A stretch of 64,000 bases of DNA from Trueperaceae bacterium (GCA_965213925.1 OZ243927.1:192001-256000), one strand, 5' to 3'. Positions 1 through 64,000 are shown, numbered from the stretch's first letter. The notes: generated by a model from the sequence alone, not told the origin. Numbers and translations are program-made.

Positions 1-123
1 AAGAGCAACACCTTTTTAATTTCGAGCGGGGGTCAACAAATTTTTGCAGGATGATGAAGATGGTTTGCCCAGCCCCGGCGTCGTTGATTAGCACAGTGTT
101 GGCTCGCCCAGGTGAATACCCTC

Positions 124-153
124 TATTATATACCCTTCAAGTGTTTCTAGTAA
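124..153 (-). promoter_or_regulatory. Putative sigma70-type promoter pointing out of the left window edge
   Basis: Minus strand TTTACT-N18-TATAAT in an ORF-free region. Confidence 0.35.
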
Positions 154-363
154 AGGGCTCACAGCGCGCCGAGGACAAAGTGTGAGGTGCGCGCGCCGTT
201 TGCGCAGAGGTGACGCGGTGCTGTTCGCAAGGCGAGAGGTCCGTCAAGGTGTATAAAGATGTGTACAAAGAGGGGTTGTGGAGCGGCTCGAGCCCCGCGT
301 TCATACGGAATTGCACAGTTTACTTACCCTAACTGAGGGCGTTAGAGCTTACTGTCACAGATA

Positions 364-405
364 GGCATGACTTTGTTTTGCAAACAAAGTCATGCAACCT
401 CGTAT
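364..405 (-). repeat. REP-like hairpin, possibly a terminator, downstream of the methyltransferase
   Basis: 14-bp perfect stem GCATGACTTTGTTT/AAACAAAGTCATGC (365-395); homologous copy at 21603-21643. Confidence 0.7.
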
Positions 406-415
406 TGCGCCCAAC

Positions 416-1597
416 TTAATCCACTCGTCCCTGCAAAAGCGACACGAGTAGACCACCGTTGCGAAACTTTAAGGTAGACGTGAGCGGAAGCTCTATCCAT
501 TCGGGCGCAGGCGTGACGAACGCAACGTGCCAGCCTCCGGCTTGGCGGAGGCGTTCACTCAGCGCCCTATAGAGCTGTTCGACCTCTTGCTCGCTGCCGA
601 GCCGCCTGCCGTAAGGCGGATTGGTGACGAGCAAGGCTCGCCCATGTGCCCCTTTGAGCGCGTTGTAGTCGAGCGTGCGGGCGTCCGCCCCGAAGAAGTC
701 GATATCGCCTAGAACGCCTGCACGTTCGGCGTTCGCTCTCGCCGCCACCAACGCCCTTTGGTCAAGGTCGCAGCCGATGAGCCTTGCGGAGCTTTTGGGG
801 AGGGCGGCATTTAGAGCCTCCGACTTGAACCGCTCCCACTTGCCCCCTTGAAAACTCGGGAAATGTTCAAAAGCAAACCTGCGACGCAGACCGGGCGCGA
901 GGTTGCGTTTCATCAGCGCCGCTTCGACGAGAAACGTCCCTGTACCACACATCGGGTCGAGGATAAGGTCGTAAGTCTCCGCTTTACTCGCTTTCAAAAG
1001 GCTCGCCGCGAGGGTTTCGCGTAGCGGCGCTTCACCGACATGGGTGCGGTAGCCGCGCCTATGCAGATGCTCGCCGCTCGTATTCACGCTCAGGGTGCAG
1101 CGGTCTCTAAACAGGCGGGCGTACAGCTGGGGCCGCGCCCCATCCGCTAACGCAGGTTGCAATCCCAGCGGCTCCAAAGAGGTTGTAATCGCATCATAGA
1201 GGGTCGCCGCAATATTTTTGTGATGTCTCAGCCGCGACCTCTTCGCGCTGACGTTGATACTCAGCGCTTCCGCAAATCCCAAATAAAGCTCCCAAGAAAT
1301 GCGCCCCGCTCGGTCGAAGAGGACGGGATACGTCTGCGCTAGAAAATCGTCGATTCGCAGGAGAACGCGGTGCGCGGTGCGCAGGTGCAAGTTGGCGTGG
1401 TACATCGTCTCGAGAGGTCCGCTAAACAGGGCTCCGCCGCGCACGGTTTCGACCTCTTTAACGTCGGGCAAGGCGCAAACTTCCTCCTCTAAAAAAGCCT
1501 CGAACCCAGGCGCACACACCGCTAAAAAGCGCCCCTCCGCTTTGAGGAGATAGCGTTTAAGGCGGCGCTCTAATGCCCTTTGACTCAGCCTAGACAC
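416..1597 (-). CDS. THUMP-domain class I SAM-dependent RNA methyltransferase (RlmL-like)
   Basis: LHRRGYR, APLRETLAA, DPMCGTGT and NPPYG motifs. Confidence 0.9.
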   Translation of the reverse strand: MSRLSQRALERRLKRYLLKAEGRFLAVCAPGFEAFLEEEVCALPDVKEVETVRGGALFSGPLETMYHANLHLRTAHRVLLRIDDFLAQTYPVLFDRAGRISWELYLGFAEALSINVSAKRSRLRHHKNIAATLYDAITTSLEPLGLQPALADGARPQLYARLFRDRCTLSVNTSGEHLHRRGYRTHVGEAPLRETLAASLLKASKAETYDLILDPMCGTGTFLVEAALMKRNLAPGLRRRFAFEHFPSFQGGKWERFKSEALNAALPKSSARLIGCDLDQRALVAARANAERAGVLGDIDFFGADARTLDYNALKGAHGRALLVTNPPYGRRLGSEQEVEQLYRALSERLRQAGGWHVAFVTPAPEWIELPLTSTLKFRNGGLLVSLLQGRVD

Positions 1598-1641
1598 ACA
1601 TCAGCTTAACCCGACACCCTAACAGGCTATAAAATAAAGAG

Positions 1642-2136
1642 GTGTCCGACCTTGTGGTTACGTCTATGCAACCTGGTGACTGGACGAGGGTCAGCGAAAT
1701 CTACGAAGAGGGCATCGCAACGAGGTTAGCCACCTTTGAAACCGATGTGCCTTCTTGGGAGCATTGGGACGCGGCGCACCTCTCCGATGCGCGACTCCTC
1801 GCTACATTAAACCAAACGATCGTCGGTTGGGCGGCGCTCAGTCCGGTCTCGGCGCGTCCGGTTTATGCGGGCGTGGCTGAGGTGAGCCTCTATGTGGCGG
1901 GAGAGGCGCGAGGTCGCGGGGTCGGCAAGAGGTTGTTGAGCGCTCTCATTCGAGAATCCGAAGAACTCGGCTTGTGGACGCTGCAAGCGGTGACGTTCAA
2001 AGAAAATACGGGGAGTATCGCGCTCCATAAAGGGTGCGGCTTTCGCGAGGTCGGCGTGCGGGAGAAGATCGCGCGGCTTGACGGGGTGTGGCGGGATACG
2101 GTCTTGCTCGAGCGGCGCAGTAAAACAGTTAGCTAG
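1642..2136 (+). CDS. GNAT N-acetyltransferase (phosphinothricin/methionine sulfoximine acetyltransferase family)
   Basis: ATFET, SLYV..RGRGVG, N..SIALH..GF motifs. Confidence 0.9.
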   Translation: MSDLVVTSMQPGDWTRVSEIYEEGIATRLATFETDVPSWEHWDAAHLSDARLLATLNQTIVGWAALSPVSARPVYAGVAEVSLYVAGEARGRGVGKRLLSALIRESEELGLWTLQAVTFKENTGSIALHKGCGFREVGVREKIARLDGVWRDTVLLERRSKTVS

Positions 2137-2155
2137 AGTTAGAGCCAAAACAAGC

Positions 2156-2350
2156 TCAGTCGTGTTCCGCGAACTCCCCAGAATAGGGAATCACCTTGAT
2201 GACGTCGATCAGCACGCCGTTCGGGTCAGAGGTGATGAAGTGTCGCTGTCTGAAGGGCTCGCTGCGCAGGTCCAAATGGATGGGCAACCCCGCGTCCCTA
2301 AACCTTTTGAAGATACCGTCCACCTTTTTAGCTGCCATAACCGTATCTAC
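2156..2350 (-). pseudogene. C-terminal fragment of a VOC/glyoxalase family protein
   Basis: [24 protein letters not shown]-terminal half absent; left-right extent approximate. Confidence 0.55.
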
Positions 2351-2351
2351 C

Positions 2352-3113
2352 TTATCCGACCTTGTGCGGTAACCAAGCGAGTACGTCCAATCGCTTCGAG
2401 AAGTGTAGCAGGGGCGGCTCGTCGGGCAAGGTAACGCCAATCTGTTCGGTCACCCCGCTATAAGAGGTCTCTAGGTCAAGCTCGGCGGGCTGCAGTGACC
2501 ACATCTCATGGTGAATCTCACCGCGCCGCACCTCACCCTCTCTGTTCGCGCTGTAGAGGCAGTAACGCTCGGTCAAGAAGTGCGTGAGGTCATCCGGCTC
2601 GACCTCTTTCCCTATCGGCTTATAACGCCCTACAAAATTCGCCGCTTTCGCGCCCTTGTGCGTCCGCTCGCTTTTGTAATGGACCGTCTCCCCTTCTACC
2701 TCGCAGGACATGTCGGCGTCGAAGTAGGGCAGATTGAAGGTCGCCCTAGCGAGCCGCACCGCGACAGGGTTATGCGCGTCCAGGCTGAAAAACCACACGC
2801 CGGGTTTACGTGCCGCGTCTCGAGAGGTCACGTACGTGCGCAAGTTCAATTCGGGAAAGTTCGACAGCCACGGGACGCTCGGCAAGTAGTGTGGACGCAC
2901 GCCGCGCATGTCAAAAGGGACGACGCCTAGCCACGCGCTCCCTTCGAACGTGTCTAGCTCGAGCGTGGGCGGTATAAGCGAACGTATCGAATCCGCAGGC
3001 ACCGCCCAGTGCATAAACAAGAGGTCGTACCATTCCATCGAGAGCGCCCAAGGGTTTTGCTCTAAAGGATAAGGTCGGTGCTCGGTGTGGTTGATAAGAA
3101 AAGACGCAGACAT
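2352..3113 (-). CDS. YqjF/DUF2071 family protein
   Basis: [36 protein letters not shown]. Confidence 0.9.
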
Positions 3114-3145
3114 CCGCTTAGTTTAAGAGGTCGCTTAAACCATCT

Positions 3146-3751
3146 CTAGGAGCTGGCTCGCATCTCTTTCACAGGCTCGTAGCGAAAGCAGTCCGCCGTG
3201 TGGTCGTTCACCATTCCTACCGCCTGCATGTAGGCGTACATAATCGTGGAGCCCACAAACTTAAAGCCGCGCTTTTTGAGGTCTCTACTTAGCGCGTCGG
3301 ACTCGAGCGTCGTCGCGGGGACCTCTTCTAAACTTCGCCGTAATTTGACGATCGGCTCGCCCTCCACGAACCGCCAGAGGTAAGCGCTGAAGCTGCCGAA
3401 TTCCTCTTGCACCTCCAAGAAGTGTTGCGCGTTTGTCACAGTAGACGTAACCTTGAGGCGGTTGCGGACGATGCCCTTATTCTCTAAAAGGTCAGCTAGC
3501 TTAGCCTCGCCATAACTTGCCACCTTTTGGGCGTCGAAGTGGTCGAAAGCCTCGCGGTACGCTTCGCGCTTCTTGAGGATAGTCAGCCAGGACAGTCCAG
3601 CTTGGGCACCCTCGAGCACCAAAAACTCGAAGAGCGTCCGATCATCAAAGACGGGGACGCCCCACTCGGTGTCGTGATAGTCCAGGTACAAAGGGTCAGC
3701 CGTCACCCACGCGCAGCGCGTTCGCCCATCCGGGTCACGCTTCGTCGTCAC
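3146..3751 (-). CDS. tag: DNA-3-methyladenine glycosylase I
   Basis: RCAW, YHDTEWG, LEGAQAGLSW, GFKFVG, NDH...C. Confidence 0.95.
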   Translation of the reverse strand: MTTKRDPDGRTRCAWVTADPLYLDYHDTEWGVPVFDDRTLFEFLVLEGAQAGLSWLTILKKREAYREAFDHFDAQKVASYGEAKLADLLENKGIVRNRLKVTSTVTNAQHFLEVQEEFGSFSAYLWRFVEGEPIVKLRRSLEEVPATTLESDALSRDLKKRGFKFVGSTIMYAYMQAVGMVNDHTADCFRYEPVKEMRASS

Positions 3752-4679
3752 CGTCAGCCTTAACGCCGTCTTTGCAAAGCTTGAGCGCCGTGTAGATAAA
3801 GTCGTTCACGGGCGTGTCCACGCCGAGTTCATCGCCCAACTTGCTCGCGTAGCCGTTCAGCGCATCGAGTTCTAAGGGTCTGCCCTTCACTAAATCTTGC
3901 TGCAGCGACGAGCGCATCTCCGGGTCTAGGGAGTTGCGGCTGAATTCCAGGCGCTCTTGGACGATGTCTTCGGGCAAGTCAACCCCTCTAGCTTGAGCGA
4001 GCGCGGCGATTTCCTTCATCGCCCTGCGGTAGAGATCAGTCGTGGCTTCGTCCTCTAAAACTCTGCCGATCGGCTGCCGGGTCAGCGCCGTGATCCCGCT
4101 GAACGCGCAGATAAAGAGCCACTTCGTCCAGATGACGCGCTGGATGTCGTTCTCCAACTCCGCCTCGACCCCCACCGCCTCGAACGCCTCTAAAAGTTCC
4201 TGGGCTTTAGGTGAATTCTCACCGCCAAACGCGCCAAAGGAGACCTTTGCAAACGGGCTTTTATGCGTGATTTCACCCGGCGCGCTGATCAGCGCTTCGA
4301 TATACGCCACGCCGCCGAGCACCTGCCCGCTCTCTAAAACCTCTTTCAAAACCTCTTCGTTGTCCACGCCATTTTGCAAACTCACGACAACCGTGCTATC
4401 TCCGAGTAGGAGCTTAATCTCCTCGGCCGCCTCTCTCGTATCTTGCGACTTGACCGTAAAGAGCACCGCGTCCACCTCGCCGATGTGCTCTGTATCACCC
4501 GTGACAGGAATCGCCCGGATGTCAAAGTCACCGAGCGTGCTCTTGACCTTGATCCCCTCTTCGCGCAGCGCCTCTAAATGCTCACCTCTCGCGATGAAGT
4601 GAACGTCGTTTTCGCCCTGCGCTAAACGTCCCCCGAAGTATCCACCCACGCCCCCTGTGCCCATGACAGCGATTTTCAT
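3735..4679 (-). CDS. panE: 2-dehydropantoate 2-reductase (ketopantoate reductase family)
   Basis: GTGGVGGYFG Rossmann motif, LQNG, SSLQQDL..GRPLELD. Confidence 0.85.
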   Translation of the reverse strand: MKIAVMGTGGVGGYFGGRLAQGENDVHFIARGEHLEALREEGIKVKSTLGDFDIRAIPVTGDTEHIGEVDAVLFTVKSQDTREAAEEIKLLLGDSTVVVSLQNGVDNEEVLKEVLESGQVLGGVAYIEALISAPGEITHKSPFAKVSFGAFGGENSPKAQELLEAFEAVGVEAELENDIQRVIWTKWLFICAFSGITALTRQPIGRVLEDEATTDLYRRAMKEIAALAQARGVDLPEDIVQERLEFSRNSLDPEMRSSLQQDLVKGRPLELDALNGYASKLGDELGVDTPVNDFIYTALKLCKDGVKADGDDEA

Positions 4680-4780
4680 AGTTCTCCTCTAAAAAGAAGG
4701 TTAAAGGACTGAGGTAAAAGTTTTTATCTTTCCTCTCAGTCCTCAGTCCTTTTCTCTCATTACTCCATACACTTAACGCG

Positions 4781-5467
4781 TTAGGACATAGGTAAAACGT
4801 AGAGCAGCATCAACATGAAGTGCGCCGCGCTGCCCGCTAGCACGAAGAGGTGCCACAGCTCGTGGTAGCCGAACCACTCGGGGTGAAAGTTCGGCTTTTT
4901 GAGCCCGTAAATCACCGCGCCCACCGAGTAGAAGAGCCCGCCCAAGACGAGCCAGAACACGCCGCCGATAGGAAGGGCTTGGACAATCGGCACGATGGCG
5001 ATGAGCGCCAGCCAGCCCATCAAGAGGTAAAGCCCCGTGGAGAGCCAGCGGGGAGCCTCTAACCACACCAGCTTAAAGACCACCCCTAAAAGCGCGATGC
5101 CCCACACGATGCCGAAGAGCGTCCAGCCCCACGCCGCGCTGCCCTCTTGCAAGGTCACGAGCGTGATCGGCGTGTAGCTGCCCGCGATGAGCAGGAAGAT
5201 TGCGGCGTGGTCGAAGAGCTTGAGGTAGCGCCGACCTCTTGGACCTGCCCTTAAACTGTGCAGGAGCGTCGAAGCGGTGTAGAGCAAGATGAGCGTCGCG
5301 CCGTAGACCGCGAAGCTCGCAGTGCGCCAGGGTTCGCCCTCGGACATGACGAGCAAGACGATGAGTCCGGCGATAGAGAGCAAGATGCCCGCGAAGTGTG
5401 TGAGGCCGTTGACGGGTTCGCGCAAGTAGCGCTTGATACCCTTGGGAAGATGGTCTTCTTTGGTCAT
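4781..5467 (-). CDS. Hemolysin III / PAQR family membrane protein
   Basis: EPVNGLTH, DHAAIFLLIAGSYTP, HELWHLFVLAGS..H. Confidence 0.9.
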   Translation of the reverse strand: MTKEDHLPKGIKRYLREPVNGLTHFAGILLSIAGLIVLLVMSEGEPWRTASFAVYGATLILLYTASTLLHSLRAGPRGRRYLKLFDHAAIFLLIAGSYTPITLVTLQEGSAAWGWTLFGIVWGIALLGVVFKLVWLEAPRWLSTGLYLLMGWLALIAIVPIVQALPIGGVFWLVLGGLFYSVGAVIYGLKKPNFHPEWFGYHELWHLFVLAGSAAHFMLMLLYVLPMS

Positions 5468-5862
5468 GGGTAAGTGTAACAGGGGAATGTGAAAAATAGA
5501 CGTGCGGGATGAGGGGAGCAGCTTTTCGTTAGAGCAGTCAGCTGACCGTTCTACAAAAAAGCGAGGAACCCCTTAAACTTCTCGAATTTCCTCCGAAAAA
5601 GCTCAAAATTGGATTCCGACCAGGGGAAGTATTTTAGTCCCACCTTTGATGCGGAAGGGAATATGGACCTTATGCGTTCACGAGGAGTAAAAGATAGCCA
5701 AGTACGACATATACTTCTTAGAGTTTCTTCTATATTGCGAACAAAGGCTTCGGACTAGGACACTTTGGCATGTAGAACATTCCGGAAGAATCTAAAAAGT
5801 ACGGCGGCTATCACCCAGCAGACTACTACGTCACGACATGTTTTTCGATGCGTTCAGATTTC

Positions 5863-8800
5863 TCAACCTTCGTGCGGCAGGGTTTGAGGCATGATAATAG
5901 CTCTGGCGCCAAGGAGCGGGTCGTGGTCGGACGCCTGGTCCGTAAACTCGCTGTTGACGTGCACCGCGTCGAACTGCGCGACCTCTGCCAGCGACTCGCT
6001 GACTAAGATGTGGTCTAAGGACTGCGAGTTGCCCTGGAAGATGTAGGAGTAGCGCTCGTCGGGCTCTAAGGTCTCGGTCAGGTTGACGAGGCTCGTCTCT
6101 AGGACCTCCAAGGGCGAGATGAACTCGAACTCGTTGAAGTCGCCTGCGGCTATGACGTCCGCACCGTCGGCTAAGTTGTCGACGTACACCTTGAGCGCGC
6201 GCGCTTGGTCGCGCCGCTCGTCTAAGCTTCCGTTGATTTCGGGGTCTTCTTGACCTTCGCCCGGCTGCGCGTTCTCGACGACCGTCCGCTGCAAGGAGCC
6301 TAAGAGCGGCTTGCTGCCCCCTTTGGAGGAGAAGTGGTTGCTGATGACGGTGACTTCTTGCGTGTTAAAGGTAAACGTGGCGACGAGCGGCAAGCGGCTG
6401 TCGAAGAAGGGGTTCGCTTCGTTCGTCCGCTGGTCTTGCGGGTCGACGACGGTCTGCACCGCGCCCGCGTCGTAATCGTCTAACTGCGGCTCGCCCGCCA
6501 AGCTGACCCGCTCGGGGTTGTAGAGAAAGGCGTTGCGGATGTTGCCGCCAGGCTGCCCGCCGCTCGTATTGTTGCCGATGAAGGGGTTGTCGATAAAAGC
6601 GTAGGTGGGACCGCCCGCCTGGGCGATGGCGTCCACCAAGATCTGCAGCGTTACGTCTGCCGCCGTGACGGTCGAGTCCTCGGGGTTCGCCGACCCGTCG
6701 TTGTCCTGAATCTCTTGCAGCGCGACGATGTCGGGCGCGTTCAAGTTCGTGACGATGTCGTCAGCGATGTCTGCAAACTGACCCTCGGCAACGTCCGCGT
6801 CGCCGTCCGCGTCGTTCGGGTCCAAGTTGAGCACGTTGTAGCTCGCGACGCTGAGCTGGTCGTCGCCGCTCTCTAGAGTGCTGACCTCGGGCTCGAGACC
6901 AGATTCGCCCTCCACCTCGAAGACGCCAAACGTCTGCGTCGGATAGACCTCGAAGTTGCCGAAGCTGTAGCCGACCACGCCCGTCACGTCGGTGAAGAGC
7001 GCGCCGACGTCCACCTGCGGGAAGTCGAGGTCGAAGAGGTCTTCGTCTTCGTCGATCTGGATGCGCTCGGGGTTGAAGTCGTCCGGGCTGATGTTAAGGG
7101 TGCCGCGCTCGCTCAAGCCGGTCGCGCCGCTCGCCTCTAAAACAGTGAAGATTTCGCCGAAGCGGGTCGTCGGACCTACCGCCTGAGCGCCCTCCAAGGT
7201 CACGCGCATCGCCTCTAAGCTCTCGTAGAAGTCCACGCCGTCTTCAAGAGGTTGATAGTCGCCTTCGCCCGCATTGAGGTCGTACTGCGTTGAACGGTCG
7301 TCGTCGATAACTTGGGTGGGCGGCGTCCGTCCGCCCTGAACGAGCAGGACCGGGGTTGGCAGAGGGTTGTCTCGAGACAGCACCTCGTAGCCCGGTCTGA
7401 AGATTTGCGTCGTGGCGAGGTTGCCCGTGTCCGCGCCGCCGGGCACGAACTCGCTTACGGGACCTCTGACCTCGACCTCGTCACCGACGCTCACGGTCGG
7501 CTCGCTTCTCGGCTCGTCGCCGAGAAAGACGAACAGCGCGTCCGAGGTCGCCTCGTTGCCATCGCCCTCGGCGTCTTGCAGGTAAAAACCGCTCGAGCCA
7601 GCCGCCGTGACGATGCCCGTCGTGACGACGCTCTCACCTTCGAAGGGCGAGACGTGACCTTCACCCTGAATGGTGTAGATGGGCACGCTTTGGGGCTCGC
7701 CGCCTGAGCCGCCATTCCCGGTGTCGTCTCCGAGGGTGTCCTCGCGGACGCTCAGGTTCTGGATGCGCTCGTCCTCTTCGGTGGGCGTGTCCGCTTGGCT
7801 GTAGGGGTCGGTACGCGGGAACGCCTCGAGGTACCCTTGGAGCGCTTCCTGTTCGCCCAGAGGCTCGCCCGCGCCGCCCGTGAGTTCGGTGCGCTCGCCC
7901 GCCGGGAAGGGGTAGCCGTCGCCGCCCAAGCCGTTCTCGCGCAGCTCAGCCAAGAAGTTCAGGGTGACGAGGTCGAAGGTGCGCGCCGGGTCGCCTTGCA
8001 GCGCGCCGCCCTCCACGACGGTATCCGCGACGTTGCCCTCCGCGCCAAACACGACGAGGCTCCGCACGCGCTCGCCTTCTTGGACCAGCTCGCCCGCTTC
8101 GTCGTACTGCAGCGCCTGCTGGTTCGGGTCGAAGGAGAAGGCGAAGCCGCCCACCTGCGGGAACTGACCTGGGGTCGCGCCGGGCTCCGTAGCGGCGACG
8201 CCGTGCTCGAGCAGCCGCTTCAGCTCCTCAGCCGTCACCGTGAGCGTGACGAGCGTGTTGTTGAAGCGCAGCGAGTTCTGGATGTCGAGCTGTGAGATGT
8301 CGCCGTCTTGGTCGTCCTCGATCAAGGGGTTCTCCTGCGGCGGGACCCGCTCGCCCTCGTCGCCGGGCAAGATGTCGCCTATCGAAGCGCGGATGCCGCC
8401 GCCGTTTTTGAGCGACAAGGTGACGCTGCTATTCTGAGCGCGCGCGGCGGAGAGGTTCGCGTCCGCCGTGAGGTTGCCGAGGTTCGTCTCCTGGGTGCGG
8501 ACCGCCTCGCGGATGCCGTTAAGGAACACCTCGGTCGCGCCGTAGAGCGTGCCGTCAAGGTCGACTAAGGTCGTCTCAACTTCGTTGACCGCCTCGACGA
8601 CGCCGGGCGCGGGCTCCGTACCGAATTCCACCGCGCCCACGTCGTCCGCCGGGTACGGACCGCTCGCCTCGCCGATACCCGTCAGCACGCCGTCCGCGTC
8701 GAACTCGGTCACGAGCCGCCCCACGTAACGGTACTCGCGGTCGGTGTTGACGAGCGCGACGGGCTCGCCCGCCGACGACGTGTAGAGCAGCGGGTAGGGA

Positions 8801-9687
8801 CCCTGCGGCTCTTTGCCGTACTCCTCGCGGATGCGGTCGTCTTCGTTGGCTAGCAGCGTATCCGAGCCGCCCGAAATGATGACGTCGACCCCTTGCAAAA
8901 GTCCCGCCAAGTCGATCTCGTTCTGAATCTGCTGCAGGTGCGCGAGCAGGATGACTTTGTTGATCCCTTGACCCATTAAGACGTCAATTTCTGCTTGGAC
9001 GATGTCGGCTAAAGCCTCCACGTTGTCCGGCTGCGCGGGCAAGACCTGCACCGTGCCGGGCGACGAGATGTTCGGAAGCTGCGGCGTTGTTACGCCGACC
9101 ACGCCGATACGCTCTCCGCCCACCTCGAACACGACGCTGTCCGTGATGCTGTTGGGCTCGGGCGCTTGCGCCGCCGGAACGACGAACTCGCTCAGTTCGT
9201 TCGCGCTAAAGTCCAGGTTGGCGCTCAGGTAAGGGAACTGCGTCCCGGCGTAGGTGACGGTGCCGTCGTCCTCGACTTGCGCGATAAGCCCCGCCAGCGC
9301 GTTCGTGCCGAGGTCGAACTCGTGGTTGCCTAAAGCCATCGCCTGAAAGCCGATCGCGTTGGCGATGCGCACGTCTGCCTGACCACCCGTGGCGAAGTAG
9401 AACGCGCCGGGGATGATGAGGTCGCCCGAGCCGAGCAGCAACGTGTTGTCCGCGTCGTCCCTGAGCCCGTTGACGATAGCCGAAAAGTTGGGCGCGTTCT
9501 CGATAACATCTGGGCTCGCCTCCTGGTCGGCGGCGTGCAGCACTTGGAGCGTATAGGCGGTCGCACCCTCCGAGAAGGTGACGTCAGCGTCGCCTATAAG
9601 CGCCCCGTCAGGCTGGTCCACCTCGCCGGACTGCGCCCCGCACGCGGCGATGAGTAGAAGGAGTGCGGCATATACGTAACGTTTCAT
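5863..9687 (-). CDS. Secreted lipoprotein: 5'-nucleotidase fused to an OB-fold plus EEP-family extracellular nuclease
   Basis: Lipobox IAAC; GNHEFD, ETNLGNL, NGGGIR (5'-NT); IYTIQG, GFYLQD, YNVLNL, GDFN, LDHILVS, SDHDP (EEP). Start placed at the ATG after GGAGG. Confidence 0.85.
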   Translation of the reverse strand: MKRYVYAALLLLIAACGAQSGEVDQPDGALIGDADVTFSEGATAYTLQVLHAADQEASPDVIENAPNFSAIVNGLRDDADNTLLLGSGDLIIPGAFYFATGGQADVRIANAIGFQAMALGNHEFDLGTNALAGLIAQVEDDGTVTYAGTQFPYLSANLDFSANELSEFVVPAAQAPEPNSITDSVVFEVGGERIGVVGVTTPQLPNISSPGTVQVLPAQPDNVEALADIVQAEIDVLMGQGINKVILLAHLQQIQNEIDLAGLLQGVDVIISGGSDTLLANEDDRIREEYGKEPQGPYPLLYTSSAGEPVALVNTDREYRYVGRLVTEFDADGVLTGIGEASGPYPADDVGAVEFGTEPAPGVVEAVNEVETTLVDLDGTLYGATEVFLNGIREAVRTQETNLGNLTADANLSAARAQNSSVTLSLKNGGGIRASIGDILPGDEGERVPPQENPLIEDDQDGDISQLDIQNSLRFNNTLVTLTVTAEELKRLLEHGVAATEPGATPGQFPQVGGFAFSFDPNQQALQYDEAGELVQEGERVRSLVVFGAEGNVADTVVEGGALQGDPARTFDLVTLNFLAELRENGLGGDGYPFPAGERTELTGGAGEPLGEQEALQGYLEAFPRTDPYSQADTPTEEDERIQNLSVREDTLGDDTGNGGSGGEPQSVPIYTIQGEGHVSPFEGESVVTTGIVTAAGSSGFYLQDAEGDGNEATSDALFVFLGDEPRSEPTVSVGDEVEVRGPVSEFVPGGADTGNLATTQIFRPGYEVLSRDNPLPTPVLLVQGGRTPPTQVIDDDRSTQYDLNAGEGDYQPLEDGVDFYESLEAMRVTLEGAQAVGPTTRFGEIFTVLEASGATGLSERGTLNISPDDFNPERIQIDEDEDLFDLDFPQVDVGALFTDVTGVVGYSFGNFEVYPTQTFGVFEVEGESGLEPEVSTLESGDDQLSVASYNVLNLDPNDADGDADVAEGQFADIADDIVTNLNAPDIVALQEIQDNDGSANPEDSTVTAADVTLQILVDAIAQAGGPTYAFIDNPFIGNNTSGGQPGGNIRNAFLYNPERVSLAGEPQLDDYDAGAVQTVVDPQDQRTNEANPFFDSRLPLVATFTFNTQEVTVISNHFSSKGGSKPLLGSLQRTVVENAQPGEGQEDPEINGSLDERRDQARALKVYVDNLADGADVIAAGDFNEFEFISPLEVLETSLVNLTETLEPDERYSYIFQGNSQSLDHILVSESLAEVAQFDAVHVNSEFTDQASDHDPLLGARAIIMPQTLPHEG

Positions 9688-9708
9688 GTTGACCTCCATG
9701 CGTCATGC

Positions 9709-9729
9709 TTAGGATGACCTTCATCCTAA
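9709..9729. promoter_or_regulatory. Operator-like palindrome upstream of the nucleotidase gene
   Basis: TTAGGATGA-cct-TCATCCTAA. Confidence 0.35.
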
Positions 9730-9746
9730 AGCTTTACGAGTTTCTG

Positions 9747-10211
9747 TCAAGAGGTTGTCAGCGGTTCATCAGCCCTGCTAACGTCCAAAACGGGCGCGAG
9801 CGCTAGCCGCACGCCAACCGCGCGGGCTTGCTCGCGCAGCACCGCCGCCATCTCACCGATACGTTCCGGCTCCCAAGTGCAGCCTAAGCCGATGGGCTGC
9901 GGAAAGGTCGTCGCTCCCCAAGCGATCAGCCCCGCCAAACACTCGTCGTGAAAGAGCCCGGGGACGGAGGAAGATTCCAGCACCACGCGCTGAATCTCAT
10001 TGGTCAGCTCGGCAGTCTCCCGCGGACCACGCCCACTCAGCGCCGCCAGGCGCGTAACCTGACCCATACCACGTGCTAAAACCTCTTGCATCTTCGTCTC
10101 GTCAAGCTGCCCGTCCGCCAGCACATCCGTGAGCATCACCGCGCCGAGCTGGGCGATCTTTTCCTCCAGGCTCATCTCCGCGATGAGCGCGTCTAATTCG
10201 GTGCTAGTCAT
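9747..10211 (-). pseudogene. N-terminal fragment of a GH3 beta-glucosidase/xylosidase
   Basis: MSLEEKIAQL, ATTFPQPIGLG.TW, LAPVLDVSR, then truncation at 154 aa. Confidence 0.85.
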
Positions 10212-10303
10212 CCTTACCTCCTGACTTACCTCCTGAGCCGTAGAGGTTCGCGCTGTAAAGAACTGTAGGGCTGAGGCACGCCTCTAAGCTGAGCGGCTGC
10301 TCC

Positions 10304-10720
10304 ATGCGGATGTGCAACTATCAACCGAACGCTTTTGCGCGGGGGCTCGTCACGAACCGCTCGGGCGGCATCGACGTGGTCATTAACGAAATCTCGAGCC
10401 CCTACTACAGCGGCGTCGTGCGCGGCACCGAGAGGGTGGTCGAAGCGGCAGGGATGCACCTGATCGTCTCGAGTGGTCACGCGGACGCAGCCTTCGAGCG
10501 CAAGGCGGCAGGTCACTTGTTGCAGCGCCGCTCGGACGCGCTCATTTTGCACCTGGAAACCCTGTCCGATGTTGAGCTGTTGCGCTGGCTCGAAGAGAAC
10601 CTCCCCGCCGAAACCCCCGTGGTCGTCATGGGACGGAACATCGCTGAGTTAGGAAAGCGGTGTATTTATTTAGACAACGAAAAGGGCGGGTTTTTGGCGA
10701 CGCAGTATCTACTTGTTTAG
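10304..10720 (+). pseudogene. Internal fragment of a LacI-family regulator
   Basis: YQPNAFARGL ... DNEKGGFLATQYL; HTH and C-terminus missing. Confidence 0.8.
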
Positions 10721-10954
10721 GCGTGTGGGCACTCATCTTTGAGAGTGTCACGGTCGTGTTGAGCGGCTACGTACTGAGTAAGCGTCCTCGGCAGCTATCG
10801 GCTTAACGTCTTTTCCGAACGACCCAGGGTTTAAGAGGTGCGCGTGCGCCTCTTTTTTCATGGGCTGCGTAGGCTCGAGCCCTGGCTATTGCGTACTCGC
10901 CCGAACGTAAGCGGCTCTAAAAATACGTTTCAGTAAGAATGCTAAACTCCCCAC

Positions 10955-11641
10955 GTGACATTGCGCCGCCCCGGTACCGTCCCCGAAGCCTTGTGGAACG
11001 ACCTCGTGAGTATCGGCACGCCCACTCAGGTGGAGATGGGCGAACTCCTTTGGGAACCAGGTGACGCACACGAGGGTGAGAGCTATCTGGTCGTGCGCGG
11101 GCTCGTGCGGCTCTACCATCCGAGCCGCAAAGGGGAAGCGGTCACGCTCTTGGTGGTGGGCGCGGGTGGTCTCGTGGGGCATCATCCCACCGATCAATTT
11201 GAAGCGAGCCGCCCCCACGCGACGGGCGCTGAGGTGCTCTGCTCGAGTACCCTCCTCGCGCTCCCCGCCGAGCGCATTATGTGCTGGTTGCAGGAAACGG
11301 ACAAGACCAGTACCACCTTTATACAGTGGTTACGCCACACCGTGGAACAACAGTTAGACGAGACCTATACCCGTTTAGAGCTAGAACACGACACCGCCAA
11401 AGCCAAAGTCGCTCACGTTCTCTTGACACTCGACCGACAAGCCCTCTTGGACCGCATGACGCGCCAGCAGATTGCCGACCTCGCCAACTTGACCATTGAG
11501 ACCCCCGTGCGCACCATCTCGCAGTTTTTACGTGAAGGGGTGCTTAAAGGCTCACGTTTTACGGTGCTGAATGACGCGGAGCGGTTCGCGTTAGCGGCAC
11601 TTTTGGAGCCGTTCGAACCCGACGAACTACCCTACAGCTAA
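10955..11641 (+). CDS. Crp/Fnr-family transcriptional regulator
   Basis: cNMP-like barrel (YLVVRGLVRL) and C-terminal HTH TRQQIADLANLTIET..R. Confidence 0.8.
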   Translation: MTLRRPGTVPEALWNDLVSIGTPTQVEMGELLWEPGDAHEGESYLVVRGLVRLYHPSRKGEAVTLLVVGAGGLVGHHPTDQFEASRPHATGAEVLCSSTLLALPAERIMCWLQETDKTSTTFIQWLRHTVEQQLDETYTRLELEHDTAKAKVAHVLLTLDRQALLDRMTRQQIADLANLTIETPVRTISQFLREGVLKGSRFTVLNDAERFALAALLEPFEPDELPYS

Positions 11642-11647
11642 GTTTCC

Positions 11648-12055
11648 TCACGCCCTTTTCAGCGGGTAGAGGGTGACGCCTTCGCCGACGAGGTGGTAAT
11701 GCACGAGCAGCGTCTCACGCAGCGGGTCGGGGAACACTGTCAGGGTAAGCGTGTAGCCCTCCCCCTCGTGCGTCACCGTGGACAGCGGAATAAAGGGCTC
11801 GGGCGTGCTGAGCCGGTAGCGGTTCACCCGCTTGACCTTCACCCAGCCGTCCGGCTTAGCGATGATGAACCCTAAGTCGCGGAGTTGCGGCCCGCCCGTC
11901 GAGGGGTAGTAGACCTCGTTGACAATGCCGAAACCGAGCGTTGCCTAGAGGCGGCTAGGACCGAGCGCGGTAGTGACGGCGTCCTTGGCGGAAGAGGACC
12001 AGGTCGGCGCAATGCCGGGCTGTCCGGGAGCACCTAAAACCGAAGTCGTGTCCAT
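11648..12055 (-). pseudogene. N-terminal fragment of a GH15 glucoamylase/glucodextranase
   Basis: APGQPGIAPTWSSSAKDAV..GIVNEVYYP; in-frame TAG at 11945-11947; truncated. Confidence 0.8.
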
Positions 12056-12056
12056 C

Positions 12057-12839
12057 TCAGCCTCCATGTGCGAAGTCGGGGTAGTCGGTCATGCCGCCGT
12101 CCACAAAGACGGTCGTCCCCGTGACGTACCCTGCCACGTCTGAAACGAGCACCACCGCCATGTTCGCCACATCCGCGACCTCACCAATGCGGTTGAGAGG
12201 GATTTTCTCCAGCAGGTCTTTCGACATCGCTGGGTCTGACCAGACCGAGCGGTTGATGGACGTTTTGACAGCTCCTGGCGCGAGCGCTAAGACGCGAACC
12301 CCGTGCGGCGCAGCCTCTTGTGAAAGCGTGCGCGTCAGCATCGAGACGCCCGCTTTGGCGGCGGTGTAGGCGCTGTAGCCCGTCCAGGGGATGACCTCAT
12401 GCACCGAACTGAGGTTTAAGATGACGCCGCTTTTTTGCGGCACCATCCTCTTAAGCGCTTCATGCGAGCAGCTAAACGCGCCGAAGAGGTTGACCTCTAG
12501 GACTTTGCGCCACGCGGCGAAGTCCGCTTCCCACGCGACTTGGCGTTTGCCGTCGATACCTGCGTTGTTCACTAAGATGTCGAGTCCGCCCCACGTCTTG
12601 TCAAGCTGAGCGAACATCGCTTCTACTTCTTTAGGGTCAGCGACATCCGCTTTGAGCGCGAACGCTTCACTCTCCGCTGCTTGCAAGCGTTCGACAACCG
12701 CGTCGGCGTCCTCGGGTCTGCTCACGTAGTTCACCGCGACCTTCGCGCCTGCTGCGCTCAAGGCTAACGCTATCGCCTCACCGATACCTGAGTTTGCGCC
12801 TGTGACCAGGGCGCGTTTGCCTGCTAGGGAAATGTTCAC
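12057..12839 (-). CDS. SDR oxidoreductase (glucose 1-dehydrogenase-like)
   Basis: TGANSGIG, NNAG, SSVHE.IPW, YTAAK; GTG start after GAGG. Confidence 0.9.
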   Translation of the reverse strand: MNISLAGKRALVTGANSGIGEAIALALSAAGAKVAVNYVSRPEDADAVVERLQAAESEAFALKADVADPKEVEAMFAQLDKTWGGLDILVNNAGIDGKRQVAWEADFAAWRKVLEVNLFGAFSCSHEALKRMVPQKSGVILNLSSVHEVIPWTGYSAYTAAKAGVSMLTRTLSQEAAPHGVRVLALAPGAVKTSINRSVWSDPAMSKDLLEKIPLNRIGEVADVANMAVVLVSDVAGYVTGTTVFVDGGMTDYPDFAHGG

Positions 12840-13250
12840 ATTGACCTCGCTTCGAGCGCGGGTATACGGCGCGTTGCGTGGGCGCTCAGAACCACGCGAC
12901 TTCAAGTCTTGCTATAAAAGCAGCACACCTTTATGACCCTTAGCTTACAGGGTGTCTACTTCCCGCCATACTGACGCAAATCAATTTTAATGAGCGCTTC
13001 TCACCCAACTTGATTTGCGTCATTCTTCTCTATCCTTCACAGTCTTAATCTGTCCGAGTAAGGAGGACGAGATAGCAACCATTTCAGAGAACAAGGTGAA
13101 CAACACCCAACCCCAGGAGGAAAAACGACTCGGCAGCGTTTTTATCCTCTTCCCCCTACTCGCCGCCCTTTTAATCGCCACCATGCTGACGCCCGGCGGC
13201 GTCCGGCAGAGCTTAGGCTCCACCCAAATGTACCGCAACTCATCCGTAAC

Positions 13251-13976
13251 TTGCCCGTCCCCGCTCAGGTTCAGCCGCAGCTCGTAGACGCCTACCGCTC
13301 GGCGGTAGGGCAGCTCGGCAGCTTGACCTCAGGCCTCTCGAACGGCCTCGAGACCTTCGTCTTGAGGAACACTCTCGTTAGCGACCTCACGACGATCACC
13401 AGTAGCCTCATCGACCTCTTCGCCCTCTTGGCGCTGACGAGCTATATGCTGATGCCGCAGGTGACGCGCCTTCTCGTCCGCGTGTTCCCCGAGCCTCATC
13501 AGCCCACTGCTAAAGATGTAGTGAGCAAGTTCGAGCACGCCGTCGGCGGCTACTTTCGGGGGCAGCTTCTGATCGCCAGCACCGTCGGGGCGATGGTCGG
13601 TCTGGGGCTGTAGTTGCTCGGCGTGCCTTTAGCGCTCTCCTTAGGCTTTCTAGCAGGTCTGTTCAACCTCGTGTCCTATCTGGGCGTGATCATTTCGACG
13701 CTGCCCGCCCTGCTTTTAGCGGCGGGCGTCGGGGGGTGGCAGGTGCTGGGCGTGCTGGGCGTGGTGGCGGCGAATCAGCTCGAGACCTACATCCTCTCGC
13801 CCATCATCTTGAGCCGCAGCACCCAGCTTCACCCAGCGGCGATCATTATCGCTATCCTGATCGGCGCGAGCTTGAGGGGTATTGTAGGTGCACTCGTTGC
13901 GGTGCCCCTAGTCGCCTTTCTCAAACTCCTCTATGAGGACTACTACTAGAAGAGTCATTTTTATGAGAAGGGCTGA
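13251..13976 (+). pseudogene. AI-2E (PerM) family transporter, degraded
   Basis: GGYFRGQL, LAGLFNLVSYLG, LHP..III; in-frame TAG at 13611 and 13947; 5' part disrupted. Confidence 0.8.
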
Positions 13977-13983
13977 GTAACCT

Positions 13984-14577
13984 ATGATCAACCTGCAACA
14001 GTTTCTGCTTACCGCGTCTTACCTGGGCATCTTCGCCATGCTCTTCACCGAGACCGGGCTTTTGGTCGGCTTCTTCTTACCCGGTGACAGCTTGCTCGTC
14101 ACGGCAGGTATCCTGGCAGCTTACGGCACGCTCTCGCTCCCGCTCGTGATGGTCGCGGGCGTAGCGGGGGCGATTGCGGGTGACTCGGTGGGCTACTTCA
14201 TCGGGGAAAAGACGAGTCCGCGCCTCTTTCACCGCCCTAAGTCGCGCTTTTTCAACCCGGAGAACGTGCGGCGGGCGCAGGACTACTTCGACCAGTACGG
14301 CGCGAAGACGCTCATCTTAGCTCGCTTTATTCCAGTGGTGCGCACCTTTGCGCCGATCGTTGCGGGCGTTGCGAAGATGCCCTACGGGCGCTTTCTCAGC
14401 TACAACGCGCTGGGCGGAGTTTTGTGGGGCGCAGGCGTGCCACTGGTCAGCTACTTTTTGGGGAGTCTCATCCCGAACTTGGACCAGTACCTCTTGCTCA
14501 TCATCGGCCTTGTCGTGGTGGTGTCAGTGATTCCGGTGGGGTTGGAGTTGCTGCGAGCCCGCCGCCGTCACGCCTAG
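13984..14577 (+). CDS. DedA family membrane protein
   Basis: ETGLLVGFFLPGDSLL, ARFIPVVRTFAP. Confidence 0.95.
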   Translation: MINLQQFLLTASYLGIFAMLFTETGLLVGFFLPGDSLLVTAGILAAYGTLSLPLVMVAGVAGAIAGDSVGYFIGEKTSPRLFHRPKSRFFNPENVRRAQDYFDQYGAKTLILARFIPVVRTFAPIVAGVAKMPYGRFLSYNALGGVLWGAGVPLVSYFLGSLIPNLDQYLLLIIGLVVVVSVIPVGLELLRARRRHA

Positions 14578-14609
14578 GTTGCTTGAAAAACCGAATCACG
14601 GAGGTTTCC

Positions 14610-14820
14610 ATGTCCGAACGCTCGTCTATAACCGACGCACCCCGAGAGGATAATCACTCCCTTTCCAGAGCCGACTTGCAGGAGCACTGGCGCGATGAAG
14701 CCGAGTCCGCCCACCTCTACGCCGCGCTTGCGCCGCGCATGAAAGACGCCGGGGAGCGCCAGACCTTGGAGCGCTTAGCCCGCGAAGAAACTGCCCATAA
14801 AGAGCTTTTTGAGCGATTTC
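14610..14820 (+). pseudogene. N-terminal ferritin/rubrerythrin-like fragment (VIT1/CCC1-type protein)
   Basis: DEAESAHLYAALA..LERLAREETAH; RBS GGAGG; then breaks off. Confidence 0.55.
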
Positions 14821-15201
14821 CGTCACCCCTTCGCCCAACTCGTCCAGGATGCGCAGCAAGGTCTCTACCGAAGCGGTGCGGTCGAAAAAGCCCATCTCGA
14901 AGTGATCGGGCTCCAAGGGCGTGCGGTCATAGATGGCGGCCGTTGTAGAGCGGTCCGTAGCGCCTATCGGCTGGAACGACGACCTGCCAGACGTTGCGCA
15001 CGTTGATGAGACCTACCGCCGCCTCGCCACTCAGCTTACGCGCCAAAATCCAGCGCCACACCTTAGCAAAAACACGTTGCCCGGTCAGCACCCTATTCGT
15101 CACCGAGTAGGGGTAGAGGGTGACGATTTCGGTGTCGGCGAGGCGTTCCTCGAGCCGCTTCATGAACGTGACTTCATCTGGCGCGAGGAACCGAGATTGG
15201 T

Positions 15202-15580
15202 ATGCCACTTTTCGCTGCAATTTTTACGGCAGGCTACCTTCTGGCGGGGCTGGCGTTTGCGACCTCGAGCTGCTCGTGCTCATTGGATGAATTTATCGGT
15301 GCGTTCGCCATCACCTGCGACGTGACGGTCATCGCTGCTGGGCTCGCATTAGGGGCGCTCTTCGTGCGCTCGTTGACATTTCTGATGGCGGAGAAGGAAC
15401 TACTGAAAACTCGGTGTTTCTCAGGCACGGGGCTCACTATACGATTGGCGCGTTAGCGCAGATTATACTCTTAGGAGTGAGCCCAGCGGTGCAGGTGCCA
15501 GAAGCAATGACAGGACTCGTCGGGGTGATGCTCATCAGGTTGGCGGCGCTACCGTTGAGGAGGCGCTTGGACGTTGTCGA
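15202..15580 (+). pseudogene. DUF475/TerC-like membrane protein C-terminal fragment
   Basis: IGAFAIT, GALFVRSLT, HGAHYTIGALA, VPEAMTGLVG across two frames. Confidence 0.65.
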
Positions 15581-15657
15581 GGTGGGAAAGAAGCCGATTG
15601 AGCACGTTGCAAAGCGTTCTCGTCTCTCGCATTGCAGCCCACGAGGTCTGGTCGGCT

Positions 15658-16326
15658 CTACTCCCGGTCCACAAGCTTAGGCAACGGATCATAGACAACA
15701 CGTTCGCAGTGGAGCGGGTTCCCGCTCGAGACCCCCAGGTGTAGATGTGGTGGTGTATCCGCAGCGTTGCCCGTCGTGCCGACGTAGCCGAGCAGCGTGT
15801 TGGTTGCGACCTCTTGCCCCTCAAAAAGTCTGTCGGCGTAGCGCTCTAAGTGCGCGTAGTAGTAGCGCAACCCACCCGCGCCTATAACGGTCACGGTCTT
15901 ACCTCCTAGCCTGCGCTCTGAAATGCGCCAAACGAAGCCGGATGTCGCCGAGTAGATAGGGGTGCCACGCGGCGCGAAGATATCTTGACCCGCATGAATA
16001 CGCCCACCCCCACGCGGTGCGCTCCAGGTATCGACAACCTGATCGGCGCGCACACCCTCGACGGGCATAACAAGCCTTGCGTCAGCCTCTTCGGGGAGTC
16101 TTTGCAAGTAGTCGGGCAGGCGCTCTAAGTACACCTCCCACTCGTCCACCTCACGCTGCCACTCGAGCCTCTGTGCTTCATTCGTAGGCTGCCACGAGGG
16201 GAGGCAGCCGGTTTGGGCAAATGAAGATGGAAGTCCGAGGAAAAATCCAACCGCGCATAGAAGCAGACCTCTGATCAGCACCTTGCTCGTTATGTTATCT
16301 CCGTCCATATCACGCATCAGCCTCAC
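15658..16326 (-). CDS. M23 family metallopeptidase
   Basis: HAGQDIFA, YYYAHL, PPHLHLG; signal peptide; true start may be slightly downstream. Confidence 0.9.
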   Translation of the reverse strand: MRLMRDMDGDNITSKVLIRGLLLCAVGFFLGLPSSFAQTGCLPSWQPTNEAQRLEWQREVDEWEVYLERLPDYLQRLPEEADARLVMPVEGVRADQVVDTWSAPRGGGRIHAGQDIFAPRGTPIYSATSGFVWRISERRLGGKTVTVIGAGGLRYYYAHLERYADRLFEGQEVATNTLLGYVGTTGNAADTPPHLHLGVSSGNPLHCERVVYDPLPKLVDRE

Positions 16327-17162
16327 CCCGTCAGATGATCACGCCAGGAGTGCTTAGGCTCGTAGCCGAGTAGCCTCTTTGCCCTGTCGATGGCGAGTAG
16401 GGTGCCGAACTCCGAGAGGTCGTCCTCTACTGTTACGTCAGAGAAAACCTCACTCGTCAGCTCGCGCGAGGGTCGGTTCATCACCGTGTCGGCGGCAGCG
16501 ATAATGAAGTTCTCCGAACCGGCGATATTCGCTGTGAGCGCTACCCGGCACGCCTGCCCCACATCCCGCTCGTCCACATAGCCCCATAAATTCCATTTGC
16601 GCAAGTGTGCGTCAGCCCAGTACTCGGGGAACTGCTGGTAGACCTCTGGGTTCAAGATGTTCGAGAAACGCAAGCCGACGAAGGGGATGCCGCTCCAGCG
16701 GTTGAACTGCTCAGCGATGGTCTCGCTTGCAACCTTCGAGAGCGCATAGGACGACTCAGGCAGCGGGTAGTGCGCCTCGTCCACCGGAGCGTAGCGCGGC
16801 GGCGTATCGAAAGGTAGACCTAGCGTGGTCTCGCTAGACGCCCACACCACCCGCTGGAGTCCGTGACTAACGGCAGCCGAGAAGACGTTGTAGTTCATGG
16901 TGATGTTTTCAGAAAAGGTGCGCCCCGGCGTATAGAGGTCGGGCGCGGGGATGTTCGCCATATGCACGACGGCGTCCGCACCCCTTAGCACCTCGAGCAC
17001 CTGCCCTAAGTCAGTCAGGTCCGCTTGCAAGCTGGGCGCGTTCAGGTCATCCGGTGCAGCTAGGCGGTCTACTCCGGTGACTGTATACCCGTGAGTGAGC
17101 AGTTCTTGGGCGGCGGCGCGACCTGCTTTGCCACTCGAGCCCGTGACGACGATGTGTTGCAC
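16323..17162 (-). CDS. NAD-dependent epimerase/dehydratase
   Basis: VTGSSGKAG, YALSK; GTG start inferred. Confidence 0.9.
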   Translation of the reverse strand: MQHIVVTGSSGKAGRAAAQELLTHGYTVTGVDRLAAPDDLNAPSLQADLTDLGQVLEVLRGADAVVHMANIPAPDLYTPGRTFSENITMNYNVFSAAVSHGLQRVVWASSETTLGLPFDTPPRYAPVDEAHYPLPESSYALSKVASETIAEQFNRWSGIPFVGLRFSNILNPEVYQQFPEYWADAHLRKWNLWGYVDERDVGQACRVALTANIAGSENFIIAAADTVMNRPSRELTSEVFSDVTVEDDLSEFGTLLAIDRAKRLLGYEPKHSWRDHLTG

Positions 17163-17172
17163 CTCGTCCCCC

Positions 17173-18171
17173 TCAACCGTCCCGCTCGTCGGGCATAGGG
17201 GCGGGTTTGTTACCAAGGATGCTTTCGATACGCGCCGTGACCTTAGGCTCGAGCTTATCCACGACATCTAGCGCCTGCATGTTCTGTTCGATCTGTTCGG
17301 GCTTGCTGGCTCCGGTGATGACGGTAGATACGTCCGGGTTCTTTAAGCACCAAGCCAGCGCGAGCTGCGCCGTCGTGCAGCCTAAGTCATCGGCGACCTG
17401 GGCGAGCTTCTGCACCTTTCCTAACTGGGCTCTGCCGTCCTCGGTCTCGAGCCTCTCTTTAAGCCATTCGTACCCCTCGGTGTCCAAGCGGCTTCCCTCG
17501 GGAACGCCACCATTGTATTTGCCCGTCAACAGCCCACTTGCTAACGGGCTCCAGGTGGTCAGACCCAGCGTGTAGTCGCGGTAGAGCGGTCGGTATTCGG
17601 TCTCGACGCGCGCACGGTGAAACATGTTGTACTGCGGCTGCTCCATCAAAGGACCGATCAAGTGCTCACGGCGGGCGACTTCAAAGGCTTGGCGGAGCTG
17701 CTCAGCGGACCACTCGCTGGTTCCCCAGTAGAAGGCGAGCCCCTGGTCGATGAGGAAGTTCATCGCCCGCACTGTCTCTTCGATGGGCGTATTCGGGTCG
17801 GGTCGGTGACAAAACACCAGGTCCACGTAGTCGAGTTGCAACCGCTCCAAGGACGCGCGTGTTCCCTCGATAACGTGCTTGCGTGAGAGACCGAGGTCGT
17901 TAGGTCCGTCGCCGCCCCAGAAGATTTTGGTCGACACGACGATGTCGCTGCGCTTCCAGCCGAGCTTCTTGATGACATTGCCCATGACCGTCTCAGCTTT
18001 GCCGCTGCCGTACTCTTCGGCGTTGTCGAAGAAGTTGACACCGTGTTCATAGGCGGTTTTCATCAAATCAGTGGCGACGTCTTCACCGATCTGTTCACCG
18101 AAGGTGACCCACGCACCGAACGAAAGTGCCGAGACCTTGAGACCTGAGTTGCCGAGGTAGGTGTACTTCAT
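17173..18171 (-). CDS. Aldo/keto reductase (Kv-beta-like)
   Basis: [36 protein letters not shown]. Confidence 0.95.
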
Positions 18172-18325
18172 AAGGCTCCTTTCAGAGTGAAGGCTAAGCA
18201 GTTCTGGAAGCTATCATAGACTTCGCTTAAGAAATGGGGTGGGGAGCGTGGTTGCCATCAGATCACCGAAAGAGCGCGGCAGAATACGGCGGCTACTGCT
18301 GTATTCAGATTTGGCCGCTTGAGGG

Positions 18326-18356
18326 CTGTGCGCCAGATGCGCGTTACACGTAATAA
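18326..18356. repeat. 32-bp site family, copy S1 (degenerate)
   Basis: CTGTGCGCCAGAT GCGCGT TACACGTAATAA. Confidence 0.45.
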
Positions 18357-18448
18357 CGCCGCCAGCCTGAAAACTTCGATGTTTTCGCGAAAGAGGGGGC
18401 ACCACCTACAGCTTCGATACGGAGGCGGGGACGTTAGAGGTCACGCCC

Positions 18449-18880
18449 TTGGGTCACGCTTTGCTCTTGCTCGAGCTAGGCGACACCGTCATCCACGTTG
18501 ACCCTTACAGCGAGGTTGCCGACTACAGCCAACAGCCCGACGCGGACTGGGTCTGGATCACCTACGAACACGGCGATCACTTAGACCCAGCCACTCTGCA
18601 AGAGGTCGTAATTGAGGGAACGCGCTTTGTGATGGACAGCTACTCAGCCAAACAGTACACCTCGGAAGGTGCGGGAAGTGGAGGCGCAGAGAGCAACATC
18701 AACATCATGGCGAACGGCGACAGCTTAGAACTCGATGGCTTCACCTTGCAAGCCGTCCCTTCGTATAACATTGTGCGCGAGCGCGACGGCGGGCAGAAGT
18801 ATCACCCCGAAGGCTGGTACAACGGGTACGTGCTAGAAATCGGTGATTTTCGGTTGCACATCGGCGGCGACACCGAGTGC
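18449..18880 (+). pseudogene. MBL-fold metallohydrolase fragment
   Basis: IHVDP, ITYEHGDH (degraded metal motif), HPEG..NGY, GDTE; truncated. Confidence 0.7.
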
Positions 18881-19224
18881 GTGGGACGCGCTCGATGTGC
18901 AGAGCCACGGTGTAGCGCTCACACCTGACGAGCAAGAGGTGTGGGTGGCGGACAACGGCAACAAATACTTGCACCTCTTCGACGTAAGCGCTCTACCGAA
19001 AGAGGCTCCGACATATCTCGAGAGCATTGAGCTGCCGAGCCGACTGGATACAGTTTTCACGCGATGGACGTTTTGCCTACTCGGGAGGCGAGGTGATCGA
19101 CGCCGCCACACGGCAAGTCGTCGAGAAAACGTCGTCCGCTAAAGTGCGCATCCAAATCGACTTCGTGAACAAAAAGCCTATCCACGCCTATGTGCGTTAC
19201 GGGCTCAGGTATGAAACTGACTGA
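18880..19224 (+). pseudogene. YVTN/YncE-like beta-propeller C-terminal fragment
   Basis: SHGVALTPDEQEVWVAD then WIQFSRDGRFAY in another frame. Confidence 0.6.
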
Positions 19225-19308
19225 GCTGTACAAATATAAAGTGGATTTGGCGTGAGTCTGGCTGTGTGCGGCTCAGTGGCTGGACGATTGCCTTGTTGTC
19301 GTGCGGTT

Positions 19309-19340
19309 TTAGGTCGGAGTAGCGCGCAACTCGCGCAGAA
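19309..19340. repeat. 32-bp site family, copy S2
   Basis: TTAGGTCGGAGTA GCGCGC AACTCGCGCAGAA. Confidence 0.75.
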
Positions 19341-19384
19341 GGTTTATGCCAGTTTTGAGATTTGCACCGTGCTAAACTAGAGCT

Positions 19385-19780
19385 GTGGACGCCCTCGAAC
19401 TCCAACTCTCGCCCGACGCGCAAGTTGCTTTAGAAGCGCGCGCAACCGCCCATGCCCGCTCTTTGGAGGAGGAAGCGCGCGCCCTCCTCGAAGCAGCGCT
19501 CGCGGTCGAGACGCCCAACGACGTTCAGCTCGAGCAACTCACTGTTTTAGACGACGCTCAACTGTGGCAAGTTGCCAAGCAGCGTGTCGCAGACGAGCAG
19601 AGCGAACGGATGCAGGCGCTCGTCGAACGGCGGCAGCGCGAAGGTCTCACGCCCGAGGAAGCTACCGAAGCGCTGCGCTTACAGCGCTACGCCCAACAGG
19701 TGATGCGCTTGCGGGCTGAAGCGGCAGCGCTACTTAAGCGCCGGGGGCACGAGGTCGACAGCCTGCTCACCTCTTCTTAA
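19385..19780 (+). CDS. Putative antitoxin-like DNA-binding protein (FitA/RHH-like N-terminus)
   Basis: ALEARATAHARSLEEEARALL; directly upstream of an HNH gene. Confidence 0.55.
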   Translation: MDALELQLSPDAQVALEARATAHARSLEEEARALLEAALAVETPNDVQLEQLTVLDDAQLWQVAKQRVADEQSERMQALVERRQREGLTPEEATEALRLQRYAQQVMRLRAEAAALLKRRGHEVDSLLTSS

Positions 19781-19789
19781 CCTCAATAG

Positions 19790-20218
19790 GTGTCGAAAAC
19801 CAAGCTATCCCTCGCTCTACGTCGCGAAGTGGCGGCGCATTTCAACTTCCGCTGCGCCTATTGTCAAACCCAGGAAGCGGTAGCAGGGATGCGCTTTATG
19901 GTGGATCACATCATCCCAGAGGTTCTCGGAGGCAGCAGCGATACCGCGAACCTCTGCCTCGCCTGCTGGGACTGCAACCTCGCTAAGGGGCAGCGGGTCG
20001 CCGCGACCGACCCGAACACAGCTCAGCTCGTCCCGCTCTATCATCCGCGCCAACAAGTATGGCGTGAGCACTTCGAGTGGGTGGAGACAGGGCTGAATAT
20101 TGCGGGTAAGACAGCGAGCGGCAGGGCAACAGTTGAAGCCTTAACGCTCAACCGTGAGGCCCTGGTGCAAGCGAGGCGGCTCTGGATTGAGGTGGGCTGG
20201 CACCCGCCTAACGCGTAG
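19790..20218 (+). CDS. HNH endonuclease
   Basis: RCAYC, VDHIIP, NLCLAC..CN, LYHPRQQ.W.EHF. Confidence 0.9.
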   Translation: MSKTKLSLALRREVAAHFNFRCAYCQTQEAVAGMRFMVDHIIPEVLGGSSDTANLCLACWDCNLAKGQRVAATDPNTAQLVPLYHPRQQVWREHFEWVETGLNIAGKTASGRATVEALTLNREALVQARRLWIEVGWHPPNA

Positions 20219-20223
20219 CACTG

Positions 20224-20255
20224 CTGTGCAGCGAACGCGCGCAACTCGCACAGAA
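20224..20255. repeat. 32-bp site family, copy S3
   Basis: CTGTGCAGCGAAC GCGCGC AACTCGCACAGAA. Confidence 0.8.
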
Positions 20256-20697
20256 GGCTTTAGGGAAAGGCCCGTTCTGCGACTTAAAATTTTTTTATTC
20301 TTTACGCTCATACTTTAAGTGTGCCGCAGCCCGGACAGACCGCCTTCTGGTTCGCTCACAAGCCAGGCGGCATTGAAACACTCCGCTCCGACTCCTTCGA
20401 CCCAGCCTACCTCAAGCACATGCACATCACCTCGCTGTCGGGGTAGTGGACACGGACGTGGTCGTCAACACCAAGCCGGGGCGAAAAGAGTTGTCTCCCC
20501 GCGAACAGCGTGCACTTCTTAAATCACAGCGAGGTCCACAGGGACTACGCGCCCGAAGATGTACTTATCAGCTACTGCCCCTTCTACCCAAGCGAGGCCA
20601 AACAGACAGCTCACGTTCACATCACGCTCAGATAACGCCCGCTTTTCTACTTTAGAGATGGCAGAACTTCAAGTAGCTGCCAGAAACGGAGAAAGCG

Positions 20698-21603
20698 ATG
20701 AAAAAGCAAGGCGTCACCATCCTAGTGCTCATATTGGCGTGGGGTTCGCTTGCCCTCGCCCAGACCCCCGACGAGGAGATGAGACAAATTAAGGGTGAGT
20801 ATCGAGCGCTCATCACCGCACAGCAACCTTCTAGCGGCGACCTTAGCGAAGACGAAGAGATGAGAGAGATTAAGCGCGCGTACAGAGCCTTCAGACTCGA
20901 GCAGCAGACCGAAGCGCTCTCGAGAACCCTCGAGCTAAGCTTCGTCAACCATTTACAAGCAGGCATGGCCGCCGAACAAGACGTTCACCTCGAGCATGAG
21001 GGTGTGGGCGGCGTGTTTCGGGTTACAGCTGAAGACACTGACATGGTCACGATGCTCTACGCCGCTGCTGATGGCAAACACCACGACCCGACCAACCCGG
21101 ACGCGGTCGGACCCTTCTCCAAAGGCGTTCCTTTGGGCGTAAAGTTGGGTGATTGGCTGGCGGGCAGCGGCGAAGCTGAGGTCACGTGTCGTGACGGCTC
21201 GGCCACCATCAGCGCGAGCTTTCAACAGCTGGTTCCTAACGGCGTCTATACGCTCTGGTACTCGTTTATCGCCCTGCCGCCCACCTCACCCCTGAGCGTC
21301 ATGAACTTGCCTTTAGGCACCCGGGACGGCTCACAGAACGGCTTTGTCGCAGATGAAAACGGCAACGCGGTCTACGCGCTCGAGCTTGCCCCCTGTTTGC
21401 AGTTATCCACCGACCAGGTGGGCACGATGCTCGCGCTCAACTACCACAGCGACGGCAGAACCTACGGATTTGACCCCGGACAATTCGGCTACAACGCGCA
21501 CGTTCAACTCTTTGCGCTGCTCCCGGTTGATGAGGCGGGGGTAGCTGACGTAGAAAAGGACAACGCAAAGAGGAGTAAGCAAAACGAGTCCTACGCTTAT
21601 TGA
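20698..21603 (+). CDS. Hypothetical secreted protein
   Basis: Signal peptide (ALA-Q); internal repeat DEEMRQIK/DEEMREIK; His-rich motifs. Confidence 0.7.
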   Translation: MKKQGVTILVLILAWGSLALAQTPDEEMRQIKGEYRALITAQQPSSGDLSEDEEMREIKRAYRAFRLEQQTEALSRTLELSFVNHLQAGMAAEQDVHLEHEGVGGVFRVTAEDTDMVTMLYAAADGKHHDPTNPDAVGPFSKGVPLGVKLGDWLAGSGEAEVTCRDGSATISASFQQLVPNGVYTLWYSFIALPPTSPLSVMNLPLGTRDGSQNGFVADENGNAVYALELAPCLQLSTDQVGTMLALNYHSDGRTYGFDPGQFGYNAHVQLFALLPVDEAGVADVEKDNAKRSKQNESYAY

Positions 21604-21643
21604 TACGAGGTTGCACGACATAGTTTGCAAACTATGTCGTGCC
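21603..21643 (+). repeat. REP-like hairpin, second copy of the 364-405 element
   Basis: Perfect 30-bp palindrome at 21613-21642 preceded by ATACGAGGTT. Confidence 0.7.
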
Positions 21644-21908
21644 CATCTGTGATGGTAAGCTCTGACGCTCTCGGTAAGGAGAAGTAAACCGTGCAATTCC
21701 GTATGACTAGGAACTTGCAACGCTTTCTCTACCCTTACATCGGCGGAAACCCCTGAAACGAAGCACTCAAAAACATAGATAAAGCGCCGCTAAAGGAGGA
21801 TGGCACACTTTCAAACTCACTATGAGTGCTGCAAGGGCTGACCGGACTATCACCGGAAAGAAGTCCTACTCATCCCGTCTTTAATACATTGTTAGCAAAA
21901 TAATGACC

Positions 21909-22008
21909 CATGTCATTCTGAGCGTAGCGAAAGAATCTCTGCATTCGCCTCCACTTCTGATAGGGATTGCGAAACGAGACCCTTACGCCTTCGGCTCAGG
22001 GTGACATG
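21909..22008. repeat. REP-like 100-bp palindromic element of the TGTCATTCTGAGC...GCTCAGGGTGACA type
   Basis: Terminal inverted arms CATGTCATTCTGAGC / GCTCAGGGTGACATG. Confidence 0.7.
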
Positions 22009-22093
22009 TAAGAGGTATCAAAACTAAGTTGACAGTGTATTGATCTTGGTAATAGAACTCGTGAAACGGTCTGAAGACCGAAAGGAGTAGGTT

Positions 22094-23254
22094 ATGGACA
22101 AACGAGAGGTTTCACGCCGAACGCTATTAAAGGGTGGTGCAGCGCTCGCTGGGTTAAGGTTCTGGCGCGCACCTTGGTTGGCACACGCCTTTCAAGCGCA
22201 GCCGGGCGAGGAGGTCATCCCCTGGCTCGACCAGCCCGCTGAAAACCCGGTGCCAGAGGTCGCCGCCAATCTGCTCGAGTGGGAGAAGCTGGACGCTTGG
22301 GTTACCCCCAACCGCGACTTTTTCTCGGTGTCACACTTCGGTCGGCAGGTCGTTGACGAGAGCGACTGGCAGTTGGAGGTCACGGGACGGGTCGAGCGTC
22401 CCATGAGTCTGACGCTTGACGACCTCAAAGCGCGGCCCCGGCAAGAGGTGGACTTTACCCTCGAGTGTTCAGGCAATACTGGCCTCCCCTTTCTCATCGG
22501 CGCGGTCGGCAACGCGAGATGGACCGGCACGCCGCTCGCCCCCTTGCTCGAGGAAGCGGGCGTTCAAGAGGACGGTATCGAGGTGGTGTTTTGGGGCAGC
22601 GACGTCGGCGACGTCACCGTGCGCGACATCCCTATGTCGGTCAACTTCGCGCGCAGCATGTCACTTGAGGACGCCATGAGCCCGGACAACCTGCTCGTGT
22701 ATGAGATGAACGGCGCACCGCTACCCGAGCCCAACGGTTTTCCGCTGAGGCTTATCGCGCCGGGCTGGTACGGCATCGCCAACGTGAAGTGGCTTAAACG
22801 CATCGAAGTGCGGCCCAGCCGCTACATGGGTCACTTCATGGCGCGCGAGTATGTGACCATTCGCCAAGAGGAGCAAAAGGGTGAGATGGTCTGGCTCGAG
22901 ACCTCGGTCGAACGAGCGCTGCTCAAGTCCGTGCCCGCCAAGGTCACGCGCAGTAATAATCAGTACCAGATTATGGGCGCGGCCTGGGGTGCACCTATCC
23001 AAAGCGTCGAAGTGCAAATCGACGGCGGACCCTGGCAGCCTGCACAACTTGGTGAGGGGCAGGGCGACGAGTTTACCTGGACGTTCTGGAGTCTGGATTG
23101 GGAGGACCCCGCACCAGGGGAGCACGACATCAGCTCGAGGGCGATTGACGCCCAAGGGAATGTTCAACCCGCGATGGACGACCCTTCGATTGCCAATAAG
23201 TACACCTATTGGGAGAGCAATGGGCAGGTGACGCGGCGCGTACGTATCGCTTGA
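22094..23254 (+). CDS. Tat-exported sulfite oxidase-family molybdopterin oxidoreductase
   Basis: SRRTLLK Tat motif, LECSGN, GFPLRLIAPGWYG..NVKWL, C-terminal dimerisation domain. Confidence 0.9.
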   Translation: MDKREVSRRTLLKGGAALAGLRFWRAPWLAHAFQAQPGEEVIPWLDQPAENPVPEVAANLLEWEKLDAWVTPNRDFFSVSHFGRQVVDESDWQLEVTGRVERPMSLTLDDLKARPRQEVDFTLECSGNTGLPFLIGAVGNARWTGTPLAPLLEEAGVQEDGIEVVFWGSDVGDVTVRDIPMSVNFARSMSLEDAMSPDNLLVYEMNGAPLPEPNGFPLRLIAPGWYGIANVKWLKRIEVRPSRYMGHFMAREYVTIRQEEQKGEMVWLETSVERALLKSVPAKVTRSNNQYQIMGAAWGAPIQSVEVQIDGGPWQPAQLGEGQGDEFTWTFWSLDWEDPAPGEHDISSRAIDAQGNVQPAMDDPSIANKYTYWESNGQVTRRVRIA

Positions 23255-23262
23255 GGGGAGCA

Positions 23263-23294
23263 TATGGAGAACCAACGGGCGCATTCGCGCAGAA
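23263..23294. repeat. 32-bp site family, copy S4 (right half recognisable)
   Basis: ...AACGGGCGCATTCGCGCAGAA. Confidence 0.5.
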
Positions 23295-23511
23295 ACCTAC
23301 GGAGTACTAGGTCACAGTGCCACACCAAGAAAGCAAGGAGGGGTTGCAATGGTGCAAAGAGACAGATTCAGGCGAGCATTGATCCATCTCTGGTAAGAGC
23401 TTTTCAAGTGGCAAAAGCGCGCTTAGCAGGTGGCGAAGGCCAATAGACAGCGATACTGTAAATAACGGAGCAAGGTGTATCCTGCCCTCGCTCCAGGGTC
23501 TACAATGGAAC

Positions 23512-26500
23512 ATGGTGTCCCAGGTCACGCTGCTGGGCCGAGCCGCTATCTTTGCGCAAACAGAGCGGCTCGAGCCCCCTCATGGCAAGCTCACGGCGCT
23601 CCTCTATTACCTCGCTTATCAAGGAGATTGGGTCAGCCGGGACGACCTCGTATACTTGTTTTACCCCGACACCTTAGAGCACAAAGCCAAGCAGAACTTG
23701 AGAACCTTGCTGACCACGCTGCGGCGGCTCGATTACGCGGCGAGGCTCGAGACAGAGCCGACCCGCCTGCGCTGGAACGTGCAAACGGACGTTCAGGCGT
23801 TTAGGGACGCGCTCGAAAAGAACCGCCCTGCGCAAGCGGTCACACTTTACCGAGGGGTGTTGCTGGAAGACTTCAGCCTCGCTACCGCGCCCGAGTTTGA
23901 AAGCTGGTTGGCGTTTGAGCGTGCCGAGTTGGGGCGGCGGTGGCGCAGGGCGGCGCTCGAGCTGGCCTCGAGCTTTGAAAGAGACGCGCGTTACCCGCAA
24001 GCCGCCGACCTGTTAGAGCGCCTACACCGGGACGATCCTTTCGACGAAGAGGTGTTGAGGCGGTATCTCACGGCGCTGACCTTGGCCGCTCGAGCCTCCG
24101 AAGCACTTCAAACCTTCGAAACGTTCACGGCTACCTTGAAACGCGATGTTGAAGGCGACCCCGAGGCGGCCACGCTCCAGCTGATAGAGAGCATCCGTCA
24201 GGGACAACGCCCGAGCTTCGCTGCTGAGACGGCGGTGCGAATTAGTGCTAACATGCAGAGGTCACACCTGAAGATACCCAACCCGACAACAGCCTTTATC
24301 GGACGCGAAACGGATATCGCTAAGCTTTCTGAAAGGCTTCGAGACCCCGCCTGCCGCCTGCTGAGTATTGTTGCCCCCGGCGGCATGGGCAAAACGCGGC
24401 TGGCGCTCGAGGTCGGTAAGCGTCTCGCTCCCGGCTTTTCCAGCGGCGTCTGCTTCGTCCCTTTCGATGCGGTCAGCTCGCCCGAGTTGATGGTGTCCGC
24501 CGTCGCTGACGCGCTCTCGTTCACCTTTTTCGGTCCACAACAGCCTGAGGAACAACTACTCGAGTATCTACAAAGTCAGAGCCTGCTGCTGGTACTGGAC
24601 AACCTCGAGCATCTGCTAAATGATTTGGATTTGGTCACAAAGCTGCTGGAGCGAGCCCCCAAGCTCAAGCTGCTGGTGACCTCGCGCGAACGCCTGAACT
24701 TGCACGCCGAATGGCTTTACGACTTAGCAGGCATGAACGTACCCGAGACGGACAACACGGCTCGAGACGGCAACGTTCAAGAAACCGACGCCGTGGCGCT
24801 TTTTGTGCAGAGCGCTAAGCAGGCTCGAGCCGATTTCACCCTGGATAGTAACGCCCAAGCCGTCGCCCGCATCTGTCAGTTGGTCGGCGGGATGCCTTTA
24901 GCGCTCGAGCTAGCTGCGAGCTGGCTGCGCGTTTTGAGCGCGGACGAAATTGCGGCGGAACTGGATCAAGGTCTTGACCTGCTCGAGTCGTCCCTGCGCG
25001 ATCTGCCCGCGCGCCATCACGACGTGCGCCGGGTGTTTGAAAGCTCCTGGCAACGCCTCTCGGCGGGTGAGCAAACGGCTTTACGCAAGCTCTCGGTTTT
25101 TCAGGGGGGCTTTACCAAAGAGGCCGCTGGGGAGGTTGCCGAGGTGAGCCTGCCGCTCCTGCTCGCTTTGAGCAACAAGTCGTTTGTGCGCCTCGAGGCT
25201 TCGGGGCGTTTTACGCAGCATCCTTTGATGTGGCAGTACGTGCGGGAAAAAGCCGAGAGTGAGACTGAGAGCTTTGCGCAAACGCAGGAAGAGCACGCGG
25301 GCTACTTCGCCGCCTTTATGTATGAGCGAGAAGCCTTGCACCAAAGTATGGCAGCCAAGTCGGTCCGCGCCGAACTCGAGAAAGATATCGCCAACATTCG
25401 AGCAGCGTGGTTTTGGGCTGCCGACCATGCCCGCGAAGACCTATTGAGCCAGATCAGTGAGGGCTTGCTCGAGCTTTACAGCTACACAAGGCGTTACCAC
25501 GAGGGCGAAGTCTTATTTGCCTACGCTGTCAACCAACTGCAAAGCCGGAGCGTCGTTCACGGGCGCATACTGCGAAACCTGGGCTACTTACACAACTGGC
25601 AAACCGATTACCTCAAAGGTGCTGAGATTCTCGAGCAAAGCGCCGCCATCTTCCAAAAGCACCGAGCGACCTTTGATGAGGCGTTGGCGCTCGAATATCT
25701 CGCACTCAGCCACGAATACACGTTTAGACCTAGTCACGAAACCGAGGCCGTCTGGCACAGGTGCGTTAAACTTTTTCGGGAGGTCGGAGACACTTACCGT
25801 GAAGCCAGGGCGCTCGTAAATATCTCCCTATACTGCCGGGTTCCCCTGGAAAGAGAGACCCATTTGCGGGAAAGTATCCGGCTCTTTCGGGAGGTTGAAA
25901 GCTATTTCTTCGGGCTCACCCTCGGCCTCAGCAATTTAGCAGGCTACTTGGCTCAAACGCACGGAGCGTACCAAGACGCCTGCGAACACCTGAGCGAAGC
26001 CGTCAGCATCGAACGGGTGCGAGAGATGATGCCCTTTCGTTTGGCGTGGTGGCTCAATTTGCAGGGCAGGGTGCAGAGCTATCGGGGGAACTTTGAGGAA
26101 GCGTCGGCGTGTCACCAAGAGGCGCGGAGCATCGGCGAGACGCTCGAGCCGGGCTTTGGCGCGTGGGAACTTGACCACGCGCTTTGGGGGCTAGGGCGGC
26201 TGGCGTTCTTGCGTGGTGAACTCGGTGAGGCGGCGCGGTACTTGAACGAGGCGCTCGAGCTAAACCTTCGTCACCCCGACCCGTTCGGTCTGAGAACCGA
26301 CATCCTGCAAGCACAGGCGGCTATAGCGCTCAAAGAGAACCGCTTTGATAACGCAGCCGAACTGAGCCGAGCAGCTTGGGGGCATTTCAAAGCGCACAAG
26401 CGTGAAACCTATGAACACGCTTGGATAGACAGTTTTTGCCGCTGTCAACTCGGCGAGATTGCTTTTGCCAACGGCGACGTGGCGGAGGCTGCCGAGTATT

Positions 26501-26778
26501 TCCGGCAGGCTTTGAATCTTGTCCAGGAATGGCATTTGCTACCCGCGGCGCTCCACCTGCTCGTGAACTTTGCTGACCTACAGAGGGACGAAGGGCGTGC
26601 GGTCCGTCTCCTTCAGCTTGTCGTAAACCATCCCGCCAGTATGTTCGAGACCCGCGAAGCGGCGCGGCGTAGGCTCGAGGGGTTCACTCTGACCGGTTTA
26701 GACCAAAGCCTCGAGCCCGTCAGCGTCCCCGTTTTGAATGCGGTGGTTAGGGAAATCCTCTCGAGCACGCGGGGTTAG
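23512..26778 (+). CDS. SARP/BTAD-family regulator with NB-ARC-like ATPase and TPR domain
   Basis: N-terminal wHTH plus BTAD, FIGRE, PGGMGKT, LLVLDNLEH, GGMPLALELAA. Confidence 0.9.
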   Translation: MVSQVTLLGRAAIFAQTERLEPPHGKLTALLYYLAYQGDWVSRDDLVYLFYPDTLEHKAKQNLRTLLTTLRRLDYAARLETEPTRLRWNVQTDVQAFRDALEKNRPAQAVTLYRGVLLEDFSLATAPEFESWLAFERAELGRRWRRAALELASSFERDARYPQAADLLERLHRDDPFDEEVLRRYLTALTLAARASEALQTFETFTATLKRDVEGDPEAATLQLIESIRQGQRPSFAAETAVRISANMQRSHLKIPNPTTAFIGRETDIAKLSERLRDPACRLLSIVAPGGMGKTRLALEVGKRLAPGFSSGVCFVPFDAVSSPELMVSAVADALSFTFFGPQQPEEQLLEYLQSQSLLLVLDNLEHLLNDLDLVTKLLERAPKLKLLVTSRERLNLHAEWLYDLAGMNVPETDNTARDGNVQETDAVALFVQSAKQARADFTLDSNAQAVARICQLVGGMPLALELAASWLRVLSADEIAAELDQGLDLLESSLRDLPARHHDVRRVFESSWQRLSAGEQTALRKLSVFQGGFTKEAAGEVAEVSLPLLLALSNKSFVRLEASGRFTQHPLMWQYVREKAESETESFAQTQEEHAGYFAAFMYEREALHQSMAAKSVRAELEKDIANIRAAWFWAADHAREDLLSQISEGLLELYSYTRRYHEGEVLFAYAVNQLQSRSVVHGRILRNLGYLHNWQTDYLKGAEILEQSAAIFQKHRATFDEALALEYLALSHEYTFRPSHETEAVWHRCVKLFREVGDTYREARALVNISLYCRVPLERETHLRESIRLFREVESYFFGLTLGLSNLAGYLAQTHGAYQDACEHLSEAVSIERVREMMPFRLAWWLNLQGRVQSYRGNFEEASACHQEARSIGETLEPGFGAWELDHALWGLGRLAFLRGELGEAARYLNEALELNLRHPDPFGLRTDILQAQAAIALKENRFDNAAELSRAAWGHFKAHKRETYEHAWIDSFCRCQLGEIAFANGDVAEAAEYFRQALNLVQEWHLLPAALHLLVNFADLQRDEGRAVRLLQLVVNHPASMFETREAARRRLEGFTLTGLDQSLEPVSVPVLNAVVREILSSTRG

Positions 26779-27421
26779 CCAAGCCGCAGGTCAGGAGGTG
26801 GCGGGGTCTCTGGAGGACGGCTTCTTTGTCCAAGTGGACGTCACGCAAGCCGACTCCGTTCAAGCGATGGTAGAAGCCGCTAAGGAACACTACGGACAAC
26901 TCGGTATCTTAGTCAACAACGCCGGTATCGACGGCGACCAAGCGCCGACCGCCGAGACGTCGTTAGAAAACTGGCACCGCGTCATCGACATCGACCTGCA
27001 CGGCGTCTTCTACGGCATGAAGTATAGTATCCAAGCGATGAAGGCGCGGGGTGAAGGGGGCGTCGTCATCAACATGGGCTCAACAGCAGGCTTGGTCGGC
27101 TTCGAAGCTATTCCCCCCTACACCGCTTCTAAAGCCGCTGTGATTCGCCTCGCCAAGGCTGCCTCGCTCGAGTACGCCAAGGACAACATCCGCTGCTACG
27201 CCATCTGCCCCGCTGTTGTCCTCACGCCTCTAGTCGAACACTTTATCGAATCCTCACCCGACCCGGAGGAGCGCCGCGCCATGTTCGAAAACATGAACCC
27301 GGTGCCGGGCATGGCTACGCCTGAAGACGTCGCCAACACTGCGCTGTTTCTCGCCAGTGAGGAGGCGCGTTACTTGACCGGCGTCGTCGTGCCTGTGGAC
27401 GGCGGCTACACCGTGCAGTAA
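26779..27421 (+). pseudogene. SDR oxidoreductase lacking its N-terminal Rossmann motif
   Basis: NNAGI, YTASK, VDGGY present; TGxxxGxG missing. Confidence 0.75.
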
Positions 27422-27474
27422 GGTTTCGCGAAATTGTAAGACGTTTGTAAGAGAGCGCGTGCTACCTTGGTCCG

Positions 27475-29322
27475 ATGGAGAGAGAGACGAGACGAAGAGC
27501 AGATATCCCTGATACCACCACGGCTGAGCCTACGTCGCCTCACACAACGCTTGCGCCTCACGCGTCACTCGCGGACGACCCCTACCAGGCGACCCTCACC
27601 GCTTTGGCGCAGAGCCAGGCTCACCTCAGCGACGTGATCGCTTCGGCGGCCATCGTCCTCTACGCTTTGGACAAGGACGGCATCTTCACCCTTTCCGAGG
27701 GCAAAGCGCTCGAGACGCTCGGTCTGCAACCAGGCCAGCTCGTCGGACAATCTGTCTTCGAGGTCTACAAAGACGTCCCTCTCATCCTTCACGACGTACG
27801 GCGGGCACTAGCAGGTGAGCGGGTCGTTACGATCACCGAGGTCGCTGGTATTGTCTTCGAGTCGCGCTATTTGCCCTACTTCGACACCGAAGGTCGGGTC
27901 GAGCGGATCGTCGGCGTGTCGCTTGATATCACCGAACAGAAGCGGGCACAAGAGGCGCTACAGCGCGCTCACGACGAACTGGAGCAGCGTGTCCAAGCAC
28001 GCACCGCCGAACTCGCCGCGTTGAACGCTCAGCTTACTTACGAGGCTTTCCACGATTCACTGACCGGTCTGCCGAACCGCGCCCTCTTTGTGGACCGCTT
28101 GGAGTACGCTGTGAAGTGCAAGCGACGCGAACGAGTGCCGGGCTACGCCGTGCTCTTTTTAGACCTAGACGACTTCAAAATCGTCAACGACTCGCTGGGT
28201 CATGCTGTAGGCGACGCGCTGCTCGTCGAGGTGGGAGGGCGTTTAGAAGCCTGCTTACGCCCCGGCGATACTGTAGCCCGCTTGGGCGGGGACGAGTTCG
28301 CTGTGCTGCTCGAGAATGTTACGGACGAAGCGCACCTAAGCCAGATCGCCACGCGGCTCAGACAAACCTTCGGTACGTTTACGGCCCAAGGGCACGACCT
28401 CCGCGTCACGCCGAGCATCGGCGTGGTGTCGAGCGAGGGCGGGTACAGCGACGTCGAGGCGCTGCTGCGCGACGCCGACATCGCCATGTACCAAGCCAAA
28501 GCGCGAGGCAAAGGCTGCTACGCGCTGTTCGACCCGGCGATGCGGGAGCGGGCGAAGACCCGTCTAACATTAGAAAGTGAACTCCGCGCCGCGTTGACGC
28601 ACGACCAGTTGTGCGTCCACTATCAGCCCATCGTCGCCGTCCAGACGGGCGAATTGGCCGGCGTTGAGGCGCTCGTGCGCTGGCAGCACCCGGAGCGCGG
28701 GATGATTTCGCCGGGTGAGTTCATCCCCTTAGCTGAAGAAACCGGGCTCATCACCCAGCTCGACCGCTTCGTTCTCAAAGAGGCGTGTCAGCAGGTGCGG
28801 CAGTGGCAGGAGATGTATGGGCATGATCTCACCTTGAGCGTCAACCTATCGGGTCAGCAGTTTATAGAGTCGGACCTCGCACCTTACGTCGAGTCGGTCT
28901 TGCGAGACACTGGCTTTGGCGCAGGGCACCTCCACCTCGAGCTGACCGAGAGCTTGCTCATCGGCGGTTCCAAACAGGTGAGCGAAGCACTCGCGGCGTT
29001 GCGGACACTCGGTGTCAAACTCCACTTAGACGACTTCGGCACGGGTTACTCGTCCTTATCCTACTTGCAGCGTTTCTCGGCGCACACCATCAAAATAGAC
29101 CGTTCGTTTATCCGCAACTTGACCGAGAGTCAGGAGAGCGCGACCTTGGTGCGCACCATCATCCTCATGGCCGACGCTCTAGGGATGCAGGTCGTCGCTG
29201 AGGGGGTGGAGACCGAAGCGCAGTTAGCACACCTCAAGACGTTGGGCTGCGACTATATTCAGGGCTACCTCTTCGGCAAGCCGCTGAGTGAGGCGGAAGC
29301 CGAAGACTACTTTATGAAATAA
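27475..29322 (+). CDS. PAS-GGDEF-EAL diguanylate cyclase/phosphodiesterase
   Basis: HDSLTGLPNR, RLGGDEF, EALVRW, DDFGTGYSSL. Confidence 0.95.
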   Translation: MERETRRRADIPDTTTAEPTSPHTTLAPHASLADDPYQATLTALAQSQAHLSDVIASAAIVLYALDKDGIFTLSEGKALETLGLQPGQLVGQSVFEVYKDVPLILHDVRRALAGERVVTITEVAGIVFESRYLPYFDTEGRVERIVGVSLDITEQKRAQEALQRAHDELEQRVQARTAELAALNAQLTYEAFHDSLTGLPNRALFVDRLEYAVKCKRRERVPGYAVLFLDLDDFKIVNDSLGHAVGDALLVEVGGRLEACLRPGDTVARLGGDEFAVLLENVTDEAHLSQIATRLRQTFGTFTAQGHDLRVTPSIGVVSSEGGYSDVEALLRDADIAMYQAKARGKGCYALFDPAMRERAKTRLTLESELRAALTHDQLCVHYQPIVAVQTGELAGVEALVRWQHPERGMISPGEFIPLAEETGLITQLDRFVLKEACQQVRQWQEMYGHDLTLSVNLSGQQFIESDLAPYVESVLRDTGFGAGHLHLELTESLLIGGSKQVSEALAALRTLGVKLHLDDFGTGYSSLSYLQRFSAHTIKIDRSFIRNLTESQESATLVRTIILMADALGMQVVAEGVETEAQLAHLKTLGCDYIQGYLFGKPLSEAEAEDYFMK

Positions 29323-29499
29323 GCAAACCTGGCGACCGGCGTGGTGGAAATGGTTGTAGACAGCTACGTCTGAGCTAAGCTTGCTTCAACGCTTCTTGGT
29401 TCGTCCACTAAATTCGGCATAGTTCTGAGCACTAAACCTTTGCATTGTTGAAGTACATCAGCGGTTCGCTGCTCTGAAACGAACTTCCAGGACGAATCC

Positions 29500-29531
29500 T
29501 TCTGCGCGAGTTGCGCGCGTCTCTTGCACAA
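29500..29531. repeat. 32-bp site family, copy S5
   Basis: TTCTGCGCGAGTT GCGCGC GTCTCTTGCACAA; 21 nt (29498-29518) are the exact reverse complement of 19322-19342. Confidence 0.8.
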
Positions 29532-29639
29532 CAATCCCAACCCGAGCAGTTTCTCGAATACTGCTTTAGATAAACCGAAGCAGCCAAATGCCTCAGTAGC
29601 AAACGCTGAAGCTGTGAATAGCCTATCTTCTCGAGCCTT

Positions 29640-29917
29640 TTGTCGCTATCCCAGTCACCTTCGACGAAGCGCTTCTACTGAATGTAGCGCGTGAAAGCTT
29701 GCCTGAAAACTGGACCGAGCCTGCGGGATTATCCGTCACACAAGCGATTGGGAACGCCTGGGTCAAGCGTAACGCATCAGCACTCCTTGTGGTGCCGAGT
29801 CGTGTTATCGCGGCGGAGCAGAACTACCTCTTTAACCCGAACCATCTGGACGTCGAGCAGGTGGAGATCGGTAAGGCGCAGTCCTTCAGCTACGACCCAC
29901 GTTTACTTAAGCAATAA
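29640..29917 (+). pseudogene. C-terminal fragment of a RES-domain toxin
   Basis: LPENW, TQAIGNAW, LLVVPS.V, NYLFNPNH, YDPRL; 5' limit approximate. Confidence 0.8.
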
Positions 29918-29970
29918 GTGTCGAGTTACAAGTAATGTCCCTTGGTCTTTGACCGCTGCGGTCATTAGCT

Positions 29971-29989
29971 TTGTGCAACAGTTGCACAG
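29971..29989. repeat. 32-bp site family, copy S6 (left arm and spacer only)
   Basis: TTGTGCAACAGTT GCACAG. Confidence 0.4.
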
Positions 29990-30090
29990 CAATCCAGTGT
30001 ACCCATTCCTTTCGGTGCTGAGTTGGATATGCTCACCATCACTTCTTCGGAGAGACAAAGCTTAGAAAAGGCGTATTATGTCCTTTCCAT

Positions 30091-30158
30091 TTGACAACGC
30101 AGTGGATTATTGTCTACTCTATAAACTATAAAACCAATACGGGTTTTTTAGTTTATAG
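30091..30158 (+). promoter_or_regulatory. Promoter with overlapping inverted repeat (candidate TetR operator)
   Basis: TTGACA-N18-TACTCT; CTATAAACTA(30119-30128)...TAGTTTATAG(30149-30158) with inner AAAACC/GGTTTT. Confidence 0.6.
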
Positions 30159-30169
30159 GGAGAGGAACG

Positions 30170-31882
30170 ATGGAAAATCAGAAGAAGCTAGACTACTCCG
30201 ATGTTCTCATTGTCGGCGCAGGACCCACCGGACTCACAACGGCAATAGAACTCGCCCGGCGCGGCGTAAACTTGCGCATCGTCGATAAGCGCGGTAGAGT
30301 CGAGCACTCCAACGCTCTGGTCATGCACGCCCGCACCTTGGAGTCACTCGACCTTATAGGCATCGCCGAGAGGTTCGTTAGGCGCGGCTACGAAGCGCCC
30401 GGCATCGACTTAGGTTCTGACTCGGAGAAGCCCATCCGCGCCGAGATGCACCGCCTGGACAGCCGCTTCCCTTTTATCTTGGTGATTCCGCAGTCGGAGA
30501 CGGAGCGGCTTTTGGAGGAATATTTAGCAGAACTCGGCGTGCAGGTCGAGAGGGGCACGGAGTTCTTAGGATACGAGGAGAAAGCAGGCGGGGTCGTCGC
30601 AAGGCTCGAGCATCCCGATGAAAGCGAAGAACGGGTCTCAGCACGCTACCTTGTCGGCACCGACGGGGCGCATAGCACCGTGCGCCGCGCCGCCGACATC
30701 CCCTTCGAGGGCGAGCCATACGACTACGTCTTCTTTACGGGCGAGGCGAAGGTCAGTGGTGGACTTCCTAAAGGCGGTATCTCACAGTACTCTTCGGAGC
30801 GCGGGCTCGCCTTCATCGTGCCCTTCAAGGACGACTACTTCCGCTTCGTGACGGCGGATTGGAAATATCAGGACGAATCCACCGACGAGCCGCTCTCTCA
30901 AGAGGTCATGCAGGAATCGGTTGACGCACTGATTCCAACCAAGCCCACACTGATTGAACCGCGCTGGCTCTCGCGGTGGGGCTCAGGGATTCGCCAGGCA
31001 AGCCGCTACCGCCGGGGTAACGTCTTTTTAGCAGGCGACGCCGCGCACGTGCACAGTCCGGCGGGCGGGCAAGGCATGAACACGGGCGTACAAGACGGTT
31101 TTAACTTGGGTTGGAAGCTTGCCTTTGTAGCGAACGGGCAGGCTCCCGAATCGCTCTTAGATACCTACGAGCAAGAGCGTCACCCTATCGGCAAACGCGC
31201 TGTAGAAACGAGCGACAAGATTTTGCGGAGTCTCATCATCCGTAATGACACCTTGCGGAATGCCAGGGAACTCCTGGTCAAAGCCCTCGTACCCCGTCTG
31301 CCGGTCCAAAAAGCGCTCTCCGAAGGGCTTTCGGGCGTCAGTATCAGTTACAAGGACGCTGCCAGAGAACGCGGCGAACTCAAGTGGGACTTGCGCGACA
31401 TCCCGTACCCTGACGCCCTAAGGGTTGGGGACCGCGTGCCGGACCTCGCCCTCGCCGCGCCGGACGGATGGGCTGACGCCGACGACGCGAACCGCGTGCG
31501 GCTCTTCGACCTCTTGAGACCTGGCTACACGCTCTTCATCTTTATCGGTACGGAAAGAGCGGACGACGATCTCACGGGGTATCTCGCGGAGATAAGACGC
31601 AAGGTGCAAGCCGACGTGGGTGAAGCCGCCAAAGTGTTCGGCATCCTCGGGCAAGGCACGCCTAAAGCGGGAGACGCACCGATTTTCGCTGACTACACGC
31701 GCATGTTTAGAGACAAGCTCGGGGCGAGAGACGGTAGTGCGCTTCTGGTTAGACCGGACGGTTACTTGGCGTTTCACCGTAAAGGGTATCAGAGAGGGTT
31801 AGAAGAGGTGCAGAAACGCTGGGTGCAGCGTCAGGCTGGAACACCGTCCTCGCAAGGGGTCAGTTCGTCTGCACGCGCATAA
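30170..31882 (+). CDS. FAD-dependent monooxygenase (PheA/TfdB family)
   Basis: GAGPTG, DGAHSTVR, GDAAHVHSPAGGQGMNTG, LVRPDGY. Confidence 0.95.
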   Translation: MENQKKLDYSDVLIVGAGPTGLTTAIELARRGVNLRIVDKRGRVEHSNALVMHARTLESLDLIGIAERFVRRGYEAPGIDLGSDSEKPIRAEMHRLDSRFPFILVIPQSETERLLEEYLAELGVQVERGTEFLGYEEKAGGVVARLEHPDESEERVSARYLVGTDGAHSTVRRAADIPFEGEPYDYVFFTGEAKVSGGLPKGGISQYSSERGLAFIVPFKDDYFRFVTADWKYQDESTDEPLSQEVMQESVDALIPTKPTLIEPRWLSRWGSGIRQASRYRRGNVFLAGDAAHVHSPAGGQGMNTGVQDGFNLGWKLAFVANGQAPESLLDTYEQERHPIGKRAVETSDKILRSLIIRNDTLRNARELLVKALVPRLPVQKALSEGLSGVSISYKDAARERGELKWDLRDIPYPDALRVGDRVPDLALAAPDGWADADDANRVRLFDLLRPGYTLFIFIGTERADDDLTGYLAEIRRKVQADVGEAAKVFGILGQGTPKAGDAPIFADYTRMFRDKLGARDGSALLVRPDGYLAFHRKGYQRGLEEVQKRWVQRQAGTPSSQGVSSSARA

Positions 31883-31926
31883 TCGGGTACATAAGGCTCG
31901 AGTCACAAGATAAGAAAGGTCAATTC

Positions 31927-32316
31927 ATGATATGGACACTGAGGCTCTTACAGACGCTGCTAGGTCTGATGTTTCTAGGCTCCGGCGGCTCCAAACTCGT
32001 GGGCGCGAATGACATGGTTGACGACTTCGACCGCTTCCGCTATCCACAGTGGTTTCGCGTGGTGACGGGCGCAGTTGAGGTGGGGGGTGCGCTCGGACTT
32101 CTTCTGGGCTTTGCCCGTCCTGCGCTTACACCGCTTGCAGGTGCGCTGCTTGGCGCAACCATGATAGGTGCAGTGGCGACTCATGCGAGGGTCGAGGACC
32201 CTGCTAGAGAGGTAGCGACGCCTGCGTTTTTACTCGGGCTCTTGGCGTTCGTTGGCATTATGCGCCAGCGCGAACTCGCGAACGGCTCAGAGCGAAAGCG
32301 CGCGTCGCGGCCGTAA
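31927..32316 (+). CDS. DoxX family membrane protein
   Basis: G.SKL, YPQWF..TG.VE, MIGAVATH. Confidence 0.85.
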   Translation: MIWTLRLLQTLLGLMFLGSGGSKLVGANDMVDDFDRFRYPQWFRVVTGAVEVGGALGLLLGFARPALTPLAGALLGATMIGAVATHARVEDPAREVATPAFLLGLLAFVGIMRQRELANGSERKRASRP

Positions 32317-32342
32317 ACTCACTTTTGTTAGACTTGGATACG

Positions 32343-32963
32343 ATGGCGATTGAAACCACGAGCTACGCAGCAAAAGCGCCCCAGGCCGATACCCCGCAGT
32401 CCGACACCGCGCAGCGCATCTCAACATTGGCGCTGCGGCGCTTTCTCACCGAGGGCTATAGCAACGTCCCGGTGGACGCACTGAGCCGCGAGCTTCGCAT
32501 CAGTAAAAAGACGCTCTACGAGCACTTCAGCAGTAAAGAGGCGCTTTTCCAATACGCGCTAGAGCAGTATCTGGAGAGCTTTCAGACGGACATCGAGCGG
32601 ACTGTTCAGGGTGAGAGAGCATTTCACAGCAAGTTAGAGAGGTTCTTGCAAGATGTGCACGCGCGCTTGGGGTGGCTCGAGGCGTCGGCTTTAGAGGACG
32701 TCAGCCGCAACGCGCCGCGGGTGTGGGACTACCTCGTGACGTTCCGGCGTGACACAGTGGGGCGTACGCTCGAAGTGCTTTTGGAGGAGGGCAAGCAGGA
32801 AGGTGTGCTGCGCCCGGACTTAGCAGCACCTTTAACCGTTGAACTGTTACTCGCGTCGCTCGAGGCGCTCACACGCCCCGAGCTGCTCCAGGCTCATGCG
32901 AAAAGCGCCCCGGAGATGGTGGCGTTCACAGTGCGTACGGTGATCGACGGCTGTACGAAGTGA
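32343..32963 (+). CDS. TetR/AcrR family regulator
   Basis: ISKKTLYEHFSSKEAL HTH. Confidence 0.9.
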   Translation: MAIETTSYAAKAPQADTPQSDTAQRISTLALRRFLTEGYSNVPVDALSRELRISKKTLYEHFSSKEALFQYALEQYLESFQTDIERTVQGERAFHSKLERFLQDVHARLGWLEASALEDVSRNAPRVWDYLVTFRRDTVGRTLEVLLEEGKQEGVLRPDLAAPLTVELLLASLEALTRPELLQAHAKSAPEMVAFTVRTVIDGCTK

Positions 32964-33034
32964 AGGCTGATAAGCCGCCGCACCTCCACGGCGGCGCTAC
33001 AATACGGCTTTGACACTCAAGTGGTTATTTTGTG

Positions 33035-33066
33035 TTGTGCGCCAGACACGCGCAACCGCCGCAGAA
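33035..33066. repeat. 32-bp site family, copy S7
   Basis: TTGTGCGCCAGAC ACGCGC AACCGCCGCAGAA, followed by an extra TTCTGCG half-arm at 33071. Confidence 0.75.
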
Positions 33067-33409
33067 AATTTTCTGCGAGGTAGTCTTTAAGCAGAGCACG
33101 TTTGGGTAAGCGTAGAACACCTTTTCGGCTACTCAATTAGGGCGTACGTATGCACGCCAATTCTTTGGAAGAAGTCGCTGTGAACCTTTCGAAACGAAAA
33201 CAGAGTCCGCTCGAAGAGGGTATAAAGCCGAATTCTGTCCCTTGAAAAGCTGTATATCGAATGCGAATAGGACGTCACAAATCTACATGCGTAAGCCATC
33301 ACCTTGAAGGTGATGGACCAGCACCTGGTGCTTGTGGTAGCATAACAATAAGCATAGGTTATAACACAACTCTAAAAACAGCAGTTTGTTAAAATCAACT
33401 CTAAACACA

Positions 33410-34399
33410 ATGAACACGATCAGACAGAACATCCAGGGTCTCCACCACATCACCGTTATAGCGAGCGATCCGCAGCGTAACATCGACTTCTACGCGCGGG
33501 TGCTAGGACAACGCTTGGTCAAAACGACGGTGAATTTCGACGACCCCGGCACCTATCACCTCTACTACGGCGACGAGGTCGGCACGCCTGGCACGGTCAT
33601 GACCTTTTTCCCCTGGTTGCACGCCGTAAGGGGCGAGGTGGGCAACGGGGAGACGGCGGCGGTGGCTTACGGGGTTCCGGCGGGTTCGCTCGAGTACTGG
33701 CGAGGCAGACTCCGTGAGCACGAGATTGACTTCAGCAGGATCACGCGCTTCGGCCAGGACGGGCTCAGCTTTGACGACCCAGACGGGCTGAGGCTCGAGC
33801 TAGTCGCGCGCGAGGGCGCGGAGGTGCCGCAGTTTTGGTCGAACGGTCCTATTCCGAAAGAGCACGCCCTACGCGGCTTTCACAGCGTGACACTTTGGTT
33901 AGGGAAAAAAGACGCCACCGAAGACTTGCTCAATCAGCTCGGTTTTAGCAAGGTCGGTGAAGAGGCTGATGAGGAGGGAACGCGCACCCGTTACAAAGGT
34001 GGCGCAGACAGTGATTCAGGCGGCGTCGGGCTCTTCGTGGACATCGTGGAGCGTCCCGGTAAGTTTCCCGGACGCTCTGGCGCGGGCACGGTCCACCACA
34101 TCGCGCTTCGGACTAAAAACGATGCGGAGCAAAGAGCCTATTTGGATTATCTGCGCGAAAGAGGACAACGCGTGACGCCCGTGCAGGACAGGCAGTACTT
34201 CCGCTCCATCTACTTCCGCGAGCCGGGCGGCGTGCTGTTCGAAATCGCCACGGACGCGCCCGGCTTTCCTGACGATGAGCCGGTAGAACGGCTAGGTAGC
34301 CAGCTCAAACTACCGGCGGGGCTCGAGCCTCACCGCGCCCAGATCGAAGCCAAGCTGCCGGAGATTCGGAACCCCGAGTACGGCGAGGTGACGCCGTGA
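33410..34399 (+). CDS. Ring-cleaving dioxygenase (MhqO/MhqA-like VOC family)
   Basis: GLHHIT, KTTVNFDDP.TYHLYYG, DRQYFRSIYFREPGGVLFEIAT. Confidence 0.95.
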   Translation: MNTIRQNIQGLHHITVIASDPQRNIDFYARVLGQRLVKTTVNFDDPGTYHLYYGDEVGTPGTVMTFFPWLHAVRGEVGNGETAAVAYGVPAGSLEYWRGRLREHEIDFSRITRFGQDGLSFDDPDGLRLELVAREGAEVPQFWSNGPIPKEHALRGFHSVTLWLGKKDATEDLLNQLGFSKVGEEADEEGTRTRYKGGADSDSGGVGLFVDIVERPGKFPGRSGAGTVHHIALRTKNDAEQRAYLDYLRERGQRVTPVQDRQYFRSIYFREPGGVLFEIATDAPGFPDDEPVERLGSQLKLPAGLEPHRAQIEAKLPEIRNPEYGEVTP

Positions 34400-35040
34400 G
34401 TCAGATTCATGAAAACCAGGAGGTCGTGACGGCGGGCAAGTCTTTGGAAGACGCGGACGCCGCGCTCATCCTCATTCATGGACGCGGCGCAACTGCGCGG
34501 AGCATGATTCCGCTGGCGGGAGCCTTAAACGCCGAAACTTTAGCGATTCTCGCGCCGCAAGCGGCGAACTACGCGTGGTATCCGCAACGCTTTACCGCGC
34601 CCAAAGCGCAGAACGAACCTCACCTTAGTTCGGCGCTCATCATGCTCACGCAGCTCGTTCAAGAGGTCGAGGACGCAGGCATCTTAAAAGACCGCCTCAT
34701 CCTCTCCGGTTTTTCACAGGGCGCGTGTCTGACAAGCGAATTCGCGGCGCAAAACCCGGCACGGTACGGCGGGCTGCTCATCTTTAGCGGCGGGCTTATT
34801 GGCGGCGAGATGGAGGTGTCCACGGAGATGTATTCGCCCTCGCTAGAAAACACGCCCGTCTTCATCGGTTGCAGCGACCGCGACCCGCATATCCCGCTCT
34901 CGCGCGTGCAGGAGACGACGCAGATTCTGACCTCTTTGGGCGCAGAGGTGACAGAAAAAATCTATCCAAATATGGCGCATACGATCAACGAGGATGAGTT
35001 GGTGCAGGCTAGGGAAGTCGTCGAGCGGTTAGTGGTGTAG
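34396..35040 (+). CDS. Phospholipase/carboxylesterase (alpha/beta hydrolase)
   Basis: HGRG, GFSQGA, DPHIP, terminal His; overlaps dioxygenase stop. Confidence 0.9.
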   Translation: MSQIHENQEVVTAGKSLEDADAALILIHGRGATARSMIPLAGALNAETLAILAPQAANYAWYPQRFTAPKAQNEPHLSSALIMLTQLVQEVEDAGILKDRLILSGFSQGACLTSEFAAQNPARYGGLLIFSGGLIGGEMEVSTEMYSPSLENTPVFIGCSDRDPHIPLSRVQETTQILTSLGAEVTEKIYPNMAHTINEDELVQAREVVERLVV

Positions 35041-35136
35041 AGAGATTTTTAATATGGTTTTCGGGTAATACGGTTTCCGGGTAGTTCCTACGGGAATGAC
35101 CCCGAACAAGGAGCCCTCAGCGAAAGGTGCTACCTT

Positions 35137-35820
35137 TCAATACTGAATTTTTCGCAGCGGTAGGCGCTCGCCTTGCGCTATCTCAGCCGTCATTGCTAGG
35201 AAAAGTTCAGCCGTAGCGAGCGCGTCAGCGAGCGCGTCGTGGCTTCTATAACGAGGTAGTTGGTGCTGCTCTCTAAGCGTGTAGAGCCGCAACGCCTCAG
35301 GGGTGAAAGGTTGAGCGCGCTGCTCTAAGCGGCGGCGCGCCAGCGCCAGGGTGTCGACCGCGTGGGCGAGGAAGGGCAGCCCGTAAAGGTGGCGGCACGC
35401 CGCGTTCAAAAAGCCCAGCTCGATGGGGGCGTGGTGCACGAGCAGCACTCGCCCGGTGAGCGCGTCGAGAACGGCGTCCAGGGCGGCTTTAGGCTCGAGC
35501 CCCTCGGCGAGCACGTCGTCAAAGAGCCCGTGAATCGTCGCGCTCTTTTCAACCGCTCGGGGCGTTTTGACGAGACCGTAGTTCGCCTCGCTGAGCCGAA
35601 TACGCGCGCCCTCCACGGGCAGATAGCCGAACGATAAAATCGCGTCGCGCTTAGGGCTGAGCCCTGTCGTCTCGAAGTCGAGCGCCAAGAAGCGCGCCTC
35701 GCGGTAGTCGAGGCGGGGCGAGGGGAAAGGTGTTTCTAGGTAGCGTTTCAGCGCACCCTCGGGCGCTTTGGCTAACAAGGTGCGGCGGCGCAGGTCGGTC
35801 CACCACGCTGTCATTCCCAC
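35137..35820 (-). CDS. DEDDh 3'-5' exonuclease (DnaQ-like)
   Basis: LDFETTGL, HDALADALATAELF. Confidence 0.9.
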   Translation of the reverse strand: MGMTAWWTDLRRRTLLAKAPEGALKRYLETPFPSPRLDYREARFLALDFETTGLSPKRDAILSFGYLPVEGARIRLSEANYGLVKTPRAVEKSATIHGLFDDVLAEGLEPKAALDAVLDALTGRVLLVHHAPIELGFLNAACRHLYGLPFLAHAVDTLALARRRLEQRAQPFTPEALRLYTLREQHQLPRYRSHDALADALATAELFLAMTAEIAQGERLPLRKIQY

Positions 35821-35843
35821 GCAGACCGCCGCGGAGCGAGCAT

Positions 35844-37655
35844 CTAAGCGAGTCGTCCCGCGCCGTAGCGCTCCGAAAGTGCCGCTTGCATCGTGCTTAC
35901 GATGTGAAAAGCGTCTTTGAGGTGACGGCGTTCGAAAGGGGAGAGGGTGTCGGGCGAGACGGCGTTGTCGGGTGCAGCGCCTGAACGTACCTGCTTAGCC
36001 TGGTGACGCAGCCGCACGTGACTGATGAACTCGAGCGCGCCCTTGAGATTCGAGGCACCTTCGCGGCTCAACGCTCCGTATTCAGCTGCGAGCGCTAAAC
36101 GCGCTTGCGTGTTCGCCTCCGCCACACCCGCCCCGAGCGCGTAAACCCGCGCTAGGTCGGTCACGGGCACGACGCCCCTGAATTTGAGGTTAAAGGTGCG
36201 CGTATGCTCACCGCTCGTCTCTAAGACGAACTGGCGAAAGAAGCCGAGCGGGGGCGCGTGCTCGAGTGCGTTTTTCGCCATATAGGCGAGAAATAAACTG
36301 TTCCTCTGGGTTTGCTCTAGCACCCCTCGCTGCAACGTCTCGGCGAGCACACCGTCGCCGCAAACGTGGCGCATGTCAAAGAAGATGCTGGCGTTTAAGA
36401 GCGCCTCGGGTTCCGGGTGGTCTAGCCACCTGCCGAAGTGTCGCTGCCAGGTGCTGAGCGGCGCGCGCCAGCGCGGGTTGGTCGCCATCACGTCACCGGG
36501 GCAGTAGGGGTAGCCGCAACGCGCCAAACCGTCCGACACGAAGCGGGCGAGCGCACCGAAGTAAGCCTCGTGTTCTTCCTCAACCTCATCGGAGAGGACG
36601 AGCGCGTGGTCCTGGTCGGAGTGGGCGCTCGCCTCCTGCCGCGCTTGTGAGCCTAAAACGAGCCAACTGTAAGGAACGGGCGGCGGACCCAACTCGCGCT
36701 CGGCGAGGTCTAAAAGTCTTACCGTAACGGCGTCTTTAACGCTCGAGAGCATCTTCATCACGTCTTCGGCGGCGACGCCCGCGCCCTCCAGCGTGACGAG
36801 AAGCTGCGGCGTGCGCCCGCTTATTCGTCCCAGCCCCGCCACATCCTCCTGCTTAAAAACGTCGCCGACGAGATAGACGGGGCTCGAGGCTTGCAGCCGC
36901 AGTAGGTCGGTCGAGGTGACCATGCCGATGAGCTTGCCCTTTTCGGTCACGGGTAGGTGGTGGATATTGCGCCGCGTCATAGTGAGGAGCGCGTCTAAAG
37001 CGTGCGCCTCGCCGGGGAGGGTGGCGGGACCTGGCGTCATTACCTCCCCTACGGGCGTACCGAAAGAGAGGCCTTGCGCTACGACCCGGCTCCGCAAATC
37101 GCGGTCGGTCAAGATGCCCACCAAACGCTCGCCTTCGGTAATAAGCAGCGATGAGACCCTTACCTGATTCATCTGCGCGGCAGCTTCGCGCAGCGTCATC
37201 GTCCGCGTGCCCGTGATGGGCGCTCGAGCCGTGAGGTCTTTTAAGCGCGTCGTTAAGACGGCGTCACTTTGGATATTACCGAGCGCGAGTTGAACCCGTT
37301 CGTCTGGCGCACCGAAAAAGTGCTCGAAGCCAGGTTCGCTGCTAATTTTTTGAAAGAGAGGTTCGGGAACGAGGTAGAGCAGCGTGTCTTCGGCGGCGAG
37401 CGCACGCCGCGAGGTCGCGCCGACGAAGCTCTCTCCCTCACCGTAACGCTCTAAAAATGCGCCTCGCTCGTCCCTCACTTCGACTGCGCCTGAACGCACG
37501 ACGAAGAGGGGAACGTCCTCCTCTAAAACCGTACCCCGCCGCGCGTAGGTGATTTCTAATCCCCTTACGACCTCCTTGAGAAGAGGGGCGGGCAGAGCGT
37601 CAAAAGGTGCGTGTGCGGTGAGAAAGTCGCGCACTTCGGTAAGTTCAACACTCAT
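35844..37655 (-). CDS. cNMP-CBS-DUF294 nucleotidyltransferase-like signal protein
   Basis: GILTDRDLR CBS pair, LGSQARQE..SDQDHAL, CPGDVMATNP.W. Confidence 0.9.
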   Translation of the reverse strand: MSVELTEVRDFLTAHAPFDALPAPLLKEVVRGLEITYARRGTVLEEDVPLFVVRSGAVEVRDERGAFLERYGEGESFVGATSRRALAAEDTLLYLVPEPLFQKISSEPGFEHFFGAPDERVQLALGNIQSDAVLTTRLKDLTARAPITGTRTMTLREAAAQMNQVRVSSLLITEGERLVGILTDRDLRSRVVAQGLSFGTPVGEVMTPGPATLPGEAHALDALLTMTRRNIHHLPVTEKGKLIGMVTSTDLLRLQASSPVYLVGDVFKQEDVAGLGRISGRTPQLLVTLEGAGVAAEDVMKMLSSVKDAVTVRLLDLAERELGPPPVPYSWLVLGSQARQEASAHSDQDHALVLSDEVEEEHEAYFGALARFVSDGLARCGYPYCPGDVMATNPRWRAPLSTWQRHFGRWLDHPEPEALLNASIFFDMRHVCGDGVLAETLQRGVLEQTQRNSLFLAYMAKNALEHAPPLGFFRQFVLETSGEHTRTFNLKFRGVVPVTDLARVYALGAGVAEANTQARLALAAEYGALSREGASNLKGALEFISHVRLRHQAKQVRSGAAPDNAVSPDTLSPFERRHLKDAFHIVSTMQAALSERYGAGRLA

Positions 37656-37688
37656 GATGCTTCTATCATGCCATAGAGGGAAAACTCG

Positions 37689-38189
37689 TCACCCTGACAA
37701 GAGCTGCAAAAACTGCGCCTGAAAGAACATGACCGTGATTCCGTAGACGGTGTGCCCGATGACGAACGACAAGACGAGCGTAAAGGCGTCGCGGTATTCG
37801 GGTACGGGGTGAAAGTCGGTGACGATAAAGCTGGTTATGAGCGAGACGAAGATGCCGTGCCCCATGCCGCCCACTAAGCCTGCCAACGGAAAGAAGAGGT
37901 TGATGGGCACAGCCGAGCGCCGAAAGATAGTGTAGTCCGGTGCGCTAAACGCGCCCTCGGTCAGCATGAGGACGAAAAACCCGTAGAAGAAGGCGAAGAG
38001 AATCCCGCCCGTGAAGAGCAAAATCGCCCCGATGAGCTGCGCGCGCCGGTCTATACGCTGAGTAAAGATGCCGCCCAAGCCGCCTAACGTGTCGTAGTAG
38101 AGCCCGTTCCATAAAGTCGGCAAGTAGAGAAACATGATCATGACCGTGGTGCCGATAAGCCCCGAAGCGACGCTGGATAAAAAAAGCAT
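37689..38189 (-). CDS. Membrane protein co-transcribed with ba3 oxidase (candidate assembly factor)
   Basis: About 4 TM helices with His residues; 9 bp below the cbaA stop. Confidence 0.6.
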   Translation of the reverse strand: MLFLSSVASGLIGTTVMIMFLYLPTLWNGLYYDTLGGLGGIFTQRIDRRAQLIGAILLFTGGILFAFFYGFFVLMLTEGAFSAPDYTIFRRSAVPINLFFPLAGLVGGMGHGIFVSLITSFIVTDFHPVPEYRDAFTLVLSFVIGHTVYGITVMFFQAQFLQLLSG

Positions 38190-38198
38190 ACGCCCTCC

Positions 38199-39878
38199 TC
38201 ACCAAACCCTTGCGCCGGGGATAGGTACGTTGTCTATCATCATGTCCACAAGCGTCGGCCCGTAGGCGATAAGCACCAAAAGCACCGCCACCAAAAACCA
38301 CGCCCAGAGCGTGTCCAAAAGCCGCAGCATCCCCTGCGAGCGGAGTTCGACGGCTTCGACGAAGGGGATCGGTGGCACGTCACGCTCGGCGAGTGTCTTG
38401 CGGCGGAAGATCGTCACGAACAGCACCGTAAAGTAGAGGATCACCGCGACGAGCAAGATCACACCGCTGATGCCCGTGATGAGGCGCGGGACTGCGGCGC
38501 TGCTATATACACCCTCCAAGTTCGGTAAGAGGTTCGAGACCTGTGCCCGCCTCGGTACACCTAGGAGCCCTTGCCAGTGCATCCCCAGCGCGAAGACCAT
38601 CATGCCCACAAACCAGGTCCAACTCGCCCAGAGCGCCAGCCGGTTCGAGAATAAGGGCTTTTTGACGAGGTGCGGGACGAGCCAGAAGGTGATGCCGAAG
38701 AAGGTCAGCGTGGTGGCTGTCCCGACTGTGATGTGAAAGTGCCCCGGCACCCAGGTTGTGTTATGGATGAGCGCGTTCATGTTGAAGCTCGCATTGACGA
38801 TGCCGCCCGCGCCGCCGAAGATAAAAGAGATCATGGCTAAGACCTGCGCGGTAAACGCCGCTTTGCCCCAGGGCAGCTTTTTGATCCAGCCGAGTGCCCC
38901 TGTACCCCCGTTCGCTCGCGCCCCCATCTCCATCGAGGCGGCAACCGTAAAGGCGGTGAGCATACTCGGGATGCCCACGAACATCGTCAAGAGCGAGTGC
39001 ACCATCTTCCAGGCCGCCGGGATGCCAGGGTCGGTGAACTGGTGGTGGAAGCCGACGGGCGTCGAAAAGAGCAAAAAGAGCAAGAAGGCGAGCCGCGCCA
39101 ACGAGTCCGACAGGAGCTTGCCGCCCGCCTGTTTGGGGATGAGCGCGTACCAGGAGATGTAGGCAGGTAAGAGCCAGAAGTAGACAATCGGATGTCCGGT
39201 GTACCAGAAGAGCGTGCGGGCTAAAAGGGGGTCCACCCCTTCGCGGAGCCCGAGCGACCAGGGGATGAGGAGCACGACGACTTCGACCACGATACCCACC
39301 GAAGCGAGCAGCCACATGCTCCAGGTGATGACGCTCATGTAGGTGACTAAGGGCGTGACCTCGCCCGGGTTCTCGCGCTTCCAACGCTGCCGCAAGCGGA
39401 TGACCTCGCTGCCGATCATGAGGCTACCTACCACCACGAGCGCCAAACCGGTATAGAAGCCCCAGTGCCCTTGAAGGGGTGGGTAAAACGTGTACAAAAC
39501 GGACGAAGTGTTCGCGATGATCGCCGCGCCCGCCATAACGAGCCCGACCATCATGATCCCGTACGCACCCCAGACCCAGGTCATGTTGGGGCGCAGGTCG
39601 AGTTCTCTCGCGGGCAGGTAGAGGAGCAAGCCACAGTTGAAAAAGGTCGTGAAGACGAGCGCGTTCAAGACGCCGTGCAGCGTCAGCCCTTGGTAGTACG
39701 AGGCGAGAAAGGGCAGGCGGTCGTAAAGGTTGATGCCGGCGTAGTTAAGGGCTTGCAGCGGTCCGATGAGCGCCCCAACTAAAAGCGCGATGAGACCCGT
39801 TAAAAGAAAGGCGAAGGTGACGCGCTTCAAGGGGTCAGCGAGCGCGACTCGAGCAATCGGTGAGGTAGCAACAGCCAT
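38199..39878 (-). CDS. cbaA: B-family (ba3-type) cytochrome c oxidase subunit I
   Basis: YYQGLTLHGVLNA, GHPIVYFWLLPAY, GFHHQF.DPG, WVPGHFH. Confidence 0.95.
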   Translation of the reverse strand: MAVATSPIARVALADPLKRVTFAFLLTGLIALLVGALIGPLQALNYAGINLYDRLPFLASYYQGLTLHGVLNALVFTTFFNCGLLLYLPARELDLRPNMTWVWGAYGIMMVGLVMAGAAIIANTSSVLYTFYPPLQGHWGFYTGLALVVVGSLMIGSEVIRLRQRWKRENPGEVTPLVTYMSVITWSMWLLASVGIVVEVVVLLIPWSLGLREGVDPLLARTLFWYTGHPIVYFWLLPAYISWYALIPKQAGGKLLSDSLARLAFLLFLLFSTPVGFHHQFTDPGIPAAWKMVHSLLTMFVGIPSMLTAFTVAASMEMGARANGGTGALGWIKKLPWGKAAFTAQVLAMISFIFGGAGGIVNASFNMNALIHNTTWVPGHFHITVGTATTLTFFGITFWLVPHLVKKPLFSNRLALWASWTWFVGMMVFALGMHWQGLLGVPRRAQVSNLLPNLEGVYSSAAVPRLITGISGVILLVAVILYFTVLFVTIFRRKTLAERDVPPIPFVEAVELRSQGMLRLLDTLWAWFLVAVLLVLIAYGPTLVDMMIDNVPIPGARVW

Positions 39879-39917
39879 ACAGTGTAGTCTCCAGTCTCTA
39901 GCGATGTTTACTGGTAT

Positions 39918-40916
39918 TTATTGAGGAAGCTCGAGCCCCTGACGCAGTTCGTACATTTCATCCGGTGCGAGCCCTTGGTCGCGCAGCGGGGCGACATCCT
40001 CTTCGGTGTAGGGGGTAAAGTCTTCTAACAGCGCTTCGTTGTCCCACGCGGTTACGATGTAATTCAAAACTTCGGCGATCTCGTCGTTGCCGAGCTGCCT
40101 CCAGGCGGGCATCTGGCCGTTGTAGGACTCGCCTAAGGCGTCAATCTGTCCTTGCAAGCCGTAGAGCAAGAGGTTCGGTAAATAGTCCCTATCCGCGTTG
40201 TAGAGCCTTGCGGCGTGCTCGACCATCGGTGGCCAGACGCCCGCCATGCCCGAGCCGTCAGGTTGATGGCACGAGGCGCAGTTCACGCTGTAGACCCCTT
40301 CGCCGCTGCTGGTCGTGTCCATGCCGACTTCTACACCACCGCCCTGATTCGCGAGCGCCTCGCTCGTCGCGGCGGCGTACGCAGGTGGCTGTAATACCCG
40401 TACGGTCGCCATCATGTTCTGGTGCCCGACGCCGCAATACTGGTTGCACAAAAACCTGTACTCGCCCGGCTCCTCAAAGGTGTAAGAGAAGCTCGAGACT
40501 TCGCCCGGCACCACCTCGACGTTGATGTTGGTATCCAAGACCTGAAAGCCGTGGATGACGTCGCGGCTCGTCAGAAAGAAGTCCACGTCTGCGCCGACCG
40601 GCAAGATGATCTCTGAGGGCTGAAAGCTGTAGGTGTAAGCGATTACCGACACCTGATACTTGCCGAGCGCCAGCGCGCGCACGCCGGGCTGTTCGAAAAG
40701 CGGACTGCTGGTAATCACCTCGGGTTGCGCGCGGGAACTGCGCTGGGCAATATGTGTGCCCTCCACCCAAAGCGAATAGGCGATGAGCATCACAAACATC
40801 AGGGACAAAAACCCTGAAACGGCCAGCCAGCGGCGCTCCCAACGTTCGACGCGCGCGTGCACGGCGTGCTCATCTAGGGGGGATTGTTCGGTAGGCGTAG
40901 GGTCCGCCACGCTCAA
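39918..40916 (-). CDS. cbaB: ba3-type oxidase subunit II (CuA) with fused C-terminal cytochrome c
   Basis: DVIHGF, CNQYCGVGHQNM (CuA); CASCH and GQMP (heme c). Confidence 0.9.
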   Translation of the reverse strand: MSVADPTPTEQSPLDEHAVHARVERWERRWLAVSGFLSLMFVMLIAYSLWVEGTHIAQRSSRAQPEVITSSPLFEQPGVRALALGKYQVSVIAYTYSFQPSEIILPVGADVDFFLTSRDVIHGFQVLDTNINVEVVPGEVSSFSYTFEEPGEYRFLCNQYCGVGHQNMMATVRVLQPPAYAAATSEALANQGGGVEVGMDTTSSGEGVYSVNCASCHQPDGSGMAGVWPPMVEHAARLYNADRDYLPNLLLYGLQGQIDALGESYNGQMPAWRQLGNDEIAEVLNYIVTAWDNEALLEDFTPYTEEDVAPLRDQGLAPDEMYELRQGLELPQ

Positions 40917-41065
40917 CCCCGCGCGAAGTTCAAGAAGTACATCCCGAACCAGGTCACTAAGATCACCGCCGCGAGAAAGGTGGTTACCAAGATAGCCCCG
41001 ACGGGGCGCGGCGCGCGCTCCTCTCGACGTTCTTTTGGCTTAGTTTCGGCTTGCTCGTCGTTCAT
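40913..41065 (-). CDS. cbaD: ba3-type oxidase subunit IIa (50 aa; absent from the ORF track)
   Basis: MNDEQ...PVGAILVTTFLAAVILVTWFGMYFLNFARG; AAGGAG RBS; stop overlaps the cbaB TTG start. Confidence 0.85.
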   Translation of the reverse strand: MNDEQAETKPKERREERAPRPVGAILVTTFLAAVILVTWFGMYFLNFARG

Positions 41066-41186
41066 ATTCTTCTCCTTTACGCTCATTCAGTAGAGTGTCG
41101 CCATGCGGCGGAAGGGGACCTACCACTGCGGCTCACTTTCTGAACTCAAGCTGCCGCCCAGCATATGAGGTTTCGCGTCCAGGACG

Positions 41187-41227
41187 TGTCCGAACTGCTC
41201 TGACACGGTGTGGGAAAAAGTCCTACA
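41187..41227. promoter_or_regulatory. Tandem 19-bp palindromic boxes upstream of the cba operon
   Basis: TGTCCGA-N5-TCTGACA and TGTGGGA-N5-TCCTACA. Confidence 0.55.
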
Positions 41228-41267
41228 AACTGGGATTGGGATTATGTCAGCGGGTAGAGTCCTAGGG

Positions 41268-41309
41268 CAAAAAGAACGAGGTGCGTAGGAGACCCCCGCA
41301 CCTCTTTTT
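41268..41309 (-). terminator. Intrinsic terminator of the response regulator gene
   Basis: GAGGTGCG/CGCACCTC stem with T-tracts on both sides. Confidence 0.6.
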
Positions 41310-41340
41310 CTACATTGAGCCATCATCTCATAGACGGCAC

Positions 41341-41973
41341 TTAACTCAACATGTTCTGCTCCAGCGCCCACCTGACTAGCTCCGCCCGCGTCTTGAGCCC
41401 GAGCTTCTCCGCCGCCCGCTCGCGGTAGGTCGCCACCGTCTTCTCGCTGATGCCGATAACGTGGGCGATCTCCTTATAGGTGCGCCCGTGCGCGATATGC
41501 TCGACGACTTCTAGCTCTCTATGGGTGAGCTTCACGTTGCGGTAGGGGTCGGGTTCCGCCATCTCTTTAGCGAGTTCAGACAGGAGTTTAGCAGGTGCAT
41601 AGTATTCACCCCGCGATACGGCGGCAATCGCGTCTAAAAGCTGCGTCTCGACCGCGCTTTTAGGCACGTAGCCTGACCCGCCCGCTTCTAAAAAGCCCTG
41701 GACGTACTCGGGCTCTTCGTGCATGGAAAGCGCGATAAAGCGCGTTGCGGGAACCTGTGGGCGCAGGGCTCGAGTCGTCTCGATACCGGAAAGCCCCGGC
41801 AAGGTCAAGTCACACACGACGATATCGGGTGCGATCTGTGGCACCTTCTCCAACGCTTCCTCGCCGCTCTCCGCCTCACCGACGACCTCGATATTCTTGG
41901 ACTCCAAGAGCATCCGAATGCCGGAGCGCACCACAGCGTGATCGTCGATTAAGAAGACTTTTAAGTGTTGCAT
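41341..41973 (-). CDS. NarL/LuxR-family response regulator
   Basis: DDHAVVR receiver, phospho-Asp in VVCDL, HTH LTHRELEV..ISEKTV. Confidence 0.95.
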   Translation of the reverse strand: MQHLKVFLIDDHAVVRSGIRMLLESKNIEVVGEAESGEEALEKVPQIAPDIVVCDLTLPGLSGIETTRALRPQVPATRFIALSMHEEPEYVQGFLEAGGSGYVPKSAVETQLLDAIAAVSRGEYYAPAKLLSELAKEMAEPDPYRNVKLTHRELEVVEHIAHGRTYKEIAHVIGISEKTVATYRERAAEKLGLKTRAELVRWALEQNMLS

Positions 41974-42031
41974 ATTAGGGAACTCCTCTGTCCTTACTTT
42001 AGGGCAGCATAGCGGATTCACTCGCCGCCTC

Positions 42032-42074
42032 TGTAGGAGAAAGTCTGACGGGGCGTGTCGGAATGTCGCTGATG
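42032..42074. promoter_or_regulatory. Second pair of the same boxes, upstream of the response regulator
   Basis: TGTAGGA-N5-TCTGACG and TGTCGGA-N5-GCTGATG. Confidence 0.45.
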
Positions 42075-42949
42075 ATGGCGTCGATGACGCCCTTTCATAA
42101 GCCGTCGTCCTCGGCCAGGGCGAGGTCCCAGGTAAAGCGGCTGCCCAGCTCGAGGCCGTCTAAAATGAGGTCGCCCGGTTTATTTTTGCTTTGGTTCATT
42201 TCTGTTAGGCGAGCGCAAGTTTATACAAGACGGTACGCGTGACTAAATTTTATGCTCGAGACGAATCTGAGACAGAGGAGGATCGCTATCTGCCCCTCCG
42301 AAGGTACCGTGACCCTAGAGCTGACCCCCGGCTTGTCCTTCGCTCGTACGAACCTCTACCTCTCGACAGACGCGAGCGATCCTTTAGCGGCGACGCTCGA
42401 AGCGGTCACGCTCGCCCCCGGCTTAGAGGACATCACGGTAGGTCGCGACGACAACGCCTTCTCCGCCGTCGAGCGCATCTTCGTCTTCACAAACGGTCCG
42501 ACTGGCGGAGACAATCCGCACCGCCAGGGCTTAAATAGCGCGATAGCCGTTTGATTGAAGAGTTTCAGATTTTAGGCTTCGTCGAGCAGGGCTGGATCAC
42601 GGGTCCGGGCGGCGAGCCTTACGGGTCGGTCGGGATTATCGTGAATCGCCCGATCGTCTTCCGCTTCAAGGCTGTTAGCCATTAACTTTTAGCCACTTCG
42701 CTTGCGCCGCATCTTAAAGTTTCGCCTCTTCAGCACGAATACTAAACTAACGGTTTGAGCCCTCCTTTTCGTCTTCGCTTCTGCTAGACTACTTAAGAGG
42801 GCTCCTTCTGTCAGCGCAATGAAGTTTAGAATTTGTGTCTTGCTCTCTTTAGCATTTGCAGGTTTCCTTGACACACCTGTCAAGGAAACCCAAGCGGATG
42901 CGAGTACCAATAGACCAGTGTGTCAATGACTGATGCAAATGCTGCTTAA

Positions 42950-43034
42950 TGCCGAGAAGGGGACTTGAACCCCTACCTCCTCAACGGAGACTAGCCCCTC
43001 AAGCTAGCGCGTCTACCTATTCCGCCACCTCGGC
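42950..43034 (-). tRNA. tRNA-Leu(GAG)
   Basis: GCCGAGG/TCTCGGC acceptor, CTAGC-TTGAGGG-GCTAG anticodon arm, long variable arm, GTTCAAGT T-loop; no encoded CCA. Confidence 0.95.
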
Positions 43035-43327
43035 TTGTTTGCGCACTACAAAGCGCAAAAGCGATAATACTTGCTTTTGCAAGGGCGTGTCAAGCGCGAA
43101 GAGGTCGGATACCCTAAACGTTGCAGGTCTCAAAATCTTTAGAGTCTCAGTCGCTTCTCAAACCTCTTAAAGCGTTCGCTAAAAACGTGGTTTCGACAGA
43201 CGACGCTAAATTGCGACTCAAGACGCTCATGTAATCAGGAATGGTCGCCCGCAGCCGCGATTGAACTCGCCGCAAAAATATGCTAAATTAACGGGCGTCA
43301 CAAAATTCTTGGGAAGGTAACCTTTTT

Positions 43328-44152
43328 ATGACCTCTGTGAGTTATGTAAGGAGCGGTTTGTGGGTCCTTATGGGTACGCTGCTTCTGAGCGGGTGCGGGC
43401 TGCTGCGCCCTTTTGTCGGCAGCCGTTCGGCGTCTTTAGAAATTGCGGGCGACAGCCCGACGCTGGTTGTCGCCCAAGCGAGTGAGAGCGGTTTTGCCGC
43501 GATTGCTGCTTCAGACATCTCGAGCACCTTCGTTGAGAGCATCCCGCAGCCCATTGGCGAGAGCGTTTTTGTCGAGACAGAAAACCGCGACCGGGCCCCC
43601 AGAGGTCTCAAGCCCGTCCGCTTTCAAGAGACGGTCGGTTTCGCGCCCGACGCGACGGTTGCACTTAACCCCGACGCGGTAACGGCGGGCCTGACAACGG
43701 ACGCGCTGCCCGAGCAGCTCATCCTCACCGACGTCACCCTCGTCATCGCTACCTTCGACGGTGCTTACGACGGTCTCGCCTCGCTGCCACCCATCACCGC
43801 ACCTGAAAGTTTCTTTCTGCTTTCGTCCTATAGCAGCGACTTCGAGACGCCGCTCACCCTCGAGAAAGGCACCTGCGAGGACGCGACCTGTACGTACAGC
43901 TTTAGCGACCCTGAGGCGGCGGCTCGCGCGGTCGAGGTGCGTGTAGATAACACTGAACGTGAGGTCGAGGTGGAGGGCGAAACCCTCGTCATCGAGCCCT
44001 TTAATAGCCTTTACGAAATCCGTACGGGCGGTGACGAGACGAATACCAGTAACGTTAACGTGGTGATAAGCGGAGCTGGGCTTGGTGAAGCGTTGGTGGG
44101 CGCAGCCGTCACTTTTGAATTCGTCACGAGCGACGGTAAGACGGTGTTGTAG
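43328..44152 (+). CDS. Hypothetical lipoprotein
   Basis: Lipobox LSGC; 274-aa ORF followed by a terminator. Confidence 0.7.
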   Translation: MTSVSYVRSGLWVLMGTLLLSGCGLLRPFVGSRSASLEIAGDSPTLVVAQASESGFAAIAASDISSTFVESIPQPIGESVFVETENRDRAPRGLKPVRFQETVGFAPDATVALNPDAVTAGLTTDALPEQLILTDVTLVIATFDGAYDGLASLPPITAPESFFLLSSYSSDFETPLTLEKGTCEDATCTYSFSDPEAAARAVEVRVDNTEREVEVEGETLVIEPFNSLYEIRTGGDETNTSNVNVVISGAGLGEALVGAAVTFEFVTSDGKTVL

Positions 44153-44170
44153 TTAAGCGTCACTAGAGGT

Positions 44171-44213
44171 AAAGCAGCTCGAGGCTTTATAGACGGGTCT
44201 CGAGCTGCTTTTT
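44171..44213. terminator. Bidirectional terminator
   Basis: AAAGCAGCTCGAG...CTCGAGCTGCTTTTT between convergent genes. Confidence 0.8.
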
Positions 44214-44232
44214 CACGCCTCGGCTTACAGTA

Positions 44233-45621
44233 CTATTCCACGCCCGCTTTTTCCAACTCCTCGCGCGTCTCGTCGAACTCCTCGCGACCCATCAGCGCGT
44301 AGGTGTACTTTTTGCCAAGTTCGACGCCGGGCTGGTTGTAGGTGTTGACGAAGGTGAGTTCGCCCATCAAGGCCGTTTGCCACTCCAAAAACTGCAGGAG
44401 CATCCCTAGGTGATGCGCGTCGAGCTTGTCTAGCGTGAGCGTGTAGTTGGGCCGTCCGTGGTCCAAAATCGCGTGGGCGGTGGCGGCTTGCTCCGCGTTG
44501 ATAAGTTTGTTGAAGGTCTTCTCCGCTAGGTAGGCTAGCTCGTCGAGCTCGGGCTCCGCGTCGGGGATCGTCTCGGTCTGGTCGAAGGTTCCGACGCGCA
44601 CGAACGTGAAGAGCTTGTTGTTTGGACCCTCGTTAAAAAGCTGAACCTGCGAGTGCTGGTCGGTCGCCCCTAGCGCCGCTAGGGGCGTGCTGCCCTCATG
44701 AACCAAGCTGCCGTTGCGGTCCTCGGACTTGCCCAAAGACTCCGCCCAGAGCTGCACGAACCAGTCTGAGAGGTAGCGTAAGCGGGTGCTGTAGGGCATC
44801 AAGACGCTGATGGGCTTGCCGCGGCGATACGCCAAGTATTGGATGATAGCGGCTTGCTTGATAGGGTTGTCGGCAATCGGCTTCGACACCATCTCGTTCG
44901 CTTCAGCGGCACCTTGTAAAAGTCCGCGCACGTCGAGACCGGCTAGCGCAATGGGTAAAAGCCCTACCGCTGAAAGGACGCTAAAGCGTCCACCAACCGA
45001 GGGAGGTACGACGAACGTCGTGTAGCCTTCACGTTCGGCGAGAGGGCGCAAGATGCCTGTCTCGGGGTCAGTGGTGGCGATGATCTGATTTTTGTAGGCG
45101 TCACCCACGCCCTCTTTGAGCCACGCCTTAAACGCCAAATACGCCGCCATCGTCTCCGCGGTTGTGCCCGACTTGCTGATGACGTTGACGAGTGTGGTTA
45201 CAGGGTTTAAGACCTCTAAGAGCCCATGCACCGCGTCCGGGTCTACGTTGTCGACAAAGTGGACGCGCAGCCCGTCGCCGTTCTCCTGCATGTTCCGGTA
45301 AGGATGCTGGAGCGCGTTGATCACCGTGATGCCGCCCAAGCTCGAGCCTCCGATCCCCAACACCGCCAGGTCCGTATACTTCGTATCGACGTTCTCGGCG
45401 TACTCTAAAATCCGCTCGACTTCTCCGGAGGTCGATTCAGGGCCGCCACTGGGCAGGTCGATCCAGCCGAGCATCTCGTCCGGGTTGTCCTTTTTGCCCA
45501 CGAGATTGTTGACGAAATTATCTACTGTCTCGCTCCACGCGCCGAATTCGCGCTCTAAGTCCAAGCCGTGCGTGTCCCCTAAGCGTTCGCTGCTTACGTT
45601 TTTGGTGTCTATTTTTATCAT
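44233..45621 (-). CDS. pgi: Glucose-6-phosphate isomerase
   Basis: GIGGSSLG, SKSGTTAET, VGGRFSVLS, QLWAESLGK, QPGVELGK. Confidence 0.97.
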   Translation of the reverse strand: MIKIDTKNVSSERLGDTHGLDLEREFGAWSETVDNFVNNLVGKKDNPDEMLGWIDLPSGGPESTSGEVERILEYAENVDTKYTDLAVLGIGGSSLGGITVINALQHPYRNMQENGDGLRVHFVDNVDPDAVHGLLEVLNPVTTLVNVISKSGTTAETMAAYLAFKAWLKEGVGDAYKNQIIATTDPETGILRPLAEREGYTTFVVPPSVGGRFSVLSAVGLLPIALAGLDVRGLLQGAAEANEMVSKPIADNPIKQAAIIQYLAYRRGKPISVLMPYSTRLRYLSDWFVQLWAESLGKSEDRNGSLVHEGSTPLAALGATDQHSQVQLFNEGPNNKLFTFVRVGTFDQTETIPDAEPELDELAYLAEKTFNKLINAEQAATAHAILDHGRPNYTLTLDKLDAHHLGMLLQFLEWQTALMGELTFVNTYNQPGVELGKKYTYALMGREEFDETREELEKAGVE

Positions 45622-46126
45622 GAAGGCACTCTACTACAAACCCTTCGAGGGGGTGTTGTCTCGAGTTTGACGAACCGCCAAGCTCAAAGCTGTGTGCCTC
45701 GTAGCTGTTGGGCGAATATCCCCAATCCCACTCATTGAAAATTACCTCCCCAATTTCGTCAGGCGACCGGCGCATGACATCTTTGGTTTCGAATTCGTTT
45801 AACGCTGTTAGAAGCTCCGAAGTGGGTTCTTTCATAAACGCTTGATTGAGATAAGCTGCTGAGAGAGGTTGAAGCTCGGTGATCTGCGCAGACTGCTCTG
45901 CTAACTGCGGCACATCAACTTCCAGACCGACCTCGTTAAGACGAGCCCCTACGTCGCCCGGCGTGTCCGCGCGTGCCTGTCGGCGGCCCTCACCCAAACG
46001 GTGCAGTGGCGGCTCTTAGCTCACCCTCTATACGCGCTTCTACGCTCTGGCGCTCGGCTGTGGGCTGCGCCGCGTTGAGCGAGCCATAACCCATTAGACC
46101 ACACCTAGTAATGGAAAGCCCAATAG

Positions 46127-46162
46127 ATAGAGACCCCACTCAAAAGTGAGTGGGGTCTCTAT
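46127..46162. terminator. Strong hairpin downstream of the tRNA-Arg 3' fragment
   Basis: 16-bp perfect stem ATAGAGACCCCACTCA/TGAGTGGGGTCTCTAT. Confidence 0.75.
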
Positions 46163-46189
46163 GGACCGTCTCTGACGTTCTTTTCGTAA

Positions 46190-46232
46190 TGCGCCCGAGA
46201 AGATTCGAACTCCTGGCCTTCTGATCCGTAGT
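46190..46232 (-). mobile_element. 3' half of tRNA-Arg(ACG); probable att site of an integrative element
   Basis: ACTACGGATCAGAAGGCCAGGAGTTCGAATCTTCTCGGGCGCA: anticodon loop, T-arm and acceptor 3' strand; 5' half absent. Confidence 0.85.
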
Positions 46233-46504
46233 TACTCGCAGGCTGTGATTAGGTTCAGTAAGGGCTTTGAAATTTGCGTCCGAGAGGCATGTCCTGTCCG
46301 TGCGCCTCTTAAAGTCTCCACAAGTTTACCAAGCTTGCGGGGGGAGCGCGGGGGGAAACTGATCGCCGGCTGCCCGACGCTAGCCGTGTACCGGCAGACC
46401 TGCCGGGCTGAGCGACCGTGCTCCCAAAGTGCGGCCGACTTCTCACCAAACGCATACCTCCCGCAGGACGGCATTGAGCGGCCACACCTGGCCGCCGTGC
46501 CCCG

Positions 46505-47215
46505 TTAGGCGAAATGCCTGCCCTCGAGCCTGTAGCGGGGGTGGGCGGCGATGCTCCTGTGGTCCGCCTCCCCGAAGGCCAGCGCGTCCCCGCCCGGGTC
46601 CCCGGCCGTCACCCGCCGCCGGTGCTCGCTGAGCGCGACGTATGCCCGGAGGCCGCGCAGGATTTCGCGCCTGACTCCCTTCTCTTTGAGAGTGAGCGCC
46701 CCGCCCTGCGGCCGCTTGTAGTTGCGGCGCGGCAGTGCCAGCCGGTCGAGCGTCGTGGCGGGGCAGGCCTCGACCACCACGCGCGACGCCGTGGGCAGGC
46801 ACCGATATCGGAAGGGCAGGACGGCGGTGCCCGGCGTCCGCAGGAGCGGGGCCAGCACGTCGCGCATGCCGAAGAAGGTCTGGTAGATGACCCGGTAGTG
46901 GTAGGGGTCGTGGGGCGCCCTGTGCTCCAGGTCGGTCAGCCGCCGCAGGTGCTTGCGCCCGAAGCCCTCCTCGGACCTGCGCACCAGCTCGAGCCCCAAA
47001 CCGTAGGCGTCGTCGCCCCACCCTTCTACCAGCTCGAGCTGCTCGCCCCACGCCCCGGCGACCTCCAGCGGGAAGCCGAAGGGGAAGCCCAGCCCCCAGA
47101 GGCAGCCGCCGGAGAAGGCGATCATGCCGGTGAGGTACCCGAGGGCCGGGGCGCGCTCCGCCGAGCCGCACAGCCTCCGGAGCGGCCTCAACATCGTCAA
47201 GGCGAATGGCGGCCC
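46505..47215 (-). pseudogene. DUF429-like protein lacking its N-terminus
   Basis: GFPFGFP, RRLTD, VVEACPA, GGDAL; very high GC. Confidence 0.5.
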
Positions 47216-47965
47216 TCCCCCCGAGGAGGGCTCGAGCCTAGACGTGCGCAGCGCCCGCGCGAGCGACCAGAGCCCAGCAGCAGCGGGTACATCTTCGTCG
47301 TTGACGATAACCGCGATGTAAACGTCGTCTTCGACTAGATACGCGACGACTGCATTGAATCCGACGATGCCACCACTATGCTCGAGCATGAGCCCCGGAC
47401 CTGCCTCTTCGCCGGGCGTGTCGGTCAGTTGAACGCCGCGTCCATAGTACGTCTGGGTGCCGAGCGGGGCTGGAATCAGCGGCTGCATTGGGTACATCTG
47501 CGCGAACGCGGCGTGGACGACATCTACAGGCAGCACCTCACCCGCGAGGAGCGCGTGCCAAAAGGTGACGAGGTCTTCGGCTGTCGAGGCGAGCGCCCCG
47601 GCAGTGTAGGGGGTTGCGTAATCGAGAGGTGTGTCGAGCAGCGTGTCACTAGGTACGCCGCTAGCGTGTCCCGTCACGACGGTGGGCAGTTCAATGCCTG
47701 GCTCCCGCATACGGGTGTGTTCCAACGCGAGCGGGCCCAAGATGCGTTCGGCAAGCACCTCGCGAAAGGGCTCTGCCCCTCGACACGCTCCACGATGCGC
47801 CCAAGCATGACGTAGCCGGTGTTGGAGTACGACCAGTAGGTGCCGGGACAGAAGAGGGGCGCGTAGTCAGCAGCGGTATATATGAGCGCTTCAGGTGTAC
47901 GGTAGCCTAAGCCGAGGCTGCGCCCGTCCGGAAGTGCATTGAAGCTGACCAGACCGCTCGTGTGC
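47216..47965 (-). pseudogene. Serine hydrolase (class C beta-lactamase family) fragment, frameshifted
   Basis: HTSGL, YSNTGYVMLG, AGALASTAEDL, HSGG; SxxK region missing. Confidence 0.8.
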
Positions 47966-48443
47966 TCGACTCCGCGTCCGAATACTCCACCGGACGCTGT
48001 CCAAAGGACGCGCCGCTGCCCCGCGCGTCCACTAGCACGAGCGCGTATTCCTGGTTGTTCCAGAAAGAAGCTTCGCTCAGGTTGGGAACCGTCTCTTTGT
48101 CTAAAGCGGTGAGCAAACGCTGGAGCGGACCTAGCGCATGAGCACGCCAATAGCGGGTCGTTTTGATGAGCGCAGGTATTCGCTCATCAGCTTGCAAGTC
48201 GGCGGGCAGCCACACGTCGGCGGCGAGCCGCGTTCCGCCCCACACCGTGAGATAGTGCGAGCTGTTGCGCGTGTAACCAGCGGGAACGCGCTCGCTGCCC
48301 CGCAACGGTCGGGTCGTCAAATAGAGGGCGGCGAGCGCCGCGCCGAGGACGCCTACCCCGCACATCCCCAAACCGATGAGGCGCACGCGCTTTCGCCTCG
48401 AGCCCGAGTCACGTCTTGACTTGATATTTCGAATCACCTTCAT
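47966..48443 (-). pseudogene. CocE/NonD family hydrolase N-terminal fragment
   Basis: GTRLAADVWLP, TRYWR, VDARGSGASFG. Confidence 0.8.
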
Positions 48444-48487
48444 CCTTTCGTCTGCCCCTAATAAGCATTCGGGTAGAGTAAGGTGAG

Positions 48488-49148
48488 ATGCAAGCGCCTC
48501 CCTCACCCGAGCACGTTCATGTCGTCGCGGACGAAGCTGCTGCGCAGGTCCTTCTCGGTGCCGAAGCGCGGCGCTGGTTCGCCCCTTTTTTAGCGCGAAC
48601 CTCTTCGGTGAGCGCCGCCGCCAAGCTGTTAGGGGAGAAGCCGAACTCGGTGCTCTACCGCGTTAAGCGGTGGCGCGAACTCGGTCTACTCGAGGTGCAG
48701 CGTGAAGAAGCGCGTAGAGGGCGCACGCTCAAGCTCTACCGCTCAGTCGCGGACGCCTTTTTCGTTCCTCACGGGGTAAGTTCAAGTGAGACCTTGGTCG
48801 AACTACTGCACCACACCAACGCGCCTTATCTCGACACGCTTTACCGCGGTCTCGTGAGCGCTGCGCGCACGTTGTCGCCCGACTGGGGCGTTCAGGTGTT
48901 TCGCTCGGGCACAGAGGTGAAGATAGGTGCAGCTTTCAGCGCCAGGCAAAGTTTACGACCCGTGGGACAGCCGGAGTCCCGCTGCGCTCGAGCAGTTCAC
49001 TCACCTTCAGCTCGACTTCGAGGACGCAAAAGCGTTTCAGCTCGAGCTTCTCGCTCTTTTGGAGAAGTATGGACAAAAGCGAGGTGCTCAGCGCTATTTA
49101 AGCTACTTAGCGCTGGCACCGCTGGAGCGATCAAATGAGGCGGTATAG
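48488..49148 (+). pseudogene. Winged-helix (ArsR-like) regulator, frameshifted near 48950
   Basis: SVSAAAKLLG..VLYRVKRW..LGLL; C-terminus LQLDFEDAKAFQLELLALL in a second frame. Confidence 0.65.
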
Positions 49149-49178
49149 GTGTGCTGTTTGGCTGTTGGTGTGATTCGC

Positions 49179-49210
49179 TTCTGCGTGAGACGCACGCGTC
49201 TGGGGCACAG
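49179..49210. repeat. 32-bp site family, copy S8
   Basis: TTCTGCGTGAGAC GCACGC GTCTGGGGCACAG. Confidence 0.8.
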
Positions 49211-49296
49211 TGGCTCCTCGTCGCGCGACGACCGCCCGCAATAGGGCTGCGCGTGTGCCTCCGCCTCACTCTTCTCGCGGTGTCCGAAGCTGGCGG

Positions 49297-50448
49297 CTAG
49301 TTCGACCTTCTTACAAGACTTCCGCTCGGGGTCCGCAGGAGCGCCTCGCCCACCTCCTCGCAGCAACCGCTCTTACCGCTCACCTTAGCTCGGTACATCG
49401 CCCGGTCCGCTTTGACTAGCAGACCCTCGGCGCTTGTCCCGTCCTGTGGGTAGAGGCTCACGCCGACGCTCGCCGTGACGCTCGCGACGACCCCAGGAAG
49501 TTCGAAGGGATCGGTGAGCGCCTTTAAGATCTCCCGGGCTACCTCCCCCGCGTCCTCTTTGTGCCTCAAACCGGGCAGCACCACCGCGAACTCGTCACCG
49601 CCCAAACGCGCGAGCGTGTCCTCCCGTCTCACGCAGTTCTTTAGACGCGCCGCCACCGCCACCAAGAGTGCGTCGCCCGCGTGGTGCCCCCAGCGGTCGT
49701 TGATCGCCTTGAAGTCGTTCAGGTCGATGAACAACACGCCTATGGGACCGCTCGAGTGCCCCAGGGCGCGCTCGAGCGTCTCGTTCAGGTGCCGACGGTT
49801 GGGCAGCTCGGTCAGCGCGTCTATATAGGCGTAGCGCGCCAGGGACTCCGCCCGGAGCCGCTCCTCAGCCTGCCGCTCGAGAAAGGTGGCGAAGGCGTAG
49901 AGCCCGGCGAGGTAGGCGAGGCTAGCGAGGTAGAAGTCGCCTAACAGATAGCGCCCGCCGAAGAGCGCGTCCTCAGGTGGGTAGAGGAGAAAGTACGGGA
50001 GGCTCAGGAGCAGGGTGCTCAGGTAGAACGCAAACGAGGCGGCGAGACCGCGGCGCTTGCCCAGCGCCAGGAATGACCAGAGGTAGATGAGCGGTCCCCA
50101 AAGTCTGAAGATGTTTATGAACTCCTCTCTTACCCCCACTTCACCTGACACGTAGAGCGTGTGCGTTAGGATAAGCGCGTAACCGAGCGTTATGGCGAGG
50201 GTGACGCCGCGCTCGACCGTCCTGAGGCTAGGGGGGTGATACCAGAGCCGCGCCGTGAAGCCCGCTAGGGTGAGGAGCAGGAGCGGTGACAGCACCCGGT
50301 CGAAGAAGTAACCCTCGGTAAAGAGCAGGAGGCTCGTAAGCCCCGCGAGCACGAGCACGCTGAGCAGAACCAGATAGAAGCGGCACTTGAGAAGCTCGCC
50401 CGGGGAGAGAGAAGTGCCTGCGGGGACACGGAGGGAAGGAAAAGCCAT
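49297..50448 (-). CDS. Membrane-bound diguanylate cyclase
   Basis: About 6 TM helices; DALTELPNR, RRED I-site, RLGGDEF. Confidence 0.9.
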   Translation of the reverse strand: MAFPSLRVPAGTSLSPGELLKCRFYLVLLSVLVLAGLTSLLLFTEGYFFDRVLSPLLLLTLAGFTARLWYHPPSLRTVERGVTLAITLGYALILTHTLYVSGEVGVREEFINIFRLWGPLIYLWSFLALGKRRGLAASFAFYLSTLLLSLPYFLLYPPEDALFGGRYLLGDFYLASLAYLAGLYAFATFLERQAEERLRAESLARYAYIDALTELPNRRHLNETLERALGHSSGPIGVLFIDLNDFKAINDRWGHHAGDALLVAVAARLKNCVRREDTLARLGGDEFAVVLPGLRHKEDAGEVAREILKALTDPFELPGVVASVTASVGVSLYPQDGTSAEGLLVKADRAMYRAKVSGKSGCCEEVGEALLRTPSGSLVRRSN

Positions 50449-50635
50449 GCATCAGCCTAGACGACGCGCTATGACAAGACTCTTACACCGGGTTCGGCTT
50501 AGCACGACGCTCTAAGTCGGGGAGCCCAGCATACGTACCGGGCGCGTCGGATGGAGAACAGGCGCTGAGATCGAAGCGAGCGGACTCTCTACGAACCGCG
50601 TTCTACCGTACGGATACACGTCAAGTGGATGTGTG

Positions 50636-50668
50636 CTGTGCGACAAACGCATGCTGTTAGTTGCAGAA
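50636..50668. repeat. 32-bp site family, copy S9 (one extra base)
   Basis: CTGTGCGACAAAC GCATGC(T) GTTAGTTGCAGAA. Confidence 0.7.
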
Positions 50669-50868
50669 GGGTGTGCACTTTATGGTCTATCCATAAGTTC
50701 GGATGTCAGCCAAGGCTGAAGTGCGACGCTACCGCACATGGCGCTCCCCCGCGGGCCTGACTACGCTCGAGGCGAAGACGTGAGGGCGGCTGAGTAGGCT
50801 CAGCTGTCAGTCGAACGTGTGTTTGTGCGGAAAGGTTATCTGAGTCACCGAAGGACTAGGATAGGCCT

Positions 50869-52686
50869 ATGAAAAGACCATCCGCAGACGTATGGCGAGA
50901 AGCGAAGGACCTCCTATGGCGCTACCGGCGAGGCCTAGGTATCGGCTTCGCCCTGATGATCGTGAACCGTCTGGCAGGCTTCGTCCTGCCCGGCAGTTCA
51001 AAGTTCCTGATCGACAACGTGATCGGCCAGGGGCAGGCGGGGCTTCTTCTGCCTCTGGTGCTCGCAGTAGGTGCGGCGACCGTGATCCAAGCGGTGACGA
51101 CCTTCTCGCTCTCACAGGTGGTGAGCGTGGCGGCGCAGGGCGCAATCATGGAGATGCGCCGCCGCGTACAGGAGCAGGTTACCCGGCTGCCCGTCCGCTT
51201 CTTCGACGACACTCCGTCGGGCGTTCTCATCTCGCGCATCATGACGGACGCCGAGGGGGTCCGCAACCTCATCGGCACGGGTATCATCCAGCTCGTGGGG
51301 GGCGTTCTAACCGCAACCCTGGCGCTCGGCGTGCTCTTCTATCTCAACTGGCTCCTCACCGCGGCCATCCTCGTCTTCTTGCTGCTCTTCGGTGGAGCGA
51401 TGGCACTGGCTTTCTCGCGTCTGCGCCCCATTTTCCGCGAGCGCGGGCAGATCAATGCGGAGGTCACAGGTAGGCTAGCTGAGACCCTGGGCGGCATCCG
51501 CGTGGTCAAGGCCTACCGGATGGAGGCGCGCGAGCAGCGGGTCTTCGGCGAGGGGGTGGCGCGGCTCTTCGCCAACGTCAAACGCTCGATCACCGGCACC
51601 TCGGCCGTCACCGCCTTCGCGACCGTGATCGTCGGCGCGGTCGGCGTGCTGATGATCCTCTTCGGCGGGCGGGCCATCCTCTCAGGCGCGATGACGCTGG
51701 GTGACCTGGTGATGTACGCAGCCTTCGTCGGCATCCTGGCCGCGCCCGTCGTCCAGATCGCCGCCATCGGCACCCAGGTGAGCGAGGCGTTCGCGGGGCT
51801 CGACCGCATCCGCGAGCTTATGAGCATGAGCACCGAGGAGGACGAGGACGAGGGGCGTGAGCCGCTGCCTCGGGTGGAGGGGGAGGTAGTCTTCGAGGAC
51901 GTCCGCTTCGCCTACGACCCGGGCGTGCCCGTCCTCAAAGGGGTCTCGTTGCGCGCGCCCGCCGGAACGACCACCGCGCTGGTGGGCTCCTCGGGCTCAG
52001 GCAAGAGCACCCTGGTGAGCCTCATCATGGCCTTTAACCGCCCCGACGAGGGGCGTGTCACCGTGGACGGGCGCGACCTCGCCCGCGTCAAGCTGGGTGA
52101 CTACCGCACGCAGCTGGGCGTGGTGCTGCAAGAAAATTTCCTCTTCGGCGGCACGGTGGCCGACAACATCCGCTTCGCCCGCCCCGACGCGACCCCGGAG
52201 GAGGTCGAGACGGCGAGCCGCCTCGCCAACGCCGACGTGTTCATCCGTGCCTTTCCGGACGGTTACGACACGGTCGTCGGCGAGCGCGGCGTGAAGCTCT
52301 CGGGCGGGCAGCGGCAGCGCGTCGCCATCGCCCGGGCGCTCCTGGCCGACCCACGAATCCTGATCCTGGACGAGGCGACGAGCAGCTTAGACAGCGAGAG
52401 CGAGGCGCTCATCCAAGAGGGGCTGCAGCAGCTCAAGCAGGGCCGCACCTCGTTTGTAATCGCGCATAGGCTCTCCACGATCCGCAGCGCCGACCAGATC
52501 CTGGTATTGGAAGCCGGCGAGGTCATCGAGCGGGGCACCCATGCGGAACTTTACGCCAAGAACGGGCGCTACCGCGAGCTACACGAGCGGCAGAACGCCT
52601 GGGAGGGGAACGCCTTCGTCAACCCCGGCGAGGACTACTTGCCAGCAGTCGGAACCCGAGCTAAACCTTCTAGCTCGCCGCGCTGA
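50869..52686 (+). CDS. ABC exporter, fused TMD-NBD (MsbA/MdlB-like)
   Basis: GSSGSGKS, LSGGQRQR, ILDEATS, IAHRLST. Confidence 0.95.
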   Translation: MKRPSADVWREAKDLLWRYRRGLGIGFALMIVNRLAGFVLPGSSKFLIDNVIGQGQAGLLLPLVLAVGAATVIQAVTTFSLSQVVSVAAQGAIMEMRRRVQEQVTRLPVRFFDDTPSGVLISRIMTDAEGVRNLIGTGIIQLVGGVLTATLALGVLFYLNWLLTAAILVFLLLFGGAMALAFSRLRPIFRERGQINAEVTGRLAETLGGIRVVKAYRMEAREQRVFGEGVARLFANVKRSITGTSAVTAFATVIVGAVGVLMILFGGRAILSGAMTLGDLVMYAAFVGILAAPVVQIAAIGTQVSEAFAGLDRIRELMSMSTEEDEDEGREPLPRVEGEVVFEDVRFAYDPGVPVLKGVSLRAPAGTTTALVGSSGSGKSTLVSLIMAFNRPDEGRVTVDGRDLARVKLGDYRTQLGVVLQENFLFGGTVADNIRFARPDATPEEVETASRLANADVFIRAFPDGYDTVVGERGVKLSGGQRQRVAIARALLADPRILILDEATSSLDSESEALIQEGLQQLKQGRTSFVIAHRLSTIRSADQILVLEAGEVIERGTHAELYAKNGRYRELHERQNAWEGNAFVNPGEDYLPAVGTRAKPSSSPR

Positions 52687-52718
52687 GGCGGTTGTGGTTT
52701 GCGTAAGCAAGACGACCT

Positions 52719-52750
52719 TTATGCAACTAACGCGTGCGTCTCGCGCAGAA
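52719..52750. repeat. 32-bp site family, copy S10
   Basis: TTATGCAACTAAC GCGTGC GTCTCGCGCAGAA. Confidence 0.8.
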
Positions 52751-52892
52751 GCCCTCACACATCTGCCACTTGGTCAGCTGTAGGACAGCGAGGCGAGCAA
52801 AGTAGCATTGAATAAGCGCGCAGTGCTACATTGCGGTATTAGAATTGCACACGTTCTAACTCTGGGTCGATAGCCTCATAAGGGAGCGCATC

Positions 52893-53465
52893 ATGACAAC
52901 CCCCGAGCCCCAGTCCAAAGCTGACATCGTCGCTGCCCTCGACCTCCTGCGTACCGAAGGTTTATCCTTCTGGGCGTCGCTACCGCCCGAGCGCTTCGTC
53001 ACCCCCTTCGGGGAGTCCTGGTCTTCGGCTGACAACTTGCGCCACCTGATTCGGTCCACGATCCCCCTAGCGCAAGCGTTCGCGCTGCCGGGGGTGATGC
53101 TCGAAGCCCGCTTCGGCACTCCACAACGTCCGTCGCGTTCCTTCGGAGCGCTACGCGATGACTACCTCGAGCGGCTCGGGGTCGGGGTCGACGCGGGCGA
53201 CTACGCCCCGCCGAAAGTAGCACCACCTGCCGACCCAGCTACCTATCAACGTGATCTACTCGTCCGCTCCGGCAAGGTGCTTGCAGACCTAACGGCGGCG
53301 GTGACCAGATGGGACGAAGCCAAGCTCGATACCTACCAACTACCCCATCCGCTGCTGGGCGACTTGACGCTGCGCGAGATGCTCTTTTTTACGCTCTACC
53401 ACTACGCGCATCACCAGCAGAATGTCGCCCGGCGGCTGGCTGCTGTGGGCGGACCAACGAGCTAG
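52893..53465 (+). CDS. DinB family protein
   Basis: WS..DNLRHL, PHPLLGDLTLREML..HYAHH. Confidence 0.9.
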   Translation: MTTPEPQSKADIVAALDLLRTEGLSFWASLPPERFVTPFGESWSSADNLRHLIRSTIPLAQAFALPGVMLEARFGTPQRPSRSFGALRDDYLERLGVGVDAGDYAPPKVAPPADPATYQRDLLVRSGKVLADLTAAVTRWDEAKLDTYQLPHPLLGDLTLREMLFFTLYHYAHHQQNVARRLAAVGGPTS

Positions 53466-53611
53466 CGGGCGCAGCAGGCGCGTAGGTAAAGGTATCTTCG
53501 TCTACCGTTAGCGTCATCTGCGGCTAAAGTAGTTTCCCGTAGAGTGAGTTGCAAGGTTACTCGTGAGGTAGTCGCCAAAGCTTATCGGTGAGGTGGCGGG
53601 GCGCGGTGCAT

Positions 53612-53643
53612 TTGTGCGCCAGTTGCGCGCGTTCGCCGTAAAA
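53612..53643. repeat. 32-bp site family, copy S11
   Basis: TTGTGCGCCAGTT GCGCGC GTTCGCCGTAAAA. Confidence 0.75.
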
Positions 53644-53967
53644 GCTAACCGAGTTGCTTGCAACTAAGCCTAACTCACCTGTTCCTCGCTCAGCCACCCT
53701 CTCCTTTGACCGGCGCAATGACCAGTGGAGGCGAGTATAGCAGTTCACATAAGCACTGAGCTTGAATCACGTAAGTGTCATTTCCAAACGTGCGCGCTAG
53801 ACTGCGTTCCCTCTTCTCGGATTGGCTCAAACCAAATGATATTTGCTATAGAGATCAGATTAGAGCGAAAAGAGCTGCCACCAAAACGCCCACGGCATAA
53901 ACAGCCCCACGCCACCTAGTAATAGGACAAGCCAGGCGCGCTCAGCTCTCTGTACCAACTGCCGCTT

Positions 53968-54660
53968 TCAGTACCAGGCAGCGGTAAGTAGAAACGCTGT
54001 AAATAGAAATGCTGACGCGAGGAGCTGAAGGAGGAGCCAGCCAACCGGACGTCCGGCGATAACCGTGGTGATGATTATGGTCACGCCTTCGCCGGATGTC
54101 GCAGCGACATACCCCGTATAGGCGTACATACTCCAAGGGGTGACCAGACCGAGTACGGCTAGGCACCGGGCACTCCACCCGCCCGGCATCCGCTGCGGCT
54201 CGGCGCGGCGAAGATACCCGACACCCGCCGCGACGAGGTATCCGCCAAAGACAAGGTGAAACGAGACGAAGAAGGCGAGCTGCACCTCCCACTGGGCGAA
54301 GCCCCGCACAGCTGTTACCGAAGGTCTAGGCGGGTGCTCATTCGCGGGCAGTGCGTCGATATGTGGTCCTGGCGGATTGTTAGCGGTGACGCCCCGAATC
54401 CACGAGGTCATCATCTCGATGTAGCCCGGGGCGAGCGCGCCGGTCACCTGATCTCCTACGACTACATGCACATCGTGGTTAGCGTCCGCAATAAAGTGTA
54501 AGGCGTAGTGCCGGTTGCCTCCCCGCGCTAACGCTCGCTGCATAGCTCGGGCGCTTGCGGCGGTAGGCATGATGCGGTCCAGCGAACCCCAGATCGCGAG
54601 CACGGGTTGACGGAGCTGCTCGAGGACGGGCACCGGGTCATACGTCCCTTCGGCGAAGCG
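53968..54660 (-). pseudogene. Alpha/beta hydrolase C-terminal fragment with membrane tail
   Basis: YDPVPVLEQLRQPVLAIWGSLD..ANH; nucleophile region missing. Confidence 0.65.
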
Positions 54661-54726
54661 CCGCCCCTCGTTCGTATAGTGAAGGTAGTCGGCGATAGCG
54701 GCGTGTTCTACCTCGGCGAAAGCAAA

Positions 54727-55497
54727 CTAACCCTCTAGCATTTTTGCTTCTAAACCACCTAGGCGAACGCCCGTGCACCTGTGGCGTCGCGCTCGGCGCA
54801 GAAGGTTGCAGAGTTCAGATGCCGCTGCCTCATAGGAAAGACCCGCAGGGCGGACGTTCGAGATACAGTTGCGCTCGGCGTCGGTGCGACCGACCTTGGG
54901 TGTATACGTGACATAAATCCCTAAGCTGTCGGGGGCGCTCAAACCGGGACGTTCGCCGATAAGTACGATGGCGAACTTAGCCTGCAAGACCTCGCCAATT
55001 TCGTCGCCGATGGCGACGCGGCCGCCTTCGACTATGGTGAACGGCGCGAGCCGCCACTCGCTTAGCTGAGGGAGCGTCGCGGCTGAAAGAGGTGTGGCGT
55101 GGGCTTGCACTGCGGTCGCTGACAAGCCGTCAGCGACGACGAACACAGCGTCAAAGCCCCCTTCGCGCTTCGTTTCGGCGAGCGCGCGCCGTGAGCGCAC
55201 GTCCAGCCTCCGCCCCAAGTTAGGGCGCATAATGTAGGTTTCTCGGTCGGTTGCAGCGCTACGCACGCGCACGGTCTCGCGGTCCAAAGCGTTGAGTCCT
55301 TGCTCGAGCCTATCCAAATCGAGTTCAGCCTTCACCGCGTCCCGAGCGCGGGCGTGGGCGAGTTGAAACTCGAGGCTGGCATTCGTCGGCACACTGCCTC
55401 CAGCGCGGCCCAGGGCGACGCGAGCGGGCGTATAGGCTTTGAGCGCGGTCCAGGGTGTCGGCGTCACGATATTTCTTGGATCGGCGTCACGCTTCAC
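54727..55497 (-). CDS. eutC: Ethanolamine ammonia-lyase light chain
   Basis: TPARVALGRAG, ADGLSA, IGERPGLS, DAERNCISNV. Confidence 0.95.
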   Translation of the reverse strand: MKRDADPRNIVTPTPWTALKAYTPARVALGRAGGSVPTNASLEFQLAHARARDAVKAELDLDRLEQGLNALDRETVRVRSAATDRETYIMRPNLGRRLDVRSRRALAETKREGGFDAVFVVADGLSATAVQAHATPLSAATLPQLSEWRLAPFTIVEGGRVAIGDEIGEVLQAKFAIVLIGERPGLSAPDSLGIYVTYTPKVGRTDAERNCISNVRPAGLSYEAAASELCNLLRRARRHRCTGVRLGGLEAKMLEG

Positions 55498-56225
55498 GGT
55501 AGATTCTCCAAGAGCGCGTGTCCTTCGTTCGTGGGCAAGGGGCGGTTGTGCGTATCAAATACACCCATCTCGGTGAGCCAAGCTTCGAACTCGGGCGCGG
55601 GGCGCAGCCCGAGCAGCTCGCGCAAGTAGAGCGCGTCATGAAACGAGGTGCTCTGATACCCAAGCATCACATCGTCCGCGCCAGGCACGCCCATGACGTA
55701 CGTCACACCCGCCGCGCCGAGCAGGGTGAGGAGCGTGTCGGTGTCATCGCTGTCGGCTTCAGCGTGGTTGGTGTAACACACGTCCACGCCCATCGGCAGC
55801 CCGAGTAGCTTGCCGCAAAAGTGATCCTCCAGCCCTGCACGGATGATTTGCTTACCATCGAAGAGGTACTCTGGACCGATAAAGCCGACGAGCGTATTAA
55901 CGAGGAGCGGCCGGTAACGCCGCGCTACAGCGTAGGCTCGAGCCTCGAGCGTTTGCTGGTCCACGCCGTGATGCGCGTTCGCCGAGAGACCGCTACCCTG
56001 ACCCGTCTCGAAATACATTACGTTATTTCCCAGCGTGCCCCTGTTAAGACCCAAAGTAGCGCTATGCGCCTCGTCTAGCAGGGCTAAATCGACGCCGAAG
56101 CTCCGGTTCGTGCCCTCGCTGCCGCCGATGGACTGGAACATGAGGTCAAGGGGTGCGCCGCGTTCGAGCGCCGCAAGCTGCGTTGTGACATGCCCGAGTA
56201 CGCACGCTTGCGTGGGGAAGATGGT
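55494..56225 (-). pseudogene. eutB: Ethanolamine ammonia-lyase heavy chain, C-terminal half only
   Basis: PTQACVLGHVT, YFETGQGS, GLEDHFCGKLLG; N-terminal half replaced by unrelated sequence. Confidence 0.9.
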
Positions 56226-56368
56226 GCCTGAGTAATTCGCACCGAACGGAACGAGAAGACTACCAAACTCGGGGCTCATCATCTCTTGAACGGAACTGTA
56301 GCTATCGCTAGTAACTGATATTTCAGCTATAGCTGAGTCACTACCCGAAGTATTGCTTACCATCAGGG

Positions 56369-57547
56369 TTACAAAAAAGACTCTTCCCTCTTCAGTAAAG
56401 GTTTAACCTTCTTCCCTTTTGCCGTGGTCCCATCACCAAAGTCCCATTCGTACTTGAGTCCTTTGCCCACAGACTCACTCGCGTCAAAAGTCACCTCTAA
56501 AGGGGCGATGCCGAAAGGAACATCGTAGCTGAATTTCGCTTCAACGTCTTTCGTATCCTCTTCAGTTTGCAAACTCACCTCACTCAACCTCACCTGAGCA
56601 CTCTGAGCATCAAGCGACATTCCTAGCTGAGTAGGGTTACTGAGAAGTAGCGCGGTGGTTGCCACGAGTTGCCAGCTCAATCCATCTTCAGATTCATAGG
56701 CATAAACACGGTCCTCCTTTCTTTCTAACTTGAGCCAGACCGGTCCTTGCAAGCTGCCCGCTTCACGTGTGAGGGTGCCGTCTTCTCCTTTCACTTCGAA
56801 GGTGATGCCCGCAGGCGTCAGCGCAAGCAGGGCGTAAGGTGCGTCTGGCGCTAAGCTGCCGCGCAGCATCAGCCCTGCTTTGCCGTTCTGGTCAATGGTT
56901 TCTAGGTCGGTCACACGTGCCACTAGACTACCGTTGCCCTCTAAGGACTGGTAGACGAAATGGTTACTTTGGTTGCCTTCAACGTTCAAGGTGAAGGCTT
57001 GGTTAGGAGCGTCGAAGGTAGCGTTACCGGTGCCTTCGCCCAGCGTCTCTTGTTGCCAAGGTGCGGGCAGGCTTGACGGGTCGTCGTGAGCTGCGACGGT
57101 AAAGCTCGAGTCAAAAGGCTCGAGAGTTTGTTCCTGATTGTTCTTCGCGGCGTCAGTGATTTGGAGGGCGTAGGTACCGGGCTCGAGCGCAGCATTCGGC
57201 GCAAAGCTCACCGTTTGGTCATCTTGCCAGGTGAAGCTGCCCTCGACAGGCGTGCTGCTTCCACACGCACTCGGGTTACTCGCCTTCACTTGCTGCTGCT
57301 CGCCGTCCACGAAAAGGCGAGCCGTCTGGCTACCACCTTGGGTGTAGAAGAACACATCGCTGTTCGCAGGCACAATGCCTGCACCTTTTTCCTCTTGTCC
57401 AGCGATGTCCCAGGTAAAACGGATGGCTTCGTCGTTCGGGTTACGCACCCGCCAGCGCCCTTCGCACATCGAGGTCAGCTTGAGCGGCTCGAAAGCAGCA
57501 GGGTTGGTGAAGCTCGCGTCGTCGGGTGAGGGTGGGGCGACTGTCAA
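56369..57547 (-). pseudogene. Internal fragment of a large extracellular protein (Ig-like, beta-sandwich and partial PKD domains)
   Basis: KAGLMLR..PVWLKLER; VTFDAS..YEWDFGDG; no signal peptide; truncated at both ends. Confidence 0.65.
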
Positions 57548-57553
57548 GGGACA

Positions 57554-59697
57554 TTAATCATCCTCCACGAGCGCGTCGAGCGCCGACGAAACACTGTCGT
57601 CAAACAGGGGGAGGTTCGGCTTTGTCGGCGGCGTGGGAGGCGGGGAAGCCGCGTCCGCAAGTACCTCGCGGCGCTCGCCGAGCTTCTCCGCCTGCCGGTT
57701 CTCGGTGATGCCGCGTACCCGCGCCGCGTTCGACTCGGTGTTCGGCACGGACGCTACGCGGTCCTTAGCCTCCTGGACGATCTGCTCGACCTGCACGTCC
57801 GTGTGGATACGCGCCTGCCGCTTGGTCCCTTCCTCGCGGCGGCGGTGAAACTCCTCCAGGGTCTGCTCCAACTGCAGCTCGGCCCAGGGGACGCCGCCCG
57901 ACGCGCCCGCGCCGGGTATCTCATCTCCTCGCAGCGGATGAGGTCCTTGTGGTCTCTGAGGTGCAGCCATACGTGCCCGCTCGTCCACGGGTCGTAGGCC
58001 ATGCGCCAGGTGCCGCTTTGACGCGCCTTAGCACGCCACTTCCGCTCCTCGATGTAGGCGCAGGTGTAGTACTGACCGCCGTAGCGGAGGCCGCGCGGGG
58101 TCATGGTTGCCTTCGCGCTCGGCAGCATCTTGCGCCGCACCACCTCGGGGGCAAAGTATCTGAGCGTGCCGCTGCGGTGCTCAATGCCCCAGTGCCACAG
58201 CTCCAGCGGGTTAGCCCGCACCCGCGACCGCACCATATCGGGGTCTTTGGGGTAGCCCTTGATGAGCGCGTACTGGTTGTGTTCGATGAAGCAGAGGGCG
58301 AGGATTTTGCGCAAATCGCCGAGGGTGAGGGCACTCTCCAGGCGGTAGTCCTTGTCGCCGCGCACGGTCCGGCGCACCGCCGCAGGGAGCCAATGGAGAA
58401 CGCGCTTGTTCGTCAGCCCGAAGTGCCGCTCGACGATCGCCTTCCAGTCCGCGCGGTAGGGCGGCGTGTTCGCGGCGTTGACCCTGAACCCTTGTACCAA
58501 GGCGTCCGAGTAGGTGCTCTTCAGCTCGCCGCCGTCGCCCAGCACGGACTCCGGGAAGTGCTCCACCGGCCAGACATCAGGGGTGATGGCGATGTCGAGC
58601 GAACGGCAGAAGGCGACCTTGTCCGTCGCGACGTTCTCGAAGGCGAGCACGGCGCTCATCCAGCTCGGACCCTCGAGCCCCGCGGTGAAGCCGACGACGA
58701 GGCGGCTGAACTGGTCGATGACGACGTAGATGACGGGCCGCCCGATGATGAGGCGCGGGTCGCGCGAGGACACCAGGTAGACGTCGCCGATGGTCGCGTC
58801 GACCTGGTAGACAGCCCCCGGTCGGTCGGCGGTGGCGGAGGAGTCGCTACGCATAGGGCGGTGCTTGAGGTTGTAGGCACGCTCGCCCTCGCGCTTGCGG
58901 AGGGCGCGGTCGGGGTCTTTGGCTTTGCCGTACCAGTACCTGAACTGAGCCAAGGTGGGGAGCTGGTCGTCGGGCAGGAGGACGGGGACGCGCACGCCGT
59001 TGGGCAAAACGTCGTAGCCGTCACGGAAGTATTTGCTGAGCCCCCGCCGGAACGCTTCTTCCTCAGTGATCCTCTCTTCGTCTTCGTAGAACTCTTCGCC
59101 GATCTTCACGAGCAACTCGCGAACGCGCTCATCGACATTGATACCTGTGATCTGCCCGGTCACTTCTTTAATAAGTGTCGGGCGACCGCGCCGCTTGCTG
59201 TGGTCAACGTCCTTCGTGCGGTCCTGGCTGTAACCGCCGGACTTCTCGTAGCGCGGGATCAGCGCGTGGAGGGTCTGCCCGCCCTTCCAGTAGCGGTAGA
59301 GGAGGGTGTAGACAGTTTCTTTCACTGCGAGTCCGCTCTCGACCACTTGCGCGATGAGCTGACCTCGAGCCTTGCGGTCGTACATGTCCGTCCCGGCTTG
59401 GATGATGGGCTCGAGTATATTCCAGGCGCGGTCCCGCCCTTCGCGCTCTGCCTGGGTCAATTCTCCCTCATCGCGCGGCAGGGCGAGCCAAGGGTCGTGT
59501 CTGAGTACGCGGATATTTCCACCCTCGAGTTCGGCCCGGAGGCTGGACAGCTCGAGCCGCGCGGGTTGGGCGCGACCCTTGTCTTTGATCTCAATAACGA
59601 CGATGGAGTCGGCTTCGCTACTCATATAAAGCACGCGCTCAGTGCGCGCCGCGCCGTCGTCGAGGGTTTCGATAAGGACGTTATTGGTGAGGTACAC
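57554..59697 (-). pseudogene. tnsB: Tn7-like DDE transposase TnsB, frameshift near 57920
   Basis: AGGAGG plus GTG start; YRYWKGGQT..ALIP.Y; QVDATIGD / GDGGE / IVERHF catalytic triad; C-terminus in another frame. Confidence 0.9.
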
Positions 59698-59705
59698 GCA
59701 GCCTC

Positions 59706-60498
59706 CTAACCCTGCTGTAGCGCGAGCGGCTGGGCGGGGTTGATGCGCTGGGACATGTCCACCTGCCACTGCCGGGTCGCGAGCAGATGACGCGCGAGGG
59801 CGAGGAAGCTCCCAACCGGCAGGCTGAAGTCGTCGTCGCAGCGGCGGGCAACGCGGGCTAGGGCGTCGGCGCTGGCTCGGACCTCGCCGGTGAGGTAGCG
59901 AACGAGAGCGGGTAGGTCTTCCATGTTGAAGTCGAAGCCCTCGAGTGTGAAGTGCGGGTGCAACCACTGGATGTTAGCGACCAAGTCCAGCGGAATATCT
60001 CCGGCGATGACGATACCCCAGTCCACACCCCGTTCGAGCCAGTACACGCGCTCGATCTCAAGCTTCTGCAAGACCCGCTCGTCGCCCAGTTCGCTCGCCT
60101 CTTTGATCGTGCGCACGACCCAGCGCCTATCGTCAAGGACGATGAGGAAATCGGATGTCATGATCATGTAGTCGCCGCCCGGCGGGGCGGGGTGCTTGAA
60201 ACCGAGTTCGGCGGCGATGCGCTGAGTCTCCTCCAAAGGCCACAGCGGATACTGCTCGCGGATATCGACGACTTGCGTCGATATCCGCGAGCAAGTAGAA
60301 GTAGCGCAATTCGTTCAGACTCAGGAGGTGATGAATCCGTTTCGTCTTCCAACCCAAGGGACGGTTGGACTGGCCCCGCGAAGGGACGTCGCGAACGGTG
60401 AGCCAAGGTTAGTAGAATTCGCCTTCGCCCTGACCTCGTCCCTCTTTCCAACGTCTTTGGATAGCTTGCTTGGTGAGACCTCGGTTACGTCTTGCCAT
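59706..60498 (-). pseudogene. tnsA: Tn7-like endonuclease TnsA, disrupted
   Basis: EGRGQGEG..Y*PWL.VRDVPSRG, HHLLSLNE, DIREQYPL, MTSDFL, KLEIERVYW; TAA at 60409-60411 and frameshift near 60280. Confidence 0.92.
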
Positions 60499-60628
60499 AC
60501 GACCCAACTCCTACAACAAAGAACTGAGCGAGCTTAGGCTCGCTCAGTTTGCTTCGGAGTCGATGTCAGAGATGTCGCTACTACCACGAGTAGCTGCTCT
60601 AGACTATTGTAGGAGACTTAAGGGTAAA

Positions 60629-60695
60629 AGTCCAGAACTTTCCCACCAAAGTCTAGGACTTTTTTATTAGTCCAGAACTTTTTTATTTCTCTACA
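60629..60695 (-). repeat. Tn7-like tnsA-proximal end with three TnsB-binding repeats
   Basis: TGTAGAGA terminus, then AATAAAAAAGTTCTGGACT, AATAAAAAAGTCCTAGACT and AAAGTTCTGGACT; 26 bp from the glmS stop. Confidence 0.88.
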
Positions 60696-60721
60696 ACAGC
60701 GGTAATATTTTTCTTGCACAC

Positions 60722-62551
60722 TTACTCAACTGTCACGCTCTTGGCAAGGTTTCTTGGTTGATCAACATCGCAACCTAGACGCGCCGCCGTTTCGTACGCG
60801 AGCAGCTGCATAGCGACGACGTTCACCAGAGGCGAAACAAGCTCATGCGTTTGTGGGGCTCGCATCACAACGTCGGCGTGCTCCTCAATCTGGGTGTCAC
60901 CGTAGTTGGCAAGGGCGATAACGATGCCGTCTCTAGCTTTGACCTCTTGCAAATTGGAGACCGTTTTATCGTAAAGCCTAGAAGCCGTTGCGACGGCGAC
61001 GACAGGCATCTGGTCGTCGATGAGCGCAATTGGACCGTGCTTCATCTCGCCTGTGGCGTAGGCTTCGGCGTGAATGTAAGAGATTTCTTTGAGCTTGAGA
61101 GCCCCCTCTAACGCGGTAGGAAAGTTGATGCTGCGACCTAAGAAGAGGTAGTCGCTGTAATCTTTGAAACGTTCCGCCACCTGAGCGATGTGTTCGCGTT
61201 CTTTGAGGGCGTCCTCAAGTAATCCCGGCGTTTGCCGCAGCGCGTGAATAAGGTTTGCCGCGTCCGCATCATTGAGGGTACCGCGTGCGCGTCCGAGCCA
61301 GATGGCGACGAGTTCAAACGCGGCGACCATCGCGGTGTACGCTTTGGTACTTGCGACGCCGATTTCTGGTCCGGCGTGAATGTAGAGCGTGTCGTCAGCC
61401 TCGCGGCTAATGGAAGACCCTTTGACGTTAAGGATGGCTAAAGACTTTGCGCCTTGACGCTGCGCTTCGCGGAGCGCTTCTAACGTGTCAATTGTTTCGC
61501 CCGACTGCGAAACGACGATGCAGAGCGTACGCTCATCTAATACAGGCTCGCGGTAGCGAAATTCGCTGGCGATTTCAACGTCCACAGGTAAGCGGGCGAG
61601 CTTCTCAATCAGGTATTCGCCGACCATGCCCGAGTAGTACGCGGTGCCCGCCGCCGTCACGATAACGCGGTCGAACGCGAGCGGGTCGAGGTTGAGGTCA
61701 AGCTGCACGTCCATACCGTTCGCGGCGAAGCGGCTCCCAAACGTATTTTGCAGCACGGCGGGCTGCTCGTAGATTTCTTTAAGCATATAGTGTTCGAAAC
61801 CCGCTTTTTCGGCAGCTTCCGCGTCCCAATCTACGGTAGACACCTCGCGCTCTAAGGTCTGCCCTGTAAAGTCGGTGACGGTGAAGCTGTCTTCGCTGAT
61901 GAGCGCCATGTCGCCGTCGTGTAAGAAGACGACTTCTCTGGTATAGGGCAAGAGCGCGGGCACATCGCTCGCCACGAAGTTTTCACCGTCGCCGAGCCCT
62001 AAAACCATCGGGCTCGTCGCCCTCGCCGCCACGATGAGGTCGTGCTCGGCGTGCGAGACGACGAGCGCGTAAGCGCCCGTCACCTGGCTTAACGCCGTGC
62101 GCACAGCAGCGACGAGGTCGCCCTCGTAATGCTCCTCGATAAGGTGCACCATGACTTCGGTGTCTGTCTCCGAGACGAAGGTGTGCCCCTCTTGAATGAG
62201 CTGCTCTCTTAGCGGCACGTAGTTCTCGATAATGCCGTTATGAATCACGGCGAGCTTGCCGTCTTCGGAGAGGTGGGGGTGCGCATTTGTATCGTTAGGT
62301 CTGCCGTGCGTCGCCCAACGGGTATGACCCAAACCCAGCGTTCCTTTGAGCGGGCGTGTCTCTAGCGCCTCCTCTAAATTTCTGAGCTTACCTGCCTTTT
62401 TCACCACGTTGAGATGCGCGAGCGAAGCGTCGCCCCGTGGCGAAATCACGACCCCAGCAGAATCGTAGCCGCGGTACTCGAGCCTCCTAAGCCCGTCCAT
62501 AATCACATCCGTTGCTTGACGGTGTCCAACGTAACCCACAATGCCGCACAT
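60722..62551 (-). CDS. glmS: Glutamine-fructose-6-phosphate aminotransferase
   Basis: MCGIVG, HTRWATHG, SQSGET, PRNLAKSVTVE. Confidence 0.98.
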   Translation of the reverse strand: MCGIVGYVGHRQATDVIMDGLRRLEYRGYDSAGVVISPRGDASLAHLNVVKKAGKLRNLEEALETRPLKGTLGLGHTRWATHGRPNDTNAHPHLSEDGKLAVIHNGIIENYVPLREQLIQEGHTFVSETDTEVMVHLIEEHYEGDLVAAVRTALSQVTGAYALVVSHAEHDLIVAARATSPMVLGLGDGENFVASDVPALLPYTREVVFLHDGDMALISEDSFTVTDFTGQTLEREVSTVDWDAEAAEKAGFEHYMLKEIYEQPAVLQNTFGSRFAANGMDVQLDLNLDPLAFDRVIVTAAGTAYYSGMVGEYLIEKLARLPVDVEIASEFRYREPVLDERTLCIVVSQSGETIDTLEALREAQRQGAKSLAILNVKGSSISREADDTLYIHAGPEIGVASTKAYTAMVAAFELVAIWLGRARGTLNDADAANLIHALRQTPGLLEDALKEREHIAQVAERFKDYSDYLFLGRSINFPTALEGALKLKEISYIHAEAYATGEMKHGPIALIDDQMPVVAVATASRLYDKTVSNLQEVKARDGIVIALANYGDTQIEEHADVVMRAPQTHELVSPLVNVVAMQLLAYETAARLGCDVDQPRNLAKSVTVE

Positions 62552-62829
62552 AGAAACTCCTTAATGGTTAGGTATCATCTAATTCGAGCCGGTCTCAGAG
62601 GTTGCAGCGTGTCGCACCCTACGGGGTGATGATACCTAGATAACTCAACCCTTTAGCTCTAAATTGCCTAATTGACCGTCGCTAACCATAGACAAACCTA
62701 TGCCTAGAGTGTAGACCCAACAGCCAGCAACGCTCCGTGACGCCTAACCTTTCAGCGCCAACGTCTCTTTCTTTGTTTTGTAGAACTCTATTTTGGGGTG
62801 AACCCTACGACCTCGAGTGAGGGGTTCGT

Positions 62830-63098
62830 CTCAGGAGGGGCCCGCAGACTTAATCTCGCGTTTTACAGCAGTACAGCAGGTATCATCTGGTCAGAGACGT
62901 TCTCAGTTAATGAAGTACCACTCTTAACATTCACGTTTAGAGATGATACTTACGTGATTCGTTTCTCAACCATCGTGATTGTCACCGCGTATCTGCGTCT
63001 ATCTCTAGCATCACGTTAATCTCAAAAACTGATAACGAAATCTAGAGCCCTCCACCTCGTCACCTAAGCGAGCTTGCCTCGACTTAGGGCTTGCGCTT
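62830..63098 (-). ncRNA. glmS-ribozyme-like RNA with a large internal insertion (3' domain not delimited)
   Basis: AGCGCAAG, P1 CCUAAG..CUUAGG, UGACGAGGUGGAGGG ... CGAGAUUAAGUCUGCGGGCCCCUCC in the glmS leader. Confidence 0.7.
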
Positions 63099-63118
63099 CC
63101 TCGAGTGTGACGCGCCAA

Positions 63119-63643
63119 CTAACCTCGCTCCCAGGGAGGACGCGCGACTAAAAGTCCGTGCAGACCGCGCAGCACCGCCCGCCGCTCCGGTGAAATGAGA
63201 CCTTCGCGGTCTAAGAGCGGATATAAGAGAATATCACGTCCTAAGCCAACGAGGTGTGAGCGTTGCAAGGTGGCGCTTAGCGGCACGTTTCTGGGCGGAT
63301 AGATAATCGCGTCGTTGATGTCGCGTGCGAGCGGCAGCGCGGTCGTCGCGGCGAGGACGAGGGCGCAGCCGAGCACGAAGCCGCCGACGCCGCCCGCGAG
63401 CGTGCGCAGGGGCGCGCGCAGCTTCGTTTGCGGCGGCAAGTAGCGGCTGCTAAAGCCCAGCGCTAAGCCAAACGCGAGCGCGAGAACGAGCCCGACGAAA
63501 GGGCTGAGTTGCGCGACGAGCAGCAGCGGCTTGAGCAGGAAAACCCCGCCTAAACCGACGAGCAAGCCGACGAGTTTGCGCTGCGCTGCGCAAACCGTCG
63601 TGGCGGCGACGACGAGAACGAGCGTGAGGTCAAGAGGGTTCAT
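63119..63643 (-). CDS. Hypothetical membrane protein (CvpA-like hydrophobicity pattern)
   Basis: MNPLDL.. with about 4 TM segments. Confidence 0.6.
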   Translation of the reverse strand: MNPLDLTLVLVVAATTVCAAQRKLVGLLVGLGGVFLLKPLLLVAQLSPFVGLVLALAFGLALGFSSRYLPPQTKLRAPLRTLAGGVGGFVLGCALVLAATTALPLARDINDAIIYPPRNVPLSATLQRSHLVGLGRDILLYPLLDREGLISPERRAVLRGLHGLLVARPPWERG

Positions 63644-63776
63644 AGAAGGTCCGACGGGTTGATTCGCGCGAACCAACCCGTCCGAGCGTAGCGAGTGGGA
63701 CAAGAGGGGCGGATGGAGCGACGTGAGCGATTACCGAAGCTTGTTCTCGGTAGTCGGGAATAGAGCGGAATCCGTG

Positions 63777-64000
63777 TCATTCGCGAATAGTGTAGCGCTC
63801 CTGAGCAAAGGCTGAGATGATATTCGTCATATAGGCGTCCACCTCTTCGTCGCGCAAGGCGCGTTCAGGATGACGAAAGCGCAGGCGCAAGGCGACGCTG
63901 CGCGCGCCTGCAGGGACGGGGTCGCCTTCGTAGACGTCGAAGGGGGCGAGGGTCTCGAGCCACTCGCCGCCCGCCGCCTTCGCAAGTTCAGCGAGCCGCT
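63777..64000 (-). CDS. pheT: Phenylalanine-tRNA ligase beta subunit, C-terminal anticodon-binding domain (partial)
   Basis: PFDVYEG..GARSVALRLRFRHPERALRDEEV; runs off the window. Confidence 0.9.
   Translation of the reverse strand, partial: RLAELAKAAGGEWLETLAPFDVYEGDPVPAGARSVALRLRFRHPERALRDEEVDAYMTNIISAFAQERYTIRE

Follow-up and report, generated by a model that had tools for sequence, protein, structure and literature searches.

Among the systems described so far, those that come closest in design to the sites presented here include the pdif sites of Acinetobacter plasmids, which XerC/XerD recombine where their spacers match: they are 28 bp long and similar to the chromosomal dif of the host, with an XerC arm and an unlike XerD arm around a 6-bp spacer of variable sequence, their arms fall into two classes, and alternating orientation is required of them. 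In the C and D modules treated in PMC13141974, the inner arms of one module are of the same kind. Integrons punctuate co-oriented genes with imperfectly symmetric sites after stop codons, and in the integrase-less attC clusters no integrase is needed beside the array. The attC sites, which exceed those studied here in length, function in single-stranded, folded form. REP/BIME elements, the substrates of RAYT, are short, lineage-specific and strictly extragenic, lie mostly at gene 3' ends and occur in discrete subtypes; their defining feature is a stable imperfect hairpin with a conserved 5' motif, and a genome that has them typically carries hundreds of copies and a cognate RAYT gene. The dRS3 and intergenic mosaic elements of Neisseria are short sequences with inverted ends that bound mosaics, serve as targets of recombination or integration and are linked to rearrangements, while the small noncoding repeats (SNRs) of Deinococcus radiodurans are longer mosaic units than 32-bp sites. 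In the section of PMC1978522 that deals with these repeats, 295 are counted in D. radiodurans and none in D. geothermalis.

In our study, we analysed a window of 64,000 nucleotides from a Trueperaceae bacterium (GCA_965213925.1 OZ243927.1:192001-256000), for which the first-pass annotation had reported about 11 copies of a lox/dif-like 32-bp site; all statistics are based on 13 full sites in 74 kb of DNA, a related locus included. The sequences are present as described at all 11 coordinates, and the 32-bp two-armed sites are a genuine family. Eight of them are full sites, seven with the 13-6-13 architecture (19309, 20224, 29500, 33035, 49179, 52719, and 53612) and one, 50636, with a 7-bp spacer (GCATGCT) and a total of 33 bp; the other three (18326, 23263, and 29971) are half or decayed copies, so the original count was too high. 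The spacers that had been listed (GCGCGC four times, ACGCGC/GCGCGT, GCACGC/GCGTGC, and GCATGC) were correct. The arms, of 13 bp each, approximate TTSTGC-N3-WG-WY around a GCGCGC centre, which is the most conserved block (C15, G16, G18, and C19 are invariant in 12 of 12 sites), and the least conserved arm positions are those adjoining the spacer. Between the gaps that bear sites, similarity is limited to the 32 bp. With a matrix built from the copies, as the first-pass annotation had proposed, six copies reach 29.2-45.0 bits in leave-one-out scoring and 53612 reaches 17.5 bits, and the scores of the window sites exceed what is expected by chance, as the best score per Markov-simulated window (n=20) had a mean of 9.8 and a maximum of 16.5 bits. 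Matrix and half-site scans found no further full copies elsewhere in the window.

The copy at 18326..18357, to which no orientation is assigned, is a half site composed of a good arm, CTGTGCGCCAGAT, and the spacer GCGCGT (18.2 bits as a half-site), with an unrecognisable second arm; it is flanked by divergent genes, an aldo-keto reductase on the minus strand and a split MBL-fold hydrolase on the plus strand. The full site at 19309..19340 (plus orientation, spacer GCGCGC, leave-one-out 31.4 bits) joins a degenerate left arm, TTAGGTCGGAGTA, to the right arm AACTCGCGCAGAA, 166 bp past the hydrolase stop and 44 bp ahead of an RHH gene, and the one at 20224..20255 (plus, GCGCGC, leave-one-out 36.4 bits) has the stop of an HNH endonuclease gene 5 bp upstream. 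At 23263..23294 (plus, spacer CGGGCG, 19.1 bits when it is itself part of the matrix) lies a decayed site whose only recognisable arm is the right one, CATTCGCGCAGAA, with a 1-nt deletion; the stop of a molybdopterin oxidoreductase gene is 8 bp upstream. The best copy is the full site at 29500..29531 on the minus strand, TTCTGCGCGAGTT GCGCGC GTCTCTTGCACAA, which reaches 45.0 bits in leave-one-out scoring and is found 177 bp past a PAS-GGDEF-EAL gene. The unoriented solo arm at 29971..30002, TTGTGCAACAGTT, which has no partner arm and scores 17.2 bits, is placed inside an 847-bp gap; the one ORF there, 29691-30065, is low in GC3 (0.55).

Further along, the full site at 33035..33066 (plus, ACGCGC, leave-one-out 32.7 bits) is 71 bp past a TetR gene, and that at 49179..49210 (minus, GCACGC, leave-one-out 29.2 bits) is flanked by convergent genes, a 216-aa gene of no assigned function on the plus strand and a GGDEF gene on the minus strand. 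The site with the 7-bp spacer, at 50636..50668 (plus), reads CTGTGCGACAAAC GCATGCT GTTAGTTGCAGAA and is flanked by the divergent GGDEF and ABC exporter genes. The full site at 52719..52750 (plus, GCGTGC, leave-one-out 33.7 bits) follows the ABC exporter gene by 32 bp, and across this exporter module its left arm is the same as the right arm of 50636 at 12 of 13 positions. The last copy, an unoriented full site at 53612..53643 with the spacer GCGCGC and a weaker right arm (leave-one-out 17.5 bits), is flanked by the convergent DinB gene (plus) and a 221-aa ORF of no assigned function (minus).

The family is strictly intergenic and organised in arrays. Non-coding gaps account for 21.6% of the window, and all 11 window copies fall within them (P about 5e-8). 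The gaps that bear sites, 10 of 30, all belong to two blocks (runs test P = 0.002), in which 6 of 7 and 4 of 4 successive gaps are occupied; none of the other 19 has a site. These results bear out the earlier claims that the sites mark gene-module boundaries and that they are confined to two regions; the description of those regions as accessory was not confirmed, their genes having a native-like GC3. Nine of the 11 copies are 3' of a gene, several of them 5-71 bp past the stop; seven are located between co-directional genes, two between convergent genes, and two, 18326 and 50636, between divergent genes. The modules between sites contain 1-4 genes with products of up to 1088 aa, and the stretch from 18.4 to 35 kb is a co-oriented run of 14 ORFs on the plus strand. 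The orientation of the sites alternates for five consecutive sites only (23263 to 50636), and direct orientation is observed for 19309/20224/23263 and for 50636/52719. The setting is chromosomal: cox, pgi, glmS, and tRNA-Leu lie close by.

The same family was identified in a second Trueperaceae locus, from a MAG (L048), which carries it five times in 10 kb among unrelated genes; blastn and tblastx comparisons of this locus with the window revealed nothing else in common. Two of its five sites are between convergent genes, and all 16 copies of the two loci are outside confirmed genes. Whole-site relatives occur across the two genomes: the arms of 52719 and L4988 of L048 agree at 12 and 11 of 13 positions, as do those of 29500 and L8886, and the left half of 53612 has 22 nt identical to a half site in L048.

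Comparing the arms one by one, we found three pairs of identical 13-nt arms from different sites where 0.145 were expected (P = 0.001), and nine pairs matching at 12 or more of 13 positions (P = 0.0005). For the three identical pairs, the partner arms agree at just 7, 9, and 6 of the 13 positions. Over 312 pairs, identity between arms is uncorrelated with identity between their partners (r = -0.04), and in two of the three identical pairs the near-identity ends at or just beyond the centre. These sequence comparisons show common descent among the arms, which form at least five lineages, and independent ancestry for the two halves of a site, which is the outcome that crossover at the central spacer would give. 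Arms that face each other across a module also seem weakly alike, at a marginal P of about 0.04: their mean identity is 8.08 compared with 7.15 for random arm pairs (P = 0.04), and 5 of 13 facing pairs match at 10 or more of 13 positions compared with 2.2 expected (P = 0.034).

The symmetry of these sites could suggest RNA or single-stranded-DNA hairpins, whether terminators, REP elements used by RAYT, or attC-like folded sites; the sites do show dyad symmetry on paper and 9 of the 11 window copies are 3' of genes, but we consider this explanation very improbable, given that folding energies are no better than those of shuffled sequences. For 12 sites, single-stranded DNA folding gave z-scores of -1.97 to +0.76 and RNA folding on both strands -2.23 to +0.11. 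Only 3-9 of 13 arm positions per site are Watson-Crick complementary, and positions 3, 7, and 8 are systematically mismatched, being complementary in 1, 3, and 0 of the 12 sites. Covariation was not detected: 59.6% of cells pair, the figure for shuffled arms being 61.6%, and of 500 shuffles 431 score as high. The near-zero z-scores, the lack of covariation and the mismatches at positions 3 and 8 argue against the REP, attC, and terminator readings alike: neither the stable imperfect hairpin of REP elements nor the single-stranded hairpin with paired core sites of attC was found, and for an intrinsic terminator there is no stable stem and no T-run after the sites, a terminator scan of 18-34 kb flagging 0 of 7. 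No Rfam family matches the sites, and size also argues against attC, whose sites exceed 32 bp. Thus, the sites behave as double-stranded, two-armed elements with no reliance on a hairpin.

It is extremely improbable that a transcription factor controlling a regulon uses the sites as operators. Although the motif is palindrome-like and intergenic and two copies lie between divergent genes, no functional theme is shared by the neighbouring genes, and none of the sigma-70-like promoters of 18-34 kb overlaps a site. A fixed promoter position had been named beforehand as an observation that would speak against recombination; instead, the next start codon is 44 to 638 bp away, and four full sites (49179 and 53612 in the window, L1242 and L4988 in L048) separate convergent genes, a position without a promoter, which argues against an operator. 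A host DNA-binding protein (nucleoid-associated, insulator-like, or topology-related) that acts at the ends of transcription units with no DNA exchange would fit the double-stranded two-armed architecture without a hairpin, the conserved spacing and centre, and the placement at gene ends (7/11 co-directional and 2/11 convergent in the window, 2/5 convergent in L048). We nevertheless regard it as unlikely, since binding alone leaves unexplained why unrelated loci of two genomes carry identical arms whose partners are unrelated; moreover, decayed and half copies persist, and on our reading of the gene map four convergent junctions elsewhere in the window (2137-2351, 11642-12056, 35041-35136, and 44153-44232) have no site.

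More serious, if still doubtful, is the explanation that the family is a dispersed mini-repeat with a REP- or MITE-like lifestyle, a 32-bp unit copied by a transposition-like process, in which the mixing of halves would be a by-product of short-homology recombination, single-strand annealing, or gene conversion at GCGCGC, with no dedicated recombinase and no mobility of the modules. Descent of the arms and the whole-site relatives in two genomes are compatible with it, as is the lack of a recombinase gene nearby, and this phylum offers a precedent for lineage-specific expansion of intergenic repeats in the SNR data of PMC1978522. In addition, flanking direct repeats of at least 5 nt, which conservative recombination does not predict, are present at 3 of 13 sites (0.39 expected; P = 0.006), but their offsets are inconsistent and the other 10 sites have none of this length. 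A MITE or an IS end would have terminal inverted repeats about an internal segment and target duplications of one length; the unit has no internal segment because the arms abut the 6-bp centre, and no hairpin is available for a REP-type single-strand mechanism. Scattered copying predicts neither two gap-filling arrays with no copies elsewhere nor matched arms across modules. A further point against this explanation is the shortness of the common core, which at 6-10 bp offers little for homologous recombination.

The reading that we prefer, with a probability of roughly 0.4, is that the family serves as junction or crossover sites in double-stranded DNA. The 13-bp arms would be candidate protein-recognition halves, with the conserved GCGCGC between the two; a recombinase-type protein encoded outside the window would bind both halves and carry out DNA exchange in the middle of the site, so that each exchange would produce a site with one arm from each parent. 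New segments inserted at existing sites would build local arrays, that is, modules of 1-4 genes separated by hybrid sites. We infer that such exchange would be enzymatic and located in the spacer, that the modules would move, and that the enzyme would be of this type. The crossover reading is weakened by the native GC and GC3 of the genes between sites, which have no foreign base composition, by the flanking repeats, by the variable arm positions adjoining the spacer, and by the marginal P value of the facing arms; to our knowledge, an all-G+C spacer is also unusual for strand-exchange regions. No tyrosine or serine recombinase was recognised among the 68 ORFs of the window or the 18 of L048, and no xer gene in either, so the earlier statement that the window encodes no recombinase is accurate for these two types only; a Tn7-like tnsA/tnsB pair is present at 57.7-60.3 kb, whose end repeats are unrelated to the sites. 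The label of RES toxin was not confirmed for the ORF at 20698-21603, which has no family match in Pfam, NCBIfam, or PHROGs. The module-shuffling interpretation of the first-pass annotation is retained in part: the family, the boundaries, the lack of a hairpin, the independent halves, the arrays, and the weakly similar facing arms agree with it, but the missing recombinase in the window and L048, the native base composition, and an orientation that does not alternate throughout do not.

Compared with pdif, the sites share the two-armed design with a 6-bp spacer and arms that differ within a site, the separation of small modules with regulatory, toxin-antitoxin-like, efflux, and other accessory genes, the likeness of facing arms (here weak, P about 0.035-0.04), and the reassortment of half sites. 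They differ in size (32 bp, 13-6-13, with one 7-bp spacer, whereas pdif sites have 28 bp), in a conserved, all-G+C spacer, in having at least five arm lineages instead of two classes, in an alternation limited to 23263-50636, and in their chromosomal context. The resemblance to integrons and to integrase-less attC clusters consists of co-oriented genes with sites after stop codons; however, the sites here span 32 bp and show no folding, the modules reach 3-4 genes and 1088 aa, and neither intI, searched for among the 68 window ORFs together with other integrase families, nor attI nor the promoter Pc of an integron head was found. With REP/BIME the sites have in common their shortness, lineage specificity, extragenic location mostly at gene 3' ends, and discrete subtypes, but not the defining hairpin, and they differ from Neisseria dRS3 in sequence, size, and phylum, with no associated phage or transposase seen here. 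The SNRs of D. radiodurans, as characterised in PMC1978522, offer a parallel in their mosaic make-up and as a lineage-specific intergenic expansion in Deinococcota.

By analogy with integrons and pdif modules, it is possible, although we put this forward tentatively, that Trueperaceae chromosomes carry a gene-shuffling system of their own, with 13-6-13 lox-like sites, a crossover at GCGCGC, an unlinked recombinase, and modules of 1-4 genes. In such a system the arm lineages would be interchangeable, and the recombinase would insert, excise, and invert modules, which may give rise to cassette arrays.

Our study identified a family of 32-bp sites in the window (64 kb, 59.5% G+C), each consisting of two 13-bp inverted arms around a 6-bp centre. 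The first-pass annotation had listed 11 lox/dif-like copies between 18326 and 53643 and proposed them as cassette recombination sites; the quoted sequences are present at all 11 coordinates, but only eight of them are full sites and three are partial. Seven full sites, named by their start coordinates, have the 13-6-13 arrangement (19309, 20224, 29500, 33035, 49179, 52719, and 53612), while 50636 is a full site with a 7-bp centre (CTGTGCGACAAAC GCATGCT GTTAGTTGCAGAA); 18326 and 23263 hold a single recognisable arm each, and 29971 is a solo arm. A repeat finder independently picked up the same family (as D3, D7, I3, I9, and I10). When a weight matrix was trained on six copies and the seventh was scored, six copies obtained 29.2 to 45.0 bits and 53612 obtained 17.5 bits; across 20 Markov-simulated windows, the best score per window was 9.8 on average and 16.5 at the highest. 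Scans with full-site and half-site matrices found no extra full copy in the window outside 18.3-53.6 kb. The idea that GCGCGC, a frequent centre, is a rare word was discarded, since the window contains it 65 times.

Genome contigs were scanned with a 20-letter degenerate pattern, which was too permissive: at least 108 loci matched, 107 of the matches listed are chance according to the full-site matrix, and among the matches listed full sites occur in one 10-kb locus alone. This locus (L048), from a Trueperaceae MAG (CBDBZX010000008.1), has five full sites at 1242, 4988, 7117, 8886, and 9951; these, too, lie at gene ends, and two have convergent genes on either side. Neither blastn nor tblastx showed anything else common to L048 and the window, so the family is scattered through unrelated gene contexts in two genomes or more. 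The shared sites suggest that the window, too, may derive from Trueperaceae. No copy of the site was found in the PLSDB plasmids by blastn with the best site; the 14 records obtained are attributed to chance because all are partial (coverage of at most 79%, E of at least 2). The consensus of 12 aligned sites (seven from the window and five from L048) is TTGTGCAACAGAC GCGCGC AACTCGCGCAGAA, in which the conserved blocks are the centre and the outer hexamers TTSTGC and GCASAA, positions C15, G16, G18, and C19 are invariant, and the least conserved arm bases are those adjoining the centre. A larger repeat unit enclosing the sites was rejected, because the likeness among site-bearing gaps is restricted to these 32 bp.

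On a Pfam-supported gene map, with gaps counted from 80 bp upwards, all 11 window copies lie in gaps, and gaps account for 21.6% of the 64 kb (P about 5e-8). The site-bearing gaps, 10 of 30, form two blocks, with sites in six of seven consecutive gaps at 18.2-33.4 kb and in four of four at 49.1-54.0 kb, and the remaining 19 gaps have none (runs test, P = 0.002). The flanking genes are co-directional for seven copies, convergent for two, and divergent for two. The segments from one site to the next, which we call modules, hold one to four recognised genes, except for the 16-kb stretch 33035-49179. One each carries a split MBL-fold hydrolase; an RHH and an HNH protein; a 301-aa protein without family assignment and a molybdopterin oxidoreductase; a BTAD-NB-ARC-TPR protein, an SDR, and a PAS-GGDEF-EAL protein; an FAD monooxygenase, DoxX, and TetR; a GGDEF protein; an ABC exporter; and DinB. 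An ESM Atlas search with the 301-aa protein gave unnamed clusters only. The smallest site-flanked module (19385-20218) encodes a FitA-like RHH protein (131 aa) and an HNH endonuclease (142 aa) with an HNH region like that of IscB and Cas9d; its bounding sites, 915 bp apart, point the same way, and over 24 nt their right halves show 92% identity. A foreign base composition of the modules was rejected, given that GC and GC3 of their genes are like those of the rest of the window. In five of six clear co-directional cases the TTCTGC-type arm is distal to the upstream gene's stop codon; an orientation rule relative to that gene is not significant, with a looser count of seven of eight giving P = 0.07.

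Special attention was given to the 26 arms of the 13 full sites, which were compared with expectations from column shuffles. Identical 13-mers occur at different sites in three pairs, against 0.145 expected (P = 0.001), nine arm pairs agree at 12 or more of 13 positions (P = 0.0005), and 27 agree at 11 or more, against 11.1 expected. This excess indicates that the arms are copies by descent rather than sequences that each arrived separately at one binding preference. In the three identical pairs, the partner arms are alike at seven, nine, and six of 13 positions (background mean 7.7), and across 312 arm pairs the identity of two arms is uncorrelated with that of their partners (r = -0.04). Between w53612 and L8886, and between w19309 and w29500 (w, window; L, L048), identity ends at the centre or slightly beyond; between w49179 and L4988 it is weaker past the centre, the far arm still agreeing at nine of 13 positions. 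Whole-site relatives are also present (w52719 with L4988, and w29500 with L8886). Judged from these alignments, an exchange of flanks at the centre would be the simplest account of the half-site histories. Our tentative main reading, with a probability of roughly 0.4, is that the sites are junction or crossover points on duplex DNA that assemble small gene modules into arrays.

The arms that face each other across a module, that is, the right arm of each site and the left arm of the site that follows, are identical at 6, 4, 3, 11, 10, 8, 10, 12, and 9 positions in the window and at 10, 7, 8, and 7 in L048. Their mean is 8.08, versus 7.15 for random pairs (P = 0.04), and five of 13 agree at 10 or more of 13 positions, versus 2.2 expected (P = 0.034); the best matches bound the ABC exporter module (12/13) and the BTAD-to-GGDEF-EAL module (11/13). 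These values lend weak support to a possible pdif-like regularity. According to PMC13141974, each dif module of Acinetobacter has inner arms of one kind, the arms within a site differ, and crossover takes place between sites sharing matching 6-bp spacers; the accessible portion of PMC9764985 holds no Deinococcus dif sequence for comparison. Unlike pdif, the sites described here do not alternate in orientation along the whole array, measure 32 bp instead of 28 bp, and have a conserved spacer made up entirely of G+C. As they stand, the definitions of attC, REP, and terminators do not describe this family, nor, probably, do those of pdif and MITE; we file it as a site-delimited-module kind and not as a member of any of these classes.

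Several other readings were rejected or downgraded (hairpin, terminator, operator, MITE, and Rfam family) on the basis of folding, covariation, a terminator scan, flanking repeats, and Rfam. A hairpin or terminator is very improbable: single-stranded DNA folds of the 12 sites have z-scores of -1.97 to +0.76, most minimum-energy folds differ from the dyad hairpin, and RNA folds on both strands range from -2.23 to +0.11. Just three to nine of 13 arm positions are complementary, with systematic failures (position 3 pairs in one of 12 sites, position 7 in three, and position 8 in none), and 59.6% of the alignment cells pair, versus 61.6% in shuffles, 431 of 500 of which score as high. No site was flagged as a terminator at 18-34 kb, no T-run follows the sites, and the sole Rfam match over the window is tRNA-Leu, with none at the sites. 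The REP, attC-like, and terminator readings are thus unsupported by fold advantage, paired-arm pattern, T-run, or Rfam match. The operator reading is unlikely, and we give it almost no weight: the next start codon is 44 to 638 bp away, convergent genes flank four of the full sites, and the neighbouring genes have no common functional theme. The symmetry of the site is of the kind expected of paired half sites that a protein recognises in double-stranded DNA. That the sites merely bind a host protein, without DNA exchange, seems to us decidedly unlikely.

A self-spreading mini-repeat, with its halves mixed through short-homology events, is rather unlikely. Transposition-like spread, and not conservative recombination, predicts the flanking direct repeats of 5-6 nt found at most 2 nt from the site ends at three of 13 sites (19309, 29500, and 50636), against 0.39 expected (P = 0.006); their offsets differ, and the other 10 sites have no repeats of 5 nt or more. 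The repeats are GGTT(T), AATCC, and GTGTGC. Of these, the first is nearly the reverse complement of the second, and each carries on from the conserved outer flank of an arm of the TTCTGCGCGAGTT type. Regarding the enzyme that duplex crossover sites would need, the first-pass annotation saw no recombinase in the window, which holds insofar as no tyrosine or serine recombinase was recognised there, but Tn7-like tnsA and tnsB are present; in L048, no tyrosine or serine recombinase was recognised either. The Tn7-like element (56369-62551) lies in the classic place, on the downstream side of glmS (60722-62551, minus strand), and includes three copies of the end repeat AGTCCAGAACTTT (60629-60687), tnsA (59706-60314), and tnsB (57754-59967; PDB 7pik_A match with E = 1e-80, nothing from Pfam). 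No tnsC was recognised in it, and no left end or left-end repeat lies within the window. The element has probably decayed. Next to it, eutB (55494-56363) is missing the N-terminal half. A link between the sites and tnsA/tnsB was rejected, as the end repeats are unrelated to the site arms.

The window has further repeats and damaged genes. A second family, with a unit of about 106 nt, has two copies that are 83-85% identical, at 302-406 (+) and 21603-21706 (-), each just 3' of the upstream gene's stop codon in the same relative orientation (beside an RlmL-like gene at 416-1597 and the 301-aa gene at 20698-21603). Their consensus fold has 32 pairs, five of them with compensatory changes between copies, and one part of it is a long hairpin. 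Rfam gives no match to the unit, which may represent a structured RNA or a MITE. A pair of 29-nt inverted repeats, 90% complementary, is intergenic at 53764-53792, adjoining site 53612, and at 62932-62960, upstream of glmS. Another inverted repeat of 31 nt (42851-42943; 77% complementary, with 31 nt separating the arms) abuts tRNA-Leu (42950-43034, minus strand), the window's sole tRNA gene. Split or truncated genes occur inside the site arrays and outside alike (9747-10720, 13251-13949, 15414-15680, 18449-19142, 26738-27421, 47907-48506, and 55494-56363). They include a GH3 fragment, a LacI-family fragment, an AI-2E transporter in two ORFs, a DUF475 tail, an MBL hydrolase in two frames, an S15 peptidase fragment, half of eutB, and an SDR without about 33 N-terminal profile positions, and are either real pseudogenes or frameshift errors of long-read assembly.

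Shuffling of site-delimited modules is known chiefly from integrons and from the Xer-dependent dif modules of Acinetobacter plasmids. If our main reading is true, the sites would represent a third, chromosomal shuffling system, in Deinococcota and with its own site architecture, as well as a new pair of site and enzyme, and the assembly of accessory genes by site-delimited shuffling would have evolved repeatedly. The accessible portions of the Deinococcus and Truepera literature on palindromes, REP, small noncoding repeats, and attC contain no description of the site family. Even if the explanation is more ordinary, the sites form an undescribed repeat family, palindrome-like yet selected against being palindromes, whose members provide precise markers of genome rearrangement in an uncultured lineage.
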